Assembly (NCBI GenBank): GCA_963713795.1
Contig: CAVQNC010000010.1
Location: 346,375 to 410,374, forward strand
Length of the DNA: 64,000 bases
Direction of reading: 5' to 3'
DNA from: an uncultured Chloroflexia bacterium
Lineage (GTDB): Bacteria > Chloroflexota > Limnocylindria > Limnocylindrales > CSP1-4
Shown piece by piece: positions 1 to 64,000 of this stretch. Within the stretch, counting starts at the first letter, position 1. Each line of letters opens with the position of its first letter. A program made the translations under genes and the position numbers. The notes under the pieces are model-generated. The model did no database searches. It saw nothing but the letters and a program-made list of their open reading frames with translations, and had not been told where the DNA came from.

Positions 1-85
1 GCCAAAGCCCTTCCGCAGTCGAATCTCCCGCGGCGGTTTCCCGGGCGGCGCGGCCGTCGAGCCGCCGCAGGCGCCGGCCGTCCCT

Positions 86-2365
86 GTGAGTACGCGGGCA
101 GAGATGCTCCAGCGGGTTATCGACGCGTTCGACTCGCTGGTGGTGGTCGTGTCGCCCGATTGCAGCCTGTGGCTGTGGAATCGACGGTGCGACGACACTG
201 CGGGGGTTCCGCTGGCCGAAGCTGCCGGCCGGCCCATCTGGTCGGTCGTTCGCCTGCCCTCGAAGCTGCGGCCGGCGGCAGAGCAGGCCGTCGACCGGCT
301 TCTGGCGGGAGAGGAACGCAGCGTCGAGTTCCTGTCTCTCTGGCTCCGCAAGGATGGCCGCAAGGCCCGGGTCGCGTGGACGGCGCGGCTGGTCGACTGG
401 GGCGACGACCTTCGCTTCATTGTGGCCACCGGTGTCGAGACGACCCGAGGTCACCGCGTGGCCCGTGAAATCGCCGAGACGGAATCGCGCTTCGAGACGC
501 TCCTGGAGGTCCTGCCGGACCCGGTGATCGTCCATCAGGACGGCCGGGTCGTCTTTGCCAATCGGGCGGCCGCGGAGATGTACCGCGCTGGGAGCGTCGA
601 GGATCTGCTGGGCCTGTCCGTCATGGAGTTCGTCGCCCAGGAGCATCGAGGGCTCGTGCTGGACAGGATGACCTCGATGCGGGAGACGGGCCAAGTCGTA
701 CCGATGGCCGAAGAGAGTCACCTCAGGCTGGACGGCAGCGGCTTCGACGTGGAGGTCGTCGCGGCGCCGGTCACCTTCGACGGTCATCCCGCGATCGAGC
801 TGGTCGCCCGCGACATCACGACACGCAAGACGACCGAGGCTGCCCTGCGAGCCAGCGAGGCTCGCGTTCGCGCGGTATTCGACCAGTCCTCGCTCGGCAT
901 GCTGCTGGTCGACAGGGACGGGCGCTCGGTCGAGACCAATGCCGCGTTCAGGCGGCTCCTGGGCTACGACGCGGCCGAACTAGGCCGTCTCACGGTTGCC
1001 GACTACACGCACCCGGCCGACGTCGAGGCGAGCGTGAGGCTTCTCAGGGATCTATTCGCGGGCCGCAACGACGGGTACGAGCTGGAGAAGCGCTACGTGA
1101 CCCGGGGTGGTCTGGAGATCTGGGTACGCGTCCACGTCTCCCCGGTCCGGGATGGTTCGGGCGTGCCAGAGGTCGCCGTTGGAACTGTGGAGGACATCAC
1201 CGCGCACAAGACCCTGGAGGACCAGCTGCGCCAGTCTTCGAAGATGGAGGCCCTGGGAAGGCTGGCCGGAGGCGTCGCCCACGACTTCCGAAACACGCTG
1301 CAGGCTGTCCTCGGATTCGCGGAGCTCCTCGTGGACTCGCTCGAAGGCGATGAGCGCGCGGCGGATGCCGTCCAGATTCGCGAGGCGGCGCTCCGGGCGA
1401 CGGAGCTCACCGATCAACTGCTGGCCTTCGGCAGGCCGAGCAAGCGGGCCCAGGAACCCGTGGACCTGAACTGCCGCATCGAGGCGATGGCACCCATGTT
1501 GCGGCGCCTGCTCAGCGAGGACATCGACTTCGCGACCCGGCTCGATCAGTCCGTGGGTTCCATCGACGCCGACCCGAGCCAGCTCGACCAGGTGGTAATG
1601 AACCTCGTCGTGAACGGCCGCGACGCGATGCCGGCCGGTGGCTCGTTGACCGTGTCCACCCGAGCCGTCGCCCCGGGCGGGGTCGTCGGCCGCGGCGGCG
1701 CCGGCAAAGGCTGGGTGCGACTCGAGATAGCCGATTCCGGAACCGGCATGGATCCGGAAACGCTCGAGCACATCTTCGAGCCCTTCTTCACGACGAAGAC
1801 AAAGGGCAGGGGAACCGGTCTGGGCCTGGCCACCGTCTACCGCATCGTCCAGCAGATGGGCGGCCGGGTGTGGGCCGAATCGAGCGTGGGCCTGGGCTCG
1901 CGCTTCGTCGTGGAACTGCCACAGAGCGACGCACTTCCGACGAAGGCGGACGCCGGCGGGAACGTCCCGGCCCCGGCCTCCCGGACCGGTGGGACGGTTC
2001 TGCTTGTGGAAGACGAACCCTTCGTTCGTGACTTCTGCAGGCGGGCGTTGTTGGCGGACGGGTACCTGGTCCACGCGGCGGGCCCGCGCGAAGCCCTGGC
2101 CGCGGCCGACTCGATCGGTTCGTCGCTGGACATCCTCGTGACCGACGTGGTCATGCCGGATTTCGACGGGCCGACGATCGCGGCCGCCCTGAGATCGCGC
2201 CGCAGCGATCTGAGGATCCTGTTCATTTCCGGCTATCCGCGCGACCTGGGAGACGAGCTTGCGGGCCCCGCGGCTGCGGGCGCAGTCCTGCCCAAACCGT
2301 TCACACAGCGGGAGTTGTGCGACGCCGTGCGCCGGGCTCTAGACCGACCGGCTCCGGCCGGGTAG
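86..2365 (+). CDS. Hybrid sensor histidine kinase: multiple PAS domains, then HisKA, HATPase_c and a C-terminal receiver domain
   Basis: H-box [17 protein letters not shown]; G-box [21 protein letters not shown]; C-terminal REC with [13 protein letters not shown]...[13 protein letters not shown]; repeated PAS-like blocks in the N-terminal 550 aa. Confidence 0.85.
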
Positions 2366-2393
2366 CGGGCCGGCGTCCCCGACGTGCCGGGAG

Positions 2394-2789
2394 CTAGCTG
2401 ATCGTGACGACGTGGACCAGGTCGATCAGGACATAGAGAACGGCCATCGTGGCCGCCAGGGCCCCTCCGATCACCAGGATGCGCCGCACGTCCCGGACCA
2501 CGTACGCGTACTCCTCGGCCGCGCGGGCGGCCAGCAGACCCTGGCTGCCGGCCCGTCCCGCCCGCGTGGTATCGCTGGTCCGACCACGTTCGCGCGCTCG
2601 AGCCCGACCGGCGTCGGCGTCGCGCTCCTGGGCGACGATCTGGGACTCCAGCTCCGCGGCACGAGCTTCTTCGGCGGCCGACAGCGCCCCGGCCGGTCGG
2701 GCCGGGGGACGTGACTGGGGTCTGGCCGGACTGCGCCTGTCGGTATGCCGCTGGCCGGGCCGGTTCGATCCGCGAGTGCGCTTGGCCAT
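2394..2789 (-). CDS. Hypothetical Arg/Ala-rich protein with a C-terminal transmembrane anchor
   Basis: 131-aa ORF, charged low-complexity N-terminus, hydrophobic tail ILVIGGALAATMAVLYVLIDLV; divergent from the next gene. Confidence 0.35.
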   Translation of the reverse strand: MAKRTRGSNRPGQRHTDRRSPARPQSRPPARPAGALSAAEEARAAELESQIVAQERDADAGRARARERGRTSDTTRAGRAGSQGLLAARAAEEYAYVVRDVRRILVIGGALAATMAVLYVLIDLVHVVTIS

Positions 2790-2997
2790 GTTCTGTGAGA
2801 GGCCTCCGTAGACTCAGTCGTTGGCGAACGCGGGGCGAACGTCGCCGGTGGTTCCCTGCAAGCTTTCGCTCGCGTCGAGGATAACATCCTGCCGGGACCC
2901 GCCGGGCCCGCCATCACTCGACGGCGCCGTGGGGTTGGGCCGCCAGGACCCATCCGCCGGGGGCTGGTAGACTCCGGGCGATCGAGCGGAGGTACGT

Positions 2998-3870
2998 GTG
3001 ATCGACTTCTTTACCAGCAACGTGGCTGCCATCGTGTTGGTGGTGGCGGGCTTGTGCCTGCTTGCGATCGTGATGATGCAGTCGCTCCAGGTCAGCAAGC
3101 TCAATCAACGCATCGGCCAGATAACCGGAGGGGTGGAGGGCGGCGATCTGGAGGAGATCCTGAGCCATCACCTCGAGACAGTTCACCAGGTCGGTCGCGA
3201 CCTCGACGAACTGACGGCCAGGATAGCGATCCTCGAAAGCACCTCTCGCCACCACTTCACGCGTCAGGGACTGATTCGATTCAATCCTTTCCCGGATACC
3301 GGCGGGAACCAGAGCTTCGCTCTGGCCTTGCTGGACGAGTCGGATGACGGTTTCATCGTCAGCAGCCTGCATTCCCGAACCGGCACCAGGATCTACGCCA
3401 AGGCGGTGACCGGCGGAAAGGCCGATACGAGCCTGTCGGCCGAGGAGCAGGAAGCGATAGACGACGCCAGGTCCAAGCGGCCGGCCCGCCCGGCAACCCC
3501 GGCCCGCTCCGCCGCCGCCGGCCGGACCGCGGCGGTCGCGGCCACCCCGGTGGATGCGCCCGCGCCGCCGGCCCGATCGCGGACCGTTTCGACGCCTCAG
3601 CAGCCTCCGGCGCCCAATCCGGCTCCCGTGGCGGACGCACCGGCCGCTCCCGCTGTGGACGTGGCTCCAGTCGTGGCTCCAGTCGTGGCGGCGGCGCCGG
3701 TGGAGTCGACCATCCCGGCGCGTGAGATGGCCCACCGACCGGCCGGCGAGCGGGCCAAGGGCCAGGAGAAAGCCCCCACCGAGGCTGCTCCGGTGGACGC
3801 CGCGCCGGTCGCGGACGAGCGCGTCGATCGCAAGCCGGGGGTACCGCCAGCGGCCTTGGGGCAGCACTAG
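2998..3870 (+). CDS. DUF4446-like membrane protein (N-terminal TM, coiled coil, conserved core) with a Pro/Ala-rich disordered tail
   Basis: N-terminal TM AAIVLVVAGLCLLAIVMM; core RFNPFPDTGGNQSFALALLDESDDGFIVSSLHSRTGTRIYAKAV resembles the DUF4446 core as I recall it; the C-terminal 130 aa are PA-rich. Confidence 0.55.
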   Translation: MIDFFTSNVAAIVLVVAGLCLLAIVMMQSLQVSKLNQRIGQITGGVEGGDLEEILSHHLETVHQVGRDLDELTARIAILESTSRHHFTRQGLIRFNPFPDTGGNQSFALALLDESDDGFIVSSLHSRTGTRIYAKAVTGGKADTSLSAEEQEAIDDARSKRPARPATPARSAAAGRTAAVAATPVDAPAPPARSRTVSTPQQPPAPNPAPVADAPAAPAVDVAPVVAPVVAAAPVESTIPAREMAHRPAGERAKGQEKAPTEAAPVDAAPVADERVDRKPGVPPAALGQH

Positions 3871-3927
3871 GCGGTCGACCCAGGCTGTGACACGTGAGAT
3901 GTCACTGATCCCGGCGAGTCTTTCGGC

Positions 3928-6900
3928 ATGACACGCCGGGGCCGTCGGTCGTCCACACGCGGGCCTGGCCCACTCGAACAGATACCGGTCTGGTGGTCGC
4001 CCCCCGAGTCGGACGAGCGAACCGCGGACGCTCCGAACGGAGTGGAATCCCTTCTCGCCGGGCTGAACCCGGAGCAACGGCGGGCCGTTTGTCATGGCGA
4101 CGGCCCGCTGCTCGTCGTCGCCGGGGCCGGAACGGGCAAGACCCAGGTGATCACTCGCCGCATTGCCTGGCTCATCGCCACTCGCAGGGCTCGCCCTTCC
4201 GAGATCCTGGCCCTGACCTTCACGGACAAGGCCGCGGATGAGATGCAGACCCGCGTCGACCAGCTCGTTCCGTACGGCTACACGGACGCTGCCGTGTCCA
4301 CCTTCCACGCCTTCGGTGACCGGCTCGTCCGTGAATTCGCGCTCGAGCTGGGTCTGCCCACCGACTCCAGGGTCCTCTCCCGGCCTGAAGTCGTGATCTT
4401 CCTGCGCGAGCGGCTCTTCGAGTTCGAGCTGGACCTGTACCGGCCGCTGGGGGATCCGACGCGGTTCCTCGGGGCCCTCGCGGCCCTGTTCAGCCGCTGC
4501 AAGGACGAGGACGTCGCGCCCGGCTCGTACCTCGAGTACGCGGCCGGCCTGGCCTCGCGGGCGGCCGAGTGTCGTTTAGGCCCTGCGGGCGATCCGGCCG
4601 CGGCCGACGCGGCGGCCGCCCTGGAGGAGGAGGCCCGCCGCCAAAGCGAGCTGGCCCGGGCCTACGATCGCTATCAGACGCTGCTGAGACAGGCCGGCCT
4701 GATCGACTTCGGAGACCAGGTGAGCCTCGGCCTGAAGTTGCTTCGTGAATCGGCCGCGGCCAGGGTCGAACTCCAGCGCCGTTACCGCTACATCCTGGTG
4801 GACGAGTTCCAGGACACCAACCGCGCCCAGTCGGAGCTTGTGGAGCTGCTGGCCGCGCCCCACGGCAACGTGACGGTCGTAGGCGACGACGATCAGTCGA
4901 TCTACAAGTTCCGCGGCGCCGCCATCAGCAACATCATTGAATTCAAGCGGCGTCATCCGCGGGCCCGCCAGATCGTCCTGAGGCGCAACTACCGGTCGCG
5001 GAGTCCGATACTGGATGCCAGCTACCGCCTGGTCAGGTTCAACGATCCGGACCGGCTGGAGTTCCGAAACGGGATAGACAAGCGGCTCGTCGCCGAGCGG
5101 CGCGGGGCGGAACTGCCCGTCCGTCACCTCGTCTTCGCCACCGGATCGGAGGAGGCGGACCAGATCGCCCGGGAGATCGCGGGTCGGATAGGCGGCGGGG
5201 CCCGGCCTCGCGACTTCGCCATCCTGGTCCGGACGAACGCCGACGCGGACCCGCTCCTGCGCAGCCTGAACCTGGTGGCCGTGCCGTGGCGTTTCTCCGG
5301 CAGCTCCGGGCTGTACGCGCGGCCGGAGATCCGGCTGCTGCTGGCGTTTCTGCGAGCAATCGCGGATCTTTCCGCCAGCGTCGACGTGTACGCCCTGGCC
5401 GCGTCGGAGGTGTACGGCCTGGGCGGGCCGGACCTGACGGCGATAGTCAACAGCGCTCGACGTCGCAACCGTGCCCTGTGGGAAGTTCTCGAGGAGCTGA
5501 CCCGTCAGCCCGGACTGCTGCGGCTAGCCCCGGAGACACGCGCCGCGCTGGAGCGCCTGGTGGGCGACCTGCGGCGCTTCACCGACCTGGCTCACGAGCG
5601 CCCCGCCGGAGAGGTGCTCTACCGGTTCCTGCGGGAGAGCGGCCTGCTGTCCAGGCTGGCCTCCACGGACTCGGTGGCCGCCGAGGAGGCGCTCCAGAAC
5701 ATCGCTCGCTTCTTCGACATCATCCGGTCGCAGGCAGACCTTCTACCGGACGATCGCGTCGTCTTCGTGGCCCGGCACCTGCAGACTCTCATCGACGCCG
5801 GTGACGATCCGGCGACGGCGGAGGTGGACTCCGAGGCCGACGCGGTCGCGGTGCTGACCGTGCACAAGGCCAAGGGCCTCGAGTTCGCGGTCGTCTTCTT
5901 GACGGGCCTGGTCGACGGCCGGTTTCCGGCCCGGACGCGCCGCGATCAGCTGGCCCTCCCGGCGGAACTCGTCCATGAGACGCTCCCGGAGGGCGACGCG
6001 CACCTCGAGGAGGAACGACGGCTCTTCTACGTGGGCATGACGCGGGCCCGGGACGAACTGGTGCTCAGCCACGCCGCCGATTACGGCGGGCGGCGGGCCA
6101 GGCGCGTCTCCCAGTTCGTGCTCGAGGCGCTCGACCTGCCGGCGTCGGCGGCGACGGGCGCGGTCGCCGATGTCGCCGCTCACGCGCCCCTCGAGCGGCT
6201 GGCCGGATTCGAGCCTGTCGCAGGGCCGGTCGAGCCCGGCCGCGAGCCGGTCGAGGGGCCGCTGTCCCTGAGCTTCTACCAGGTCGACGACTACCTGACC
6301 TGCCCGCTGAAGTACAAGTACGTCCACGTTCTCCGGGTGCCGATCGCGCCTCACCACTCCATCGTCTACGGCTCCGCCCTGCACCAGGCCGTGCAGGAGT
6401 TCCATCGCCGCCAGGCACGCGGCCACCTCATGACCGAAGAAGAGCTGCTCGAGGCCTTCGATCGGGCCTGGTCCAACGAGGGCTTCCTGACGCGCGAGCA
6501 CGAGGAGGCGCGTCTGGCCGCCGGGCGGGCCGCGCTGCGCCGGTTCCGCGAGGATCAACTTCGGCCCGGAACCATCGTGCCGGCCTACGTCGAGCGTGAG
6601 TTCAGCTTCAGCCTGGACGGAGACCGCGTCCGCGGCCGGATGGATCGCGTCGACATCGAGCGGCTGCCGGAGGACGCGTCGGATGCTCGCGCGGCCGCGG
6701 GGGCGGGACAGCTCGCGGATGCCGTCGCGCCGGCCCTGCCCGGCCTTTATCCGGAGCACGTCACGATCACCGACTACAAGTCGAGCGACGTCCGCGACCC
6801 GGTCCGCGCCCGGGAGCGGGCGCGGGAGTCGCTGCAGCTCCAGATCTACGCCATGGCCTACCAGGCCGAGACGGGCCGGCTGCCGGACGTCCTGCAGCTC

Positions 6901-7086
6901 TGGTTCCTCGAGTCGGGCCTGGTCGGTCGGGTCGAGGTGGACGAGAAGCGGCTCGTGCGGGCCCGGGAGTCCATCCGCCGAGCCGCCGGGGGCATTCGAG
7001 CGCGCCGGTTCGAGGCCACGCCCGACTATCTCGCGTGCGGGTACTGCGCCTTCCGTGACATCTGCCCGGCGAGTGCGGCCAGATGA
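3928..7086 (+). CDS. UvrD/PcrA-family ATP-dependent DNA helicase fused to a C-terminal PD-(D/E)XK (Cas4/AddB-like, Cys-cluster) nuclease
   Basis: Helicase motif I LVVAGAGTGKTQVITRRIAWL; ILVDEFQDTN; VLTVHKAKGLEF; C-terminal nuclease with CPLKYKY, TITDYKS and YLACGYCAFRDICP cysteines. Confidence 0.85.
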   Translation: MTRRGRRSSTRGPGPLEQIPVWWSPPESDERTADAPNGVESLLAGLNPEQRRAVCHGDGPLLVVAGAGTGKTQVITRRIAWLIATRRARPSEILALTFTDKAADEMQTRVDQLVPYGYTDAAVSTFHAFGDRLVREFALELGLPTDSRVLSRPEVVIFLRERLFEFELDLYRPLGDPTRFLGALAALFSRCKDEDVAPGSYLEYAAGLASRAAECRLGPAGDPAAADAAAALEEEARRQSELARAYDRYQTLLRQAGLIDFGDQVSLGLKLLRESAAARVELQRRYRYILVDEFQDTNRAQSELVELLAAPHGNVTVVGDDDQSIYKFRGAAISNIIEFKRRHPRARQIVLRRNYRSRSPILDASYRLVRFNDPDRLEFRNGIDKRLVAERRGAELPVRHLVFATGSEEADQIAREIAGRIGGGARPRDFAILVRTNADADPLLRSLNLVAVPWRFSGSSGLYARPEIRLLLAFLRAIADLSASVDVYALAASEVYGLGGPDLTAIVNSARRRNRALWEVLEELTRQPGLLRLAPETRAALERLVGDLRRFTDLAHERPAGEVLYRFLRESGLLSRLASTDSVAAEEALQNIARFFDIIRSQADLLPDDRVVFVARHLQTLIDAGDDPATAEVDSEADAVAVLTVHKAKGLEFAVVFLTGLVDGRFPARTRRDQLALPAELVHETLPEGDAHLEEERRLFYVGMTRARDELVLSHAADYGGRRARRVSQFVLEALDLPASAATGAVADVAAHAPLERLAGFEPVAGPVEPGREPVEGPLSLSFYQVDDYLTCPLKYKYVHVLRVPIAPHHSIVYGSALHQAVQEFHRRQARGHLMTEEELLEAFDRAWSNEGFLTREHEEARLAAGRAALRRFREDQLRPGTIVPAYVEREFSFSLDGDRVRGRMDRVDIERLPEDASDARAAAGAGQLADAVAPALPGLYPEHVTITDYKSSDVRDPVRARERARESLQLQIYAMAYQAETGRLPDVLQLWFLESGLVGRVEVDEKRLVRARESIRRAAGGIRARRFEATPDYLACGYCAFRDICPASAAR

Positions 7087-7868
7087 TCGACGGCATCCGG
7101 GCCATCACCTTCGACTTCGGCAACACGCTCGTCCCGTTTCCGGCCGCGCCGATGTCGAAGGTCGTCGACCTGACGGCGGAGACGGCCGCCGGGCTGGTCG
7201 GCTGCCCGGCCGGTGAATTCGTGCGCGTCTGGGGCGAGGAACGCCTCCGCCAGTTCGCCGAGGATGTTCCCGAGGGCCGCGAGGCCGACATGGACGTTCG
7301 TGTCGTAAGAGTCCTGGCCAGGCTCCGAGGCCGGCCCGCGCCGCCCGCGAACGAGCGCTGGGACGACGCCGCCATCCGGGCGTACACCGACCCGCGCGAG
7401 ATCGAGGCGATCCTCGACGCATACGCGGCCGCCTTCGTCCGCAACACGCCGGTACCGCCGGAGATCGGTCCCATGCTCGAGAGGCTGGCCTGCGACCGCC
7501 GCCTGGCGGTCGTCTCGAACTGGCCGCTGGCTCTTTCGATCGACCGCTTCCTGGAGTTCGCCGGGTGGCGCCGCCACCTGGCGGCGGTGGTCGTATCCCA
7601 GCGAGTAGGGGTCATCAAGCCCCGCTCTGGGATCTTCGAGGCGGCGGCCCGTGAGATCGGTTTCGTCTCGGGCCCAGCGATCCTGCATGTCGGCGACGAC
7701 CTCGGGGCCGACGTGGTCGGAGCCCACGGTGTCGGCTGGAGGGCGGCCTGGGTCCTGGTCAAGCCGGAGGACTCGCCTCTGCCGGTGGCGCCGCCGGTTC
7801 CGGGGGCCGAGCCAGACCTCACGATCGATACAGTCCTGGATCTCGAGCGGGCGCTTGGGCTGCCCTAG
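7083..7868 (+). CDS. HAD-superfamily hydrolase (phosphatase)
   Basis: Motif I ITFDFGNTLVP (DxG); motif IV VGDDLGADVVGAHGVGW; start overlaps the helicase stop (ATGA). Confidence 0.75.
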   Translation: MIDGIRAITFDFGNTLVPFPAAPMSKVVDLTAETAAGLVGCPAGEFVRVWGEERLRQFAEDVPEGREADMDVRVVRVLARLRGRPAPPANERWDDAAIRAYTDPREIEAILDAYAAAFVRNTPVPPEIGPMLERLACDRRLAVVSNWPLALSIDRFLEFAGWRRHLAAVVVSQRVGVIKPRSGIFEAAAREIGFVSGPAILHVGDDLGADVVGAHGVGWRAAWVLVKPEDSPLPVAPPVPGAEPDLTIDTVLDLERALGLP

Positions 7869-9005
7869 TGTCCCGAAGCGTAGCAGGCTAGGCAGTTCGG
7901 CCGTTCGCAGCTACGATTCGGTGCATGCCGAACCACCCAGCCCCTCCACTTGTCATCAGCGAGTCCGAACGAGCGTCACTGCGGGCCCTCCTGCGAGCAG
8001 GCACGACCGAGCAACGCCTCGTGATGCGAGCCCGGATCGTGCTCGCCGCCGCAGACGGGACCGCGAACGAACGCATAGCTGCGCAGCTCGGAGTCCATCG
8101 GATGACGGTGCTGCTGTGGCGCGGACGCTTTCTCCGTGAACGCATGGCGGTCTGGCCGATGCACCCCGACCTGGCCGAGAGCCGACCTACGATCGGGCCG
8201 CTCGGGACCGGGTCATCGCCTTCACCCTGGAGCCGCCGCCTTTCGGGACTACCCACTGGAGTTCGCGGGCAATGGCGGCCCGAACCGGCATCAGTGTCAC
8301 GACCGTCCAGCGCATCTGGGCCGAGGCTGGCCTGAAGCCCCACCGGGTCGAGACGTTCAAGTTCAGCACCGATCCCGAGCTCGTGGCCAAGGTCCGCGAT
8401 GTGGTCGGTCTGTACCTGGCTCCACCGGAGCGAGCCATCGTCCTATCGGTCGACGAGAAGACTCAGATCCAGGCTCTCGATCGCACGGCCCCGATGCTGC
8501 CCATGAAGCCTGGCCAGGTCGAGCGCCATACCCACGACTATCGGCGCAACGGCACCACCCACCTGTTCGCCGCACTCGAAGTCGCCACCGGCAAGGTCAC
8601 CGCGCAGGCGAGGGCTCGCCACACGGCCGCCGACTTCCTCGCCTTCCTGCGTCAGGTCGAACGGGCCTATCCCGAGGCTGAACTCGCGGTCGTGCTCGAC
8701 AACGTCAGCTCCCACAAGACACTCGCCATCCGAGAGTGGCTCGAAGCTCATCCGCGAGTGAGCTTCCACTTCACGCCAACCAGCGCGTCGTGGATGAACC
8801 AGATCGAGACCTGGTTCGGCATCCTTTCCCGTCAGGCTATCCGCCGGGGGAGCTTTCGGTCGGTCAAGGAGCTGATTGCGATGATCACCGCGTTCACGGT
8901 CCAGTGGAACGAAGGCTCAACGCCCTTCCACTGGGTCAAGACCGCCGACCAGATCCTGGCCAAAGCAGTGCGCAAGCCGTCAGCGATCGGCAAATCGGGG
9001 CACTA
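7866..9005 (+). mobile_element. IS630-family insertion sequence (about 1.14 kb) flanked by a TA target duplication, with imperfect terminal inverted repeats
   Basis: Left end TA|GTGTCCCGAAG; right end reverse complement TA|GTGCCCCGATTTG; TA at 7866-7867 and 9004-9005; the two ORFs inside have IS630 HTH and DDE transposase signatures. Confidence 0.75.
7925..8335 (+). CDS. IS630 transposase N-terminal (HTH) part; orfA of a frameshifted transposase
   Basis: ISESERASLRALLRAGTTEQRLVMRARIVLAAADGTANERIAAQLGVHRMTVLLWRGRF, the typical IS630 HTH; the conserved RVIAFTLEPPPFGTTHWS continues in the -1 frame. Confidence 0.7.
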   Translation: MPNHPAPPLVISESERASLRALLRAGTTEQRLVMRARIVLAAADGTANERIAAQLGVHRMTVLLWRGRFLRERMAVWPMHPDLAESRPTIGPLGTGSSPSPWSRRLSGLPTGVRGQWRPEPASVSRPSSASGPRLA

Positions 9006-9006
9006 G
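8272..9006 (+). CDS. IS630 transposase DDE catalytic part (orfB)
   Basis: SVDEKTQIQAL, HDYRRNGTTHLFAAL, VVLDNVSSHKT, HFTPTSASWMNQIETWF, the DDE_3/IS630 motifs; in the -1 frame relative to orfA. Confidence 0.8.
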   Translation: MAARTGISVTTVQRIWAEAGLKPHRVETFKFSTDPELVAKVRDVVGLYLAPPERAIVLSVDEKTQIQALDRTAPMLPMKPGQVERHTHDYRRNGTTHLFAALEVATGKVTAQARARHTAADFLAFLRQVERAYPEAELAVVLDNVSSHKTLAIREWLEAHPRVSFHFTPTSASWMNQIETWFGILSRQAIRRGSFRSVKELIAMITAFTVQWNEGSTPFHWVKTADQILAKAVRKPSAIGKSGH

Positions 9007-9033
9007 TCGGCAACGGCTGAGTAGACTGGCGGG

Positions 9034-9408
9034 GTGGGAGCGAAGGATCGGCTGGGCAACTGGTTCTTCATCGGGGCTGCCGTCGTCGCATGGTTGGTGG
9101 TGGGGCAGATCGTGACCACGACCTATCCGCAGGGCAGCCCAACCTCCGGGCTCCTCGGCGCAGCGACGATCGGCCTGGCCTGCGGCCTGACAACGGTGCC
9201 GCTCTTCTGGCTGGTGGCATTCGCACGGCATCGTCGGATCGCCCTGCTGGGCGACTGGAGCCGGGCCATCCGGCGAGGCGCCTGGGTGGCAGTCGTCATC
9301 GCGCTGCTGGTTGCGCTTCGCATCCAGTCGGTCTTGAGCCTGCCGATCGCCGTGTTCGTCGTCGTGCTCGTCCTCATGGCCGAGATCACCCTCTCCATGG
9401 AACGCTGA
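9034..9408 (+). CDS. Small polytopic membrane protein, hypothetical
   Basis: 124 aa with four hydrophobic segments; no recognisable motif. Confidence 0.45.
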   Translation: MGAKDRLGNWFFIGAAVVAWLVVGQIVTTTYPQGSPTSGLLGAATIGLACGLTTVPLFWLVAFARHRRIALLGDWSRAIRRGAWVAVVIALLVALRIQSVLSLPIAVFVVVLVLMAEITLSMER

Positions 9409-9542
9409 TCGGTCGCACCCGGGAGATTGGTTGGGGGCCTTGGGCTCGCCCGATCCGTGGTTCGTGGCGGCGTTCGCGGCACGGTTCGGCCGGCGCTCGC
9501 GCGCCCCGGTGGACGTGATCCAGACGCGCTAGGCTGTACGAG

Positions 9543-10358
9543 ATGGCACAGCCCAAACGCGACCCCAAGACGCAGGCCGCCCTGGCCCGGCTGTACGACC
9601 TCGACCTCGTCGAGGATCCGGGCGACCTGGATCTGTACCTCGCGCTGGCGGCGCGGACCGGTGGGCCGGTCCTGGAGATCGCGGCCGGATCCGGCAGGGT
9701 GGCGGTACCGCTGGCGGAGGCCGGCTACGAGGTCACCGCCGTGGACATCGACGCGGCGATGCTCGCGCGGGCGCAGAAGGCCGCCGCGGGCGCAGGGCGG
9801 GCGGTGGAGAAGCGCGTCGAGCTGATCCAGGCCGACCTGATAGGACTCGCTCTCCCGGGTGGCGCCAGATACCGGCTGGCCATTCTGGCGTTGAACTCCA
9901 TCCTTCTGCTCGACACCCGCGACATGCAGGTTGCCGCGCTGGAGGCCATGGCCCGGCACCTGCTGCCGGGCGGGATCGCCGTCGTCGACGCCTGGCTGCC
10001 CGGCGCCGACGAGCTGGCCAGGTACGACGGCCGCCTGGGCCTAGAGTACGTTCGGTACGAACCCGAGACCGGTCTTCTGGTGACCAAGACCGCGGCCGCT
10101 CAGCACGAGCCGGCGACCGGCAGGGTCGTGCTGACCTCGTTCTACGAGGAGGGCGAGCAAGGCGGCCCGGTCAGCCGTTGGGTCCGTGAGGATCGCCTTC
10201 GGTTGCTGAACGCAGACGATCTGAGTGTCATGGCCCAGTCGGCAGGCCTCGATCCCGAGGTTGTGGCGGGCGGGTACGACCTTGATCCGATCGGGCCCCA
10301 GGACGATCGGGCAGTCCTGGTAGCGCGGAGGCGGGGGGAACCCGCCCCGCGAGCTTGA
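9543..10358 (+). CDS. Class I SAM-dependent methyltransferase
   Basis: VLEIAAGSGRVAVPLAEAGYEVTAVDID, the Rossmann motif I and acidic motif II. Confidence 0.75.
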   Translation: MAQPKRDPKTQAALARLYDLDLVEDPGDLDLYLALAARTGGPVLEIAAGSGRVAVPLAEAGYEVTAVDIDAAMLARAQKAAAGAGRAVEKRVELIQADLIGLALPGGARYRLAILALNSILLLDTRDMQVAALEAMARHLLPGGIAVVDAWLPGADELARYDGRLGLEYVRYEPETGLLVTKTAAAQHEPATGRVVLTSFYEEGEQGGPVSRWVREDRLRLLNADDLSVMAQSAGLDPEVVAGGYDLDPIGPQDDRAVLVARRRGEPAPRA

Positions 10359-10370
10359 TATAGTCGCTCC

Positions 10371-11513
10371 GTGGCGAACCCCACCTCCATCCGTTTGCTA
10401 GTCGCGGAAGACGTGCCGCAGGTCAGCCAGCATGTCCGCAATCTCCTGAGCGTCCAGTCGCAGGTGCAGTTGCTCGAAGTCCTGAGCGACGGTTCGAAGG
10501 TCCTGGAGGCGGCGAGGCAGCTTCGGCCGGACGCGGTAATGGTCGATCTGCTGCTGCAGGGCAAGATGAAAGGCCCACAACTGATCGAGAAGCTCCGGGA
10601 TTCCGGCCTAGACATCCCGGTCGTTGTCCTGACCGTGCCTCAGCACCCCCTCGCGCGTGATCCCAACCGCGGCATCGACGCCGTGCTGACCCTGCCGTTC
10701 AGCGGCTTCGAGCTCGTCAACACGCTCAGCCATGCCCTCGTGGACCGGCAGGCCCGTGTCTCTGGTGCCTGCAGGGTAGTTTCCGTCTTCTCGCCGAAGG
10801 GCGGCGTCGGGAAGACGACGATCGCGTTCAACCTGGCCGTCTCGCTCGCTCAGATGGGCGTGGCCACGGCCCTGATCGACGGCAGTCTCCAGTACGGCGA
10901 TCTTCGAGCCCTGCTCAAGGTGCCGAGCGACGTGCCGTCGATCCTGGACCTGCCCACCGACCGGGTCCAGGAGTCCGACATTCGCGACGTGATGTGGCGG
11001 GATCCGGCTGGCATCGACATCCTCCTGGCCCCGCCGCGTATTGAGATGGCGGAGATGGTCACCCCGCGCGACGTCGAGAAGACGATCTCGCTGCTGCGGC
11101 GGCTCTACGAGGCCATCGTCATCGATACCCCCGCCTCGCTCTCCGAGGCGACCCTGGCTCTGCTCGATGGCTCGGACGTCGTCCTGTCGGTCGTGACCTA
11201 CGACTCGACCACGATCCACAACACGATCGCGGTCGCCGAGGTCTTCTCCTCGATCGGCTACTCGGCCGAGAAGCTTCAGTACCTGGTCAACCGGTCCGAC
11301 TCGAGCGGCGGCATCGGCCGGGACGAGTTGATCCGGGCGCTCGCGCGCCGGCTCGACTACGAGGTCGTATCGGATGGGCGCCTGGTCGTCGGCGCGAACA
11401 ACGAAGGCATGCCATTCGTGGTCTCGAGCCCGGACGCGGCGGTCAGTCGCGACGTGCGACGCGTGGCCGAGGCTCTCATGGGTCGCACCGCCGGCGCTTC
11501 GGTGAGACACTGA
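10371..11513 (+). CDS. Receiver-domain plus ParA/MinD-type ATPase (CpaE/TadZ-like)
   Basis: N-terminal REC-like domain (IRLLVAEDVP...VMVDLLL); deviant Walker A VFSPKGGVGKTTIAFNLAVSLA. Confidence 0.7.
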   Translation: MANPTSIRLLVAEDVPQVSQHVRNLLSVQSQVQLLEVLSDGSKVLEAARQLRPDAVMVDLLLQGKMKGPQLIEKLRDSGLDIPVVVLTVPQHPLARDPNRGIDAVLTLPFSGFELVNTLSHALVDRQARVSGACRVVSVFSPKGGVGKTTIAFNLAVSLAQMGVATALIDGSLQYGDLRALLKVPSDVPSILDLPTDRVQESDIRDVMWRDPAGIDILLAPPRIEMAEMVTPRDVEKTISLLRRLYEAIVIDTPASLSEATLALLDGSDVVLSVVTYDSTTIHNTIAVAEVFSSIGYSAEKLQYLVNRSDSSGGIGRDELIRALARRLDYEVVSDGRLVVGANNEGMPFVVSSPDAAVSRDVRRVAEALMGRTAGASVRH

Positions 11514-11517
11514 GGCC

Positions 11518-12438
11518 GTGTCCGATCAGCGTCCCATAGGCGTATTCGACTCAGGCGTCGGCGGTCTCACCGTACTGCGGGAGATCCTGCGCCGGCTCCC
11601 TTATGAGTCGACGGTCTACCTCGGGGACAACGCGCGTGCTCCCTACGGGACCCGCGACGACGACGAGGTCCGGCGTTTCAGCGTTCAGGCCCTCGACGCA
11701 CTGGTCCGGCGCGACGTGAAAGCGCTGGTCGTCGCGTGCAACACCTCGACGTCGGTGGCCCTCGGCGATTTCAGGAGGCGCTACGACCTGCCGGTCCTCG
11801 GCGTCGTTCGGCCCGGGGCGGCAGCCGCGGCGCTGGCCACGCGAAACAGGCGCGTCGGGGTGATAGCCACTCCGGCCACCGTTCGTTCGCGGGCGTACTT
11901 CAACGCGATCAAGGACGAGAACCCGGCCGTGGAGGTCTACGAGCACGCCACACCCGGTCTCGTGCCGCTCGTCGAGGCCGGCCGCCTGACCGGACCAGAA
12001 GTCGAGGCTGCCGTCAGGCGGGCCGTCGCGCCGCTCCTCGGCGAGCGCGATGGAGATGGCGACTTCATCTTCCCGCTGCCGCCATCGGCGCGGATCGACA
12101 CGCTGCTCCTGGGCTGCACTCACTACCCGCTGCTGCTGGGCGTGCTGCGCGATTGCGTGGGTGACGGCGTGGCCATCGTCGATTCGGCCACCGCGACGGC
12201 CTCGTCGCTGGCCGAGCTGCTTTCCGTCAACGCCCTGGAGGCGCCCGGCACGACGCGCGGCACGGCTGCCGATGCCGGGATGGCCGGGCACGAGCCGCCG
12301 GACGAAGCCGTGCTGGCGCCGACACATCGCCAGCTGACGACCGGCGACGTTGCGGCGTTTCGATCGGTGGCCGAGCGAATGTTCGGGGAAGACTTCCCGG
12401 AGATCGGCGCAATCGATCTTGAGGCCGGCCCGGCGTGA
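11518..12438 (+). CDS. murI: Glutamate racemase
   Basis: GVFDSGVGGLTVL, LVVACNTSTS, LGCTHYPLL. Confidence 0.9.
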   Translation: MSDQRPIGVFDSGVGGLTVLREILRRLPYESTVYLGDNARAPYGTRDDDEVRRFSVQALDALVRRDVKALVVACNTSTSVALGDFRRRYDLPVLGVVRPGAAAAALATRNRRVGVIATPATVRSRAYFNAIKDENPAVEVYEHATPGLVPLVEAGRLTGPEVEAAVRRAVAPLLGERDGDGDFIFPLPPSARIDTLLLGCTHYPLLLGVLRDCVGDGVAIVDSATATASSLAELLSVNALEAPGTTRGTAADAGMAGHEPPDEAVLAPTHRQLTTGDVAAFRSVAERMFGEDFPEIGAIDLEAGPA

Positions 12439-13673
12439 GAGACGACCCCTCGAGGGCGGATCGGGACGATCGCGAGCGGCCGCCTCGGCGGGTCCGTCCT
12501 GGCTGGCGTCGCGACGCCTTCATGCAGGCCGGCTTCCTGGTCGGGGCAGCCGTCGGTGCCGCTGTCACCGTGCTGGGCCGGCGCGCCGAAAACGCCGCGA
12601 GGCGCGGGCTGATCGACTGGAAAGCGGTCGAACGGCAGGCTTCTGATCGCGTCAGGAAGGCCCCCGGCGCACTCGATTCCCGGGAACTGGAGCGCGCCGC
12701 GCCGATCTACGCCGCCGCCATGGCCGAGATCGTCCCGGCCTTGAGCCGCGCCCTCCACGCCGAACTGCCCGGGGTCGTTGAGCGGAGCGGCGTCGTCGAC
12801 CGGGAGACGTGGGTCCATGCCAACGTGGCCACTTTCGAAACTCTCATGAGCAAGGTCGAAGCGGAACTGGTCGAGCAGGTGCTTCCGCCCGGGTCGGGGC
12901 TGATCAGATCGGGCATGGCGATCGCCAACCGGATGGTTACGACCCGCCAGTTCGGCTTTCTGCTGAGCTTCCTCGGCCAGCGCGTGTTGGGCCAGTACGA
13001 CCTGGCGCTCCTGTCGGCGGAATCCGCCCCCGGCCGGCTCCTCTTCGTCGACGAGAACATCCGGCGCACGGCCATGGCGCTGGACGTGCCCCTCAATCCG
13101 TTCCGGACGTGGATCGCGCTGCACGAGACGACCCACGCCTTCGAATTCGAGGCCCATCCGTGGCTTCGGCCGTTCCTCGCCTCTCGACTCGAGCGCCAGA
13201 TGCGGTCGCTGTCGATCGATGTCTCGACCCTGAACCGCGATGCCCTGGGGAGATTGGGTCGGGCCCTGCGGGGCGCCGGCACGGGCGACAACTGGATGGA
13301 GGGGCTGATGACGCCGGACCAGCGTGTCGAGTTTCGCGAAATCCAGGCCGTGATGAGCCTGCTGGAGGGTTTCGGAGACTACGTCATGGACGAGGTCGGG
13401 CGCGACCTGGTCCCGGACGTGGAGGTCATCAGCGCCAGATTCCATGAAAGGCGGGGCCAGCGGACGGGCTTCGAGCGCGCCATGATGAGACTGACCGGAA
13501 TGGACCTCAAGATGGAGCAATATCGGAAGGGAGAGGAGTTCGTCGCCGCGATCGCCGCGGCCCGCGGAGCCGAGGCGCTGCAGGCCCTGTGGTTCGGCCC
13601 GGAGACGCTGCCGTCACCGCAGGAGATAGATCAACCGTCGAGTTGGCTGGCACGGGTGCTGCCCAGGCCCTGA
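12435..13673 (+). CDS. Zinc-dependent metalloprotease-like hydrolase (HExxH; DUF2342/TIGR03624-like)
   Basis: HETTHAFEF, an HExxH motif; start overlaps the murI stop. Confidence 0.6.
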   Translation: MRDDPSRADRDDRERPPRRVRPGWRRDAFMQAGFLVGAAVGAAVTVLGRRAENAARRGLIDWKAVERQASDRVRKAPGALDSRELERAAPIYAAAMAEIVPALSRALHAELPGVVERSGVVDRETWVHANVATFETLMSKVEAELVEQVLPPGSGLIRSGMAIANRMVTTRQFGFLLSFLGQRVLGQYDLALLSAESAPGRLLFVDENIRRTAMALDVPLNPFRTWIALHETTHAFEFEAHPWLRPFLASRLERQMRSLSIDVSTLNRDALGRLGRALRGAGTGDNWMEGLMTPDQRVEFREIQAVMSLLEGFGDYVMDEVGRDLVPDVEVISARFHERRGQRTGFERAMMRLTGMDLKMEQYRKGEEFVAAIAAARGAEALQALWFGPETLPSPQEIDQPSSWLARVLPRP

Positions 13674-13701
13674 TCGGAGCCGTCCAGCAAAGGGGACGCA
13701 C

Positions 13702-14733
13702 ATGTTGACCGGAAACCGCGAAATCGTGGGACCAGGACATGGGCCGGGCGGCTCACCTCTCGCGATCGCCATCAGCCCAGTCCTGACCGGCCGTGACGCC
13801 TTTGGGTCGATGCGCGAGAGGATCCTCGCGGCGGCCCCGGGAACCAGGCTTGTGCCGCTGAGCGCGGACGGCCTCGCCGACGAGCCGCTGGACGAGGTAG
13901 AGGTCCTGTTGCGGGGCTGGTCCCTGGGCGGCGACCCGCTCGACCGGTTGGTCGGAAGGGCCCCGAGGTTGCGCTGGATCCATTCCGTCTCGGTCGGCGT
14001 GGAGTCCGTCCTCACTCCCTGCATCCGGCTCCGCGGCCTGACGGTGACGAACGGCCGCGACGTCTTCAGCCGGCCGATCGCCGAATACGTGATGACGATG
14101 ATCCTGGCGGTGTGCCGCTGCCTGCCCCAGCTGATCGAGCTGCAGAGGGAGCGAACCTGGCAGCCGATCGAGGCCCGGGAACTCGGGCAGACGACCGTCG
14201 GCCTCGTCGGCCTGGGCGGTATCGGCCGCGAGGTGGCGAGGCTGGCCCGACCGTTCGGTCCGCGCATCGTGGCCGTCCGGCGACGCCCGAATGCCGAGCC
14301 CGTGGACGCCGTCGAAGTCCTGGGCGGCGTCGAGGCGCTGCCCAGGCTCCTCTCCCTTTCGGACTTCGTCGTCCTGGCTCTGCCGCTCACGGCCGAGACA
14401 GAGGCACTCATCGACGACGAGACGCTGGCCGCCGCGAAGCCCGGAGCCTGGGTCATCAACGTCGCCCGCGGCGGTCTCGTGGACGAACTCGCGTTGCTGC
14501 GGGCCTTGCGATCGGGGCCGCTCGGCGGCGCCGTCCTGGACGCCTTTCGCGAGGAGCCGCTGCCGGAGACATCGCCGTTCTACCGGCTGTCGAACTGCAT
14601 CGTCACGCCCCATACGAGCTGGTCGAGCGCCGCGGTCCTGGACAGAACCTTCGAGGTCTTCTGCGAGAACCTGCGCCGCTATCGGGCGGGCGAGCCGCTC
14701 AGGCACGTGGTCGATCTGGACGCGGGCTACTAG
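13702..14733 (+). CDS. D-isomer-specific 2-hydroxyacid dehydrogenase (NAD-binding)
   Basis: GLVGLGGIGREVARLARPFGPRIVAV NAD fold; catalytic region VINVARGGLVDE...HTSW. Confidence 0.85.
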   Translation: MLTGNREIVGPGHGPGGSPLAIAISPVLTGRDAFGSMRERILAAAPGTRLVPLSADGLADEPLDEVEVLLRGWSLGGDPLDRLVGRAPRLRWIHSVSVGVESVLTPCIRLRGLTVTNGRDVFSRPIAEYVMTMILAVCRCLPQLIELQRERTWQPIEARELGQTTVGLVGLGGIGREVARLARPFGPRIVAVRRRPNAEPVDAVEVLGGVEALPRLLSLSDFVVLALPLTAETEALIDDETLAAAKPGAWVINVARGGLVDELALLRALRSGPLGGAVLDAFREEPLPETSPFYRLSNCIVTPHTSWSSAAVLDRTFEVFCENLRRYRAGEPLRHVVDLDAGY

Positions 14734-14951
14734 GACGGCCGTCGGGCCGGTCGATCAGGAGTTTTGGCCGGCCGACGCCGGCCTCTCGGCGATCGACCCG
14801 GAGTTGCGCCGGTCGACGCCGGCCTTTCGAAGTTCGACCCGGGCTTCCCGTCGTTCGACCCGGAGCTGCCCCGCCGATCGATCCGGACCCGGCGGCACTC
14901 CGGTAGCATGTGCACGGCGCGGCTGCGTCATGCGGAGGAGGCTACCGGCAC

Positions 14952-16055
14952 ATGCAGATCGCCATCGTCGGGCTTGCCGGCTCGGGCAAGACCACGGTCT
15001 TCAACACGCTTACGCGAGGCCACGCCCAGACCGGCGGCTACGGCGGCATGGAAGTGCACGTCGGAACCGTCAAGGTCCCCGATGAACGGCTCAACACGCT
15101 GGCCGAGATCTTCAAGCCCAGGAAGATCGTTCACGCGGATGTGACCTATTTCGACCTCCCGGCCCCGCCTGCCTCGACCGACGGCCGGGTCGGAACCGAA
15201 GAGCTGCCGGCCGACCAGCTGGCTCGCCTGCGCGAAGCCGACGCGCTGCTGCACGTGGTCAGGGCCTTCGAGGACGCGGCCGTGCCGCATCCGGACGGAC
15301 CCGTCGACGCCTGGCGGGACCTGGAGCGGATGGACCTGGAATTCACGCTGGCCGACCTGTCGGTGATGGAGAAGCGCATCGACCGGCTCAAGGCGGCCGG
15401 CCACCACGGGACCGCGGCCGAGCGAGACGCCAACGACCACGAGCTGGAGCTGCTCGAGCGGCTCCATCGGCCCCTGACGGACGGGAAGCCGCTGCGCGGC
15501 GAGAAGCTGCTGCCGGAGGAGGAGAAGTCGATTCGCGGCTTCCGGTTCCTGACCCAGAAGCCGGTCCTCGTCCTGCTCAACGTCGGCGAGGCCGACCTGC
15601 CGCGAGAAGCGGAACTCGTGGCCGGCATCGCCACCCGCTACAAGCAGTCGAACACGATGGTCGATGCCCTCTCGGCCAAGATCGAGATGGAGCTCGGCGA
15701 ACTGGAACCCGATGAGGCCGCCGTCTTCATGGACGAGCTGGGCCTGGCGGAGTCGAGCCTGGATCGGGTCATCCGGCTCAGCTATCAGCTGCTCGGCCTG
15801 ATCTCCTTCCTGACGGCCGGGCCGGACGAGGTCAGAGCCTGGCCGATCCCCGACGGCTCGTCGGCGGTGGATGCGGCCGGCGCGATCCACACCGACCTGG
15901 CTCACGGCTTCATCCGGGCGGAGGTGGTGCCGTACCACGACCTCGTCGAGTTGAGGTCTATGGCCGAGGCGCGCAAGCACGGAAAGCTGCGGTCGGAGGG
16001 GAAGACCTACACGGTCAAGGACGGCGACGTCATCGAGATCCTCTTCAGCAAGTAG
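14952..16055 (+). CDS. ychF: YchF/Obg-family ribosome-associated GTPase/ATPase with a C-terminal TGS-like domain
   Basis: IVGLAGSGKTTVFNTL P-loop; C-terminal YTVKDGDVIEILF; the likely start is the internal ATG at 14952 (MQIAIVGL) rather than the track start at 14910. Confidence 0.7.
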   Translation: MQIAIVGLAGSGKTTVFNTLTRGHAQTGGYGGMEVHVGTVKVPDERLNTLAEIFKPRKIVHADVTYFDLPAPPASTDGRVGTEELPADQLARLREADALLHVVRAFEDAAVPHPDGPVDAWRDLERMDLEFTLADLSVMEKRIDRLKAAGHHGTAAERDANDHELELLERLHRPLTDGKPLRGEKLLPEEEKSIRGFRFLTQKPVLVLLNVGEADLPREAELVAGIATRYKQSNTMVDALSAKIEMELGELEPDEAAVFMDELGLAESSLDRVIRLSYQLLGLISFLTAGPDEVRAWPIPDGSSAVDAAGAIHTDLAHGFIRAEVVPYHDLVELRSMAEARKHGKLRSEGKTYTVKDGDVIEILFSK

Positions 16056-16109
16056 CGCGTAGCGGCCAGTGCCGCGGCCGCCCGGGGCCGCGGCAATCGG
16101 TCGTTCCTC

Positions 16110-16410
16110 TTGAGAGCTTGCCCGAGCCGGCCGCCACACCCGCCGAGAGTCCGCGTCCGCTGCCCGAGCCGGCCGCCACACCCGCCGAGAGTCCGCGTCC
16201 GCTGCCCGAGCCGGCGGCCACACCCGCCGAGAGTCCGCGTCCGCTGCCCGAGCCGGCCGCCACACCCGCCGAGAGTTCCGCGTCCGCGGCCCGAGCCGGC
16301 CGCCACACCCGCCGAGAGTCCGCGTCCGCTGCCCGAGCCGGCCGCCAGACCCGCCGAGAGTTCCGCGTCCGCGGCCCGAGCCGGCCGCCAGACCCGCCGA
16401 GAGTCCGCCA
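16110..16410. repeat. Tandem array of about 7 copies of a 42-nt GC-rich unit (cccgagccggccgccacacccgccgagagtccgcgtccgctg); some copies carry 1-nt indels
   Basis: Directly visible head-to-tail repetition between convergent genes; no unique spacers, so not CRISPR. Confidence 0.9.
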
Positions 16411-16726
16411 AGAGTTGCGTATTACTACTGGCAGTATTGGTAAGTCGAGCCGCGCTTCGGCATGGGCGCGGATCTTCTTCTTGTGGCCTCCGAGCTGGGC
16501 ACGCTGAGCGTCAATCCAGCCGCAAGGCGACGAAGGTCGGCGCGTGTAGGCCGGATCCGCCGCTTACCAATACTGAGATTGGTATTGCGCAAGAATGGGC
16601 CCACGGCCCGCCTCGGGCGCGCCTCGGGTCCCCTGCGTACCGCTCCGACGCGGGCGACGACACCGCCCCGCTCGCCCCGCTCGGCCCGCTCGCCCCCGCT
16701 CCGCCCGCTCGCCCGGCCGCCTCGCC

Positions 16727-17083
16727 TCAGTTGATGTGCGAGTCCCCGCCTGGAAAGTCGACGAAGAGGCCGCGATAGTCGGGCCCATCCTCGTCGTCAT
16801 CGTCGTCAGAGTCGATGCTGGCCAGGTAGTTGTCGTCGTCGATCTTGGAGACGTTGACCGAGGCGCTGAGGCGATCGTCGGAGATCGGTATGAACTCGTA
16901 GTCGCGCTCGAGCTCCTCCGCGATGGCCTCGATCAGGGTGTCCTGGTCGAAGGAATCCTGGACCCTGTGCCTGATCTCCTGGACCAGCTCGAAGAAGGAG
17001 TCGGCATCCATTTCCTCCTCGCGAACGAGGAGCACGTCGGCGAAGATGTCGTCGTCGCCTTCGCGAAGTTCGTAGAAGAACAC
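16727..17083 (-). CDS. Small highly acidic hypothetical protein
   Basis: 118 aa, very D/E-rich (DSDDDDDEDGPD); reasonable codon structure compared with surrounding antisense ORFs. Confidence 0.45.
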   Translation of the reverse strand: MFFYELREGDDDIFADVLLVREEEMDADSFFELVQEIRHRVQDSFDQDTLIEAIAEELERDYEFIPISDDRLSASVNVSKIDDDNYLASIDSDDDDDEDGPDYRGLFVDFPGGDSHIN

Positions 17084-17159
17084 GGCATGACTCCGGGAGG
17101 AGGTTGCTCTGGAAACGCGGCGAGTATACGCCCCACAATCGTACGGACAGTCCGCCCGG

Positions 17160-18119
17160 CCTGACCTCCTGGTCGTCGGTGCCGCTTCGCGGGACCTGAC
17201 CGAGGAGGATCCACGAGGCTGGCGCCTCGGCGGGGCGGGCGCCTACTGCTCCCTCACGGCCGCGCGGCTCGGCCTGCGCGTGTGCTGCCTGCTCGGCGTC
17301 GACGACCGTGCAGCCGCCGCGGAAGAGCTCCTGCTGCTCGAGGCCGCCGGCGTCGAGTTGCGGCGGGTCGAGCTCGATCACGGGCCGGTCTTCGAGAACA
17401 TCGAGGCGGGCGGTCACAGACGGCAACGCTGGTTCTCCAGTAGCGACGTCATCCCGGTGGCGGCTCTGCCGGACGGGTGGGAGCGAGCGCGGGCGCGCCT
17501 GATCGTCCCCGTGGCCGGCGAGGTCGGCGAGGACTGGGCGGCGACACGCGAGGTGGACGGGGGCGCAACTCTTGGCGGAACTCGCGGCGGGTCTGGCGGC
17601 CGGCTCGGGCCAACGGACGCGGACTCGCGCGCCGGGACGGGCTTCGTGGGCGTCGGCTGGCAGGGCATGCTGCGCCAGTTCACCGCCGACGGTTGGGTGT
17701 CGCGGACCGACCCTCACCCCTCTGCGCTGCTGGGCTCCGCCAGCCTCGTCGTCGCGAGCATGGACGACCTGGGCCGGGGCGCGGCCCTCGACGATCTTCA
17801 GGCCCTGGCGCCGTCTGCGGTCATCGTGCTCACTGCCGGGGAGGGCGGGGGCCTGGCCCTGGGCAACGGGGCCGTGCGGCGCTACGCGGCCATCCCTGCG
17901 CAGCGAACGGTTGATGCCACGGGCGCCGGCGACGTCTTCCTGGCCGCATTGACCGTCGCCTGGTTGCTGAGCGCGCAGGTGGCCACTCCGGGCGCGTTGC
18001 GATTCGCCGCGGCGGCCGCGTCCTGCTCGGTGGAAGGTGCCGGACTAGCAGGCGTGCCTGCTCGGGCCCAGGTCGCCGCGCGGCTGCGCCAGGCGGCTTC
18101 GTCGCGGGGAGACGTCTGA
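17160..18119 (+). CDS. PfkB-family carbohydrate/ribokinase-like kinase; the N-terminus is unresolved
   Basis: C-terminal signature DATGAGDVFLAALTVAWLL. Family-typical N-terminal LLVVGAASRDL...GGAGAY..AARLG lies upstream of the track's GTG start (17280), with no canonical start codon after the in-frame TGA at 17088. Confidence 0.6.
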   Translation, partial: PDLLVVGAASRDLTEEDPRGWRLGGAGAYCSLTAARLGLRVCCLLGVDDRAAAAEELLLLEAAGVELRRVELDHGPVFENIEAGGHRRQRWFSSSDVIPVAALPDGWERARARLIVPVAGEVGEDWAATREVDGGATLGGTRGGSGGRLGPTDADSRAGTGFVGVGWQGMLRQFTADGWVSRTDPHPSALLGSASLVVASMDDLGRGAALDDLQALAPSAVIVLTAGEGGGLALGNGAVRRYAAIPAQRTVDATGAGDVFLAALTVAWLLSAQVATPGALRFAAAAASCSVEGAGLAGVPARAQVAARLRQAASSRGDV

Positions 18120-18174
18120 GCTCTTCCCGGCGCGCGCGGGTCGAGCCCGGGCAGAGACGATGGCGCGCCTCAAC

Positions 18175-19497
18175 TCACGCGGGGCGGCGCTCCATGCGGC
18201 GGGCCAGCCGGGCGCGGCGTCCGGCCAGGTCGGCTTCGAGGGCGCGGCGCTGCATGGCGTTGCCGTGGCCCCGGCTGCGGTACAGGGCCAACAAGGCCTG
18301 ATCCGTGGCGGCCCAGGCGCCCTCCAGGTCGTGCCCGCGGTGCTCGCGCTCCTTGGCCAGCTCTATCCAGCCCAGGCCGGCGAGCGGTCCCGGAGCGGTC
18401 ACCAGGCGGCTCCACGCCACCCCGGCCTCGGCCAGGCGGCCGCCGCGGCGCAGCAACCGAGCCAGTTCGACCGTGGCCATCGCCACCTCCGGATCGCCGC
18501 CGTCGATGGGCCCACCGGCGATCTCCAGGCAGGCAACCGCCTCGTCGATGCGTCCCTCGTGACGGAAGAGCCGGGCCAGCCGTATGAGATCCCCGGGCGG
18601 CGCCCAGCGCCGGACTTCACCCTCGCCGTAGCCTCGCTCGAGGAGAGCCAGGATGCGTCCCAGCGTGACCACGTCCTCGGCGTTGTGGCGGGCCACGACC
18701 CGGATCGGCCCGGCCGGCCCGCCGCGCAGGAACGAGTGGTAGACCGCCGGTATCTCCCACGAAGGAATGTCGGGCGCGCGATGGCGGCGGAGGAGGTGCC
18801 GCTCCACGGTCTGCAGGCGCGCGTCGGGCAGTCGATGGCGGAAGAGCCGGCGCACGAGGAGCAGCAGATCAAGGTGGCCGTCGAGCGCCGGCGGCACGCG
18901 GCGCCCCATCCGGAATCTGGTCTCCAGGAGCGGCCAGTCGAAGCTGCGGCCGTTGTAGGTCACGAGATGGGCGCCGGGAGGGGTCTCCGCGGCCAGCGCG
19001 TCCAGCAGGGCGGGTTCCTCAGAGTGGTCGGGCAGGAGCAGCTGGACGAGTCGCAGCCGGTCGCCCTGCCACCAGCCGATCCCGATCAGGAAGGCGACGG
19101 TCCCCGCGGCCGACCCGAGCCCCGTCGTCTCCGTGTCCAGGCAGAGGAGGGGAGTGGTCCGCGCCGGCATGCCCGGGAGCGCGGCCAACCGCTCCCGATC
19201 GATCGGCAGGTATACAGGCCGAAGCTCCCGCCGGACGTACCAGCCGTTCGGCGTCTCGATCGCGTCCCCGGAAACGGCCGAAGCCAGGCGCTCGGCCAGC
19301 GCCCCGGCGTCGACACGGCCCGCGTCTCGCCAGACCGGCTGGGGCGGGCCGTATGCCTCGCCCGCGGCCACGACGACGGCGATCGCCCTCCGGATCTCCG
19401 GGTCCGCCTCGCCGGACCGATCCGATCGGTCTACGGCGGAACGTTCGCGGCGCAGGCCCTCCAGGTGCCGCTGGAGCCTCGTGCCGTCGACGGTCAT
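18175..19497 (-). CDS. mrfB: DnaQ-like (DEDDh) 3'-5' exonuclease with C-terminal TPR-like repeats; MrfB/YprB-like
   Basis: Exo I motif LCLDTETTGL; RNase H-like fold; a helical repeat tail; sits immediately downstream of the MrfA-like helicase with a 4-nt overlap. Confidence 0.7.
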   Translation of the reverse strand: MTVDGTRLQRHLEGLRRERSAVDRSDRSGEADPEIRRAIAVVVAAGEAYGPPQPVWRDAGRVDAGALAERLASAVSGDAIETPNGWYVRRELRPVYLPIDRERLAALPGMPARTTPLLCLDTETTGLGSAAGTVAFLIGIGWWQGDRLRLVQLLLPDHSEEPALLDALAAETPPGAHLVTYNGRSFDWPLLETRFRMGRRVPPALDGHLDLLLLVRRLFRHRLPDARLQTVERHLLRRHRAPDIPSWEIPAVYHSFLRGGPAGPIRVVARHNAEDVVTLGRILALLERGYGEGEVRRWAPPGDLIRLARLFRHEGRIDEAVACLEIAGGPIDGGDPEVAMATVELARLLRRGGRLAEAGVAWSRLVTAPGPLAGLGWIELAKEREHRGHDLEGAWAATDQALLALYRSRGHGNAMQRRALEADLAGRRARLARRMERRPA

Positions 19498-21983
19498 GCC
19501 GCCTCTCCCGGGGCCGCTCGTCCCAACGCGGCATTAGGCGTCGCCGCCGGCACCAGGGATCGGAGCAGCCTGAGGGCGAGCGCCTTTGCGTCGACATCGG
19601 GTTCCAGCCGGGGGCCCGTGCAGGCGGGGCAGCCGCTCTCGCAACCGCATCCGGCCAGCAGGTCGGCGGCCCCGGCTACCAGCTCGTCGTGGCGGTCGAA
19701 GAGCCGTTCCGAAAGCCCGACGCCCCCGGGCACACATTCATACAGGTACACGGTCGGCGACTGGTTGTGCGGCGACCTGACCTGGCTGACCAGGCCGAGA
19801 TCGCGCGGGTCCACCATCAGGAGCACGGCCGCGACCGCCTGGATCGCCCGCCCGAGGCCGAGCAAGGCGACGTCCAGGTCGGAGTGCCGCCACCCATCGG
19901 CGGCGGACCCGAGCATCAACCAGTAGGCAGTGGTCTGAAGCTCCAGTTCGGGCAGGTGAACCGGGCCCCAGCCCAGGTTCTCGTCGGTCCCGAACTTGAG
20001 CTTCTTGAACATGCTTACCAGGCTGGAGACCATGACCTCGCCGTGGGCGCGGTCTCCACCGGTCGCCGTCGCCGTGGCGAAGGTCTCGAGCGGCTTGAGC
20101 GTTACCGCTCGATCGGCGTAGGTGTAGTGATCGACGTCGACGCGGCGGACGTAGGCCTTGCGTTCGTCCCAATCCAGTCTGTCGACGTGGAACTGGACCG
20201 ACTCGTGCATGTAGATCGCGTCCTCGTGGACGAGAGTCTGGGCCGCGAAGATGTCGATCTCGCCGATCACACGTGGCCGGTCCGGCGTCGTGTCGATGAT
20301 GACCACGTTCTCCTCGGCGGCAGCCCGCAGCGAAACCGACGAAGCGGGGAAGTTCTCGTTCGACCAGTACCACCTGTCGTCGGCGGCGCGGCGCACGAGG
20401 CCCTCCTCGGCCAGAAAGGCCAGCAGCGGCTCGGCTTCGCCGGGCCCGAACCGCTCGCCCGGCTCGAAGGGCAGCTCGAAGCAGGCCGCCTTGAGGTGGC
20501 CGAGCAATACGTGCAGGTTGTCCGGGTCGAGACGAGCCTCCTCTGGCGCAGAGGAGAGCAGGAACTCCGGGTGCTCGACGACGTAGCGGTCGACCGGGCC
20601 GCCCCCGGCGATGAGCACCGAGACGCTCCTGCCCTGGCGCCGGCCGGCGCGGCCCATCTGCTGCCAGGTAGCGGCGATGGAGCCCGGATAACCGGCCAGG
20701 ATGGATACGTCCAGCTGGCCGACGTCTACGCCCAGCTCGAGGGCGTTGGTGGTCACGACGCCGAGCAGGTCGCCATCGCGCAGCCCTCGCTCCACCGCCC
20801 GCCGCTCGGTGGGCAGGTACCCGCCACGATAGCCTCGCACGCGGGTCCGCGGCCCTTCGCCCAGGCGCAGCGCCTCCCGCAGGTTCGACAGCATCAGCTC
20901 CACGCCCACGCGAGAGCGGCCGAAGACCAGGGTCTGGCGGCCGGCCCGGAGGAACGGGAGGGCCCAGCGCGTTGCCAGCGCATGAGCCGAACCGCGCGCC
21001 CCGGTCGCGGGATCCAGAAGCGGCGGCTGAACCAGGACGATGTCGCGTTCACCGGATGGGGCGCCGTTCCTGTCGACGACCCGGGCGGGACGGCCGGTCA
21101 GGAGTTCGGCCAGCTCGCCGGGATTCCCGATCGTGGCCGAGCAGCACACGATGACCGGGTGAGATCCGTAGTGGGCGCAGATCCGGAGGAGCCGTCGGAG
21201 CACGTTGGCGACGTGGCTGCCGAACAGGCCGCGGTACGTGTGCAGCTCGTCGATGACGATGATCCGGAGCTGCTCGAACAGCTGGAACCACTTGGTGTGA
21301 TGCGGCAGGATCGCGGCGTGGAGCATGTCCGGGTTGGTCACGACGACCTGGCCGGCCGACCGGATAGCGGAACGGATGGGGTTGGGCGTGTCTCCGTCGT
21401 ATGTGGAAGCGTTGATGTGCAGCCCCGCCGCCCGGCTCAGCTCACCAAGCTCGGCGACCTGGTCCTGGCCGAGGGCCTTGGTGGGGAAGAGGTAGAGTGC
21501 CCGGGTGGTCGGATCGCCGGCCAGGGCCTGCAGGGTCGGTACGAGGTAGCAGAGCGATTTGCCCGAAGCGGTCGGCGTGACTACGACCACGTCCTGGCCG
21601 TCCCGGACCGCCTCGACCGCCTCGGCTTGGTGACGATAGAGTGCCGCCACGCCGCGGCTCTCGAGACCCGTACGCAGGCCGGGATCCAGCCATTCCGGCA
21701 GCGGCACTAGATCCGCCGGCCGGGCCGGCAGATGGGCGTGGTGCACCACGCCGCTCGAGATCGACGGCTCTGCCAGCAGGTGCTCCAGGACGGCCTCGAC
21801 TCCGGCCGGCTCGTAGTACCTCATCCTCCACCTCAAACAGAACACCCGTGCGAAATGCTCGCCCAGTGTAGCAGGCTGCGCAAGCGTGGACGCGTGTTGA
21901 CACGTCAGCTGCCGAAAGCTACGATCGCGGCATGGTCGGACATGAGACGGATGTGGCTCGGGAAAGCCTGTCGGCGCCGGCAT
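19494..21983 (-). CDS. mrfA: DEAD/DEAH-box helicase with a C-terminal DUF1998 Cys4 module; MrfA/YprA-like. The true start is probably the internal Met at 21824
   Basis: VVVTPTASGKSLCYLVP (motif I), VIDELHTYRG (DExH), C-terminal GCGCESGCPACTG. The first 53 codons are low-complexity and overlap the divergent gene at 21932. Confidence 0.8.
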   Translation of the reverse strand: MPAPTGFPEPHPSHVRPCRDRSFRQLTCQHASTLAQPATLGEHFARVFCLRWRMRYYEPAGVEAVLEHLLAEPSISSGVVHHAHLPARPADLVPLPEWLDPGLRTGLESRGVAALYRHQAEAVEAVRDGQDVVVVTPTASGKSLCYLVPTLQALAGDPTTRALYLFPTKALGQDQVAELGELSRAAGLHINASTYDGDTPNPIRSAIRSAGQVVVTNPDMLHAAILPHHTKWFQLFEQLRIIVIDELHTYRGLFGSHVANVLRRLLRICAHYGSHPVIVCCSATIGNPGELAELLTGRPARVVDRNGAPSGERDIVLVQPPLLDPATGARGSAHALATRWALPFLRAGRQTLVFGRSRVGVELMLSNLREALRLGEGPRTRVRGYRGGYLPTERRAVERGLRDGDLLGVVTTNALELGVDVGQLDVSILAGYPGSIAATWQQMGRAGRRQGRSVSVLIAGGGPVDRYVVEHPEFLLSSAPEEARLDPDNLHVLLGHLKAACFELPFEPGERFGPGEAEPLLAFLAEEGLVRRAADDRWYWSNENFPASSVSLRAAAEENVVIIDTTPDRPRVIGEIDIFAAQTLVHEDAIYMHESVQFHVDRLDWDERKAYVRRVDVDHYTYADRAVTLKPLETFATATATGGDRAHGEVMVSSLVSMFKKLKFGTDENLGWGPVHLPELELQTTAYWLMLGSAADGWRHSDLDVALLGLGRAIQAVAAVLLMVDPRDLGLVSQVRSPHNQSPTVYLYECVPGGVGLSERLFDRHDELVAGAADLLAGCGCESGCPACTGPRLEPDVDAKALALRLLRSLVPAATPNAALGRAAPGEAA

Positions 21984-22390
21984 CGTCCGCGCCGGGACCT
22001 GTGATTCCGATCACGAAACGCCGGCTGGCGCTGCTCGTGGGTGGCCTCGTGGCGCTCTGGCTCGTCGGGTTCTTCGCCCATCAGGTCGGGGAAGCGGCCT
22101 CGGCGGCCAGCCAGGCCGATCAGATGCGGGTCAAGAACGAGGCCGCCGCACGAGACGTCGCCTCGCTCGCACAGGAGCTCAAGCTGGTGCAGGAACCGGC
22201 GTTCGTTTCCGAGATGGCCCGCGGGTACCTGCTCGGATCGCCCGGGGAGATCCCATTCACGCTGGGCCCAAGCGCGCCGCCCCTGCCCGCGAATGCGCCC
22301 GGCTCGGTTGGTATCAAGCCGGTGGCCCCGGCTCAGAAAGTCAGTCCGCTCGAGTCGTGGCTCCAGACCCTGTTCGGGTCGCAATCGTAG
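21932..22390 (+). CDS. Septum-formation initiator (FtsB/DivIC-like) membrane protein
   Basis: Single TM LALLVGGLVALWLVGFF, a coiled-coil segment, then the conserved ...EMARGYLLGSPGEIPF tail. Confidence 0.5.
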   Translation: MVGHETDVARESLSAPASSAPGPVIPITKRRLALLVGGLVALWLVGFFAHQVGEAASAASQADQMRVKNEAAARDVASLAQELKLVQEPAFVSEMARGYLLGSPGEIPFTLGPSAPPLPANAPGSVGIKPVAPAQKVSPLESWLQTLFGSQS

Positions 22391-22413
22391 CCGCCTGACG
22401 CTGGCCTCCAGTC

Positions 22414-23352
22414 ATGAACCCCTCCACGCCCGCCGGTCGCCGTCCCCTTAAAGTTGGCGTCCAGCTCCCCGAGATCGAGCGGCCCGTCCGCTGGCCCGAG
22501 CTGGCCGCGATGATCCGGACGGCCGAGGAGGCGGGCTTCGACTCGATCTGGGCCGGCGACCACTTCCTGTATCACATGCCGGACGGCGCGGCAGAGGCGC
22601 CGTGGGACGCCTGGTCGCTCCTGGCGGCGGCGGCCGCGATCACCACGCGGGTGTCGCTCGGCCCGCTGGTGACGCCGGTCGGGTTCTACAATCCCGCGCT
22701 GCTCGCCAAGAAGGCGGCCACGGTCGACGAGATCTCCGGCGGGCGGTTAATCGTGGGGCTCGGAGCAGGCTGGAATGAGGTCGAGTTCCGCGGCTACGGC
22801 GTGCCGTACGACCACCGTATCTCCCGCTTCGAGGAGGCCTTCACCATCATCCGGACGCTCCTGCAGGAAGGCGAGATCGACTTCGAAGGGCGGTATTTCA
22901 GCGCCCGCGACTGCCAGCTCGTGCCCCAGTCGCGACCAGGAGGGCCGCCGCTCCTGATCGGCTCGGTGGGCGAGCGAATGCTCAACATCACGCTGCCCTA
23001 TGTGCAGGCCTGGAATGTCTGGCACACGGATACGGGCAACAGCCCGGCGGGTGTTCCGCCACTCAATCTCCGGGTGGCGGCGGCCTGCGCGAAGGTAGGA
23101 CGCGACCCGGCCACCGTCGACGCTACGGTGGCGGTCCTGGTGCGCGCCCCCGGCGGAGTCGGGCGCCGCCAGGGCGATTACAGCGCGGGCACGACCGAGA
23201 ACGCGCTCCAGGGCCCGTCGCAGGTCATAGCCGATGAGCTGCGCGCCTACGCCCGAGCCGGCATCAAGGAAGTCCAGCTCGTGATCGATCCGATCACGGC
23301 CGCATCCATCGAGGCGCTCGCCCCGGTGCTGGAGATCCTGGACCGAGGCTGA
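22414..23352 (+). CDS. LLM-class (luciferase-like) flavin/F420-dependent oxidoreductase
   Basis: FDSIWAGDHF, LIVGLGAGW, the TIM-barrel LLM motifs. Confidence 0.8.
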   Translation: MNPSTPAGRRPLKVGVQLPEIERPVRWPELAAMIRTAEEAGFDSIWAGDHFLYHMPDGAAEAPWDAWSLLAAAAAITTRVSLGPLVTPVGFYNPALLAKKAATVDEISGGRLIVGLGAGWNEVEFRGYGVPYDHRISRFEEAFTIIRTLLQEGEIDFEGRYFSARDCQLVPQSRPGGPPLLIGSVGERMLNITLPYVQAWNVWHTDTGNSPAGVPPLNLRVAAACAKVGRDPATVDATVAVLVRAPGGVGRRQGDYSAGTTENALQGPSQVIADELRAYARAGIKEVQLVIDPITAASIEALAPVLEILDRG

Positions 23353-23389
23353 TCATCCCGGGCCCGAATTTATCGGACTGATTGGCGGA

Positions 23390-24484
23390 CTACGGCGTTG
23401 CCCCGGTCCAGCTGCCGCGGCCGCTGCACAGGTCGAAGCCGACCAGGCACGAAGCTCCGTTGTTGCCGCTCGTAATGTCGCGGAAGGCGATCGCCGAGCC
23501 GTAGACGTAGGCCGAGTTGACGACCACGCCGGCGTCGGCCGACCGTGCCGCCCACATGGGCGACGACGCGCTGGTGCCGCCGACGACCCACCAGCCGGAT
23601 CGGCCGCTGTAGCGCTGGCTGTCGTACACCGAGACGCCCGAGTTCGGGTCGGCGTCAAGCGACACGTCCGGAGTCGCGCGCTTGCCTGAGCAGTTGACCT
23701 GGGCATAGCCGCTGAAGGCCAGTTGCGCGGGCGTGGCGGTCTCATAGGCGCTGCAGCCTCCGCCGCCGTCGGCCCAGCCGGTCTCGGAGGTGAAGGCGCC
23801 GCTCGCGTTGAAGTGCAGCGTCGTGCCGCCGACGGAGATGACGTTCGGGGAGGACGAGGGCCACTGGGCCGGCAGCCCGCTGTCACCGGCCGAGACGAAG
23901 AAGCTCACGCCGGCGTGGACGAAGTGGGAGTCGTAGGTGGTCTCACTCCTCGACTCGCTGCCGCCCCAGCTGTTGGAGACGTACCGGGCATTGGCGGCGG
24001 CGTAGTCCTCGGCGGCCATCAGGTTGGCGGTGCTGGCCGAGCTGGCCTCGACGAGCAGGATGTGGGCTCCGGGAGCGATGGCGTGGGCCCACTGGACGTC
24101 CAGGCTAATCTCAAGCGCCCAGCCGGAGTTCGATTGCGGGTACCTGCTCGACCCGGTCTGGCTGACCTTCTTGAAGCAGCCGTTGGCCGTCGTGCAGGCT
24201 GGCAGCCCGAACTGGTTGCTGAAGACCGCGAGATCGCTCTCGGCGGTGGGATCGTCGTAGGCGTCCACGAGTGCGATGGTTTCGCCCGACCCGGCCGTCG
24301 CGCTGGTCGAGAAGCCGTACACGGACTGGATCGTGGCCGGAGAGAGCCCCGACGGGCCGGTCGAGGCCTGCGGCCAGATTCGGAGCATCGGCTGGGCCAG
24401 GCCGCCGGCCGATGCGGCCGAGGCGGAGGCCGGCATGGCCGCGAGCAGGAGGCAGGCCGACACGATGGCGAGTAGCCGTTTCAT
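23390..24484 (-). CDS. Secreted S53 (sedolisin)/S8-clan serine peptidase
   Basis: Signal peptide MKRLLAIVSACLLLAAMPASASA; GETIALVDAYDDPTAESDLAVFSNQFGLP; Ser motif GGTSASSPMWAA. The track ORF extends upstream to 24700 only by reading through the 33-nt repeats. Confidence 0.7.
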   Translation of the reverse strand: MKRLLAIVSACLLLAAMPASASAASAGGLAQPMLRIWPQASTGPSGLSPATIQSVYGFSTSATAGSGETIALVDAYDDPTAESDLAVFSNQFGLPACTTANGCFKKVSQTGSSRYPQSNSGWALEISLDVQWAHAIAPGAHILLVEASSASTANLMAAEDYAAANARYVSNSWGGSESRSETTYDSHFVHAGVSFFVSAGDSGLPAQWPSSSPNVISVGGTTLHFNASGAFTSETGWADGGGGCSAYETATPAQLAFSGYAQVNCSGKRATPDVSLDADPNSGVSVYDSQRYSGRSGWWVVGGTSASSPMWAARSADAGVVVNSAYVYGSAIAFRDITSGNNGASCLVGFDLCSGRGSWTGATP

Positions 24485-24597
24485 CTCTGTTCCCCGTGCG
24501 GTTATGGAGCGGATCGGGCTGAATATATGAGTCGCGCAGTACCGGCACAAGTCCGCTTCGAGTTCCCGGCTGCCGCGGCCGCTCGCGTGCCGCTGGG

Positions 24598-24693
24598 TGG
24601 GCCCGCCGATGCCGCCCGATGGCCGCGGCGTGCGCCCGCCGATGCCGCCCGATGGCCGCGGCGTGCGCCCGCCGATGCCGCCCGATGGCCGCG
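24598..24693. repeat. About three tandem copies of a 33-nt unit (cccgccgatgccgcccgatggccgcggcgtgcg) lying 5' of the tRNA
   Basis: Directly visible; produces PSGGIGGRTPR and MAAACARRCRP peptide repeats in the two opposite-strand ORF artefacts. Confidence 0.85.
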
Positions 24694-24745
24694 TCACCAC
24701 TGCCTGGCTCCCTCCAGGTCCATCCGTTACACTACGCCGCGCTAC

Positions 24746-24820
24746 GGCGGAGTAGCTCAGTGGTAGAGCAGGGGACTCATAAGCCCTTGGTCACAGGTTC
24801 AAATCCTGTCTCCGCTACCA
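24746..24820 (+). tRNA. tRNA with a CAT anticodon (Met, or possibly Ile2/lysidine), 3' CCA encoded
   Basis: GGCGGAG-TA-GCTCAGTGGTAGAGC...CTCATAA loop...ACAGGTTCAAATCCTGT-CTCCGCT-ACCA, a cloverleaf-compatible sequence. Confidence 0.85.
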
Positions 24821-24983
24821 TCGATCGTCGCAACGGCCCGGGCGGCGCTCGGGCCGTCTCGTCTGCTCGGGGGCGGCGTCGTGGGATAGTGACCCGCCAC
24901 GCTTCGTCCTCCCGGCGCTCGCCGGGCCACTGGATGGGACGCTCCTGCCCGGCCCAGAATTCAGCCGAACGCAAGCCTCCGTC

Positions 24984-25012
24984 CGGCAGTCTTTGACTAT
25001 AAATCGTCTATC
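24984..25012 (+). promoter_or_regulatory. AT-rich patch upstream of ftsH (tttgactataaatcgtctatcacc) containing a TTGACT -35-like hexamer; candidate promoter
   Basis: Conspicuous AT-rich island in a 70% GC context, about 145 nt 5' of the ftsH TTG start; no clean -10 at canonical spacing. Confidence 0.25.
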
Positions 25013-25153
25013 ACCCGTTCCGCGGCTTGCCACCGGCAGGCTTCGGACGCCGAGCCGGGGCGCCCTTCACGCTGGTCGTGAGGTCCTCGGGCGTATACTG
25101 CGGCGGCCGATCGGCCTCGGTCCGACCGCCAGACCCGGAGGATCCGTTACACC

Positions 25154-27103
<1,950 letters not shown>

Positions 27104-27235
27104 GCTCATCGCGTCCACTCGAACCGGGCGGCCCGCGGCCGCCCGGTTTCTCGTTTTGTGCACGCCGTGCCTGTCCGGGCACGCCGAGGTCGCCTCGCTA
27201 CAATCTCGATCGAGAAGTCGTAGGAGGAGAACCCC

Positions 27236-28642
27236 TTGCCGGACATGGACGTCACCCGAGCCGACGACGCGGCCCTGGATCGGTTCCTCGATGAGACGCG
27301 GGAGGCTCGCCTCGAGTCGTACAAGGCGCTGCTTCGCATCCCGAGCATCTCGGGCATTCCCGCCCACGCCCCGGACTGCCGGGCCGCGGCCGAGTTCGTG
27401 GCCGCGGATATGCGCGCGGTCGGGATGGAGAACGTCGAGATATCCGAGACGGGCGGCCATCCGGTCGTCTACGCGGACTGGCTCCACGCCGCCGGCAAGC
27501 CGACAGTGCTCGTCTACTGCCACTACGACGTCCAGCCGGCTGACCCGCTCGACCTCTGGGAGTCGCCCCCGTTCGTACCGGTGGTGAAGGACGGGCGGAT
27601 GCTGGCGCGTGGCGCGTCGGACTGCAAGTGCCACGTCAGCATGCACCCGCGAGCGATCGAGGCCTTGATGCGGACGCGAGGGGCCCTGCCGGTCAACCTC
27701 AGGTTCGTGATCGAGGGCGAGGAGGAATCGAGTTCGATCCATCTCGACGCCTGGCTGGAGGCCAACAAGGCACGCCTGACGGCCGACTTCGCCGTGATCT
27801 CGGACACGGGTTTCTTCGAGGGCAACCTTCCCGCGCTCACCGTGGGCCTGAGGGGTCTGGTGTACTTCCAGCTCGATGTCACCGGCAGCCCGATCGATCT
27901 CCACTCCGGCGTGTATGGGGGAGCGGTCGACAACCCAATCAACGCGCTGTGCGCCATCGTCGCCGCCCTCAAAGGCCCGGACGGCCGCATTCGCGTTCCC
28001 GGCTTCTACGATGACGTGGTAGAGCTCACGGCGCGGGACCGCGAGGCGCTGGCCAGGCTGCCGTTCGACGAGGAGGAGTACCGGGAGTCCCTCGGCGTCG
28101 CCGCCCTGCATGGAGAGCCGGGCTATACGACTCTCGAGCGAGCCGGCGCCCGGCCGACGCTCGACGTGTGCGGCATCTGGGGCGGCTTCGAGGGCGAGGG
28201 ACCAAAGACGATCATCCCGGCTCATGCCCACGCCAAGATCAGCTGCCGACTCGTGGCAAACCAGGATCCCGAGAAGATCTTCGGGCTCATAACCGGCTAC
28301 ATCGAGCAGGTTGCGCCCAGGTCTGTTCGATACTCCATCGAGCGGCTGGGAGACGGGAGGCCGAGCCTGACTCCGATCGACGGGCCGACGATCCAGGCGG
28401 CGGCCAGGGCGCTCCAGGCCACCTTCGGCGCGGAGCCCTTGTTCACTCGCGAGGGCGGCTCGGTGCCGGTCTGCGCCAGCTTCGAGTCGATCCTCGGGCT
28501 GTCTACGGTTCTCCTCGGTTTCGCCCCTCCGGACGGGCACTTCCACGCCCCCAACGAGTGGATGTCGATGGCCAACTACGAGACCGGCATCCGCACGATC
28601 GCCCGATATTGGGACGAGATCGCCCGCCTCGACACGATCTGA
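27236..28642 (+). CDS. M20-family dipeptidase/metallohydrolase
   Basis: M20 metal-binding motifs (HYDVQP...D, GASDCK, EGEEESSS) and a dimerisation-domain fold. Confidence 0.8.
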   Translation: MPDMDVTRADDAALDRFLDETREARLESYKALLRIPSISGIPAHAPDCRAAAEFVAADMRAVGMENVEISETGGHPVVYADWLHAAGKPTVLVYCHYDVQPADPLDLWESPPFVPVVKDGRMLARGASDCKCHVSMHPRAIEALMRTRGALPVNLRFVIEGEEESSSIHLDAWLEANKARLTADFAVISDTGFFEGNLPALTVGLRGLVYFQLDVTGSPIDLHSGVYGGAVDNPINALCAIVAALKGPDGRIRVPGFYDDVVELTARDREALARLPFDEEEYRESLGVAALHGEPGYTTLERAGARPTLDVCGIWGGFEGEGPKTIIPAHAHAKISCRLVANQDPEKIFGLITGYIEQVAPRSVRYSIERLGDGRPSLTPIDGPTIQAAARALQATFGAEPLFTREGGSVPVCASFESILGLSTVLLGFAPPDGHFHAPNEWMSMANYETGIRTIARYWDEIARLDTI

Positions 28643-28788
28643 GCCGGGCCCGGCCCGCCACCAGGGCGCGCCGCCGCACTAGCCCAAAAGGCTGAGGGCG
28701 CCTGTGCGCTCTGGCCGAGTGCCGGGGTCATCCCCGACTGGTACGATGCCGCGAGTTCGGCTCCGCATGGATCGGGCGGGAGGCATTT

Positions 28789-29877
28789 ATGGCAACGACC
28801 GATAAGCGCGCAAGCTTGGAGTCCGCCCCGGATCAGCCGACCTGGCGGCTCGACACCGACAACGGCAGCATGGTTCCGCGCTCGGCACTGGATGTCCTGG
28901 TAGATCTGAGCGACCACCTTGCCAGCGGCCGTTTCGGCGAATACCAGCCCGTTCCGCTGGGGTTCGGGATGCTCGACAAGACGATCGGCGGTGGGCTGCG
29001 GGTCGGCGAGCTGATGCTGATAGGCGGAGCCCAGGGCACCGGCAAGACCACCATGGCTTTGCAGATGGCCCGTAACGTTGCCTCGAGCGGCCAGGCGAAC
29101 GTGCTCTACATATGCTTCGAGCACGAAGAGCAGTACCTTCTCAACAGGCTCGTGGCCCTCGAATCGGCCCTCGTGCATCTGCCCCAGAAGACCGGCGCGA
29201 TCAAGATCCAGGATGTCCGCAGGGAGATCATGGCGTCGTGGATGGGCGAGGGAACCGGTGGGGCGGGCCTGGCAGCCAACCAGAAGCTCCGGCCCAGCCT
29301 GGATCGGATCGCCCGATACGGCCAGAACCTTTTCCTCCTGCGCGGCTCCCAGACCGCCAGCACCATCGAGAACATCCGCAAGCTGGTCCAGCAGCACCGC
29401 GCTCTTTCGGGCGATCGGCGTCTGCTCGTGATCGTGGACTACATGCAGAAGGTGCCGATGCACCCGGAGCCCAACACGGAGGCGGAGAAGGTTACCTTCA
29501 TCGTCAACGGCCTCAAGGACATCGCCCTCTCCGAGCAGGTTCCGATGATCTCCATCGTCGCCGCGGACAAGGAGGGCCTGAAGGCCCAGCGCCTGCGGAA
29601 CCACCACCTCCGCGGCTCGTCGGCCATCAACTACGAAGCCGACATCATCCTGATCATCAACGAGAAGTACCACGTCGTGGCCAAGGTCAACATCGAGTTC
29701 AACCCCTACCAGGCCCAGCGGTTCCGCGATTGGATCATCCTCACGGTCGAGAAGAACCGCGGCGGTCAGGACAACATCGACCTCGAGTTCGAGAAGCACT
29801 TCGAGTACTCCTGCTTCGATCCGAACGGGCGGACCGTCCAGGAGAAGCTCATCGAGGAGCGGCTATACAACGACTGA
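28789..29877 (+). CDS. RecA-fold ATPase consisting only of a DnaB-helicase C-terminal-like domain (no N-terminal or primase-binding domain)
   Basis: Walker A LIGGAQGTGKTTMALQMARN; Walker B and DnaB-like block LLVIVDYMQKV...ISIVAADKEGLKAQRLRNHHLRGSSAINYEADIILII. Confidence 0.6.
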   Translation: MATTDKRASLESAPDQPTWRLDTDNGSMVPRSALDVLVDLSDHLASGRFGEYQPVPLGFGMLDKTIGGGLRVGELMLIGGAQGTGKTTMALQMARNVASSGQANVLYICFEHEEQYLLNRLVALESALVHLPQKTGAIKIQDVRREIMASWMGEGTGGAGLAANQKLRPSLDRIARYGQNLFLLRGSQTASTIENIRKLVQQHRALSGDRRLLVIVDYMQKVPMHPEPNTEAEKVTFIVNGLKDIALSEQVPMISIVAADKEGLKAQRLRNHHLRGSSAINYEADIILIINEKYHVVAKVNIEFNPYQAQRFRDWIILTVEKNRGGQDNIDLEFEKHFEYSCFDPNGRTVQEKLIEERLYND

Positions 29878-29890
29878 CGGAGGGCAGCCG

Positions 29891-30568
29891 ATGAGCATGG
29901 ACGGGAGGCCATCGGTCGGGGGCCCGCCGCGCGGGAGCCGAGGCGGTGCACGCCGGATGTTCACGCGCCCGGCCGAGGACCCGGCCGGCACGAGCCGGCT
30001 CTTCGTCGCGGTCCCGGTGTCCGACGAGGTCCGGTCATCTCTGCGTGGGCTGATGGAGGCCGTCGCAGGCGGGTCGATCGACGACCGGACCTTCGGCCAG
30101 CCACGCTGGGTTCGGGTCGATGGGCTTCACCTGACTCTCCGCTTCCTCGGCCCGACTCTGGACGAGAAGCAGCCGGCGCTCGCGGGGGCGCTCGTCGGGA
30201 CCGCGCGAGGCGTGGCGCCGTTCCGCATCGTTCTGTCGGGAGGCGGAGCGTTCCCCGACATGCACCGGCCCAGGGTCCTGTGGATCGGGATCGGGGAGGG
30301 CGCGGCGCAGCTGGGGGACCTTGCCCGGCGGCTGGAAGCGCAGCTGGCGCCGCTCGGCTGGCCGCCGGAGGGAAGACCATTCGCCCCCCACCTGACCCTG
30401 GCCCGGACCGACGGCGTACCCGGCGCTGATCGGCGAGCGGACCGCCTGGCCGAGCTTGCGGCGGGCCTGAGCCTGAGCTGGCAGGCCGATCGCGTCGTTC
30501 TGTACAGGAGCATGCTGGGCCGCGGCCCAGCACGATACGAGGCGGTCGCCGAGTCGCCTCTCGCATGA
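29891..30568 (+). CDS. thpR: RNA 2',3'-cyclic phosphodiesterase (2H phosphoesterase)
   Basis: Two H-x-T/S-x motifs, HLTLRFLG and HLTLAR; the start may be later than the track start. Confidence 0.75.
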   Translation: MSMDGRPSVGGPPRGSRGGARRMFTRPAEDPAGTSRLFVAVPVSDEVRSSLRGLMEAVAGGSIDDRTFGQPRWVRVDGLHLTLRFLGPTLDEKQPALAGALVGTARGVAPFRIVLSGGGAFPDMHRPRVLWIGIGEGAAQLGDLARRLEAQLAPLGWPPEGRPFAPHLTLARTDGVPGADRRADRLAELAAGLSLSWQADRVVLYRSMLGRGPARYEAVAESPLA

Positions 30569-30735
30569 CCCGCATCCGGCAGGTGGCGTCATCCGCAGGT
30601 AGTCAGGCACCGCTGCGCGCCGCAACCTTGCGCCGGCACCTCGGTAGCCGCTAGGCTTTCCCGGCCACAGTCGTGTTGGGGCGACCTCGGGCACCTAGCA
30701 GCCAGTGTCGCCGGTACGCCGGCGGGAGGAGTCGG

Positions 30736-32091
30736 ATGGTCGAACGCACCCGTTTCACGCTGGGCGAAGAGCAGATTCCGAAAGCCTGGTACAACATCTC
30801 GGCCGACCTGCCGGTTCCGCAGGCGCCGCCCCTCCACCCGGGAACTCACCAGCCCCTGGGCCCGGCGGATCTCGCGCCGCTCTTCCCGATGGCCCTGATC
30901 CTGCAGGAGGTCTCAACCGAACGGGAGATCGAGATCCCGGATCCCGTGCGGGACCTGTACAAGCAGTACCGGCCGAGCCCCCTCGTCCGCGCTCTCCGGC
31001 TCGAGAAGGCTCTCGACACTCCGGCGCACATCTACTACAAGAACGAGAGCGTCAGTCCCGCCGGCAGCCACAAGCCCAACACGGCCATACCGCAGGCCTT
31101 CTACAACAAGGAAGAGGGCATCAAGCAAATCGCGACCGAGACCGGCGCGGGTCAGTGGGGCAGCGCGCTGGCCTATGCCGGCGCCATGTTCGGACTCGAG
31201 GTCAAGGTCTACATGGTCCGGGCCAGCTACGACCAGAAGCCGTACCGGCGCCTGATGATGGAGACCTACGGGGCCAGCGTCGTCGCCAGCCCGAGCATGG
31301 AGACGGAGGCCGGCAGGGCCATCCTGGCCGAGCATCCGAACAGCTCCGGTTCACTGGGCATCGCCATCAGCGAGGCGGTCGAGGACACGGTCAAGCGCGA
31401 CGACACGCACTACTCGCTGGGCTCGGTTCTCAACCACGTCATGCTCCACCAGACCGTCATCGGCCTGGAGTCGATCAAGCAGATGGAGATGGCGGGCGAG
31501 GAACCCGACATCATCATCGGCTGCGCCGGGGGCGGCTCCAACTTCTCCGGCCTCGCCTTCCCGTGGTTGGGGATGACTTTCCGGGGTGGTCGCAAGTACC
31601 GGATCATCGCCGTCGAGCCGGAGGCCGCGCCGAGCATGACCCGCGGGCGGTACGCCTACGACTACGGCGACACGGCCAAGATGGCCCCTATGGTCAAGAT
31701 GTACACGCTGGGCCACGACTTCATTCCCGAACCAATCCATGCCGGCGGCCTGCGCTATCACGGTATGTCGCCTCAGGTCAGCCTTCTCAAGCACGAAGGC
31801 TTCATCGAGGCCCGCAGCGTCCACCAGCGGCCCTGTTTCGAGGCGGGCCTGCAGTTCGCCAGGACGGAAGGACTCATTCCCGCGCCGGAGTCGACGCACG
31901 CCATCCGCGCCGCGATCGACGAGGCCCTCGAGGCCAGGAAGACCGGTGAGAAGAAGGTCATCCTCTTCAATCTTTCCGGCCACGGCTACTTCGATCTCAG
32001 CTCTTACCAGCGTTATCTCGCCGGCGAGCTTGAGGACTACGAGTATCCGGCCGAGGAAGTCAAGCACGCCCTGGAGGCTGTCGAGGCCTGA
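30736..32091 (+). CDS. trpB: TrpB2-type tryptophan synthase beta-like PLP enzyme
   Basis: N-terminus [21 protein letters not shown] typical of TrpB2; PLP-fold motifs; ggagga RBS 6 nt upstream of the ATG at 30736 (the track start at 30673 is an upstream extension). Confidence 0.8.
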
Positions 32092-32517
32092 CCTGGAACC
32101 GGCAGAAGGAGAAGAGCCGCGCCGATGGCGCGGCTCTTCTCGTCGACGGGCGCGGGGCGGGATCGCGGCGGCAGACCGCCCGAGAGATGCAGGCGATCGG
32201 GGGAAGGGGCCGCCGGGAGCGGCTCGGAGCGGGTCGCCCCGGGGGGAGCGAAGCGACCCGCCGATACGACCACTTGCCCGAGTGGTCGGCGTATCGCCGT
32301 TGCCGGCGAACGTTAGGGATCTTCGCGGTGGAGGGGCGGATCGGTCATCGCCAATCCGGCGTATTTGACGTGGCCTGTTTGGTGCCCCCGCGTCTGCGCA
32401 CTCCCGCCCGCTCCGTTCGCGAGGGATGTCGCAGGATCGGCCGGTGCCGCCTGGCATGCGTGAATTGTGGTCGGACGCTCTGGACGTCCGCTCCGGCCGC
32501 CGTTCCGGGGTCGATCG

Positions 32518-33213
32518 TCAGAAGAGGCTGTCGTCGGACTTAGGCGGCTCAACGAGGCGATGACGCAGCGCGAACGCGACGGCCTCGAGCTTCGAATGGA
32601 CCCTCAACTTGCCCATGATGTTCTGGACATGGGTCCGGAGCGTGTTCGGGGCGATGTAGAGGCGCTCGCAGATCTCCGGCGTCGCCAGACCCTCGGTGAG
32701 GGCCTTGAGCACTTCCAGCTCGCGCGGCGTGAGCGGCTCTATCTGGCGGCGTTCGGTGCCTCGTTCTCTGGCCGCGGCCACACGCTGCGCGATTCCAACG
32801 ATGACCGAGCGCGGCAGAAGCGTCTCTCCGGCGTAGGCGGCGCGAACCGCGCTGACGACCTCGTCGATGGCCCGGTCCTTGGTCAGATAGCCGTCCGCGC
32901 CGGCCTGGATCGACTCGAGGACGGTCTCGTCGTCCGTGAGGGCCGTGAGCATCACGACGCGGGCCGCGGGCCAGCGGGCCTTTATGGCCCGAGTTGCCTC
33001 CGCGCCCGTGCCGTCGGGCAGCCGGTAATCCATGAGGACCACATCCAGGCGCTCACGCGCCATGGCCTTTGCCTCGGCCACGCTGCCGGCGACGCCGACG
33101 ACGAGGATGTCCGCCTCTCGACCAAGCATCTGCGACAGAGCCCCCGTCAGGAGCTGATGGTCGTCGACGAGCAGGACTCGGATGGGCCGCGCCTCACCGT
33201 ACAATTCGGTCAT
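32518..33213 (-). CDS. NarL/FixJ-family (LuxR-type HTH) response regulator
   Basis: REC domain IRVLLVDDHQLL...VVLMDYRLPDGTG...VVMLTA; C-terminal LuxR HTH LTPRELEVLKALTEGLATPEICERLYIAPNTLRTHV. The track ORF's upstream 280 codons are antisense to tyrA. Confidence 0.85.
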   Translation of the reverse strand: MTELYGEARPIRVLLVDDHQLLTGALSQMLGREADILVVGVAGSVAEAKAMARERLDVVLMDYRLPDGTGAEATRAIKARWPAARVVMLTALTDDETVLESIQAGADGYLTKDRAIDEVVSAVRAAYAGETLLPRSVIVGIAQRVAAARERGTERRQIEPLTPRELEVLKALTEGLATPEICERLYIAPNTLRTHVQNIMGKLRVHSKLEAVAFALRHRLVEPPKSDDSLF

Positions 33214-33501
33214 CTTCGTGGTTGCCCTCTTGACGGCAGAAAAGGCAGGTGCATGGTCAGAGCCCTTCATCCACCCGCCGTAGCGCATTCTAGCCAGACT
33301 TGCGACATGCGCACTAATCCGTTCGTGAACGGCGCGCGGTCGTGACCCCTTGCCCGATCGGGGCCCAGCCGATGTCCGTTGGCGGGAAGGGCAGTCGGCG
33401 CGGGTTTCTCGCCGCGGCCCGGCTCTTCGCTGCCGCGCCGGCACGTCGGTGCGGCAGCACCAGGCGCAACCGGCCGTATTGGGCGCGGCCATAATACGTC
33501 C

Positions 33502-34389
33502 GTGCGAGTCTCCATCGTCGGTTTCGGCCTGATCGGCGGGTCCATCGCCCTTGCCCTGCATGAGCGGGGCGGGGCCGGGCAGTGGCACCTGACCGCGTGG
33601 AGTCGCAATCCGACTCCCATCCGCAAGGCAGTGGCGGACGGCGTCGTGGATGTGGCAGCGGGCACGCTTGAGGAGGCGGTCGGTGGCGCCGACCTCGTCA
33701 TTCTCGCGGCACCGCCCCTGACCTGCCTGAGCCTGGTCGATGAGCTCGGCGGGCCGTTGCGCAAAGCCTTGAACGACGACTGTACCGTCACGGACGTGGC
33801 CAGCGCCAAAGCCCGCATCGTCGCCCGTGCGGACGACCTCGAGCTGCCGTTCATCGGTGGCCATCCCATGGCCGGCCGTGAGGTGAGCGGATACGGTGCC
33901 GCGCTGCCGGATCTCTTCGTGGGGCGGCCGTGGGTGACCGTCCTCGGCCGGTATGCCAGGTTGTGCGACGGTGAGCGAATCGGAGAGCTGATCGACGTCT
34001 GTGGTGCGATCCAGATTCCGATGCCGGCCGGCGCCCATGACGACGCCGTCGCGGCGATCAGCCACATGCCGCTCGTGGTTTCCGCCGCCCTTGTCGAGGC
34101 TGTGGCCGGCGGCCCGGGCGAGACCGAGCAGCCGGACTGGCGGGCCGCCGAGGCACTGGCGGCAACCGGCTGGGCGGGCATGGTTCGTCTGGCCAGGGGA
34201 GAGCCGAGCATGGGCGCCGGCATCGCCGCCACCAACTCGGCTGCCATCGCGCGGCGTTTGCGAGACATTCGGGCCGTGCTCGACTCCTGGCTGGAGCAGC
34301 TCGAGCGCGACGGCGGCCCCGACGTGGATACCCTTCTGGCCCGTTTCGCCTCGGCCCGGGAGCGGCTCCGGGAGCCCGATCGAAGGTGA
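33502..34389 (+). CDS. tyrA: Prephenate/arogenate dehydrogenase
   Basis: VSIVGFGLIGGSIALAL NAD-binding motif; likely GTG start at 33502 (the track start at 33379 adds an Ala/Gly-rich non-homologous leader). Confidence 0.75.
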   Translation: MRVSIVGFGLIGGSIALALHERGGAGQWHLTAWSRNPTPIRKAVADGVVDVAAGTLEEAVGGADLVILAAPPLTCLSLVDELGGPLRKALNDDCTVTDVASAKARIVARADDLELPFIGGHPMAGREVSGYGAALPDLFVGRPWVTVLGRYARLCDGERIGELIDVCGAIQIPMPAGAHDDAVAAISHMPLVVSAALVEAVAGGPGETEQPDWRAAEALAATGWAGMVRLARGEPSMGAGIAATNSAAIARRLRDIRAVLDSWLEQLERDGGPDVDTLLARFASARERLREPDRR

Positions 34390-35021
34390 CCGACGGCGGG
34401 GGAGAGTTCGTCTACGCTGTTCCGCGGGACCTCCTGTTCTCCGGCGTCGACCCGTGGCTCGGCGTCAAGCGCGAAGGCGTCGAAGCGGTGCTGGCGCGGG
34501 CCGGCGGGTCCGGCGGCTTCGTGTCCAGGGCGGCGGCCGAGACCGACACTTCGCTGAAGCAGATAATCCCGTACCTGGTCCTGCTCGACGGCGAGCGCAT
34601 CTTCCTGATGAAGCGGACCCGCGCCGGCGGAGATGCCCGGCTCCACGACCGTTACTCGATCGGCGTGGGCGGGCACCTGAACCCGGGCGACGGCGGAATC
34701 CTGGGCGGTCTGGCGCGTGAGTGGCAGGAGGAGATCGAAGCCGACTTCACGCCCGAATTCAAGTTCCTGGGCCTGCTGAACGACGACACGGTCGATGTCG
34801 GCCGCCACCACCTCGGGATCGTCTATCTGGCGGAGGCCACCGGCCGCGCGGTCGGCGTCCGGGAGACCGACAAGCTGACCGGATCGTTCGAGGGGATCGA
34901 CGCCCTTCGCGCGGTGTACGACCGAATGGAAACCTGGAGCCAGCTCGTCCTGGATGCCATCACCGGCCCGGCGTTCCACGGGCCGGAGTTTCGCGCCGCG
35001 GATCGCGCCGATTTCGGATGA
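34386..35021 (+). CDS. NUDIX-like hydrolase, hypothetical
   Basis: Degenerate Nudix-box-like GGHLNPGDGGILGGLAREWQEEIEA; stop overlaps the next start (ATGA). Confidence 0.4.
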   Translation: MTDGGGEFVYAVPRDLLFSGVDPWLGVKREGVEAVLARAGGSGGFVSRAAAETDTSLKQIIPYLVLLDGERIFLMKRTRAGGDARLHDRYSIGVGGHLNPGDGGILGGLAREWQEEIEADFTPEFKFLGLLNDDTVDVGRHHLGIVYLAEATGRAVGVRETDKLTGSFEGIDALRAVYDRMETWSQLVLDAITGPAFHGPEFRAADRADFG

Positions 35022-35656
35022 ACCGATCGTCAGAGTCCCGAGTCAATCCCATGAGCGACCCACTCGGGCCGTCCACAGAGAGCGGCATGTTCGCGAAAGA
35101 AGCGTATCTGACCAGCGAGCCGGTTCGGGCGAGCGTCAAGCCCGCGGTCGCTCGAGACCAGGCCTTCGACACGGCCTTTGTCGCGGCGCTCGAGGGCGAG
35201 CTCGCGATGGCCTACCGTTTCGCGGGCTACCTCCTCGCGGACTCGGCGGAGGCCCAGGACGCCGTGCAGGAGGCGTCGGTCCGAGCGTGGCGCGGATGGA
35301 AGGACCTTCGCGAGCGCGATCGCTTCCATGCCTGGTTCAGCCAGATCCTCGTCAACGTGTGCCGGACGCGGCTTCGGCAGCGCAGCAGGAGGCGGGCCCT
35401 GGACGTGGACGACGTCGATCTGGAGAGCGCCGACCCGTTTCGGGCCGCCCTGGCGCGTGACACGGTCGGCCGGGCGCTCTCCTCGCTGAGCCAGGAGCTG
35501 CGCATGGTCGTCGTGCTGCGCTACTGGGGGGAATTGTCGCTGGCCGAGATAGCGGACCGCCTTCGGATCCCGGTCGGGACTGTCAAGTCGAGGCACCACG
35601 CCGCCCTGCAGGCGTTGCGCCGGCGGATCCAGCCGCGGGAAGGGGGCAGTCGATGA
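35018..35656 (+). CDS. ECF-type sigma-70 family RNA polymerase sigma factor
   Basis: Region 2 AQDAVQEASVRAWRGW...FHAWFSQILVNVCRTRLR; region 4 LSQELRMVVVLRYWGELSLAEIADRLRIPVGTVKSRHHAAL; the track ORF's upstream 99 codons are non-homologous. Confidence 0.8.
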   Translation: MNRSSESRVNPMSDPLGPSTESGMFAKEAYLTSEPVRASVKPAVARDQAFDTAFVAALEGELAMAYRFAGYLLADSAEAQDAVQEASVRAWRGWKDLRERDRFHAWFSQILVNVCRTRLRQRSRRRALDVDDVDLESADPFRAALARDTVGRALSSLSQELRMVVVLRYWGELSLAEIADRLRIPVGTVKSRHHAALQALRRRIQPREGGSR

Positions 35657-37257
35657 ACGACTTCGACCGCGACGACGGGCTCGACCTGGAGATGGACCGG
35701 CGACTGGCCGCGCTGGCGCGGAGCGGGCGCGAGCCTGCGCTGCCGGACGCGCTAGCCGCTCTGCCGTGGAGCGTGCAGCTCGAAGCGCCGGCGAGGAGCT
35801 GGGCAGGCTTCAGGCGGGCGATGGGCGGCGGCTTCGGCGGCTTCCGCCGGGCCGGGCTGGCCTTCGCCAGGCTCGCGGTCACGATCGCCCTGGCCGGGTC
35901 TTTCCTGCTCCTGGTCGGGAACGTCCGTTCGGCCGGTAGCGCGGCGGACTTCGTCCAGGCCGAGTCGACGCCGGGCCCTTCAGGCGCCGTGGCGGCGCCG
36001 GGAGCTCCGGAGGTGGTGATCGTCCCGACCAGCGGCGTCGTCGACGACGTGATGGCGGATTACGTCTCGGGTGCCATCAGCCGGGCCGTGTCGGACCGAG
36101 CGGCGGCCGTGATCGTGCAGCTCGACACGCTGGGCGGCAGCGAAGAGGCGATGCAGCGAATCGTCGAGTCTCTCAACGCCAGGATCCCGACGATCGTGTG
36201 GGTCGGTCCGGCCGGGGCCAAAGCCGCCAGCGCCGGCACGTTCATCACCCTGGCCGCCAACCTCGCCTACATGGCTCCCCAGACGAACATAGGCGCGGCC
36301 TCACCGGTGGCCGCCAATGGGGCCGACATCGCCGCTGCCTACGGCCAGACCGAAGCGGACAAGGTCATGAACGACGCCATCGCGTACATGACTGGCATCG
36401 CCAAGGATCGCCACCCGCAGGCCGTTGCCTGGGCTGTGACGACCGTCCAGTCGGCCCAGTCCTATTCGGCTCAGCAGGCCCTGGCCGCCCAGGGCGTCAA
36501 CGGCATCGCCTCGAGCATCGCGGACGTGCTGAGCCAGGCCAACGGTCAGACCGTTACGACGTCGGCCGGCCAGGTGGTGATCCACACCAAGGGCGCAACC
36601 ACGGTCACGATCAACCAGGACGTGGTCCAGACGTTGCTGCAGACCCTGGACGACCCGAACATCGCCTTCGTCCTGCTCGTGATCGGCGTCCTCCTGATAG
36701 CGATCGAGTTCTTCCATCCGACCCTGTTCATGGGCCTGGTGGGCGCGCTGTGCCTGGCCCTTTCGTTCTACGGCTCCGGCAGCCTGCCCTTGAACGTCCT
36801 CGGCGTCGTCCTGGTCGTGCTCGGGATCGGCATGATCGTGCTGGAGCCCAACATACCCAGCCACGGTCTGCTGACCATCGGCGGCGTGGCCGTCTTCGTC
36901 GTCGGAGCAGTCGCCTTCTATGGATCGCCGGGCCCGTACCTGCCAACCTCGGCGGTGGCCCCGCCGATCATCGCCGTGATGGCCGGAGCCGCCGCCGCTT
37001 ATGGCTTGCTTCTCGTCGGCACGTTGATGCGGATGCGGCGGCAACCCTCGCCGGTCGGCGCCGGCCTGGTCGGCGTCGAGCGGATCGTCGGGCAGGTCGG
37101 GCAGGTTCAGGCGGATCTTTCCCCGGTAGGCACCGTCTACGTAGGACGCGAATCGTGGTCGGCCAGGATGAAGGACGGCAGGTCCGCCGCGCGCGGGACC
37201 AGGGTCCGCGTGGTCGGCCAGGATGGCCTGACACTGATCGTAGAGGAGACCGGCTAG
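35653..37257 (+). CDS. NfeD-family membrane-bound ClpP-class serine protease with a C-terminal OB-fold, preceded by an N-terminal cytoplasmic extension of about 80 aa and a TM
   Basis: Protease core VVIVPTSGVVDDVMADYV...TIVWVGPAGAKAASAGTFITLAANLAYMAP; multiple TMs; C-terminal OB GTVYVGRESWSARMKDG...RVRVVGQDGLTLIVEE; start overlaps the sigma gene stop. Confidence 0.8.
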   Translation: MNDFDRDDGLDLEMDRRLAALARSGREPALPDALAALPWSVQLEAPARSWAGFRRAMGGGFGGFRRAGLAFARLAVTIALAGSFLLLVGNVRSAGSAADFVQAESTPGPSGAVAAPGAPEVVIVPTSGVVDDVMADYVSGAISRAVSDRAAAVIVQLDTLGGSEEAMQRIVESLNARIPTIVWVGPAGAKAASAGTFITLAANLAYMAPQTNIGAASPVAANGADIAAAYGQTEADKVMNDAIAYMTGIAKDRHPQAVAWAVTTVQSAQSYSAQQALAAQGVNGIASSIADVLSQANGQTVTTSAGQVVIHTKGATTVTINQDVVQTLLQTLDDPNIAFVLLVIGVLLIAIEFFHPTLFMGLVGALCLALSFYGSGSLPLNVLGVVLVVLGIGMIVLEPNIPSHGLLTIGGVAVFVVGAVAFYGSPGPYLPTSAVAPPIIAVMAGAAAAYGLLLVGTLMRMRRQPSPVGAGLVGVERIVGQVGQVQADLSPVGTVYVGRESWSARMKDGRSAARGTRVRVVGQDGLTLIVEETG

Positions 37258-37332
37258 CCGTGCGGCTGGCCCACGTCTGGAGCAACCAAGGCAGGTCGGC
37301 CGCCGTCGGCGGCCAATGACAGGAGGTTCGGC

Positions 37333-38232
37333 ATGGACTCGGGCAGCGTGGCGCTGGTAGCCCTGATCGTGGTCGTGGGGCTGCTGATAGTCCTGGCCGC
37401 GGTATCGGTCAGGATCGTGCCTCAGTGGGCCAAGATGGTGGTCTACCGCTGGGGCCAGGCCGGACCGAACCTCGTCCGCAACCCGGGTCTGCGATTCCTG
37501 GTCCCCATCGCGGACCGCGGCATCATCGTCGATCTGCGAGAGCAGTTCATCGAAGTTCCACGCCAGACGGCCATCACCAAGGACAACGCCCCGCTCGGCG
37601 TCGACTTCCTGATCTACTGGAAGATCGTCGATCCGCTCATGAGCCAGATCAACGTGGCCAACTTCGCCGGCGCCCTGCAGGGTGTCGCGGCGACGTCGCT
37701 CCGCTCAGTCATCGGCGACATCCCGCTCGATGCCGTCCTGTCCGAGCGGGAGAAGATCAACGAGACGCTGCGGCTCAAGCTGGACGAAGTCACCGAACGC
37801 TGGGGCGGCAAGGTCACCACCGTCGAGATCCGCGAGATCCTGCCGCCGCCGGCGGTCCAGGAGGCGATGAACCGCCAGCTCTCGGCCGAGCGAACCCGGC
37901 GCGCTGTGATCACGGAGTCAGAAGGCACGAGGCAGGCGACGATCAACGTGGCCGAGGGCGACAAGCAGTCGGCGATCCTTCGGGCCGAAGGCGATCGACA
38001 GGCGGCCATCCTGCGGGCCCAGGGTTTCAGCAACGCCCTCAAGACCATCTTCGAGGCGGCCCAGGGCATAGACCAGAAGACGATGGCACTGCAGTACCTC
38101 GACGCGCTCAAGGCGCTGGGCAGCGGACCTGCCACCAAGTTCGTCATCCCACTCGAGTTCACCCAGCTGATCGGACCCATCGGCGCGATGGTCAAGACCG
38201 GTATGAGCAGCGGCTCCGGCGACAAGCCGTAG
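37333..38232 (+). CDS. SPFH/band-7 (stomatin/flotillin-like) membrane protein
   Basis: VRIVPQWAKMVVYRWGQ...GLRFLVPIADRGIIVDLREQFIEVPRQTAITKDNAPLGVDFLIYWKIVDP; Ala/Glu-rich coiled-coil tail. Confidence 0.9.
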   Translation: MDSGSVALVALIVVVGLLIVLAAVSVRIVPQWAKMVVYRWGQAGPNLVRNPGLRFLVPIADRGIIVDLREQFIEVPRQTAITKDNAPLGVDFLIYWKIVDPLMSQINVANFAGALQGVAATSLRSVIGDIPLDAVLSEREKINETLRLKLDEVTERWGGKVTTVEIREILPPPAVQEAMNRQLSAERTRRAVITESEGTRQATINVAEGDKQSAILRAEGDRQAAILRAQGFSNALKTIFEAAQGIDQKTMALQYLDALKALGSGPATKFVIPLEFTQLIGPIGAMVKTGMSSGSGDKP

Positions 38233-38506
38233 GATCCGGAGCCACGGGGCGCACGGGGCCGCGGGCGCGCGGCGCCCGTGGCGCTCGGGTTGCGCAGGGA
38301 ACGTACGGGCCGCCCATCGGGTTGGGCGGATGACCGGCCGCCCGCGGTTGGTTGCACAACAGGGCTGCGCCAGTCGGTCGGCGACGCCTCCGGCGCCCCG
38401 GCTGCCTATAATCTGGCGGTTCGTCCCGAGTGTGTGCACAAACGGGGGCGCTCGTGCGCCACCTGCACGTCTTGAGCGGTGGGATCCGCACAAACAGGGT
38501 GTAGTG

Positions 38507-39727
<1,221 letters not shown>

Positions 39728-39821
39728 GCCTCGGCGGCCGGGAGCACGAGTGGCGCCGCGCGGGGCGGCTGGGTGACGGCTCGATAAGCGGCAGGTGAGC
39801 CGCGACGTATAGCGTCGGCGC

Positions 39822-40930
39822 GTGCTAGCGACCCTTCTCTCGGCCACGTTGAACGGCCTGGACGGCTGCCTCATCAGGGTCGAGGTCGACGTGGCTCCCG
39901 GCCTGCCCGGCTTCACGATCGTCGGGCTCGCCGACACCGCCCTGCAGGAAGCCAGGGAACGCGTACGAGGCGCCATCCGGAACAGCGGCTACGAGTACCC
40001 GCCCCGCCGGATCACGGTCAATCTGGCCCCGGCCGAGCTTCGCAAGAGCGGGGCTTCGCTGGATCTCGCCATAGCCCTCGGGATCCTCGTGGGGTCCGAG
40101 CAGGTAGCCGCGATCGGCCGTTGGGCCGTCCTGGGCGAGCTCTCGCTGGGCGGCGAACTGCGCACGGTTCCCGGGCTGCTGCCGATGGTCGCGGCTCTCG
40201 CTCACCGGCGCGTGGGCCGCGTCGTCGTACCGCTCGATGGCCTTGCCGAGGCGAACCTCGCCGGCCGGATCGATGTCGCCGGTGCCGCCTCGCTGGCCGA
40301 AGCCGCGGCCCTGCTGCGCGAACGCCGCGGCCGGGCGCGCAACCTGCCGCCGCGGGTGGAACTCGCTGCCGGCGGCCCCGCTGAAGCCGGATCCTCGGGG
40401 GGCTACCAGGCGGGCGTCATCACTTGCGATCCCGGCCCGGACCTGGCCGAGGTCCGCGGCCAGATGGAGGCCAGGCGGGCCATGGAAGTCGCCCTCTCGG
40501 GAGGGCATTGCATGGTGATGATCGGCCCACCTGGTTCCGGCAAGACGCTCCTGGCCAGAACGGTCCCCGGCATGCTGCCTCCCCTCGACGACGAGGAAGC
40601 GCGACTCGCGACGATCATCGCGTCCGTCTCCGGCTCCGGGTCGCTGACGAAGCTGATCCGGACGCGGCCCTTCAGGTCGCCCCACCACACCATCTCGTAC
40701 GCGGCGATGGTCGGCGGGGGACCTCACCTCTCGCCGGGTGAAGTGACCCGCGCGCACAACGGCGTGCTATTCCTCGATGAGCTGCCCGAGTTCGATCGAA
40801 ACACGCTGGAGGCTCTGCGCCAGCCGCTCGAGGATGGCCAGGTTGCGATCTCCAGGGTCGGGCACTCGGCGGTCTTTCCTTCGCGGTTCCAGTTGATCGC
40901 GGCGATGAACCCGTGCCCGTGCAAGTGGGA
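39822..40930 (+). pseudogene. comM: comM/yifB-type Mg-chelatase-like AAA ATPase, 3'-truncated at the junction with an integrated element
   Basis: YifB N-terminal domain ([20 protein letters not shown]...), Walker [24 protein letters not shown], then AAMNPCPC, after which homology stops and the ORF runs into antisense recombinase sequence. Confidence 0.8.
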
Positions 40931-42483
40931 ACTACACCCGGGAAGCGGTAGGTCACCACGGCCCTGGCGGTCTTCCTGCCGTCTTCGCCGACCGCCGTGT
41001 GGACGATGATCCCGGAGAGGAGCCGGACGATCTCCTGACGCTCCTCGTCGGGTAGTCCCGCGTCCAGTCGCGCCCGGACTTCGGAAAGGAGGTCATGGAC
41101 CTCTTGGGGCACGATCTCGGCGCTGGGAGCCTGTAGCGCGCTCAGGCGGGCTTGCAGGGCGGTGCGCTCCCCACCGATGCGCTCGAGTTGCGACTCGAGT
41201 TCAGGATCGGTCAGGTGGCCCCGAATGCGCAGGTCGATGGCCGTTCGGCGCTCTGACTCCAAGGTCTCCAGGCGACGAGTCAGAGTCACCGCCTCGGCCT
41301 CGGCGATCGCGCCCTGCGCCTCCCGCTCGGCCTGGCCGTCGAGTTGGTCGATCACATCGCCAGGGTTGCGCAGCCAGGCCTCGATGTCGTCCCAGACGGC
41401 CGGCTCGATCCTGTCGGTCCGTACCGACACGCCGAGGCACTTGCCTGGGATCGGTCCACGCTCCACGAGCTGACCGCCGCAGCGATACCAGCCCACGTCC
41501 TTGCTCCAGGAGCCGACGTAGGTCAGGCCGCAGATGCCGCACTTCATCGCACCCTTGAGCAGGTAGTGGCGATCGGTGTTCTTGGCGCAGCGGCGGTTGC
41601 GGGCGAGGGCAGCCTGGGCCTCGTCCCATAGGGCAGGGGAGACCAGGCCTTCGATCGGGGCGACTATGACCTCGCGGTCACGCTTCTTGGTCCGCCGACC
41701 GTACGAGAGCTGGCCTTTGTAGATGGAGCCTCTGACCATGTTGCCGACTAGGCCGGCTCGCCAGATGCTCTGGGTCTTTCGGGCCCTCACGCCGGTCCCT
41801 TCGCGGGCGCACGCGGTCGGAACCCCGAGGTGGTTGAGTTCGGTTGCTGCGCGACGGCAACTCCAGCCCTCTAGAGCAATCCAGCCGTAGATGCGCCGAA
41901 CGACCTCGGCAGCAGACCAGTCGCCCCATATCGGCGTCTCGTCAGGCACGGGGCGGGCGGACCGCTTGATGCCCTCGATCCTGTAGCCGAGAGCTATCAC
42001 CCCGCCCGTGTAGCGGCCCTCCCTGGCCGCCGTGTCCATCCCGTCGGCGCTGCGTTCGTGGAACACTCGGTGCTCGTTCTGGGCGAGGGTGGCGAAGAGA
42101 TCGAACATGAACGGTGTGAGGCGGCCTTCTCGGAGGGTGACGACCGAGACGTTGAGCCCTTCGAGGCGGCGGCCCGTGGCGGCCGTGTCGGCGAGGTTGC
42201 GGCCGAGCCGGTCGAGCTTGTAGAGCCACAGCTCGTCAATCTGTCCCGCCTCGGCTGCGGCCAGGAGCGCTCTCCCGCCGGGTCGATCGGCAAGTGGCTT
42301 GGTACCGGATACGCCATCGTCGCTGAACCTGGCGACGACCTCGACGTCGGGCTCCCGTTCGAGCCAGCGGTCGAGCTGATCGGTTTGGGTCTTGATCGTC
42401 TCGCGCTCGCGTTGGTCGTCGGAGGAGACGCGCTCGTAGGTCGCGACCCGCCGGACTGCCGGAACCCTCGCCGCGAGCTTCAT
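40672..42483 (-). CDS. Large serine recombinase (resolvase catalytic domain, recombinase domain, zinc-ribbon, coiled coil)
   Basis: [14 protein letters not shown]...[13 protein letters not shown] (catalytic Ser region); zinc ribbon [10 protein letters not shown]...YRCGG; coiled coil. The recognisable C-terminus ends near AVVTYRF, and the last 90 codons or so are antisense to comM. Confidence 0.85.
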
Positions 42484-42811
42484 CGGGCACCTCCCTGACC
42501 GCGGTCGGGAAGCTGCCGTGGGAGGCCCAGCACCACCCGGAGGGCAGCCACCATCGTGTCGCGGTCCGGGTCGTATACACGCTCCAAATCGAGGGGTCGT
42601 GCAAGTCGACGACCAAGCCGGGTGGTCAGGCCGTTGGCTCGGGCGGGGCCCAATGGGCGCCGACGGCGGCCAACGGCTCCTTGTCCCTTGGTCGTCGCTC
42701 GCCGCTTAAGAAGCCCCGACACCGCCACAAGCCTCCGCAGACCAGTCGCGCCCGACGGCGCTAACGTGGAAAGCGTCTCAGCAGGTGTAAGGGCTTAGAT
42801 ATGGTGTACGT

Positions 42812-43807
42812 ATGCAGTACGAGCCTGACTCGATCATCACTGAGTTGATCGACGCCACCGAGACTGGCGCGCCCCGGGCGTGGCGTCAGGCGGGTCTGTA
42901 CCACTCGCCGGGCCGGGCCCTCGAACTCAAGGACGGCAGCATCAGCTGGAACTTCGAGGTCCACGATGCTGGCGGCTTCCTCGTGTTCAAGCCCACGTTT
43001 CTGGCTGAGTTTGTAGCTCTCGCCAGGTCGGGGGTGGCCGACGAGCAGATCCTGGTCTATGCTCAAAAGTGGGGTCTGCTTGAACTCTGTCCTGAGGGTC
43101 TGCCCCGAACCCACGATCAGAGTTCGGTGCCGGCGAGCCTGGCGCACGCAATGCAATTGACTCCAAGGGCCCGCTGCGACCGAGGGGGCGTGGGCGACCC
43201 CGAACGGCTCGAGTGGTGGCGTTACTGGGCGTCCCAGGCTGCCTCACTGGGCGCGATCGTGGCTGCCCTTCGGCTCGGCGACCGTGCCGATCCTCACGAC
43301 TGGGAGGCCATCCTCGCGCCGGGGCCGTGGGCCGTCGGATCGGACTGGGAGCGTGTCCTTTCGGGCGTCGCAGATCAGCTCGGCTACCTCCACGGCATCA
43401 AGACCATCAGCCAGCAACGCCAGCTGGCGGTCCGCGCGCTACAGCGCTGGATCACACTCGCGAACCTGCGCCCCGAGATCAAGTGGGCGAGCGGCATGAA
43501 GGTCAGGGTCGAGTTCCGACCGGCGAGCCTGTTCGGCGCCCTTGGGCTGCAGATCGTCTTTCTCTCAGCCGACATCGATGGCCTGGCCCTGTGCGACGGC
43601 TGCCACGCCATGATCGTGCCCGCCCGTCGCCCGGGCTTCCCCGCGCAGCGTGTCTACTGTGAGCATTGCCGCGCGGAAGGCGTGCCTCAACGTGAAGCCA
43701 GCCTCGCCCACTACCGCCGCCGCTCGGCCGAGCCTGCCTTCCGTCAAATGGAGGCAGACCGACAGCGTCGCCGTCGTGCCGACAAGCGAGCGACGGACCC
43801 CCGGTAG
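42812..43807 (+). CDS. Hypothetical protein with a C-terminal CxxC...CxxC zinc ribbon and basic tail
   Basis: CDGCHAMIV...YCEHCR; no family recognised; divergent from the recombinase gene. Confidence 0.45.
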   Translation: MQYEPDSIITELIDATETGAPRAWRQAGLYHSPGRALELKDGSISWNFEVHDAGGFLVFKPTFLAEFVALARSGVADEQILVYAQKWGLLELCPEGLPRTHDQSSVPASLAHAMQLTPRARCDRGGVGDPERLEWWRYWASQAASLGAIVAALRLGDRADPHDWEAILAPGPWAVGSDWERVLSGVADQLGYLHGIKTISQQRQLAVRALQRWITLANLRPEIKWASGMKVRVEFRPASLFGALGLQIVFLSADIDGLALCDGCHAMIVPARRPGFPAQRVYCEHCRAEGVPQREASLAHYRRRSAEPAFRQMEADRQRRRRADKRATDPR

Positions 43808-44266
43808 GGGGGTTGTCGAGCTAATCCGAACCGAAATCATAGACCCGGGCCCTGGTGCAGCAACCTCGTGCGCGAGTTGTTTTGGCGCTTTTACGCGGGC
43901 CGGATTCTCGGGCCGTCTCGATACGTTAGGCATCTCGGCCACGATTGGGCCGACGTTCGGGTCGATGTGCCCCAAATCGGCCGAGGTGGTCGCGATATGA
44001 GAGGCACTTGCGAGATGTCGAAACTCTCGGGGCTCTCACTGGGAAAATGCGCCGTCTATCTGCGCAATTGACTGTCGGCAGGGACGCCGTCCACTGGGGT
44101 GGCCCGGACGCCGACTCGATCGGCGAGGACCCGGGCGGTCCTTCTCCGGGGCGGCAGGGTTTCGCGAATTGGGTCGCGCCTGCTCACCGGGCATCGCCGC
44201 GGCGAGGCCGGACATCGCGGCTCCGGTCTGAGTTGAACGGCGGCCGAGTCAGTCGTTAATGGGAGC

Positions 44267-44989
44267 TTGCTACGATCGCGAACGATGGGCCTGAACAGTC
44301 TCGAGGTTGTCAGCGCGACTCTCGAGGCCCGCAGACCGGCCGAAGTTGAAAGGGTGGTCTCGCCCATGAGCCTCGCATCTGTTCGACTGGAGGCGGAGGG
44401 CTGCCAACGCTGCCCGCTTGAGCAGAGCCGCTGCAAGGTCGTCTTCGGGGGCGTGAACGGCTACCGCGGCATCCGGGCCGACTTGATGCTCGTGGGCGAG
44501 GGTCCCGGCGCGGAGGAAGACGCCCAAGGGCTCCCGTTCGTAGGGGCCGCCGGCAAGTCACTCGAGGCGTTGCTGGAGCAATCCGGGATGGACCGGAAGA
44601 CTGCCTACATCACCAACGTTGTCAAATGCCGTCCGATCACGCGCCAGGACGGGCAACCGCCGACCAACCGGGCGCCCGCTCCCAGAGAGATCGCGGCCTG
44701 CTGGGAGTATCTGCAGTCCCAGATCAGCCTGGTCCGCCCGCGCGTGATCGTCGCTCTGGGTGTAACCGCTGTCGTACGCCTTCTGGGCCCGGGATCTCAG
44801 GTTGGGACCAGCCGCGGCCCTGGGCACTTCCACGACCTGGTCCCGGTGGTTGCCACCTACCATCCATCGCCCTCCTCGCTCAACCGGCGAGCTGGCCGGC
44901 GCGAGAGGGTTGTCGAGGACCTCAGGCTGGCCAAGCGCCTCCTGGATACGCCTGAGGAAGCGCTGCCCCGGACCGTTGGCGGGATGTAG
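44267..44989 (+). CDS. Family-4 uracil-DNA glycosylase (Fe-S type)
   Basis: CQRCPL...LMLVGEGPGAEEDAQGLPFVGAAGKSL...ITNVVKCRP; the start may be an internal Met. Confidence 0.8.
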   Translation: MLRSRTMGLNSLEVVSATLEARRPAEVERVVSPMSLASVRLEAEGCQRCPLEQSRCKVVFGGVNGYRGIRADLMLVGEGPGAEEDAQGLPFVGAAGKSLEALLEQSGMDRKTAYITNVVKCRPITRQDGQPPTNRAPAPREIAACWEYLQSQISLVRPRVIVALGVTAVVRLLGPGSQVGTSRGPGHFHDLVPVVATYHPSPSSLNRRAGRRERVVEDLRLAKRLLDTPEEALPRTVGGM

Positions 44990-45249
44990 CGACGGTCGCC
45001 GCGGGACAGGCAGGTTCAACACGACGGCGGGCGTCAGGAGCGGTCGGGCGACCACCGGACTCGACGGTTCTCCTGGGGCCCGAGCGATTGCCCTTCTCGA
45101 TCAAGAAGGCGTAGAGGGCCTGGTCCCAGACCGACGGGTCTCCGCTGGTCAGGGCGGGGAGGGGTTGAGCGGTCATCGCGGGCGCCTTGTGTGCGAATTG
45201 GTCGTCGTTTTGACTCACTCACCCTGGCGGCAATAGCAACACCATCGAA

Positions 45250-46060
45250 ACGTCGTGGGCGGGAAAACACTCCGGAGTCCTACCGCCTCGAAGGTGGCGG
45301 CCGGCACGGTCCCGACGGCGGGTCGGGGTACAAAACCCGAGGTTCTCGACTGCAAGTGGGCATCGTCTGGGGCAGCGGAATGGCCGGTTCGGTTCGACCA
45401 TGGTCGTGTTCGCCTCCGGGTCGGGGATGGTGGTCCGGATCTTGCGCCGTCGGACGACGGCCGGCGAGGCCGCGCAGCGCCATGAGGCGGGCCACACGCT
45501 TTCGCCGACGCCCTCTCCTTCGCGGGCCAGGGCGGCGGTGATCCGCGGTGAGCCGTATGTGGCGCGACTCTTGGCGTGGATCTCGACGATCTTGGCCTCG
45601 AGCTTCGCGTCCTCGAGGGCACGAGGGCCCGGGTGGTGGTGATGCCAGCCATAGAAGGCGGAGCGAGAGACCTCCATCAGAGCGCAGGCAGATGCCACGT
45701 TGCGCTCTGCGACCTTCTCCGCCTCGATGAACGGGTAGACGCTCATCGGGTCTCGCGGGCGAAGAAAGCCGCTGCTCGCTTCAGGATGTCGCGCTCCTCG
45801 CGCAGGGTCCTGTTCTCGCGCCGCAGGCGGGCGAGCTCCTCGCGCTCGGCGCTTGTCAGACCTTCGCGGCGGCCGGCGTCGATCTCGGCCTGGGCGACCC
45901 AGCGGCGGACCGCGGTCTCGGACAGATCGAGGTCTTGGCCACCGCGCCGACCGAACGCTCGCCGCTGCGGCAGAGCTCGACGACCTGGGCCTTGTACTCG
46001 TCGGGGAACGACCGTCTCGGTCGTCGCTGCTGTTCCATGACCACCATGATGAACATCCTT
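45250..46060 (-). pseudogene. IS3-family insertion sequence remnant: orfA with an internal 1-nt deletion; orfB frameshifted and truncated before the DDE domain
   Basis: orfA RRSFPDEYKAQVVELCRSGERSVGAVAK|DLDLSETAVRRWV (frame break); slippery-site-like junction ...RASSGFLRPRDPMSVYPFIEAEKV...AFYGWHHH...TYGSPRITAAL, then further frame breaks and no rve domain. Confidence 0.75.
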
Positions 46061-46449
46061 TCCCGGCCTGTTCGGCCGATGTCAGATGTCCGTCAAAGCG
46101 GGGCAATGCCCGGCGAAGCAGGGGTCGAGCCCCCGCATTTCGGGCACGGGTACATGGTCAACTCGGTCTTTGACATGCGACCTCCTCCCGATCTTGTAGC
46201 TCAACCCAGACCCACCCCAGTCTAGCGGGGTCAAACCATCTAACTGAGCCCGTCTCGGTAGCCTCTCCACGCTCAAAGCACGTCGGTATGACCCGGATGA
46301 CTTCGGATCAGGTGATGTGTCGCTGTCACCATCACCCGATCGTGGCGGACTGCCGTGGCGACGAACTCGCGCTACAGTTGCTTGGACGCTAGGCGACTGT
46401 CAAACTCCCATTGCCTGGGCACTACCGCCGCTGGTGAGATGACCGCTGG

Positions 46450-47757
46450 TTGGCGCTTACGCCACATCGCCGATGGGGGAGCCAGCAGATGACGATCCAT
46501 TCTCGAGCCGCACGGGACATCGAGGGGTGCAGCATGGGTCTCTTAGGACGGCGCCGCAGGCCGTTCTCTCGGGCGGTCCGCTTGAGCTTGGCGGGTCTCC
46601 TGGTAGCCCTGGCCGTCACGGGCTGCTCGGGAAGCTCGACGATGGCGTCACCGACAGGCAGTGGGACTGCGATACCGCTGGCGACCCTGACCCCGACCCC
46701 GACCCCGACCCCGACGCCGACTCCCACCGCTTCGCCGAAACCCGCGCCCGGTTTCAGCGTTACCGGTTCCATGACCGCCAATCGCGAGGGGGCCACCGCG
46801 ACGCTGCTCTCCGACGACCGGGTGCTTGTCACAGGCGGGGAGGACATAACGAACTCGTTCGCACCTTTCGCTTCAGCTGAGCTATATGACCCCAAGACCG
46901 GCACCTTCAGCGCGACCGGCTCGATGAGCACCGTCCGTGTCAATCACACGGCCACGTTGCTATCCGACGGCCGAGTCCTCATCGCGGGCGGCCGCGTCAA
47001 GTTTGACGCGCCTGCGCCGCTCGCCTCAGCTGAGCTGTTTGACCCCAAGACCGGCACCTTCAGCGCCACCGGCTCGATGGTCGCGGGGCGCTCCGGCAGC
47101 ACCGCTACGCTGCTCTCAGACAGCCGCGTCCTCATCACGGGCGGCGGAGGGCTCTCCTCGGCCGAGCTGTACGATCCGACGACCGGCAAGTTCTCGTCAA
47201 CCGGCCCCATGAGTACCGTTCGCGACCTGGACACTGCGACTCGGCTCTCCGACGGTCGCGTCCTCGTCGCGGGTGGCGAGAGCCGTAGTCAGGAAGGGCT
47301 TGCGTCAGCCGAGCTCTATGATCCGTCGACCGGTAAGTTCGGTCCGACCGGGTCGATGACAGCCGGTCGCGAGCAGTACACGGCGACTCTGCTAGCCGAC
47401 GGCCGAGTCCTGATGGCGGGAGGCTTGGATTCGAAACGCAAGGTTCTCGCATCGACGCAGCTGTACAACCCGGCAACCGGCAAGTTCAGTCCGAGTGGCT
47501 CCATGGCCGGAGGCCGTTTCGGTGACACCGCCACACTGCTGCCCGACGGACGGGTCCTCGTCGCAGGCGGGCTGAAAGACACGACGACAGGTGTAGCAAT
47601 CGCCACTGCCGAGCTATATGACCCGACTTCCGGCACATTTAGCTCGATCGGACCAATGGCTGAAGCTCGTGTCGTACAGACGTCGACCCTGCTATCGGAC
47701 GGTCGAGTATTGATCGCGGGCGGCCGAACTACGTCAGCCGAGCTATATCAGTCGTAG
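46450..47757 (+). CDS. Kelch/beta-propeller repeat lipoprotein with a PT-rich linker
   Basis: Lipobox LAVTGCSGS; (PT)n linker; at least 8 repeats of TATLLSDGRVL(I/V)AGG...ASAELYDP.TG.F...GSM. Confidence 0.7.
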   Translation: MALTPHRRWGSQQMTIHSRAARDIEGCSMGLLGRRRRPFSRAVRLSLAGLLVALAVTGCSGSSTMASPTGSGTAIPLATLTPTPTPTPTPTPTASPKPAPGFSVTGSMTANREGATATLLSDDRVLVTGGEDITNSFAPFASAELYDPKTGTFSATGSMSTVRVNHTATLLSDGRVLIAGGRVKFDAPAPLASAELFDPKTGTFSATGSMVAGRSGSTATLLSDSRVLITGGGGLSSAELYDPTTGKFSSTGPMSTVRDLDTATRLSDGRVLVAGGESRSQEGLASAELYDPSTGKFGPTGSMTAGREQYTATLLADGRVLMAGGLDSKRKVLASTQLYNPATGKFSPSGSMAGGRFGDTATLLPDGRVLVAGGLKDTTTGVAIATAELYDPTSGTFSSIGPMAEARVVQTSTLLSDGRVLIAGGRTTSAELYQS

Positions 47758-47955
47758 GATTCGACGCGGCAATGACCCTACCCTGACTTGGCTGAGAGAC
47801 AACCTCCTGCCGGACGGAGCGTCCCGGCGCCGTCCCCACGCCATGGCTTGATCGTGCCGGCATCTCGGGCCGGGAGGAGCGTCGTCGAATGCTGGCCACT
47901 CTGATGGAGCTGAAGCCAGTACCGCCAGCGCGCGGACAGATCACCGACGCTAGGC

Positions 47956-48801
47956 TTGTCCTCGACGTCAAGGCCCGCCAAGAGAGCGGGCGCCTGGCGG
48001 ATGACGTCAGCAAGCAGCTGGCCGTCGAGATGGGGAGGGCACACCGCGATGATCATGGACCGGCTTCTGGGCCGGCGGCCCAAGGCCCCCAATCTCACGA
48101 AGAGATACGTTGGCGTCCGCCACAAACGCGGCTACGGGCAAGCGTTCATCGAGGAGGCAGGGCAGCGCCGCTCGCTGTCTCTGGTGGACGGGGATGGGGA
48201 GATCCGATGGGGGCCCGACTCGATCCCTGCGTGTACCAACCTTGCTGTGTCCATTCTTGGCGACGCCCTGGGAGAGCGAGCGGAGGCGCTGAAGGAGGTT
48301 GCCGCGGGCCAGCCTTTGGTGGAGGAGCTGTTCATCAGGAGGGTCATCAACAAGCTCCCGCCTGATCATGTCGGGAGGAAAAGAGGAGAGGATAGCTGGA
48401 CTCTCTCGTTGGAAGACGTTACGGCCTGGGCGGAGGCCGCGGCGCTGAAGCAGCGACTACCACGAGTCTCTCACGGCGACTTTGTGGGTAGCTGGGACTC
48501 CTCGGAGGAGATGCTCGAGAACATCCGGATCAACGAGGACGAGGCCCGACTGGAATCCACGATGCTGCGTGTCGAGACCGCGATGATGCGCAAGATCGTG
48601 GCTGACCGACCTTGCCGCACGTGCAGTGGAAGCGGAGCCGTTAGCGAGTGCCCTACTTGTCGTGGCAAGGGGACTATCTACGGTTCCGGACCAGACGGAA
48701 GGCCCGGAGGGGCCAGCTGCACGACGTGCGGTGGAACTGGCCGTAATCTAAGGGAGAGCGCGTCGTGCCCCAGCTGTTCAGGCACCGGATTGGCAGAGTA
48801 G
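47956..48801 (+). CDS. Hypothetical protein with a DnaJ-type CxxCxGxG zinc-finger cluster at the C-terminus
   Basis: CRTCSGSG...CPTCRGKG...CTTCGGTG...CPSCSGTG; the start is possibly the internal MIMDRLL. Confidence 0.45.
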   Translation: MSSTSRPAKRAGAWRMTSASSWPSRWGGHTAMIMDRLLGRRPKAPNLTKRYVGVRHKRGYGQAFIEEAGQRRSLSLVDGDGEIRWGPDSIPACTNLAVSILGDALGERAEALKEVAAGQPLVEELFIRRVINKLPPDHVGRKRGEDSWTLSLEDVTAWAEAAALKQRLPRVSHGDFVGSWDSSEEMLENIRINEDEARLESTMLRVETAMMRKIVADRPCRTCSGSGAVSECPTCRGKGTIYGSGPDGRPGGASCTTCGGTGRNLRESASCPSCSGTGLAE

Positions 48802-49033
48802 GTCACCGGCCGCGGCAATCGGTACGCGGTAACTGATCCGATGCAACTCTCGGCCAAGGGAGATTGGGGACGCTGTGACCACATCGCAGTGGACTCGCGA
48901 GTCCGGACCTCGCGCCTGCTAGGCTTGCTCTAGGCGGAGGCGTTACCGGGAAATCTGGGCACTCAGGCTCGGCGGTCAAGCGGAGCACGCGACGCGATCC
49001 GGGGACGCTCACACTCAGCGGGGAGAGGGAGCA

Positions 49034-50173
49034 ATGGACCCAGGCGGCGACGATGCCTTCACCGATCTCGGTGACTGGCTGGTCGAGGATGCTCAAGGGC
49101 TCGCGCCGTTAGCCCCAGGTGATGTCATCCACATCCTGCGGTCGGAGGAGCTGTGGGCCTTCGAGAGCACGTCCGGAGAGCTGCTCGGCTCGTACTCACG
49201 ACGCGCGAGCCGAGGGCCCTCACCACGAAATCACCTCGTAGCCTGCAACGTTTCGAATGGCAGCTACCTGCGCCTCGAGCACCTTTCGCCGGACATGAAC
49301 GAGACTCCAATCGCATCGCCATTCGACGAGGCGTCTTCATCCCCGGTTGAAGTCGATCCTCGGAAGCCGATCAGGGACTCTATTGAGGCGCGGACGATGG
49401 AAGGCGTTCTGCCGAATGAAGCTGCTGAGGCTCTTCGTCCGGTGTTAGCGCCGGCCGAGACGATCCGAGCCTCTTTTCCTGGTCCATCTGGCTCAGCTGT
49501 CGTAGTCTCGGATCGCCGCGTCTTCGTGTTCAAACGCCTCATTGGCAAGGGGGCAATGCGCGCCTGGCCACTTGCTTCGGTAATCGACGTGTCGGTGCGC
49601 CCGAACCCGCCCCACAGCATTGCCCTCCTGGTGGTCGAGATTGTCGGCGACGCAAAGAAGCCGGAGATACTGAGCCCCAACGTGATGGCAATCCCCGGCC
49701 GCGGCTACGAACCAATGCTTGCGGCGCTTCGTCAGGCTGTCGTCGAAGGTCAGTCGCTGGCAGCGAGTCGGGGTGTCGAGATCCATGGTGGGGAGCTTTC
49801 GGCCCTCACCCACGGCTGGACGGTGACCGCGGTCACGCGCACGTACGAAGGCAGCGAAGCCGGCAGGCGCATGCTGGCGGCAGAGACCCAGGTTCTTGGG
49901 TTGCACGGCTACGTCCCTGCGAGTCAGAGTCAGGACGGAGGGCACATCCACGCGGGCCGCATTCTGATGACGGGAGGTCTGAGCGTGCTGGCCGGCAGCG
50001 CCGGCACGCGCTCCAAAGGGTCGATCATTGTGAGCTTTCACCGACCGCCGGCAGTTGCTGGGCCGATCGACATACCAGATCAAATTCGGAAGCTGGCCGA
50101 CCTCCGCGACGCGGGGGTCCTCACGTCGGCCGAGTTCGATGCCAAGAAGCGAGAACTCCTGAGGCGGATGTAG
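49034..50173 (+). CDS. Hypothetical protein with a C-terminal SHOCT domain
   Basis: C-terminus IRKLADLRDAGVLTSAEFDAKKRELL matches the SHOCT consensus. Confidence 0.45.
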   Translation: MDPGGDDAFTDLGDWLVEDAQGLAPLAPGDVIHILRSEELWAFESTSGELLGSYSRRASRGPSPRNHLVACNVSNGSYLRLEHLSPDMNETPIASPFDEASSSPVEVDPRKPIRDSIEARTMEGVLPNEAAEALRPVLAPAETIRASFPGPSGSAVVVSDRRVFVFKRLIGKGAMRAWPLASVIDVSVRPNPPHSIALLVVEIVGDAKKPEILSPNVMAIPGRGYEPMLAALRQAVVEGQSLAASRGVEIHGGELSALTHGWTVTAVTRTYEGSEAGRRMLAAETQVLGLHGYVPASQSQDGGHIHAGRILMTGGLSVLAGSAGTRSKGSIIVSFHRPPAVAGPIDIPDQIRKLADLRDAGVLTSAEFDAKKRELLRRM

Positions 50174-50492
50174 GGGCTAGCGAGGTCGGGCTCCGCCCGG
50201 TTGAGCGTGGCTGTGCCGTTCGTGGGACGAAGTGCGACGCCGATGTGCACCCTATGCGCGGATCGTGACCTTTGGGGCTTCGATTGGGGTGCGCCGCGTT
50301 ACCGTCCGCGACCGCCGCCGGTCCGCCATACATCGTCGGTGGGCATTCCGGCGGGCCAGCCTTGGTGCCTCGACAACGCCTTGCGTCGCGCGAGTCCCGG
50401 TGGGAGCCGACTGCAGTCGTTGCCAGGCCTATGATGGCCACGCGTCCGCCCGCCTGTATGAGAGGTTGCTCATCGGAGGCTAGAGGTCAGAC

Positions 50493-51701
50493 GTGTCACT
50501 CCCGAATCCGCCATCCGGGCGATCCAAGATCTTCGCGAGCCTCATGCCGCCCGAGGTCCGGGCCACCCTGGAATCGGCCGGCGCGACACTCACAGCCGAC
50601 CCGGCGACCGGTGCGCTCAAGTTCGCGCTCAATGGCTACTTGTTTGCCCGGATCGAGGCTGATCCGCCCGCCGTCGTCTGGGCGAGCCCGGCCTTCGGGC
50701 AATTCCTGGGCACGCTGTTCGAATACAAGGAGTGGGCAGAGGAGACCCTCGCGGCCAAGGGCATGGCACGTGATATGGTCCTGGCTCGCCCCAAGGCGCC
50801 GCCTGATCTCGCGGAAGCTCAGGCTGCAGGACTCACCGTGAGCCGGAGCGGCAACGGGCTCACCGGGTACAGGACCAGTCTGAGTCATCCGGCGCTCGGC
50901 GAGTTCGTGCGACTTGGCGCGGTCGATGTTTCGTTCTCCTCGCCCCAGGTGTTCGTGCCATTGCGCTTTCTGGTCGAGATGGACCGCCTGTTCACTCCGG
51001 TTCCATACGGAACCGGTTCCGATCAGTTCAGCCTGAGCCCCTACATGGCTGGCGTATACAACGCACGCCTCAGAGATCTGGCTCCGGTCTGTCGCGACAT
51101 TGGCGTCAGGATCGGAACCATGTCCATTACCAGCGCGGACGCCGAGGGAGGCAAGGAGGCAGCGTTCGATGTGGACCTGGAGTGGGACCCCGATGAGAAT
51201 CCGGACGCCCGCATGGAGGCCTACCGGGCGGTCTTGGCGGCCTACGGGCCTGATCGCGACATGGTTCGTGTCCTGATCGATTTTCACGATCTTCTTGATG
51301 GACGAGCCGGGCGACTGGTAGCCGACACATCCGATCTGTCCCCCGAGATCGTGAGCGACGGACCTGCGTTCGATGCATTCGCCATATCCCATGCCCACGG
51401 GCTCTACGGCGAGATGCGCCGCCTGTGCGATCTGTGGGAGACCGAGATCGGCTACGTGGACTCAGACCTGCGGGCGCTCATCAAGAGCGAGGGTGGTCCG
51501 GCTGCAGCGAGAGCTGTTCTTGCCGAACCTGAGCAATCCGTCGTCATTAGCCGTCTGGCGGCCGCCGACAAGATCACCATGAGTGTGGAGTATCTTGTCC
51601 TGCGCCCGGAATGGCGGTCTCTGTTCACCGCCGACGAGCGCAGAATTGCATGGAGTCGGCTTTCGGCCTGCGGCCTGGAGCTGGACTACCCCTACGTCTA
51701 G
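50493..51701 (+). CDS. Hypothetical protein
   Basis: 402-aa ORF with a coding-like composition; no motif recognised. Confidence 0.4.
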   Translation: MSLPNPPSGRSKIFASLMPPEVRATLESAGATLTADPATGALKFALNGYLFARIEADPPAVVWASPAFGQFLGTLFEYKEWAEETLAAKGMARDMVLARPKAPPDLAEAQAAGLTVSRSGNGLTGYRTSLSHPALGEFVRLGAVDVSFSSPQVFVPLRFLVEMDRLFTPVPYGTGSDQFSLSPYMAGVYNARLRDLAPVCRDIGVRIGTMSITSADAEGGKEAAFDVDLEWDPDENPDARMEAYRAVLAAYGPDRDMVRVLIDFHDLLDGRAGRLVADTSDLSPEIVSDGPAFDAFAISHAHGLYGEMRRLCDLWETEIGYVDSDLRALIKSEGGPAAARAVLAEPEQSVVISRLAAADKITMSVEYLVLRPEWRSLFTADERRIAWSRLSACGLELDYPYV

Positions 51702-51990
51702 GGCGGTAGAGGCGACCGAGAATCCTCGGCGGGCGTCGGCAGCGTGGTGGGCCGTGGCGGCCCCGTGAAGCTGTCACGGAGCGGTTGATCCCCTCACCGT
51801 CTCGGTCGCGCCAACGGCATCGTGTACCACCCCACCACCTTGGGGTGAAGCAAGACACCGGCGCATGCCGCGCCAGTCGTCAGACTGGCAGGCGTCACGA
51901 TGTTCGCGTCGTGTGGGATGACTGCCGCCGCGGCTGATCGCCAGATGGCTGCCGCATCCATCTCGTTCTGGCTACAGTAGTTGCGGGTGA

Positions 51991-53583
51991 TTGACCTTCT
52001 CGCGCGACCAGACTCAGGGGGACTCCCACATGCTGACCGGCCAACTCCGCAGCCAGATCGACCGCATCTGGGACGCCTTCTGGTCCGGCGGCATCTCCAA
52101 CCCGCTCGAGGTCATCGAGCAGATCACCTACCTGCTCTTCCTGCGCCGGCTGGACGACCTGCAGACGCTGGAGGAGAACAAGTCCGCCCGGCTCAAGCAG
52201 CCGATGGAGCGCCGCATCTTCCCCGAGGGCAAGGACGCCAAGCGGCCGCCCCTACGAGGACCTGCGCTGGTCGCGCTTCAAGAACTTCGCCCCGGCCGAG
52301 ATGTACGCCGTCGTGAGCGAGCACGTCTTCCCGTTCCTGCGCACGCTGGGCGGCGACGAGTCCACCTACGCCCACCACATGAAGGACGCGCGCTTCACCA
52401 TCCCCACGCCGGCGCTGCTGGCCAAGGTGGTGGACCTGCTCGACGACGTGCCGATGGAGGACCGCGACACCAAGGGCGACCTCTACGAGTACATGCTCGG
52501 CAAGATCGCCACCGCCGGGCAGAACGGCCAGTTCCGCACGCCCCGCCACATCATCCGGCTGATGGTGGAGATGACCGCGCCGCAGCCGACCGACATCATC
52601 TGCGACCCGGCCTGCGGCACGGCCGGCTTCCTGGTCGCGGCGGGCGAGTACCTGCGCGAGCGCCACCCGAGCCTGCTGCACGACGCGAAGCTGCAGCGAG
52701 CACTTCCACCACGGCATGTTCCACGGCTTCGACTTCGACAACACCATGCTCCGCATCGGCAGCATGAACATGCTGCTGCACGGCGTCGAGAACCCGGACA
52801 TCCGCTACCGCGACTCGCTGGCGCAGGACCACGCCGGCCGACGAAGAGGCCTACACGCTGGTCCTCGCCAATCCGCCCTTCGCCGGCAGCCTCGACTACG
52901 AGAACACCGCCAAGGATCTGCTGCGATCGTCAAGACCAAGAAGACCGAGCTGCTCTTCCTGGCGCTCTTCCTGCGCCTGCTCAAGCCCGGCGGCCGCGCC
53001 GCGGTCATCGTGCCCGACGGCGTGCTGTTCGGCTCGAGCAAGGCGCACAAGGACGCTGCGGCGGATGCTGGTCGAGGAGCAGAAGCTCGACGCCGTGGTG
53101 TCGCTGCCCGAGCGGCGTGTTCCGGCCCTACGCCGGCGTCTCGACCGCGATCCTGCTCTTCACCAAGACCAACTCCGGCGGCACCGACCAGGTCTGGTTC
53201 TACGACGTCGAGGCCGACGGCTGGAGCCTCGACGACAAGCGCACGCCGCTGCTGTCCGAAGACAAGCTCGGCCCGGTGCCGACGCACGGCGCTCACCGCC
53301 GAAGAGCACGCCAAGAACAACCTGCCCGACGTGCTGGCGCGCTGGGCCGCAGCGCGACGGCGCCGAGCGCGAGCGCCCGCGCACCGCCCAGAGCTTCTGC
53401 GTCCCCAAGGCCGACATCGCCGCCCAGGGCTACGACCTCTCGCCTCAACCGCTACAAGGAAGTGGTCCACGAGGAGGTCGAGCACCGCGCGCCGCAAGGA
53501 GATCCTCGCCGACCTCGCGAAGCTGGAGGAGGAGATCCAGCAGGGGATGAAGGAGTTGGAGGGCGATGCTGAAGTGATACTCT
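51991..53583 (+). pseudogene. hsdM: Type I restriction-modification methyltransferase subunit HsdM, disrupted by multiple single-nucleotide frameshifts
   Basis: HsdM N-terminus LRSQIDRIWDAFWSGGISNPLEVIEQITYLLFLRRLDD; FRTPRHIIRLMVEM; motif I DPACGTAGFL; motif IV LANPPFAGS; these are spread over at least 4 reading frames. Confidence 0.8.
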
Positions 53584-53989
53584 CGAAGCTGTCGATCTGG
53601 CTGGCGCATTATCCGACTCGGTCGGCTCAGATGATGTCGTGGCAGCTTCTCGACAGCCTGCGACGGCCAGTAACCGATTCGATCGTCGGCCCGGGCCATA
53701 TCCGTACACGGCAGCAAGTGGCCAGCAACGTGGACGATCGATGACTTCCTGTTCGATGAGCCGCTCGCGATCTGCTTGCGGAGGACGGCGGACATTTCGA
53801 TAGCCTGACAGAGGCATTGCTTACCGGATATCGGGCAAGACCTGGGTCGCCAACCATGCACATGTCCTACGCCCGAAGCCGGCAAATGAAGCTTGCGTTC
53901 CTGTGTCGCGTTCTGCGAGCAACTCATGACGTAACGCCGTTCGTAACCGGAACAACTCGGGGCAAGCTCATCGCAAGCTGGAGCCGAGA

Positions 53990-54770
53990 TCGCTCGTTCC
54001 CCTGCCGCCCTTGCCCGAGCAGCGGCGGATTGCGGAGGTGCTGGACCGGGCGGAGGCGCTGCGGGCCAAGCGCCGCGCCGCCCTCGCCCAACTCGACACC
54101 CTCACCCAATCCATCTTCCTCGACATGTTCGGCGACCCCAGCCACGAATCCAAGCGGTTGGCCATTCGCCGATGATCGATCTGGTCGATCCCGAGCGACC
54201 GATCAGTCACAGGGAATAACTTCATGCGCCGGACCTGACAATCCCGGGAGTCAGATATGTGCGAGTCGTCGACATCAAGTCGGACGAATCGATACTCTCC
54301 GGCTATCCGAACGAGCGACCGAGGGCCATCTCTGCGATGAGTCTGGCCGTGCTCGCTTCTGAGGCCGGGATCGATCTTGATTACCTGCATTCGCGGGCAG
54401 CCGTGGGTAGCATGGCAATCGTCCCATGCCAGACCTCGAAGTGAGCGAATCAATCAGCAAGATACCGCTCGCCTCTCAATGTGGAGCTCAGTCCCATCTT
54501 CTATCTGCGAGCTGTCTTCGCACGGCAAGCGCTGATCAACAATGCGATCGATGAGCATCCATGAAAGGTGCTTGCAGTCCGAGCAAGATCGCGGTTCGAT
54601 GCGAAGATAATGCCTGATATGCCCGCCGCTATCGCGCTGCAGCATGAGTTTGCCGAGCCGTGTCGCGGCGGTCGAGCGCTCGAAAGCCGCCCATGCATCC
54701 TCACTCGCCGAACTCGAGGCCCTCTTCGCCTCGCTCCAGCATCGCGCCTTCCGGGGGGAATTGTGACGTG
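53990..54770 (+). pseudogene. hsdS: HsdS specificity-subunit remnants (conserved C-terminal segments only)
   Basis: [47 protein letters not shown] at about 53990-54175 and SLAELEALFASLQHRAFRGEL at about 54700-54768; no target-recognition domains are left. Confidence 0.6.
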
Positions 54771-54774
54771 AGTG

Positions 54775-55504
54775 CCGTTCCGCCGTTCCCAGAGGGTCAG
54801 ATTGAGGCTCTCGCCGTTGTGCTGGGGGAGTGCGGGACAGGAACGGACATCACGCATGTGTTGAATGATCGCGGTCTCCCGGACAACTTCGGCGAAACGA
54901 CGAAGTGGAGGCGTTTGTACGCGATCTTCCTTGAGAGCCCAGCGCAAGGATCAGTCGGCGAATCGCGTACTCGACTTCGTTCGAGCCTTCCTCTTGCCCG
55001 TCCGTTTCGTTGGTCGCGGTGAGGAATTCGAGGACCCGGCGACAGGAGCTGAATAGGATCCTATCGTTCTCGGGCACTTGAGTACGGTAAGTGACGTGCG
55101 AGTTCAGGCGCACTGAAGCAGTGCCGACGCTGGACGAGGCCGAGGTGCGGGCGAGGACCATCCAGGCCAAGTTCAAAGGGCGGCGGATCCACCCCGAAGT
55201 CCTCAAGTATTGCCGCGCCGAGTTGATGCGGGACGATTACTTCCACGCGGTATTCGAGGCTTCGAAGGGGCTTGCGCAGCGAATCCGAGAGATGTCCGGC
55301 GCCACCGGGGACGGCGCCGCGCTTGTGGAACAGGTGTTTTCGCTCGAACAGCCGCTGCTTGCATTCAACTCCCTGCGGACCGATACGGAGAAGTCCGAGC
55401 ACAAAGGCTTCGCCGCTCTTCTGAAGGGGTGTTTCGGAGCGGTGCGCAACCCATTGGCTCATCAGCCAAAGCTCCTGTGGCAAGGGAGAGGACGACGCCG
55501 CTGA
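54775..55504 (+). pseudogene. TIGR02391/Ymh-family protein (common Type I R-M accessory), frameshifted
   Basis: ...KWRRLYAIFLESPAQ | RKDQSANRVLDFVRAFLLPVRFV... | EAEVRARTIQAKFKGRRIHPEVLKYCRAELMRDDYFHAVFEASK...RNPLAHQPK, the family hallmarks, split over three frames. Confidence 0.6.
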
Positions 55505-55551
55505 CTACCTGACTACTTGGATCTCGCTCCTGCATCGGAAGCTGGACGACT

Positions 55552-58500
55552 GTGTGTCCACTCGAACCGGGCGGGGCTGACGTGAGCCAGTTCGCCTTCC
55601 TCCAGCGCGAATGGCCGGCTGTGTTCGAGGCCGCGGCCAGGGCCGAGGCGGCGGTGCATCCGGACCCGCGGGCGGCCTGCTTCTACGCCCGGCGGGCGCT
55701 CGAGCTGGCGGTGGCGTGGGCATACAAGCACGACGCCGCGCTGCGGCTGCCCTACCAGGACAACCTCTCGGCGCTGATCCACGAGCCGACCTTCAAGCTG
55801 GCTGCGGGCGAGGCGGTCTTCAACAAGGCGCGCGTGATCAACACGCTCGGCAATCGCGCCGTCCACAGCCACAACGCGATCCCGCGGACGACGCGCTGGC
55901 GGCGGTGCGCGAGCTGTTCCATGTCTGCTACTGGCTCGCCCGCACCTACGCGCGCGAGGCGCGACCGGCGCCGGACCTGGCCTTCGACCCCGGCGCTCTG
56001 CCGAGGACGCGCTCGTCCCGAAGCAGACCGCCGAGCAGCTGCAGCAGCTCGAGGCCGCGCTGCGCGAGCGCGACGAGAAGCTCGCCGTCGCTGCTGGCCG
56101 ACGAGACCGCGCTCGACGAGGAGCTGAAGCGCCTGCGCGCCAGGTGGCCGAGGCCAAGAAGGCCGCGGCGGCGCAGCCCGACACGCACGACTATTCGAAG
56201 CCGAGACGCGCGACTACTTCATCGATCTGCTGCTCAAGGAAGCGGGCTGGCCGCTGCGACCAGGCGCGCGATCGGGAGTTCGAAGTCGCCGGCATGCCCA
56301 ACACCCAGGAGCAAGGGCTTCGTCGACTACGTGCTCTGGGGCGACGACGGCAAGCCGCTCGGCCTGGTCGAAGCCAAGCGCACGCGGCGCGACCCGCGCG
56401 TGGGCCAGCAGCAGGCCAAGCTCTACGCCGACTGCCTGGAGCGCCAGTTCGGCCAGCGCCCGGTGATCTTCTACTCCAACGGCTACGAGCACTGGATCTG
56501 GGACGACACGAGCTATCCGCCGCGCCGGGTCCAGGGCTTCTACAAGAAGGCCGAGCTGGAGCTGCTGATCCAGCGCCGAGCCAGCCGCAAGCCCCTCGCC
56601 TCGGCCGAGATCAACGGCGCGATCGTCGAGCGCTACTACCAGACGCGCGGCCATCCGCCGCATCGCCGAGGCCTTCGAGCGCGACCACGACCGCAAGGCG
56701 CTGCTGGTCATGGCCACCGGCGCGGGCAAGACCCGCACGGTCATCGCGCTGTGCGACCTGCTGATGCGCTGCAACTGGGCCAAGCGCGTGCTGTTCCTCG
56801 CGGACCGCGTCGCGCTGGTCAAGCAGGCGGTGAACGCCTTCAAGCGCCACCTGCCGGACTGCGTCGCCGGTGAACCTGGTCACCGAGAAGCGACGCCGAG
56901 GGCCGCGTCTTCGTCTCCACCTATCCGACGATGATGGGGCTGATCGACGAGACGGCGGACGGCCAGCGGCGCTTCGGCGCCGGCCATTTCGATCTCGTGA
57001 TCATCGACGAGGCGCACCGCTCGGTCTTCCAGAAGTACCGCGCCATCTTCGACTACTTCGACTCGCTGCTGGTCGGCCTGACGGCGACGCCCAAGGACGA
57101 GATCGACCGCAACACCTACAGCCTGTTCGACCTCGAAAACGGCGTGCCGACCGACGCCTACTCGCTCGAAGAGGCGGTGCGCGACGGCTTCCTCGTGCCG
57201 CCGAAGGCCGTGTCGGTGCCGCTCAAGTTCCAGCGCGAGGGCATCAGGTACGACGAGCTGTCCGAGGACGAGAAGGACCAGTGGGACGCGCTCGAGTGGG
57301 ACGAGGAGGGCGACGGTCCCGGACCGCGTCGAGGCCGCGGCGCGTCAACAAGTGGCTGTTCAACAAGGACACGGTGGACAAGGTGCTGGCGCACCTGATG
57401 ACCCGCGGCCTGACGGTCGCCGGCGGCGACCGCCTGGGCAAGACGATCATCTTCGCCAAGAACCAGGACCACGCCGAGTTCATCGCCGAGCGCTTCAACG
57501 CCAACTACCCGCACTACCAGCGGCGAGTTCGCCCGCGTCATCACCTTCAAGACCGAGTACGCCCAGAGCCTGATCGACGACTTCTCGAACAAGGAGCAAG
57601 GCGCCGCACATCGCCATCTCGGTGGACATGCTCGACACCGGCATCGACATCCCCGAGGTCGTGAACCTGGTCTTCTTCAAGCTGGTGCGCTCGAAGACCA
57701 AGTTCTGGCAGATGCTCGGCCGCGGCACGCGCCTCTGCCCGGACCTGTTCGGGCCGGGCAAGGACAAGGAGTTGCTTCCAGCTCTTCGACTACTGCCGGA
57801 ACCTGGAGTTCTTCAGCCAGAACCCGGAGACGACCGAGGGCGCGGCTGGGCGAGTCGCTGGGCAAGCGGCTGTTCGTGACGCGGCTGGAGCTGGTCGAGG
57901 AGCTGGACAAGCGCGTGGGCGCCGGTCGCCGGCCCGGCGGCCGCGGCGACAGCCATGGCGCCCTACGGCGACCCGACGACCGAGGCGGAGGTGCGCGGCG
58001 CGCTCGGCCGAGTCGCTGCATCGCGAAGTGGCCGCGATGAACCTGGACAACTTCGTCGTCCGGCCGCAGCGGCGGCTCGTCGAGAAGTACGCCAAGCCCG
58101 AGGCCTGGGCGTCGTTGTCGCGCGAGGCGCTCGCGCGAGCTGGCGCACGAGGTCGCCGGCCTGCCGGCGGAGCTGGACGCGGAGGCCGAAGAGGCCAAGC
58201 GGTTCGACCTGCTGATCCTCAACCTGCAGCTGGCGCTGCTCCGATCCGAGCCCGGCTTCGAGCGACTGCGCGATCAGGTCAAGGCCATCGCCGGCCTGCT
58301 GGAGGAGAAGTCCGCCATCCCGATGGTCCGGGCCCAGATGGCGCTGATCCAGGACGTCCAGACCGACGAGTGGTGGGTCAGGACGTCACCGTCCCGATGC
58401 TGGAGCTGGTTCGCCGCCGCCTGCGCGATCTGGCCAAGCTGATCGAGAAGCAGAAGCGCCGCGTCGTCTTCGCCGACTTCGAGGACGAGATGGGCGCCGA

Positions 58501-59011
58501 GGAGCGGGTCGATCTGCCCGGCCTCGCCGCCGGCTGGGACTTCGAGAAGTTCCGCGCCAAGGCGCAGGTCTTCCTGCGCGAGCACCAGGATCACGTCGCC
58601 ATCCGGAAGCTGCGGATGAACAAGCCGCTGACGGCCGGCGACCTGGCCGAACTGGAGCGCATGCTGGTGGAGAGCGGCGTCGGCGGGCCCGATCAGATCG
58701 ACCGCGCCAAGCAGGAGTCGCACGGCCTCGGCCTGTTCGTCCGTTCGCTGGTCGGCCTGGATCGAGGCGCCGCCAAGGAGGCCCTGGCCGGGTTCCTGTC
58801 GGGCAAGACGCTGGGCGCCAACCAGATCGAGTTCGTCAACCTGATCGTCGACCACCTGACCGAGCACGGCGTCATGCCCGCCGCGCTGCTCTACGAGTCG
58901 CCCTTCACCGACATCACGCCGCGCGGCCCGGACGGCCTCTTCGCCTCGGCCGAGGTGGACGAGCTGATCGCCACGCTTCTGCGGGTCAGGGCCACGGCGG
59001 TCGCGGCCTGA
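55552..59011 (+). pseudogene. hsdR: Type I restriction enzyme R subunit HsdR, disrupted by many frameshifts
   Basis: N-terminal domain FAFLQREWPAVFEAA...; KGFVDYVLWGDDGKPLGLVEAKR; helicase motifs [44 protein letters not shown]; these are distributed over all three forward frames. Confidence 0.8.
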
Positions 59012-59218
59012 GGCCAGGCTGGAGGAACGCCGAGCCCGCACACGATGAGCAGATAGTCCCAATCGGAGTTGCCTGTCCCGACTGATTCCTCGGTGGAGTG
59101 CTCGCTAGACTTGCCAGGGCAAATGCGGCACGTTCACGGGCGACAATCTCGAATGGTCTGTGGCCGGCAAGGCGACGGTTTCGCCCATTGTCTACGCCCA
59201 GCCGAGGGAGGCTAACTC

Positions 59219-60028
59219 ATGGGCCTGAGTCATTCTCACGGGGTGGTGACCATCGAGCAGGGGAAGGTCGTCAACGCGACCCATGGGAAGAACCTGGTTA
59301 CTCGCAAGGAGTGGCAGAAGGTAGACCGGATCCCCGTCGCAGGGATCAGGAACGTGTTGGTGCAGAGCCGGGATCGGCTGACGTTTCAGTTCGAGGCGAT
59401 GGACGTGCGAGGCAAGGCAGTCCTGAGCATCGAAGGCTGCACGTCCAAGCCAGAGCTCGACGCCTTCTTCCGTGAGCTTGTCTCTGCCAACCCCAACATC
59501 GTCGTCGAGCTCGCCCATCCCAGCCACGGTCTGACCGATCTCGAACACGAGGCTGCCGAGAAGGAAGCCAAGCGCGCCATCAAGTTCAACGAGGAAGAAG
59601 AGAAGCGACGCAAGGCCGCGTTGGGTCTCCGCCCCGAGGTCAAGGTCAAGATCTACGACAACCACAAGGACTACGAGCACGACGCAAAGAAGATGTCCAA
59701 GGACGGCTGGATGCCGGAAGGTCAGACAGGAGGCCGGGGCGGAGCGTCCCTTGCCGGAACCGGCGCCAAGATCCTCCCCAACTGGCTGGGGCTCGGGGCC
59801 ATCACGGGTTTCAGCCGCAAAGGCGACAAGATCACGGTCACGTGGGTCAAGCAACCGCCGGGCTTTGTCCCAAAGGATTACCTCGATGTGCCCGAGGTAC
59901 CCGCGCCCAGGGTGTTTCCCCACGAACCTATTTCCAGGCACGACTCCTCCAGCCCGTTCAAGCGCGGTCAGGAGTTCTTGGTCGGCTGGGCTCTGCCGGT
60001 AGCGACCCGGACCGTGCCGCGCCTATAA
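59219..60028 (+). CDS. Hypothetical Lys-rich protein
   Basis: 269-aa ORF, compositionally distinct from the flanks (lower GC, K-rich); no motif recognised. Confidence 0.45.
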   Translation: MGLSHSHGVVTIEQGKVVNATHGKNLVTRKEWQKVDRIPVAGIRNVLVQSRDRLTFQFEAMDVRGKAVLSIEGCTSKPELDAFFRELVSANPNIVVELAHPSHGLTDLEHEAAEKEAKRAIKFNEEEEKRRKAALGLRPEVKVKIYDNHKDYEHDAKKMSKDGWMPEGQTGGRGGASLAGTGAKILPNWLGLGAITGFSRKGDKITVTWVKQPPGFVPKDYLDVPEVPAPRVFPHEPISRHDSSSPFKRGQEFLVGWALPVATRTVPRL

Positions 60029-60078
60029 CTCCGGAGCCCACGGCACCTCCGCCCGACCAGTCTGCCGGCGCGCCGGAA

Positions 60079-60186
60079 ATGAGCATTGGGGACAAGCTCC
60101 GCCAACTGGCGGCGCTGCGTGACGACGGGATCATCTCGGCCGAGGAGTTCGAGGCGAAGAAGGCGGAGCTGCTTCGCGCCTTCTAG
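60079..60186 (+). CDS. Stand-alone SHOCT-domain mini-protein (35 aa)
   Basis: MSIGDKLRQLAALRDDGIISAEEFEAKKAELLRAF is essentially a complete SHOCT consensus. Confidence 0.4.
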   Translation: MSIGDKLRQLAALRDDGIISAEEFEAKKAELLRAF

Positions 60187-60338
60187 ATGCGACCTAACCC
60201 GGCCGCTGCCATCGTCCCACTCCCGAGGTCTGGCGACTATCCAGCGATCGTGCTGGTCGGAGTTCGCGACCTGAGCGGTCATGACCAGGGTCTGGGAGGC
60301 CAGACGGGCGTTCGGTCAGCTGCCGTGGCTGGACGGGC

Positions 60339-60653
60339 TCAATTCCTGCGAGTTGGGAGACCCCGATTGGTCCTCGATTGCTCCGGCTCAGCTGCGACTC
60401 TGCCGGCCTCCCAAGGGTACGCCCTCCCACATTCTGGACAGTACGGGCTCGGCTGCGCCATAGCAGCGCCAAGCACGAGAACACCCTCGGCGATGTAGTC
60501 GCCTTGAATGGGTTTTCCGCAGCCTTCACAGGCGCTTATCGCTGGCTGCCCGCATTGAGGACAGAATGGCTTGTTGAATTGGGGTCGACTGCCGGCTCGG
60601 TCATTGATGACGTGGCCTGACCGACAGACGACGGCGGTGTCGTAATGTCCCAT
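60339..60653 (-). CDS. Zinc-ribbon protein (two CxxC pairs plus extra Cys/His)
   Basis: CRSGH...CPQCGQ...CEGCGK...CPECGR. Confidence 0.5.
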   Translation of the reverse strand: MGHYDTAVVCRSGHVINDRAGSRPQFNKPFCPQCGQPAISACEGCGKPIQGDYIAEGVLVLGAAMAQPSPYCPECGRAYPWEAGRVAAEPEQSRTNRGLPTRRN

Positions 60654-60722
60654 GACGTTGCCAGCATGCGAGTGGGATACGGCGCATCGGCAGCGGCGTC
60701 ACGAGGGAGGCCAGACAACAGG

Positions 60723-61529
60723 ATGGCGAAGGAGTCTGCGGCAGCCTCTGATGGTGAGGCTCAGGATGTCGCGGCCGAGGCGACGAGCCCGGTGGGGGGT
60801 ACAGACGAAGCCGAGCTACGGGAGTGGCATCGGCGGAATTGTCAGATGTTCGATGCCTTTGGCGCCCAGGTAGCACAGGTGATCAAGGTCGCCCTGCGAG
60901 AAGTTGGCATCCAATTCCAGGACGTGTTCAGCCGCACCAAAGGTGAAGAGAGCTTTCTTGAGAAGGCCAAACACTACGACGACCCTCGGGCGGAGGTTCA
61001 GGACCTCGTTGGATTGCGCGTGATCACCTATTTCAGCGGGGAGATCGACCGCGTTGAGCAGAGGCTAAACGCCCTCTTTGCGGTCGACTCGTCGCTCACC
61101 GCAGACAAGGGTAGTGATCTGGGGCCGGATCGGCTCGGATACCGTGCGCGCCATTTCGTCTGCAGAATTGGACCAGATCGAGAGCAACTCGCCGACTGGA
61201 AGTCGTTCAAGGGGATCCGGTTCGAAGTGCAAGTCACCACTGTCTTGGGGCATGCGTGGTCAGAATTCGAACACGACCGAGGCTACAAATATCGAGGCCA
61301 GCTTCCGCCAGAGCTCGAACGTCGACTTAATCTGGCCGCAGGGCTACTCGAGGTGGCGGACCGTGAACTCGATGCGCTTGCTAAGGAGATCTCAAGGTAT
61401 ACAGCGGAAGTCGCGGAGACGATCGGTCGCCGAGATGGGGCGCTGGCGAAGATCGACTTGAATGCCATCTCTTTGCGTGAGCTCCTGCTGGAACGGCTCC
61501 CTGCCTCGGTCGCGTCCGGCGCGATTTAG
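60723..61529 (+). CDS. RelA/SpoT-domain (small alarmone synthetase/toxSAS-like) nucleotidyltransferase
   Basis: DLVGLRVITYF, YRARHFVCR, EVQVTTVLGHAWSEFEHD, the RSD synthetase motifs with catalytic D/G/R and E.Q residues present; the likely start is MAKESAAA (the track start at 60645 would overlap the divergent gene). Confidence 0.7.
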   Translation: MAKESAAASDGEAQDVAAEATSPVGGTDEAELREWHRRNCQMFDAFGAQVAQVIKVALREVGIQFQDVFSRTKGEESFLEKAKHYDDPRAEVQDLVGLRVITYFSGEIDRVEQRLNALFAVDSSLTADKGSDLGPDRLGYRARHFVCRIGPDREQLADWKSFKGIRFEVQVTTVLGHAWSEFEHDRGYKYRGQLPPELERRLNLAAGLLEVADRELDALAKEISRYTAEVAETIGRRDGALAKIDLNAISLRELLLERLPASVASGAI

Positions 61530-61606
61530 CCGGATTCCTCGAGCCCGGACTCCTCGGAGTTGGCCTGTCCGAACTCCGGGCGTTTGGCGTCCGGACGCTC
61601 GACCAG

Positions 61607-61849
61607 GTGGCCGACCTCATCCCGGCTTCCTACGACAAGCTTCACTCGACGATCATCTCGGGAAACACTCTAATCGGCGTCGTGCGCGATCTGATGATGA
61701 TTGCCGACGCTGATCGGTACTTCGCGGTGGCCTGGAGAAACTCATGGCATGGTTGGCTGCCGGACAACCTAGTTCTTCTGCGCAAGTTTCATATCGATAC
61801 GACTGGGCTCCTGAAGCGGTATGGCTTGTTCATCGACAGCGAAACGTAA
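61607..61849 (+). CDS. Small hypothetical ORF downstream of the RelA/SpoT gene
   Basis: 80-aa ORF with unusually low GC; no motif recognised. Confidence 0.25.
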   Translation: MADLIPASYDKLHSTIISGNTLIGVVRDLMMIADADRYFAVAWRNSWHGWLPDNLVLLRKFHIDTTGLLKRYGLFIDSET

Positions 61850-62399
61850 CCGTCTGGACAAGGCGAGAGAGGTCGACCTTCGGTGTCGATGCCAGGCGCT
61901 TCGATTTGCCTGACTCTGGGGACCTGTCACGCACGAAGGGTGCTTGGTTTCGACCTTCAGGGCCGAGGTCCGCCTGCTGAGGTCCTGTTTGTTAAGTAGG
62001 TGCAACTCGGACCTCTTGGGCCCCAGCCCAGCCATGGGGCGATCTCCATGACGCGACCCGGTCAAGATGCCGCTCGTCGAAGTTCATCGCGGCTGAACCA
62101 AGAGGTAGACCGCACGATCATGGCGTCGGATATGGATGCCATTCCGCTCCGGGGTCCGCAGCCGGCCCTCGACCGCAGCACTAGCCGGGCCCGTGCCAGG
62201 TACCCAAGCTCGCCGATACCGTACCCGCCGGATTTGGGCGACTCCGTGACCCTGCGCCAGCACGTCGCATCACCAGCCGCCCAACGGCACGCCCTTCGTT
62301 TCAGCCTCTTAGAAGGGGCAACGCCGATTGGGGACACCACCCATACTGGTAGCGACACACTCCTGACTCGGGAAGTGAAGAGGCGGACGGGAGGACGTC

Positions 62400-62882
62400 G
62401 TGGCTCGAAGGACACCCGCGGAGTTAGTGGAGGCTCGAAAGGCTGCGGCGGCAGCACGAGCCGAGGAAGCGAGAGCCCAGGCTGAGGCGGAAGATAAAGC
62501 AGAGCGCGAGCTCAGGGCCTACAACGAGCGGCTGCGAACGAGTCGAGAGAAGCACCGGCAGCTTGTCAGCGCGGCCGACGGGATATACGACGAGATCGAC
62601 AAGCTCAGTCGGAAGTGGCCGACCGTTCCAGTAACCGAGCGGATGGTCGCCAGAACGAACAAGGTGCTAACCGAGACCAGGGCACTGTTCGCGGACGAGC
62701 CGGACATGTTCATCGATGGTCTCGACGACATCGTGTCCGCGGGCAATCCACCGGAAACACGCGATGTGGTGCTGATCCTGCGCGAAGCCAGGGATGCATT
62801 GACCCGGTACGAAGCTAAGTACGACGCGGATTGGGCCGAGATGGCCGAGCACGACGACGACGAGGACGACGAGGACGATTAG
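62400..62882 (+). CDS. Hypothetical coiled-coil protein with an acidic tail
   Basis: Ala/Glu/Arg-rich N-terminal helix, DDDEDDEDD terminus; stop abuts the next start. Confidence 0.4.
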   Translation: MARRTPAELVEARKAAAAARAEEARAQAEAEDKAERELRAYNERLRTSREKHRQLVSAADGIYDEIDKLSRKWPTVPVTERMVARTNKVLTETRALFADEPDMFIDGLDDIVSAGNPPETRDVVLILREARDALTRYEAKYDADWAEMAEHDDDEDDEDD

Positions 62883-63860
62883 TTGTCCGCCTCGCCAGCG
62901 CACCTCCCTCTACCGGCTGGGTTTGGCCTCCCGCTGAGCCAGGCCGAAGCCGACTTTGTCATCCCGGATCTTGCGTGCGACATTCCGGTTTGCATTGACC
63001 CCTTCTTGCTCTACAAGAGTCGGGACGAGGGGCTGCGCACGCTGCATGACCAGCTCCTGGCCGTCTTCCGCCACGGCTTCTCGCTCTACGAAGCAGGCGA
63101 TCGGAAGAGTCTCAACCGTCTGATCGACTTCCCGGAGGTGAATGCAATTGGCTTCGGCTACACGATCGGTGGCATCGGTGGCAGCGGACTTGGCTGGCAC
63201 CTTAATCAGCTCGTAGTCGATCTGCTCGAGTCAAGCGAAGAGGTCCGGACAAGGGGCCTCAGACATGTCGAAGAGCTACAACTCCTCTCGGTCGGGGTTG
63301 GCCCCGATCGGGTGAGCGACATCGCCGCTGGAGTGCTGAAGATCTCGCTCGTCGACTACACGCAGCGGCAAGCGGCGCTCTGGCACATTCCGATCACAGC
63401 CGGGGTCCCGCTAAACCACTACCTGGACCTCGAGGACATGGAGTGGCGCGACGGGTACTTCGACCTGCCCGTCAATCCGTTAAGCGGTAAAGCCTTGCTC
63501 CTCGTCCCTCGCCGGATCGTCCGGCTCCTGCCCTGGATCAACTACCAGGACTTCTACGGCAACGAGGCCAAGCTCCTCCTGCCGCCGCAGCCGCGGCTTC
63601 CTCGCTACCCAGGCATGAGCGCTGTCAAGCGCTACGAGATCGCCAAGACGGAACTCGTGCAGAAGGTGCGGCAGAGACCTGCCGTCTTTGAGCAGTACGT
63701 GGGCCGAAAAGAGCATGAGGCGTGGAAGGCGGAACCTTTGCTGCCGGACACCCAGGCGGAAGAGGAGCTACGCGCGACCGGCGCGGACCTGCGAAAACAA
63801 GCTCAAGGCTCTTCCAACCGGCGTCGCCGCAGCGGCGGACTACCAGCGACTCGTCTATGA
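62883..63860 (+). CDS. Hypothetical protein, probably continuing in another frame past 63800 to the window edge
   Basis: 325-aa ORF; downstream sequence continues coding-like in the +1 frame (YQRLVYEILNFLFEPELTGGDLEVSTYMGTERRDIIYWNE...). Confidence 0.4.
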   Translation: MSASPAHLPLPAGFGLPLSQAEADFVIPDLACDIPVCIDPFLLYKSRDEGLRTLHDQLLAVFRHGFSLYEAGDRKSLNRLIDFPEVNAIGFGYTIGGIGGSGLGWHLNQLVVDLLESSEEVRTRGLRHVEELQLLSVGVGPDRVSDIAAGVLKISLVDYTQRQAALWHIPITAGVPLNHYLDLEDMEWRDGYFDLPVNPLSGKALLLVPRRIVRLLPWINYQDFYGNEAKLLLPPQPRLPRYPGMSAVKRYEIAKTELVQKVRQRPAVFEQYVGRKEHEAWKAEPLLPDTQAEEELRATGADLRKQAQGSSNRRRRSGGLPATRL

Positions 63861-64000
63861 GATCCTCAACTTCCTCTTTGAACCCGAGCTGACCGGTGGG
63901 GACCTTGAGGTCAGCACCTACATGGGCACGGAGCGCCGCGACATCATCTACTGGAACGAGGCCGAGCACTCGTTCTGGAATACGTACGCGACACCTACAA

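Follow-up and report, generated by a model that had tools for sequence, protein, structure and literature searches.

Organisation of the comM locus

The DNA analysed here is a 64-kb stretch (hereafter the window) from a Limnocylindria-like Chloroflexota bacterium. On its plus strand lies the host-derived 5' part of comM (yifB), 364 codons long (39822..40913), which matches Pfam ChlI and positions 1-163 of 207 of Mg_chelatase and shares 77-86% identity with the first 367 aa of intact ComM from relatives. The comM open reading frame (39822-41009, plus strand) continues past 40913 through island DNA encoding unrelated residues, and a Pfam scan of this frame found Mg_chelatase_C to be missing. A preliminary description of this DNA had placed the loss of comM homology right after the AAMNPCPC block, at about 40925; the break is confirmed and the crossover refined to 40914-40915, about 10 bp to the left.

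Comparison with comM-intact relatives gave a consistent picture of the uninterrupted locus. Typically, an intact ComM of 520-530 aa is followed by dprA and topA, and in the intact locus L002 the gene order is NfeD, Band_7, response regulator, comM, dprA, Big_5, topA. Uninterrupted comM is present in 14 of the 15 Chloroflexota genome loci listed and, from a separate look-up, in L002. About three quarters of the 120 nearest ComM clusters are 502-541 aa long and carry Mg_chelatase_C (PF13335), and the remaining quarter or so are cut at the same motif as in the window. The possibility that YifB of close relatives is naturally short can thus be set aside, and so can that of a conserved downstream region, as the window matches the intact relatives only up to comM. 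The comM 3' part, dprA and topA are all absent from the 64-kb window, and the island is longer than 23 kb, as previously stated. GC content also behaves as described, falling in the window from 0.690 before the junction to 0.652 after it, and third-position GC drops from about 0.85 to about 0.74.

Up to 40918, a second assembly from the same host, L048, differs from the window at only 2 of about 10,250 positions, with a single gap in 10.2 kb. From 40919, the first mismatch on the junction side, the two are only 62-90% identical; the recombinase encoded in L048 is only 80% identical to that of the window, and the L048 sequence ends 120 bp upstream of the recombinase gene.

Genes carried by the island

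Next to the comM junction lies, on the minus strand, a large serine recombinase (LSR) gene, described below. The stop codon of a small minus-strand ORF of 82 aa (42480..42728) overlaps the LSR start; this ORF has no Pfam match, but in tblastn it is hit by the 77-aa ORF that occupies the corresponding place in L001, with 61% identity along 54 aa, which makes it a conserved partner of the LSR gene. It is followed by a plus-strand ORF of 331 aa (42812..43807) for which nothing was found in Pfam, NCBIfam, PADLOC or PHROGs, and by a uracil-DNA glycosylase superfamily gene (44267..44989, plus strand; Pfam UDG, 1.9e-33). On the minus strand come a remnant of a tyrosine recombinase gene, comprising its first 47 codons (45036..45176) and detected by tblastn with the Phage_integrase proteins of L001 and L049 (83% identity, residues 1-47 of 311 only), and an IS3-type transposase fragment (45219..46106) matching only Pfam HTH_21 (1.1e-08).

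The plus strand then encodes a Kelch-repeat beta-propeller protein (46450..47757; Pfam Kelch_4, 7.9e-40, and related families) and two ORFs (47956..50173), one of 281 aa with a weak match, below the Pfam cut-off, to a DnaJ-type CXXCXGXG zinc finger, the other of 379 aa with SHOCT at its C-terminal end. A type I hsdM (51991..53744, plus strand) is spread over three reading frames, with HsdM_N, N6_Mtase pieces in the two other frames and a PADLOC MTase_I match (1.3e-72), and hsdR (55552..59011, plus strand) over several, with DUF4145, HSDR_N, ResIII/SWI2_SNF2 and EcoEI_R_C pieces. Between them lies a HEPN-like Hypoth_Ymh gene (55091..55504, plus strand; PF09509, 6.5e-37; PADLOC PD-Lambda-3_B, 3.9e-49). 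A RelA_SpoT small alarmone synthetase-like gene (60645-61529, plus strand; Pfam, 6.3e-13; PADLOC PDC-S33, 3.5e-10) diverges from a DUF2321 zinc-ribbon gene (60339-60653, minus strand; Pfam, 4e-24), and a candidate defence gene pair (62400..63860, plus strand) matches PADLOC PDC-M36B (9.4e-12) and PDC-M36A (6.5e-42). The cargo-like content announced in the preliminary description (a UDG, an IS3 remnant, secreted and unknown proteins, a type I R-M locus and a toxSAS-like gene) is confirmed.

It should be noted that the split cargo genes could be assembly indels, comM being frameshifted in a MAG assembly with a similar accession (L056), although the single gap between the window and L048 speaks against this.

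The recombinase at the island edge

The LSR gene forms an intact open reading frame of 603 aa (42483-40672, minus strand), its native part, residues 1 to about 522, occupying 40916..42483. It matches Pfam Resolvase (8.1e-28, residues 14-158), Recombinase (4.2e-15) and Zn_ribbon_recom (5.5e-09). The catalytic motif YERVSSDDQ is present, in columns that are invariant or nearly invariant among 41 homologues, the zinc-ribbon cysteines are kept, and the AlphaFold2 model of the homologue P0011 has long helices at 353-448. The protein thus has the domains of a large serine recombinase, namely a catalytic domain, a Recombinase domain and a zinc ribbon with a coiled-coil insertion. Homologues are numerous (n=577); the best match to a solved LSR has an E-value of 2e-07 and covers the catalytic domain only. 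The LSR is still intact though the island around it is probably partly decayed, judging from the truncated tyrosine recombinase, the IS fragment and the fragmented type I restriction-modification genes.

As the preliminary description had observed, the LSR frame reads across the comM junction: some 80 codons of antisense comM (40672..40913, minus strand) follow the native part and replace its native tail. The recognisable C-terminus does not stop at VVTYRF, however, as had been thought; the recombinase's own sequence runs on to ...PTCTG. The same LSR family adjoins antisense comM in seven metagenome loci, and the homologues carry, after YRFP, arbitrary tails of 11-231 residues that vary with the host comM.

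Anatomy of the recombination sites

Alignment of the junctions across relatives, in which attB, attL, attR and attP were compared, placed attL at 40890..40940 of the window, with the comM B arm up to 40913, TG at 40914-40915 and then the island P arm, cccgtgcaagtgggAACTACAC. The attL form was found in the window and seven further loci, the attP form in L001, L023 and L049-L053, and attR in L015, L054 and L055, each with tail-coding DNA beside the comM 3' part and dprA; this comparison spans different genomes, except for the pairs L022/L023 and window/L048. The deduced attP is a palindrome of about 50 bp, GTGTAGTT-N14-CA-N14-AACTACAC, whose arms co-vary as inverted repeats (CTTGCA/TGCAAG, CTTCAC/GTGAAG, CGCAC/GTGCAG), and attB lies inside the comM codons for AAMNP|CPCG.

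This comparison places the strand exchange at the central dinucleotide, TG in the comM sense (40914-40915 in the window). In L022, L025, L026 and L028 the sequence is element-specific from the very first base after TG, and L022 even has an in-frame TGA at this point. The CPC codons of the window (40914-40922) are contributed by the island arm, whose sequence imitates comM. As far as sequence can tell, sites made of imperfect inverted repeats centred on a dinucleotide fit the anatomy of a serine integrase.

Over the 4014 bp that lead up to the junction, L022, an attL form, and L023, an attP form, share 99.9% identity, showing that a related element, a relative of the window's island rather than that island itself, occurs both integrated and unintegrated. 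Copies of the unintegrated type are found within large contigs (301 kb and 64 kb), so that they could be plasmids, or could owe their position to the accompanying tyrosine recombinase, rather than being excised circles. The attR of the window's island lies beyond the window; how large that island is, whether it has the tail and replication gene described below, and whether it can excise are therefore deduced from these relatives.

Taken together, these results make it very probable that a mobile element of more than 23 kb was placed in the chromosomal comM by its own LSR. Insertion of an LSR element in comM is of a well-known kind, and a Chloroflexota example is added here to the commonest LSR target. 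The less ordinary part is the position of the recombination site: attP is embedded in the 3' end of the LSR frame, and it is for this reason that the antisense-comM extension arises, as a by-product that replaces the native tail.

The conserved LSR tail and the overlapping replication gene

The unintegrated form encodes an LSR with a nearly invariant C-terminal tail, ...NYTTVRRVIELPVGRQKVAVG, which is lost on insertion because the recombination site is inside the LSR gene. In relatives, integration removes the tail NYTTVRRVIELPVGR and moves it to the far end of the island, beside the comM 3' part. The tail is present in 26 of the 120 LSR clusters, and at most positions of its 15-mer 23 or more of these 26 agree; over the whole LSR protein the mean column identity is 65% (41-sequence alignment). 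In AlphaFold2 it is a beta-strand, predicted with low confidence (50-66). In this form the LSR stop codon overlaps the start of a replication gene (ATGA), and the replication genes that follow the LSR are non-homologous (AAA_25, D5-type primase-helicase, Prim-Pol).

Sequence comparison thus shows the following course of events. The palindromic attP of about 50 bp recombined with attB in comM by exchange at 40914-40915, splitting comM after codon 364 and removing the part that encodes Mg_chelatase_C. As seen in relatives, the tail and the replication gene are carried to the far end of the island, beside the comM 3' part, and the body of the integrated LSR runs on into antisense comM, for about 80 codons here. 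ComM function, and with it ComM-dependent transformation, would be lost while the island is present, and precise excision would restore comM. Two consequences may matter to the element itself: the LSR C-terminus would be altered, and the replication gene would lose both the LSR promoter and its translational coupling, so that replication would be expressed from the circular form only.

We tentatively propose, as a possibility still short of an even chance, that attP inside the LSR frame acts as an integration-state switch, which swaps the tail and silences replication. The free element would make the full-length LSR with its structured tail and co-translate the replication gene; integration would replace the tail by host-dependent junk and silence replication, and excision would rebuild both. 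The tail must be dispensable for at least one reaction, because excision has to use the tail-less enzyme.

A rather doubtful alternative holds that the tail owes its conservation to a role of the DNA, either as an extension of attP or in the control of the replication gene, in which case it would have no protein role and its loss would be inconsequential. Its first two codons, AAC TAC, do double as the outer attP motif, and its end supplies the ribosome-binding region and the start codon of the gene that follows. However, base differences within the tail fall mainly at third positions (30, 28 and 88 at codon positions 1, 2 and 3) and codon differences are mostly synonymous (74 versus 33 non-synonymous). 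The 15-mer moreover stays constant while the downstream gene varies among four unrelated types, and the tail DNA reaches +59 from the att centre, past the usual 50-bp attP.

Other origins of the insertion

That the island is an integrated prophage, with the LSR as phage integrase, appears improbable. Many characterised LSRs are phage integrases, and the unintegrated-type LSR P0088 occurs on 12 contigs, as for an abundant free replicon. Yet no capsid, terminase, portal or tail domains were found by Pfam among the island ORFs within the window, a PHROGs search with 10 proteins of the window and L049 gave no match, and an IMG/VR scan gave only distant resolvase-domain matches; the modules seen are instead replication (AAA_25, primase-helicase, Prim-Pol), ParB-methylase and defence.

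It is very improbable that the tyrosine recombinase of these elements made the insertion and the LSR is a passenger at the edge. In L001 and L049-L053 a Phage_integrase gene of about 311 aa does stand 2-4 kb upstream of the LSR, and its remnant persists at 45036-45176 of the window, where only 47 codons are left. The junction, however, falls within the frame of the LSR itself, in the middle of a palindromic LSR-type site; LSRs down to about 54% identity in the 120-protein list bear tails of the comM-antisense type, and the related loci checked at the DNA level adjoin the same comM motif. Tyrosine integrases, besides, as a rule require a longer core of identical sequence and mostly restore their target.

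An assembly artefact, for instance a chimeric join, can practically be dismissed: although the source is probably a MAG, comM is frameshifted in the MAG L056 and L048 breaks 120 bp upstream of its LSR, the junction was independently assembled in L048, with an identical host side, and in seven metagenome loci of separate projects; there are attR and attP forms that match it, and the same motif is the end point of about a quarter of close ComM clusters.

A Tn7-like comM-targeting transposon of the AbaR type was also considered and rejected: no TnsABC-type domains were found by Pfam among the island ORFs, and the junction is an LSR att junction without duplication.

Comparison with known systems

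LSR-borne elements in Mg-chelatase/ComM (YifB) have been described by Durrant et al. 2022 (PMC10083194) and, for yifB, by Mageeney et al. 2020 (PMC7192596). According to the former, Mg-chelatase/ComM homologues are the target of 12.4% of predicted site-specific LSRs. The present element resembles those in having the LSR at the island edge and a target inside the coding sequence of the ComM/YifB AAA+ ATPase, which is inactivated and not restored, and differs in its Limnocylindria-like host, its very distant LSR and its attP inside the LSR ORF. An attP inside an LSR ORF was found neither in a full-text literature search nor by keyword in PMC10083194 and PMC7192596. The same literature search found no serine-integrase description of an integration-state switch based on attP in the recombinase frame.

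The Listeria phages A118 and phi10403S integrate into the competence gene comK, and precise excision can restore comK. Here too a serine integrase and a mobile element in a competence gene are found, the A118 integrase being of this class (PMC3556126); unlike these true phages, whose attP is outside the integrase ORF, our element has attP inside the ORF, and no phage genes were found in it.

A change of gene product upon integration has parallels among tyrosine recombinases. In Myxococcus phage Mx8 (intP/intX), the integrase is a tyrosine recombinase whose gene contains attP, so that its C-terminus is altered by integration; experiments are reported to have shown a functional difference between its two forms. 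The location of attP and the changed C-terminus are alike in the present element, for which a difference in activity or stability may be supposed, with indirect support from the strong conservation of the tail, its codon-position pattern of the kind seen in coding DNA and the strand predicted at low confidence. In mycobacteriophages such as BPs, with integration-dependent immunity, attP is likewise inside a gene and C-termini differ between the free and integrated states (PMC8092301). The element described here could similarly sense its integration state, but BPs has a tyrosine integrase and splits the repressor, whereas here the serine recombinase itself is split and the replication gene uncoupled. 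The likeness to Mx8 and BPs is an analogy of mechanism and not membership, the enzyme at the junction being a serine recombinase. In Tn916, which has a tyrosine recombinase, transcription across the circular joint couples the conjugation genes. Genes at one end would in both cases be driven from the other end only after circularisation; unlike in Tn916, coupling in the present element would be translational, through the ATGA overlap, and to a replication gene.

Implications

Some caution in annotation follows from these data, since the lengths of 520-745 aa given in databases for LSRs of this family are largely due to read-through into antisense host DNA and do not reflect true differences in domains. 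The family is remote from characterised LSRs and, with attP and attB defined from sequence comparison, could serve as an orthogonal genome-engineering tool. For the host lineage, comM is a busy landing site in these Chloroflexota, with about a quarter of close ComM clusters cut, and two island variants occur at the same comM site in one host. If the proposed switch is real, the tail would tune the activity or directionality of the LSR, and recombination would set the copy-number programme of the element; and if the tail matters, it would provide a simple natural handle on how the direction and activity of serine integrases are controlled.

Interruption of comM

The comM 5' fragment was found as an ORF at 39822-41009 (+) that encodes ChlI and positions 1-163 of 207 of Mg_chelatase but lacks Mg_chelatase_C (Pfam); its translation passes through the conserved motif and then runs into unrelated residues. 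In agreement with the preliminary description, the comM 3' part was not found within the 64-kb window, nor were dprA and topA. Of the 120 ComM clusters nearest to that of the window, which come mostly from Limnocylindrales/Chloroflexota MAGs, about three quarters are full length (502-541 aa with Mg_chelatase_C) and about a quarter are cut, ending at the same motif as in the window. A natural end of ComM at this position was thus rejected, most of these clusters being full length.

A single scan of genome contigs with the ComM C-terminus gave relatives. L002, a relative obtained separately, carries an uninterrupted comM in the order NfeD, Band_7, response regulator/AAA_31, comM, dprA, Big_5, topA and xerC-like. 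The window shares this order only up to 40922, and the downstream region is not syntenic with this comM-intact relative. The most stringent test came from L048, in which the same host was assembled a second time: across 30673-40918 only 2 positions differ from the window, whereas identity falls to 62-90% from 40919 on, and the large serine recombinase (LSR) of L048 is 80% identical to that of the window. Two different island variants therefore occupy the exact same point of one host's comM. It should be noted that the contig of L048 stops 120 bp upstream of its LSR (compared span 30673-42603), as though the assembly had broken in variable island DNA.

These comparisons support the view that an island was inserted into comM by an LSR. 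Mg-chelatase/ATP-dependent-protease homologues are given as the target of 12.4% of predicted site-specific LSRs by Durrant et al. (PMC10083194), so that the earlier reading of an LSR-placed genomic island is right and its kind already known.

In a separate case (L056:9114-10672), a frameshift splits comM into neighbouring ORFs of 296 and 223 aa that have no insertion between them; the assembly is a MAG whose accession resembles those of L001 and L002, and the frameshift is either genuine or the result of an indel error. The L056 protein P0345 was rejected as an attR locus on the same ground.

Recombinase gene and crossover point

The LSR ORF (42483-40672, - strand, 603 aa) is complete, with Resolvase, Recombinase and Zn_ribbon_recom domains (Pfam). 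Its last ~80 codons are antisense comM, as expected of a gene said to read across the junction on the other strand. LSR relatives were sorted by context into three types. At attL loci (window, L022, L024-L029 and L048) the LSR adjoins antisense comM; at attP loci, those of the unintegrated element (L001, L023, L049-L053), it runs into ...NYTTVRRVIELPVGRQKVAVG and a stop, followed by a replication gene; at attR loci (L015, L054, L055), the mirror image of attL, the comM 3' part, with dprA behind it, lies directly against DNA coding for the tail. Read along the LSR gene, attP is GTGTAGTT-N14-CA-N14-AACTACAC, and its inner arms co-vary as inverted repeats across lineages (CTTGCA/TGCAAG, CTTCAC/GTGAAG, CGCAC/GTGCAG).

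In comM orientation, comM is kept up to ...ATGAACCCG TG at all attL, and the base right after TG can differ from comM, being A in L022 and L028 (an in-frame TGA) and G in L025 and L026. All attR carry element DNA up to TG and comM after it. This changeover at TG, in both types of junction, indicates at the sequence level that the exchange takes place at TG, positions 40914-40915 of the window. An exchange point where the 9-bp identity TGCCCGTGC ends, near 40922-40925, was rejected, since other attL depart from comM at the first base past TG. The interruption previously placed at about 40925 thus stands, its exact position being refined to 40914-40915; homology seemed to end near 40925 because the island arm in the window happens to re-encode CPC. 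At the attR of this island, which lies outside the window, the comM 3' part (GHAGEGDGRCRC...) would be preceded by ...GTGTAGTT-N14-TG, and the opposite strand would carry DNA coding NYTTVRRVIELPVGR and a replication-type gene; dprA, Big_5 and topA would follow.

The tail-side (P') arm of attP and attR falls into two classes (L001, L049 and L052 versus L023, L053 and L054): in one class it forms a palindrome with the opposite arm (TCCsTGmAr...), and in the other it copies the comM side (CGGGTTCA...), giving up to 17 bp of attP/attB identity, unusually long for a serine integrase. At L021:5899-7124, an LSR 83% identical to that of the window has an attL-like junction with only ~15 nt of comM-like DNA (gcagccatgaaccta TG) before unrelated sequence, and no ComM match was found in the 1.2 kb past it; the site is either a pseudo-attB or what is left of a comM that was lost once the element had inserted.

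One relative occurs in both states: L022 (attL) and L023 (attP) share 99.9% identity over 4014 bp and diverge at the junction. This pair gives direct evidence that the family has been mobile recently.

Cargo and state of the island

Third-position GC falls from ~0.85 in ORFs up to ~41 kb to ~0.74 after, and overall GC from 0.690 before the junction to 0.652 after it (window ~69%), bearing out the lower GC noted downstream. The cargo described earlier, with a UDG, an IS3 remnant, type I R-M pieces and a RelA_SpoT (toxSAS-like) gene, was recovered with Pfam, which also showed a Kelch protein and SHOCT proteins. At 51991-59011, hsdM and hsdR are broken into pieces in several reading frames, and no hsdS was recognised in Pfam scans of island ORFs. 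Between the hsdM and hsdR pieces lies a candidate defence gene, Hypoth_Ymh (HEPN-like; 55091-55504), resembling PD-Lambda-3_B, and a candidate defence pair like PDC-M36B and PDC-M36A occupies the window end (62400-63860; both PADLOC). A DUF2321 zinc-ribbon gene (60339-60653, -), divergent from the RelA_SpoT gene, may be an antitoxin-like partner of this alarmone synthetase. A small ORF whose stop overlaps the LSR start (42480-42728, -, 82 aa) is conserved between lineages, its counterpart in L001 (L001:9771-10004, 77 aa) being 61% identical over 54 aa; it has no Pfam match and could encode a regulator or directionality factor. ORFs 42812-43807, 50493-51701 and 59219-60028 received no assignment from NCBIfam or PADLOC.

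The LSR is intact while other island parts look decayed. A tyrosine recombinase remnant (45036-45176, -) retains only the first 47 codons, at 83% identity, of a gene of ~311 aa that L001 and L049-L053 carry 2-4 kb upstream of their LSR, and adjoins an IS3-type gene cut down to an HTH_21 piece. After the 269-aa ORF 59219-60028 comes a SHOCT-ending ORF (59842-60186) in a different frame; together (59219-60186) they look like a single frameshifted gene, similar to the intact SHOCT protein at 49034-50173. Some of the frameshifts could stem from assembly indels, the frameshifted comM of L056 urging caution, but only one gap separates the window from L048 across 10.2 kb, which makes real decay seem the likelier cause.

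An IMG/VR scan with the LSR gave only distant matches (~31-33% identity) to the resolvase domain, hence no evidence of viral origin, and none of 10 island proteins matched PHROGs. As neither search found phage structural genes and the recognisable modules are recombination, replication, ParB-methylase and defence, we call the island an integrative element of unassigned class.

attP within the recombinase ORF

In L001, Gly-Ile codons contain the central CA of attP, and the native stop comes 26 codons later. The native tail, a conserved C-terminus, is present in 26 of the 120 closest LSR clusters; in a further 87, YRFP is followed by 11 to 231 residues of antisense-host read-through. Within a 15-residue tail core, at least 23 of the 26 proteins agree at most positions, whereas columns of the whole LSR average 65% identity (41-sequence alignment). 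Across seven DNA copies, tail codon differences comprise 74 synonymous versus 33 non-synonymous changes, and base differences number 30, 28 and 88 by codon position, a pattern that points to selection on the peptide rather than the DNA. In a native-tail homologue, AlphaFold2 predicted that residues 526-535 form a strand, preceded by a disordered linker that the attP core encodes, with a pLDDT of only 50-66 (whole-model mean 76.8). The extreme C-terminus of phiC31 integrase contacts the directionality factor according to a preprint (10.1101/2025.05.02.651858), so that a functional LSR tail is not far-fetched.

In five of five attP loci, the stop codon of the LSR shares bases with the ATG of the gene behind it. 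This second gene is always replication-related, though of unrelated types (AAA_25, D5-type primase-helicase or Prim-Pol). At the attR of L015 and L054, an ORF of 223-225 aa stands in its place.

Discussion

The comM island itself is of an ordinary, known kind; what is new, modestly, is the split-recombinase anatomy. The Mx8 Int, a tyrosine system, reportedly also has attP inside its gene, with a product altered by integration. The same holds for integration-dependent immunity, again a tyrosine system (PMC8092301). A serine integrase with attP in its own ORF was not described in the literature searched, a partial coverage in which absence is not proof of novelty.

With attP inside the LSR ORF and the stop overlapping the next ATG, integration strips the tail from the enzyme and detaches the replication gene, separating it from the LSR promoter and from translational coupling. 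Loss of the tail may alter LSR activity, or the detachment may silence replication.

Follow-up and report, generated by a model that had tools for sequence, protein, structure and literature searches.

The window, a 64,000-nucleotide stretch of DNA from an uncultured Chloroflexia bacterium, carries the type I restriction–modification (R-M) genes hsdM and hsdS, a ymh-type gene and hsdR, in that order (Table 1). The initial annotation began the locus at 51991, but the start codon of hsdM is the ATG at 52030. Each gene is split across two or three frames in the ORF list and in the sequence, and no R-M subunit has an uninterrupted reading frame as written. The presence of the four genes and their scattering over frames, both described in the initial annotation, were borne out by the ORF list, GC segmentation and alignments, and its view that this is not an active R-M system as written stands, since every gene is split. 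The motifs DPACGTAGFL and LANPPFAG (NPPF) can be read directly in the DNA of hsdM, as can D...EAK, GAGKT, DEAH, TATP and QMLGRGTR in that of hsdR. The ymh-type gene was assigned to its family through Pfam PF09509, which matched in a single frame (E = 2.9e-36, 124 bits); its tblastn matches are spread over four frame segments, and a frameshift-aware alignment with the homologue in L007 gave 206 of 290 identical residues (71%).

Table 1. Features of the R-M locus (window coordinates).
Feature	Position	Strand	Evidence
hsdM, type I methyltransferase subunit	52030–53577	+	Alignment to relatives, Pfam, motifs
hsdS, specificity subunit (start approximate)	53566–54766	+	tblastn, Pfam, frameshift-aware alignment
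hsdS TRD1	~53.6–53.99 kb	+	Frameshift-aware alignment to L044
hsdS central conserved region	53.99–54.17 kb	+	tblastn
hsdS TRD2-sized segment, ~470 nt as expected	54.18–54.63 kb	+	Position
hsdS C-terminal conserved region	54.64–54.766 kb	+	tblastn
ymh-type gene in the hsdS–hsdR interval (Pfam Hypoth_Ymh)	54768–55580	+	Pfam, tblastn, frameshift-aware alignment
hsdR, restriction/translocase subunit	55582–59011	+	Alignment to relatives, Pfam, motifs
Zone of frequent indels, spanning all window-specific frame-breaking events	52243–58378	.	Alignment, frame segmentation

All parts of hsdS, whose start overlaps the end of hsdM, are frame-scrambled when read in three frames. The gene gave a partial match to Pfam Methylase_S, and its DNA is 73% identical to hsdS of L044 over 53401–54151. 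Both target-recognition domains (TRDs) had been reported as lost. TRD1 is nevertheless present: with six frameshifts allowed, 83 of 112 residues are identical between it and the corresponding domain in the intact HsdS of L044, with an alignment score of 337 versus 28 ± 2.4 for shuffles. The TRD2-sized segment scored 42 versus 29 ± 3 for shuffles, and a search for TRD2 homologues detected nothing. The reported loss is mistaken for TRD1 and conjectural for TRD2. Gene order and strand are those of known hsdM–hsdS–ymh–hsdR operons with an EcoEI-type HsdR C-terminal domain. As in these operons, HsdM and HsdR hold full Pfam domain sets once frame-corrected, and hsdS keeps the central and C-terminal conserved regions as well as a TRD1 held in common with L044; the window differs from them in that its subunits have no intact frames as written and its TRD2 has no recognisable relative.

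Alignment to intact relatives, a check suggested with the initial annotation, was used to classify the frame-breaking events in hsdM and hsdR. Relative to 12 intact relatives, the window-specific events are ten +1 and one −1 in hsdM and 15 +1, one +2 and four −1 in hsdR, i.e. 31 events (25 +1, one +2 and five −1), none of them longer. Frameshift-aware protein-to-DNA alignment gave approximately six +1 events in ymh, and the corresponding alignment of hsdS gave roughly 8–14 events, of which those in TRD2 are uncertain and one coincides with the last hsdM event. The operon total is thus approximately 45 one-base frameshifts, at a density of ~6–7 per kb or about one per 130–170 nt. The first event (52243) lies 213 nt inside hsdM and the last (58377–58378) lies 633 nt before the hsdR stop, leaving the final ~630 nt of hsdR free of events. 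At the observed density, a clean tail of this length would be expected by chance in a few per cent of cases, which suggests that the indel zone is not delimited by the gene ends. A homology-free codon-position GC model (seven-state Viterbi segmentation) placed ~35 frame switches at 51992–59006, while outside the locus its segments track whole genes across the 64 kb. The deletions cluster, with four in the 5′ part of hsdR and four in TRD1. Homopolymer consensus errors had been named as the finding that would restore intact genes; 17 of the 25 inserted bases have no identical neighbour (run length 1) and no run exceeds three, on which grounds such errors were rejected. The frameshift sites have no slippery motif in common, and the shifts are of mixed sign.

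Once the frames are corrected the two large subunits read through. HsdM (ten bases removed and one deletion padded) comprises 512 residues to its native stop, and HsdR 1138 residues to its native stop, both with no internal stop. Corrected HsdM contains Pfam HsdM_N (PF12161) and N6_Mtase (PF02384), and is 92% identical to the best 512-residue family members and 88–92% identical to hundreds of intact homologues; corrected HsdR contains DUF4145, HSDR_N, ResIII/DEAD, Helicase_C and EcoEI_R_C. At 855 residues that are invariant in the 12 intact relatives the window has no unique replacement, and the intact relatives have 1–35 each. A set of 31 neutral substitutions would predict ~11 replacements at invariant residues [P(0) ~1e-5]. 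A dN/dS test on the frame-corrected alignment had also been suggested with the initial annotation; it gave 0.20 for hsdM and 0.175 for hsdR between the window and its relatives, versus 0.17 and 0.14, respectively, among the relatives, and so returned no signal of decay. There is no sign of relaxed selection: dN/dS matches that of intact genes, and stops and unique replacements at invariant sites are both absent. No excess of unique substitutions was seen in the window. Closeness to the family consensus was set aside as evidence because the relatives had been picked by their similarity to the window.

The inserted bases themselves carry the most specific information. For 21 of the 24 single-base insertions that could be scored, the extra base is one of the alleles that intact relatives carry in the neighbouring column, where the window itself has another base. 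As a null, random insertions were simulated in 25 replicates per gene and realigned identically; the extra base was the alternative allele in 31% of cases in hsdM and 43% in hsdR (~38% overall), so that the observed excess has a binomial p of 8e-7 to 8e-6. At 58377, for example, the window has tgg-GT-cag, L021 has tgg-gtc and all other relatives have tgg-cag; further examples are the insertions at 56256 (ct[G]c) and 57597 (gag[C]aag). All five deletions in hsdM and hsdR fall at polymorphic columns. Insertions of the duplication type are depleted (two of 24, versus 35% in the simulations). Transversions make up at least 15 of 18 merged allele pairs, against a background of 58% (estimated p ~0.02), which is suggestive only. 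A single second parent is not supported: in hsdR, L021 supplies eight of the 15 extra alleles, L032 seven and L022 six. No parent closer than 92% was found, this being the identity of the best HsdM relative, and a scan of the genome contigs for an undamaged locus of near-identical sequence gave at most 92% identity, on a fragment.

The flanks are free of such damage. Compared with independent contigs they are 99.6–100% identical with almost no indels, and in ~30 kb of flank the contigs L081–L087 show zero to one single-base gap each: L081 is 99.99% identical to the window over 9.2 kb with no gaps, L082 has three differing positions over ~15 kb and L083 is 99.96% identical over 4.5 kb. The operon sits in a variable island that has a serine recombinase (40672–42483) at its boundary. 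A truncated IS3 remnant lies where synteny with the sister contigs ends (45394); three ORFs of the flank and left island matched these contigs, which diverge from the window at this position. One sister contig follows the window almost base for base up to 40.5 kb, then carries a recombinase allele of 83% identity and ends at the island edge. Strain mixtures thus exist at this locus, with two diverged island alleles coexisting in the population. Exact-protein look-up of the seven ORFs at 59219, 49034, 40672, 60645, 39822, 58028 and 50493 returned no independent contig with this version of the island.

The neighbouring genes had been described as intact. This holds for the left neighbour (50493–51701), which looks intact and aligns nearly end to end with a 407-residue homologue; it has only seven representative clusters at E ≤ 1e-30, and its best full-length match has 45% identity. 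To the right, a SHOCT domain at 59842–60186 lies in a different frame from the ORF that precedes it (59219–60028), and this gene may itself carry a frameshift. The frameshifts in the IS630 and IS3 transposases, which had been cited in favour of decay, do exist, but they lend it little support. The IS630-family gene has a single frameshift, and the surrounding 9.2 kb differ by one base from L081; the region being near-identical in an independent contig, its frameshift is a reproducible feature of the sequence. What is left of the IS3 element is truncated, changes frame several times and belongs to the class of widely shared sequence in which a consensus built from mixed copies is predicted to be damaged.

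The same kind of damage is found elsewhere. More than 8000 relatives of HsdM score E ≤ 1e-50, many of them with 88–92% identity, and the hsdM–hsdS–ymh–hsdR family occurs at ~80–92% identity in very many unrelated community members. In L089 (ERZ25039503) hsdM has at least five non-homopolymer +1 or +2 insertions at positions unlike those of the window, and in L088 (ERZ25039554) hsdR has three +1 insertions. Several small indels are also present in two MFD MAG contigs, L001 and L016, and at least one frameshift is present in four of seven MFD long-read loci. Among loci with short-read-style contig names, from which the platform was deduced, only a few of several dozen are frameshifted. Many HsdM products of aberrant length stem from long ENA contigs, and the other damaged contigs are long contigs named 'contig_N', with damage at other positions. 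Judged by contig names, the damage thus seems to recur with the sequencing and assembly method and not with lineage.

We consider it likely from these comparisons that the operon is intact in the organism and that its frameshifts were made when the contig consensus was computed. The window seems to derive from the assembly of a long-read metagenome (the near-identical sister contigs have Flye-style names and form one ENA series), probably of Nanopore reads processed with metaFlye and Medaka, and the reads at this locus were presumably mixed. Judged by contig naming and the ENA accession series (ERZ2503xxxx), the source project is probably Microflora Danica. Reads from at least one diverged copy would have been piled onto the contig along with the native reads; their source might be the island of another strain, a paralogue or, in other species, homologues that remained unassembled. 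At a substitution between copies the consensus would keep both alleles in series, producing a +1 insertion, or less often would keep neither, producing a −1 deletion. Under a single-haplotype error model, serial alleles at the cost of one deletion per read could outscore one allele with a rare transversion in half of the reads. Such an origin is favoured by the indel spectrum, the retention of both alleles, the lack of decay, the clean flanks and the recurrence in sister contigs. The damage is, moreover, confined to widely shared sequence, as the thousands of HsdM relatives against the handful of clusters of the left neighbour illustrate. To our knowledge, there is no published demonstration that this exact pipeline yields both-allele insertions.

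Flye is known to collapse related strains into consensus contigs (Strainberry; PMC8302730). The likeness is that a shared segment present in several diverged versions is damaged while the flanks are clean. The differences are that the strain-collapsed copies are ~99% identical, whereas those at the window would be ~8–20% diverged and perhaps from different species, and that +1 frameshifts arising from both alleles being kept in tandem are not described there (PMC8302730). Some observations count against a consensus of mixed copies. The recombinase allele of 83% identity was assembled separately and undamaged, so that the assembler can separate alleles and the reads must be assumed to come from copies that lack a separate contig. 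TRD2 is scrambled despite having no known homologue, and the clustering of the deletions is not predicted in detail. As no single relative supplies all of the second alleles, either a two-haplotype picture is too simple or the parents are unsampled.

Three other origins, and a fourth that is readily dismissed, were weighed against mixed copies. It is unlikely that this is simply an error-rich stretch covered by few long reads (low coverage, gap filling or failed polishing) in which random errors were kept. Its indel rate of ~0.7% is, as far as we know, within the single-read error range of long reads, the errors are confined to one stretch and the pipeline published for what is probably the source project polishes in a single round (PMC12313526). 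Random errors, however, would not track polymorphic columns with the alternative allele, and would also produce an excess of unique substitutions. Nanopore errors are deletion-biased and homopolymer-enriched, the opposite of the insertion-biased, non-homopolymer pattern found here. There is likewise no reason why coverage should be low at one operon, or why the errors should recur in the same family elsewhere.

The initial annotation had offered both an error-rich assembly and focused pseudogenisation; the former, though not in its homopolymer form, is supported by the spectrum, the alleles and the flanks, and the latter is disfavoured. R-M systems are commonly lost or inactivated, and inactivation of the operon by small indels in a decaying, horizontally acquired island with IS remnants would suit the setting of a variable island with a serine recombinase and the truncated IS3, and would account for all four genes being affected, including the non-conserved TRD2. 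Recent pseudogenisation is nonetheless improbable. Bacterial decay is reportedly deletion-biased, varied in size and slippage-prone (Mira, Ochman and Moran 2001; Kuo and Ochman 2009), whereas 26 of the 31 events are insertions of 1–2 nt, mostly with no identical neighbour, against five deletions of 1 nt. Neither nonsense codons nor relaxed selection accompany them, mutation has no means of inserting bases that match the alleles of unrelated genomes, and unrelated contigs from this accession series bear the same signature. Natural R-M decay and phase variation (slippage in homopolymers or short repeats of hsdM, hsdS or mod) likewise give frameshifted R-M genes in a mobile island, but the window has no repeat tracts at its sites, is insertion-biased and shows dozens of events in place of one switch; unlike natural decay, it also has no nonsense codons and no relaxed selection.

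A real cellular origin in two diverged resident copies of the operon, whether by recombination or repair (for instance, faulty processing of homeologous heteroduplex DNA) or by a targeted mutagenic activity, would supply the two templates that the both-alleles pattern needs, and two diverged island alleles do coexist in the population; we nevertheless hold it to be very unlikely. Mismatches would have had to be turned into tandems of both bases, with restriction silenced by dozens of +1 insertions only, which strains belief to the same degree: we know of no repair or recombination pathway that converts a mismatch in this way, and recurrence across genomic contexts and samples fits a pipeline better than a cell. 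Programmed recoding, i.e. expression through frameshifting or transcript editing, gains nothing beyond the protein sequence that is preserved after correction and is effectively refuted by the lack of shared context at ~45 shifts of mixed sign, which the intact relatives do not have, and, no such system being known to us in bacteria, it deserves almost no credence.

A consensus computed from mixed copies is therefore the reading we retain; there is likely to be no new biology in the scrambled operon, which would not be a real feature. The case is of practical value, as a lesson in quality control. A defence system that looks dead in a public MAG contig is most likely alive. Across a large resource of long-read metagenomes, this widely transferred R-M family seems to be subject to the artefact, and other promiscuous genes, such as transposases, are probably affected too. 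The artefact can be flagged without reads by its both-alleles-in-series signature: +1 insertions outside homopolymers, at positions where homologues are polymorphic, in genes that otherwise give no signal of decay. Pseudogene counts, censuses of defence systems and inferences of 'R-M decay' drawn from such assemblies would be biased, and the bias would fall on precisely those genes that are exchanged most between genomes.

The locus is an ordinary, very widespread type I restriction–modification (R–M) operon, and its genes lie scattered over the reading frames, as the initial annotation had described: none of the four has an open frame as written (see the table). The G+C content of the window is ~65–70%, and a homology-free segmentation by the G+C of each of the three codon positions placed ~35 frame switches, mostly one step forward, in the interval 51992–59006. 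Because the switches are dense here, whereas in the rest of the 64 kb the segments coincide with whole genes, the frame scrambling is real and strongly local.

Genes of the R–M operon and examples of insertions at polymorphic columns (inserted bases in capitals)
Feature	Position in window	Strand	Window	Relatives
hsdM	52030–53577	+	no uninterrupted frame	
hsdS	ends 54766	+	no uninterrupted frame	
ymh-type gene	54768–55580	+	no uninterrupted frame	
hsdR	55582–59011	+	no uninterrupted frame	
Insertion	56256		ct[G]c	g in four relatives, c in the rest
Insertion	56860		gac[T]gcg	tcg or gcc
Insertion	57597		gag[C]aag	cgg or aag
Insertion	58377		tgg-GT-cag	tgg-gtc in L021 (an intact relative), tgg-cag in all others

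A search through a single genome of each species gave 80 loci with close relatives of hsdM, distributed over numerous bacterial phyla as well as some archaea; lesions were counted by aligning the window to the 12 of these loci in which both hsdM and hsdR are intact. Classified in this way, as the initial annotation had suggested, the indels are dominated by non-homopolymeric insertions of 1–2 nt. Window-specific events comprised ten +1 and one −1 in hsdM and fifteen +1, one +2 and four −1 in hsdR, the longest being 2 nt. Six +1 events were found in ymh by frameshift-aware protein-to-DNA alignment and ~14 events in hsdS by frameshift-aware alignment, of which one falls together with the last event of hsdM and those in the second target-recognition domain (TRD2) are uncertain; the operon total is ~45–50. 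The earlier view that hsdS had lost both target-recognition domains was mistaken for the first (TRD1), which matches an intact relative at 74% protein identity, allowing six frameshifts, and at 73% DNA identity. Homopolymer errors were excluded as the cause, as 17 of the 25 bases inserted singly differ from both neighbours and the longest run containing any of them is three.

The operon sequence has the properties of a consensus built from mixed copies. When the alignment is read by column, almost all insertions fall at positions that are polymorphic among the relatives, and the window holds both alleles consecutively; all five deletions also lie at polymorphic columns, with neither allele retained. 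For a null distribution, the corrected genes received random bases at randomly chosen sites and were then realigned and scored identically, with 25 replicates for each gene. In 21 of 24 cases the extra base was an allele that the adjacent column carries as an alternative, against null rates of 31% for hsdM and 43% for hsdR (binomial p of 8e-7 to 8e-6), and duplication-type insertions were rarer than in the simulations (2 of 24, against 35%). Transversions make up at least 15 of the 18 merged allele pairs, against a background of 58%, an excess that is no more than suggestive. A mixed-copy consensus is favoured over mutation because mutation cannot 'know' the bases of other genomes, whereas a consensus built from a mixture can.

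Real pseudogenisation of the operon, proposed initially as one of two readings, with the broken transposases of the window as a fitting circumstance, is very unlikely. Frames were corrected by removal of the surplus bases and padding at the five deletions. The resulting HsdM (512 aa, the modal length of the family, with the best relatives 92% identical) and HsdR (1138 aa) reach their native stop codons with no internal stops, and carry full Pfam domain sets and catalytic motifs. The 12 intact relatives show 855 invariant residues; the window replaces none of these uniquely, the figure for each intact relative being 1–35; neutral substitutions equal in number to the indels would be expected to give ~11 replacements at such residues (P of none ~1e-5), and 300 substitutions ~8 nonsense codons. 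The proposed dN/dS comparison on the frame-corrected genes gave no relaxation: values for the window against the relatives (0.20 for hsdM, 0.175 for hsdR) are indistinguishable from those of the relatives against each other (0.17 and 0.14). Natural decay in bacteria is deletion-biased, with small indels arising largely from slippage, and the indel spectrum of the operon is the opposite. The first event lies 213 nt inside hsdM and the last 633 nt before the hsdR stop, limits that would fit recruited reads clipped near the ends of a shared segment better than gene-targeted inactivation.

As to the transposases, the IS630-family gene (7900–9006, +) is indeed frameshifted, with its N-terminal HTH and its DDE_3 part (ORF 8272–9006) lying in different frames, but it lends little support to pseudogenisation. 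Its one shift lies in a 9.2-kb stretch that is identical, save for one base, to an independent contig (L081), which makes the shift reproducible as a feature of the sequence, whether as a real lesion or as programmed frameshifting. The truncated IS3-family remnant (45219–46106, −) retains orfA and the HTH_21 start of orfB without the rve domain; beyond one programmed shift it has one frame change within orfA and two in the N-terminus of orfB. Either real decay or a further instance of the consensus artefact, here in another sequence that is widely shared, may account for this damage.

Sister contigs with Flye-style names (ENA analyses ERZ25039480 and ERZ25039473) match the window flanks at 99.6–100% over ~30 kb, almost free of indels. 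The left edge of the island is marked by a large serine recombinase (603 aa, 40672–42483). Contig_36967 of ERZ25039480 is near-identical to the window until ~40.5 kb and then carries an 83%-identical recombinase allele with only in-frame 3-nt indels (window 40672–42603, L082 15020–16951); it ends at window position 42603, the island edge, and another contig of its assembly begins at 42611. Two island alleles therefore occur in one genomic background, with the assembly broken at the junction. Two further contigs, L083 and L084, match the window at 99.6–99.96% to 45394, exactly where the IS3 remnant sits, and then, from 4474 onward in L083 and 2784 onward in L084, carry wholly different cargo (an HSDR_N/RAMA protein, a 959-aa N6_Mtase/Eco57I-type enzyme and a polysaccharide deacetylase). 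The region past this breakpoint is a defence-island hot spot of swapped content, and from both the recombinase allele and this divergence it follows that diverged island versions coexist in closely related genomes. A 281-aa protein of the island (47956–48801, +) has weak DUF6166 and DnaJ-type CXXCXGXG zinc-finger matches, all below Pfam thresholds.

HsdM has thousands of relatives at 88–92% identity; the intact left neighbour (50493–51701) has seven representative clusters at E <= 1e-30, the best full-length one 45% identical. Foreign reads could therefore be recruited to the operon and not to its neighbours. Reads from diverged copies would have piled onto the window contig, and a single-haplotype consensus model would have kept two alleles in series, each read then carrying one deletion; such a model would disfavour the alternative of one allele with a rare substitution in many reads. 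The Microflora Danica project, the presumed source of the window, used Nanopore reads, metaFlye and one Medaka round (PMC12313526), and Flye collapses related strains into one consensus (PMC8302730).

Other members of the R–M family, on contigs of the same accession series as the sister contigs, have like damage at different positions: at least five non-homopolymer +1/+2 insertions in hsdM of L089 (ERZ25039503, 10367–11906) and three +1 insertions in hsdR of L088 (ERZ25039554, 13513–16895). Microflora Danica MAG contigs L001 (13132–16417) and L016 (14871–18207) carry several small frame-breaking indels, with ~9 small deletions in the 5' part of the L001 hsdR. Among species-representative loci, at least one frameshift was found in four of seven Microflora Danica long-read loci and in only a few of several dozen with short-read-style contig names. 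A query with one frameshifted ORF returned many HsdM products of aberrant length on long ENA contigs. Frame-breaking indels in promiscuous genes may thus be a dataset-wide problem.

A technical cause of some kind is highly probable for the apparent destruction of the operon, and the mixed-copy consensus in particular is probable. The mixed-copy model does not fully account for why deletions cluster in the 5' part of hsdR and in TRD1, for the TRD2 damage, or for the clean separation of the recombinase alleles but not of the operon.

The neighbouring genes had been taken as intact, which holds on the left but is doubtful on the right. An ORF at 59219–60028 (+) has no Pfam match, a C-terminal SHOCT domain comes next in a different frame (59842–60186), and the codon-position model also changes frame near 60050; one gene (59219–60186) may have been broken here by a lone frameshift immediately beyond the operon. 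Another SHOCT protein (49034–50173) lies in a single frame. Also adjoining the operon, the 294-aa product of 60645–61529 (+) contains a RelA_SpoT nucleotidyltransferase domain (Pfam E = 6e-13); it is similar to small alarmone-synthetase-like proteins and may act as a toxin or in defence.

The hsdM/hsdR family of loci L001–L080 retains 80–92% protein identity across phyla, with hosts in Verrucomicrobiota, Myxococcota, Acidobacteriota, Nitrospirota, Chloroflexota, Cyanobacteria, Pseudomonadota and methanogenic archaea (Methanosarcina, Methanoregula). Identity this high across phyla and archaea implies that the family would have spread horizontally very recently and widely.

Follow-up and report, generated by a model that had tools for sequence, protein, structure and literature searches.

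A RelA/SpoT synthetase-domain (RSD) ORF lies back to back with a zinc-ribbon gene, and is followed by a small ORF of 80 aa, in a 64,000-nucleotide stretch of DNA from an uncultured Chloroflexia bacterium (the whole stretch is called the window here). The original prediction treated the enzyme as a small alarmone synthetase (SAS) of the toxin type and either neighbour as its possible antitoxin or sensor, which raises the question of whether the locus encodes a working toxin-antitoxin (TA) or abortive-infection module. The best explanation, which we consider probable, is that a small mobile module of two genes, a zinc ribbon and a RelQ/RelP-type enzyme, is present here in a copy that was inactivated recently.

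The synthetase gene in the window

The features of the locus are listed in Table 1. ATG 60723 is located downstream of a conserved GGGAGG ribosome-binding site, and its 268-aa product is identical to a database protein, P0001. This 5' part encodes the whole catalytic domain, a long helix and the first helices of a C-terminal domain. The homologues, however, are 333-382 aa in length. In the DNA alignment with the homologues, the TAG codon and the single-base gap were both unique to the window row, and the three-frame translation switched from frame 0 to frame +2 at 61565/61566. The deletion lies 36 nt past the nonsense codon; both lesions are inside the C-terminal domain, and the catalytic domain is upstream of both. 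When the window reading was repaired, it aligned end to end with the 374-aa P0002, the closest homologue, at 83% identity. Compared with all homologues, the window RSD gene is thus not an intact, translatable gene, and the implied assumption that it is functional was not borne out.

Table 1. Positions of the features of the locus in the window
Feature	Position	Strand	Remarks
Zinc-ribbon gene, 104 aa, DUF2321 N-terminal domain and short basic tail	60339..60653	-	PF10083 match; appears intact
Divergent intergenic region, 69 bp	60654..60722	.	Alignment A3: window, L091, L001, L090
RelA/SpoT synthetase-domain (RSD) ORF	60645..61529	+	PF04607 match; likely start ATG 60723
Enzyme gene, 5' part, 268 codons	60723..61529	+	PF04607 E 6.3e-13; aligns with P0002 residues 1-268
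Premature in-frame TAG	61527..61529	+	Homologues: CGG (L091), CAG (L001), GAA (L090), CTG (L089)
1-nt deletion, GCC-CTG -> GCCTG, frame shifted	61565..61566	+	Gap in window row only (DNA alignment A8)
Enzyme gene, 3' remnant, other frame	61566..61849	+	Aligns with P0002 residues ~280-374, 85% identity
80-aa ORF of the original prediction	61607..61849	+	Contained in the 3' remnant 61566..61849

In the 3' remnant, the C-terminal domain is represented by its last ~94 codons, followed by the stop codon; the remnant had no match of its own in Pfam, NCBIfam or PADLOC. The 80-aa ORF matched, residue for residue, the last ~80 residues of the intact homologues (in P0002: ...AGLIPASYDKLHSAIISGNTVIGVVRDLMMIADADRYF...). 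Its GC content (0.55) agrees with that of the same part of the intact L091 homologue (0.56), so that the low GC is a property of the gene and no sign of a separate origin. Judged by these alignments, the 80-aa ORF is evidently the severed C-terminus of the enzyme gene and not a separate gene, which disposes of its proposed role as antitoxin or sensor. Likewise, the frame of about 270 aa does exist, at 268 codons, but what it encodes appears to be the truncated product of a ~375-aa gene instead of a complete enzyme. We infer that at most a 268-aa catalytic fragment can be produced from the window copy, and that the module no longer works as designed.

At a dS of ~0.6, the orphaned tail of the enzyme gene had a dN/dS of 0.13, compared with 0.17 for the 5' part. 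Since the tail still has such a low ratio, the inactivation is likely recent, and the tail was apparently under constraint until then. A second decayed copy, truncated at its 5' end, was found in L089.

The island around the window copy is low in GC and crowded with further defence genes that are broken. The neighbours of the copy are fragmented hsdM and hsdR genes of a type I restriction-modification (R-M) system, a PDC-M36B/A-like pair and a serine recombinase, and the island also contains a frameshifted PDC-M36A-like gene. The module has a GC content of 0.55-0.61, compared with 0.69 for the backbone. The predicted location in an island beside a dead R-M system was therefore correct.

The stop and the frameshift could instead be assembly or sequencing errors, in which case the organism would have an intact ~375-aa gene and an intact module. 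The lesions may indeed be artefacts, given that they are so close together (within 40 bp), that the deletion is the contraction of a C-run (GCCCTG to GCCTG) and that a single assembly of the sequence is on record; several further frameshifts are clustered in the same 12 kb, and the dN/dS downstream of the lesions is as low as that upstream. However, the TAG lesion is a base substitution and involves no indel, and the first 45 kb of the window has long, uninterrupted ORFs (up to 1159 aa) and normal operon junctions, so the errors would have to be island-specific. Moreover, the independently decayed copy in L089 indicates that decay of this gene does occur. We regard such errors as an unlikely source of both lesions.

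The zinc-ribbon gene and the distribution of the pair

The predicted divergent zinc ribbon of 104 aa was recovered as a member of DUF2321 (PF10083; E 4e-24, 85.4 bits against a gathering cutoff of 24), but its metal ligands are a C10-x3-H14 motif and three CxxC pairs, not four CxxC pairs. Residues C10, H14, C31, C34, C42, C45, C72, C75 and W81 are invariant. The protein spans profile positions 2-86 of 157, the N-terminal part only, as do all orthologues of the clade. Since the orthologues beside intact enzymes are equally long, the idea of a truncated zinc ribbon, raised by the half-covered Pfam profile, was rejected. The L091 orthologue, which adjoins an intact enzyme gene, is of equal length and 91% identical, with a dN/dS of 0.10 between the two. 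No sequence relative of DUF2321 was detectable among solved structures. In the intergenic region, the window has CAGCAT where three intact relatives (L091, L001 and L090) share the hexamer TAGTAT. TAGTAT might be read as a -10 element; no consensus sigma-70 promoter was found in the window or in L091, and a terminator scan of both loci was also empty.

The split locus might still be a working TA or abortive-infection system, with a constitutively active 268-aa SAS held in check in trans by the zinc ribbon, by an 80-aa fragment translated from GTG 61607, or by both. The truncated product retains the entire region that aligns with full-length RelQ (query 65-229 against RelQ 39-199 of 209), purifying selection acts on the zinc-ribbon gene, which is intact, and it was these two neighbours that had been proposed as antitoxin or sensor. 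Nevertheless, two independent lesions are more in keeping with decay than with an engineered split, GTG 61607 has no evident ribosome-binding site ahead of it, and the enzyme is one continuous protein in all five other close-clade lineages with the whole gene. In addition, the conserved upstream hexamer is mutated in the window and the adjoining defence genes are broken too. A working split system is, in our estimation, very unlikely, and the locus is better understood as an inactivated copy.

The divergent pair of zinc ribbon and enzyme was present in five lineages (the window; L091; L001-L005/L009/L159; L090; L197), with identities to the window of 64-91% for the zinc ribbon and 64-83% for the enzyme. 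The zinc-ribbon proteins are ~105-112 aa long, with a DUF2321 N-terminal domain and a conserved basic tail. The two genes were always divergent, and the spacer was 67-73 bp where the gene starts were reliable. The tblastx similarity between the window and L001-L005 and L090 ended at ~60325 and ~61885; the comparison of flanks rests on these loci, L091 being too short for it. Among lineages with enough flanking sequence, the flanks were unrelated. The recurrence in five lineages, together with the unrelated flanks, means that the pair behaves like a mobile unit, one that moves between unrelated genomic contexts. The co-occurrence of zinc ribbon and RSD gene was thus confirmed for this clade, as was the original picture, in which a mobile island rich in defence genes contains a stand-alone synthetase and, divergent from it, a zinc-ribbon gene.

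Outside the close clade, the two genes part company. The zinc ribbon was absent from all relatives of the enzyme at or below 50% identity, and no close zinc-ribbon relatives were found in IMG/VR. DUF2321 was rejected as a general RSD partner: of 38 metagenome loci with DUF2321 relatives, 37 were without an RSD gene, and DUF2321 was likewise missing from every RSD locus beyond the close clade (80 in GTDB, 66 viral). Because the zinc ribbon is missing from the distant relatives and DUF2321 occurs elsewhere without an RSD neighbour, its role may be peripheral.

The same enzyme architecture was found in ~14 IMG/VR viral contigs, and the PHROG matches were phrog_9640 (3e-45) and phrog_16447 (2e-18). 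These distant enzymes have no zinc ribbon, and they lie either on prophage contigs or next to different defence genes; one relative, P0015, comes after a CAP12/Pycsar-TIR gene. No partner common to all enzymes of this architecture was found, and the neighbours differ: class II ribonucleotide reductase, DUF4062, SDH protease, NOV_C, Zot and a CAP12-TIR protein. In Rhodopseudomonas sp., Bradyrhizobium erythrophlei and a Xanthobacteraceae MAG, the enzyme gene lies directly 3' of the class II ribonucleotide reductase gene, and these three alpha-proteobacterial loci look chromosomal, not mobile.

Catalytic and C-terminal domains

The RSD ORF matched PF04607 (RelA_SpoT) with 49.4 bits against a cutoff of 27, and the predicted synthetase motifs DLVGLRV, GYRARH and EVQVTTVLGHAWSEFEHD were all present. 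In alignment A1, D94, G97, R99, G139, Y140, Q170, H177, W179, H184, Y188 and K189 were invariant and E168 was nearly so (>=90%); the catalytic columns were conserved likewise in the 51-sequence alignment A2. The motifs R-x-K-x3-S, D-x2-G-x-R, G-Y-R-x2-H, E-x-Q and H-x3-Y-K are all kept. An HD domain is absent, in agreement with the predicted lack of a hydrolase. The predicted lack of a regulatory domain did not hold, as the intact homologues bear an all-helical C-terminal domain of ~140 aa after the long helix.

Profile scores against solved structures were used as a proxy for assignment to toxSAS subfamilies. The family profile matched RelQ at 3e-22, RelP at 6e-19 to 8e-15 and CapRel at 2.4e-5, while FaRel2 was barely detectable at 0.68; the bit scores were 82 for RelQ, 27 for CapRel and 12 for FaRel2. 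The best fold matches of the AF2 model (pLDDT 88.8) were also RelQ/RelP (Foldseek E 1e-9, TM 0.7-0.78 on target). By sequence, the catalytic domain is thus closest to the RelQ/RelP small alarmone synthetases (Bacillus subtilis YjbM/SAS1, 5DEC/5F2V; YwaC/SAS2, 6FGK; Staphylococcus aureus RelP, 6EWZ), and not to CapRel or FaRel2.

RelQ and RelP are single-domain proteins of ~210-230 aa that are conserved on Firmicutes chromosomes, whereas the window family adds the long helix and the 140-aa helical domain, is rare and patchy, has a GC content atypical of the host, and lies in prophages and defence islands; one of its clades also has the zinc-ribbon partner. A single-sequence search of 5.8 billion proteins scored only 13 relatives at E<=1e-3, and in GTDB a homologue above 45% identity was limited to one species genome, so that no chromosomal SAS conserved throughout the lineage was seen. 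If the enzyme were an ordinary housekeeping RelQ/RelP-type SAS serving the stringent response of the host, with the zinc ribbon as a mere syntenic neighbour, its best sequence and fold matches would be accounted for, as would the top NCBIfam match, GTP diphosphokinase YjbM (NF053588). However, the latter reached 52 bits against a cutoff of 320, the additional domain is missing from RelQ/RelP, the flanks differ in every lineage that could be compared, and the gene is dispensable, being broken in both the window and L089. Together with the rarity and the atypical GC, this makes a housekeeping role hardly credible to us. The rare and patchy occurrence indicates that the enzyme is not a lineage-wide housekeeping SAS, and a mobile module remains the preferred reading.

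CapRel of Salmonella phage SJ46 (7ZTB; PMC9712102) is also one chain of ~370 aa, with an N-terminal RelA/SpoT synthetase and a non-catalytic C-terminal domain, and its context is likewise mobile and of the defence type. The intact enzyme might thus be a CapRel-like fused TA with pyrophosphorylation of tRNA 3' ends as its activity and a C-terminal domain that is both antitoxin and sensor of phage proteins. The similar length and layout and the occurrence in prophages and defence islands fit this idea, and CapRel is the sole characterised toxSAS with a significant profile match. However, the catalytic domain is distant from that of CapRel and much nearer to RelQ. The C-terminal domain model (pLDDT 85.4) had no PDB match with E<1 in Foldseek (best E 1.8), which found neither 7ZTB nor 9ERV, and the full-length superposition on 7ZTB gave an rmsd of 14.5 Å over the catalytic domain only. 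A CapRel-like pseudo-zinc-finger domain was rejected by Foldseek with the whole model and with the domain alone, and a search of BFVD was also empty. Furthermore, CapRel needs no second gene, whereas the window clade has the divergent zinc-ribbon gene. We find a CapRel-like fused TA improbable. According to the model, the C-terminal domain is helical, without a detectable fold relative, and seems private to this family.

The only PADLOC model matched by the enzyme and its homologues was PDC-S33, a single-gene defence candidate (E 1e-10 to 1e-16). For the window protein as for six intact homologues, the match was confined to positions 33-175 of 349; the catalytic domain is common to both, but the C-terminal half of PDC-S33 was unmatched in every homologue, and membership was rejected.

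A putative function of the intact module

The locus is best read as the dead copy of an alarmone-synthetase module that is uncharacterised and of the defence type. Its intact form would comprise a zinc-ribbon protein of ~105-112 aa and, divergent from it at a distance of ~70 bp, a single-chain RelQ/RelP-type enzyme of ~375 aa with the helix and the C-terminal domain. Since the catalytic domain resembles RelQ/RelP much more than it does the tRNA-modifying toxSAS, we speculate that the enzyme would transfer pyrophosphate from ATP to a purine nucleotide, giving alarmones of the (p)ppGpp or (pp)pApp type, which would arrest the growth of the infected or stressed cell. The C-terminal domain may hold the enzyme off until a trigger arrives; this autoinhibitory or sensory role is borrowed from the fused CapRel by analogy, not by homology. 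The zinc-ribbon protein could have a role specific to its clade, whether as regulator, sensor or neutraliser of the enzyme.

A TA function of the module is plausible, although the closeness to RelQ/RelP would fit a non-toxic signalling enzyme too. The bicistronic toxSAS (FaRel, FaRel2, PhRel and PhRel2; PMC7229694, PMC11782079) likewise combine an RSD enzyme with a small neighbour gene. However, the known toxSAS modules are defined by co-directional bi- or tricistronic operons (PMC7229694), often with overlapping genes, whereas the only conserved neighbour of the present enzyme is the divergent zinc ribbon, the downstream "ORF" being part of the enzyme gene. The pair is thus not a toxSAS operon in this sense, and the divergent orientation is atypical for TA pairs. 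A zinc-binding partner does have a conceptual precedent, as zinc-finger-like (pZFD) domains neutralise translation-targeting toxSAS (PMC11782079).

In PANGU type I, which consists of the YejK-like nucleoid protein Pag1A and the GRel SAS Pag1B, the nucleic-acid-binding partner activates an inactive, non-toxic SAS to make pppGpp (bioRxiv 10.64898/2026.04.06.716658). As a two-gene defence system, PANGU offers a workable model for a zinc-ribbon sensor with a RelQ-like effector, a likeness that is conceptual and implies no sequence relationship. It differs in that its partner is a YejK-family nucleoid protein and its genes form an operon, whereas here the partner is a zinc ribbon and the genes are divergent. 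Nothing relevant was found in the literature on DUF2321, PDC-S33 or a toxSAS with a zinc ribbon. We tentatively raise the possibility, which we hold to be rather unlikely, that the intact module is a two-component system for anti-phage defence or for stress that has so far gone undescribed, with a DUF2321 sensor or switch, a RelQ-like synthetase and a new, gating C-terminal domain, and that DUF2321 is a portable sensor or regulator used across effectors in defence islands.

For the window genome the consequences are small: the dead copy adds to the decayed genes of a defence island that is eroding. The intact relatives, by comparison, form a small unstudied branch of the RelA/SpoT enzymes, with a RelQ-like core, a C-terminal domain that is a candidate for a new fold and, in one clade, DUF2321, for which a defined partner enzyme gives a concrete handle on testing its function. 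The branch also bears on the question, for alarmone effectors other than the toxSAS, of whether the partner neutralises the enzyme, as in a TA system, or activates it, as the sensor of PANGU does its effector.

The DUF2321 family as a whole comprises ~1,570 clusters at 50% identity, with a function that is undescribed. Genes of type I restriction (HsdR), DNA methylase and reverse transcriptase were seen next to other DUF2321 genes, and TIR, PRTase-CE and Abi_C genes at distances of up to 2 kb from them.

The enzyme gene and its lesions

The locus is made up of a zinc-ribbon gene, a RelA/SpoT synthetase domain (RSD) gene and a small ORF, listed in the table with the surrounding features. The probable start of the RSD ORF has a GGGAGG 8-10 nt ahead of it, which is kept in three related loci, and translation from this start gives a 268-aa product identical to the database protein P0001. 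The synthetase motifs quoted in the original prediction are present in this product, and Pfam RelA_SpoT (PF04607) matches it with an E of 6.3e-13 (49 bits vs a gathering score of 27).

Features of the locus and its surroundings in the window
Feature	Position	Strand	Remarks
Large serine recombinase	40672..42483	-	Resolvase + Recombinase + Zn_ribbon_recom; upstream of module
IS3-like HTH_21 remnant	45219..46106	-	upstream of module
HsdM_N	51991..52767		hsdM piece
N6_Mtase halves	52301..53572 and 52716..53744		hsdM pieces
HSDR_N	55611..56873		hsdR piece
ResIII	56931..57398		hsdR piece
Helicase_C	57622..57879		hsdR piece
EcoEI_R_C	58028..59011		hsdR piece
ORF, 269 aa	59219..60028		no family match
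ORF, 114 aa	59842..60186		SHOCT domain at end (E 2.5e-10); overlaps 3' end of 269-aa ORF in other frame
Zinc-ribbon ORF, 104 aa	60339..60653	-	ORF listing and three-frame translation
RSD ORF	60645..61529	+	divergent from zinc-ribbon ORF; probable start ATG 60723
Small ORF, 80 aa	61607..61849	+	frame differs from RSD ORF
PDC-M36 M36B	62400..62882		E 9e-12 (PADLOC candidate system)
PDC-M36 M36A	62883..63860		E 6.5e-42, profile positions 12-225 of 457

The nearest relatives of the RSD protein, at 333-382 aa, exceed the window product by approximately 100 aa. The 80-aa ORF, for which searches of Pfam, NCBIfam and PADLOC gave no match, had been taken for a separate downstream gene. However, it is the tail of the broken enzyme gene, aligning to the C-terminus of the intact homologue P0002 (374 aa; ...AGLIPASYDKLHSAIISGNTVIGVVRDLMMIADADRYFEEAWRKSWHGWLPDNLVLLRKF... 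in P0002, MADLIPASYDKLHSTIISGNTLIGVVRDLMMIADADRYFAVAWRNSWHGWLPDNLVLLRKF... in the ORF). When the stop was skipped and one base restored, the window reading aligned over the full length of P0002, with 83% identity. In a DNA alignment with four relatives, the TAG at 61527-61529 occurred in the window alone, the corresponding codon being CGG in L091 (the P0002 locus), CAG in L001, GAA in L090 and CTG in L089. One base is also missing in the window alone, between 61565 and 61566 (GCC-CTG to GCCTG). On the structural model, both lesions map to a lower-confidence linker within the C-terminal domain. Against the L091 orthologue (dS approximately 0.6), the 5' part has a dN/dS of 0.17 and the orphaned 3' part one of 0.13. 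The low value for the tail shows that selection acted on it through most of the time since the two copies diverged, and that the gene was inactivated recently.

The stop and frameshift could instead be a sequencing artefact, since a single assembly carries the window sequence and one lesion is a C-run contraction. This is unlikely, given that the first 45 kb of the window has normal operon junctions and long unbroken ORFs, the longest of 1159 aa, whereas the broken genes cluster in the low-GC island. The R-M system directly upstream of the module, described as dead from the sequence, is indeed fragmented: its type I hsdM is divided among at least three ORFs and its hsdR lies in at least four pieces. 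Moreover, a 30-kb metagenome contig (P0008, locus L089) carries a 5'-truncated remnant of the enzyme gene that arose independently. The lesions are very probably genuine decay. In the L089 remnant (7746-8666), approximately 135 codons are missing from the 5' end, and with them the first two catalytic motifs. The remnant abuts a MatE transporter gene; a zinc-ribbon gene was not found nearby.

Overall, the locus represents a pseudogenised member of an uncharacterised small alarmone synthetase (SAS) variant that has a DUF2321 partner. At most, the window copy could produce the 268-aa fragment, which holds the complete RelQ-equivalent region. Approximately 55 nt upstream of the enzyme start, the hexamer at 60662-60667 is TAGTAT in L091, L001 and L090 and CAGCAT in the window, which, as a lead only, may reflect the loss of a -10 element or promoter alongside the coding lesions. 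A promoter scan of the window and L091 loci gave nothing in either.

The zinc-ribbon/enzyme pair in close relatives

DUF2321 (PF10083) of Pfam matches the 104-aa product with an E of 4e-24, over profile positions 2-86 of 157 only. The conserved ligands are C10-x3-H14, C31xxC34, C42xxC45 and C72xxC75, that is, three CxxC pairs and one CxxxH instead of the four CxxC expected. The window gene is full length, because its L091 orthologue, next to an intact enzyme gene, equally encodes 104 aa; its dN/dS of 0.10 indicates purifying selection.

A divergent zinc-ribbon gene lies beside the enzyme gene in every lineage with at least 64% enzyme identity, namely L091, L001-L005, L009 and L159 (P0003), L090 (P0004) and L197 (P0005). 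In L091 it was absent from the published gene call and was recovered by HMM and ORF listing. Identity to the window is 64-91% for the zinc ribbon and 64-83% for the enzyme, and these parallel ranges show that the two genes have diverged at a similar pace. Where the starts are reliable, 67-73 bp separate them. When the window was compared by tblastx with relatives that have flanking sequence, similarity ended at about 60325 and 61885; being confined to the module, it shows that the two genes travel jointly into unrelated contexts. The pair is a conserved mobile unit within a narrow clade. The zinc-ribbon orthologues of the window, L091, L001, L090 and L197 have a variable linker followed by a conserved basic C-terminal motif, [TS][NS]RG-x-P-x-RR (for example TNRGLPTRRN, TSRGTPARRNRGR and TNRGNPARRKRS), which could be a short binding peptide.

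The co-occurrence of zinc ribbon and RSD gene holds in this clade and breaks down outside it. In metagenomes, 38 loci with a relative of the window zinc ribbon were compared, and an RSD gene was present in just one, L159 (71% identical); no DUF2321 neighbour was found beside enzymes sharing the C-terminal domain at 30-50% identity.

Enzyme type and possible regulation

The catalytic motifs R-x-K-x3-S, D-x2-G-x-R, G-Y-R-x2-H, E-x-Q, H-A-W and H-D-x2-Y-K are kept family-wide, and the family alignments revealed no catalytic-residue loss. When the family profile was searched against all PDB sequences, the top match was RelQ-type (3e-22, 82 bits), followed by RelP (6e-19 to 8e-15), whereas CapRel was distant (2.4e-5, 27 bits), long RSHs gave 3e-4 or worse and FaRel2 gave 0.68. 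The AlphaFold2 model of P0002 (pLDDT 88.8, pTM 0.81) predicts an RSD fold (28-186), a 40-residue helix (195-234) and an all-helical domain (237-366). Its best Foldseek matches were RelQ/RelP (E 1e-9, TM 0.70-0.78 on target), whereas CapRel ranked 38th with an rmsd of 14 Å. The C-terminal domain modelled separately (pLDDT 85.4) had no match in PDB (best E 1.8) or BFVD (best E 0.5); the domain thus has no recognisable fold relative at the sensitivity used, and its assignment as a CapRel pseudo-zinc-finger domain was rejected on these searches. The PADLOC PDC-S33 model covers the catalytic half only, in the window protein and six homologues, and the NCBIfam YjbM equivalog reached 52 bits where its cutoff is 320.

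The intact enzyme is predicted to be a pyrophosphokinase; given its RelQ/RelP-like core, it would use a purine nucleotide as acceptor (alarmone synthesis) more probably than tRNA. Its C-terminal domain may gate the activity, by analogy with that of CapRel (PMC9712102) and with the way in which RSD enzymes are generally regulated, at their ATP donor site (PMC11782079). For the zinc-ribbon protein, a putative clade-specific regulator, there are three possible modes. As a neutraliser of the enzyme, it would resemble the zinc-finger-like antitoxin domains of other toxSAS (PMC11782079). As a sensor, it would activate the enzyme in the manner of PANGU, in which an inactive SAS is made to produce pppGpp by a DNA-binding partner (bioRxiv 10.64898/2026.04.06.716658). 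In the third mode, it would be a transcriptional regulator acting on the 70-bp region that the two genes share. A regulator or sensor seems to agree slightly better with the divergent orientation and the conserved basic tail than does an antitoxin of the classical, co-transcribed kind.

The original prediction, a toxSAS-like enzyme with either neighbour as antitoxin or sensor, is therefore partly confirmed in its observations and partly supported in its interpretation: there is no separate downstream gene, and the locus is not demonstrable as a toxSAS toxin-antitoxin module. The intact relatives would be a reasonable experimental entry to DUF2321 function and to RelQ-like effectors in defence islands.

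Island context and wider distribution

The GC content of the module is 0.55-0.61 vs 0.69 for the window backbone, and the L091 copy equals the window copy in GC. The region 40672-46106 is probably the edge of an integrated island, and GC falls from approximately 0.69 to 0.65 past 46 kb. A PDC-M36B/A-like pair lies directly downstream of the module. At 63790-63999, a different frame continues the M36A match (profile positions 287-350); the gene, which extends past the window end, thus also appears frameshifted near 63.79 kb. The overlap within 59219-60186 may mark another frameshifted gene; a second SHOCT protein (49034..50173) was rejected as a paralogue of the 114-aa ORF on comparison. A 435-aa Kelch-repeat beta-propeller protein lies within the island (46450-47757), and the sole tRNA gene of the window, tRNA-Met (CAT) at 24746..24820, is distant from it.

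In IMG/VR, 66 contigs carry enzyme relatives, approximately 14 of which share the C-terminal domain; P0002 matches phrog_9640 (3e-45) and the zinc ribbon phrog_16447 (2e-18). The neighbours of the 30-50% enzymes are heterogeneous. On viral contigs they include DUF4062, an SDH-type protease, NOV_C and a Zot-like protein. In three alpha-proteobacterial loci (L010, L011 and L013), a class II ribonucleotide reductase is directly upstream, which may reflect a nucleotide-metabolism link or a conserved insertion site. These loci belong to Rhodopseudomonas sp., Bradyrhizobium erythrophlei and a Xanthobacteraceae MAG; the ORF of approximately 1300 aa has the same direction as the enzyme and is class II (B12-dependent) by Pfam in L010 and L013. 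A CAP12/Pycsar-TIR protein is directly upstream of P0015 (JGI 3300043313; 380 aa, 41% identity), which shares the architecture of the window enzyme family and starts 49 nt past this 475-aa protein on the same strand.

The DUF2321 family is sizeable, comprising 1,574 clusters at 50% identity (E<=1e-3). Its proteins typically have approximately 160 aa and are extended at the N- or C-terminus by variable stretches that match nothing in Pfam; no paper found in a literature search describes its function. Genes within 2 kb of other DUF2321 genes are varied and often of defence or mobility type, such as type I HsdR, DNA methylase, reverse transcriptase, CAP12-type TIR, PRTase-CE, Abi_C, DUF7380/DUF4209 and an IS1595 transposase.

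In a wider profile search, the catalytic domain was also found, without the C-terminal domain of the window family, in "GTP pyrophosphokinase" proteins of approximately 335 aa and in DUF429-RSD fusions of approximately 600 aa from Actinobacteria (P0020-P0123). DUF429 is a predicted RNase H-like nuclease, and the RSD of the fusions is related to that of the window; in L007, a separate DUF429 gene lies two genes upstream of the RSD gene.
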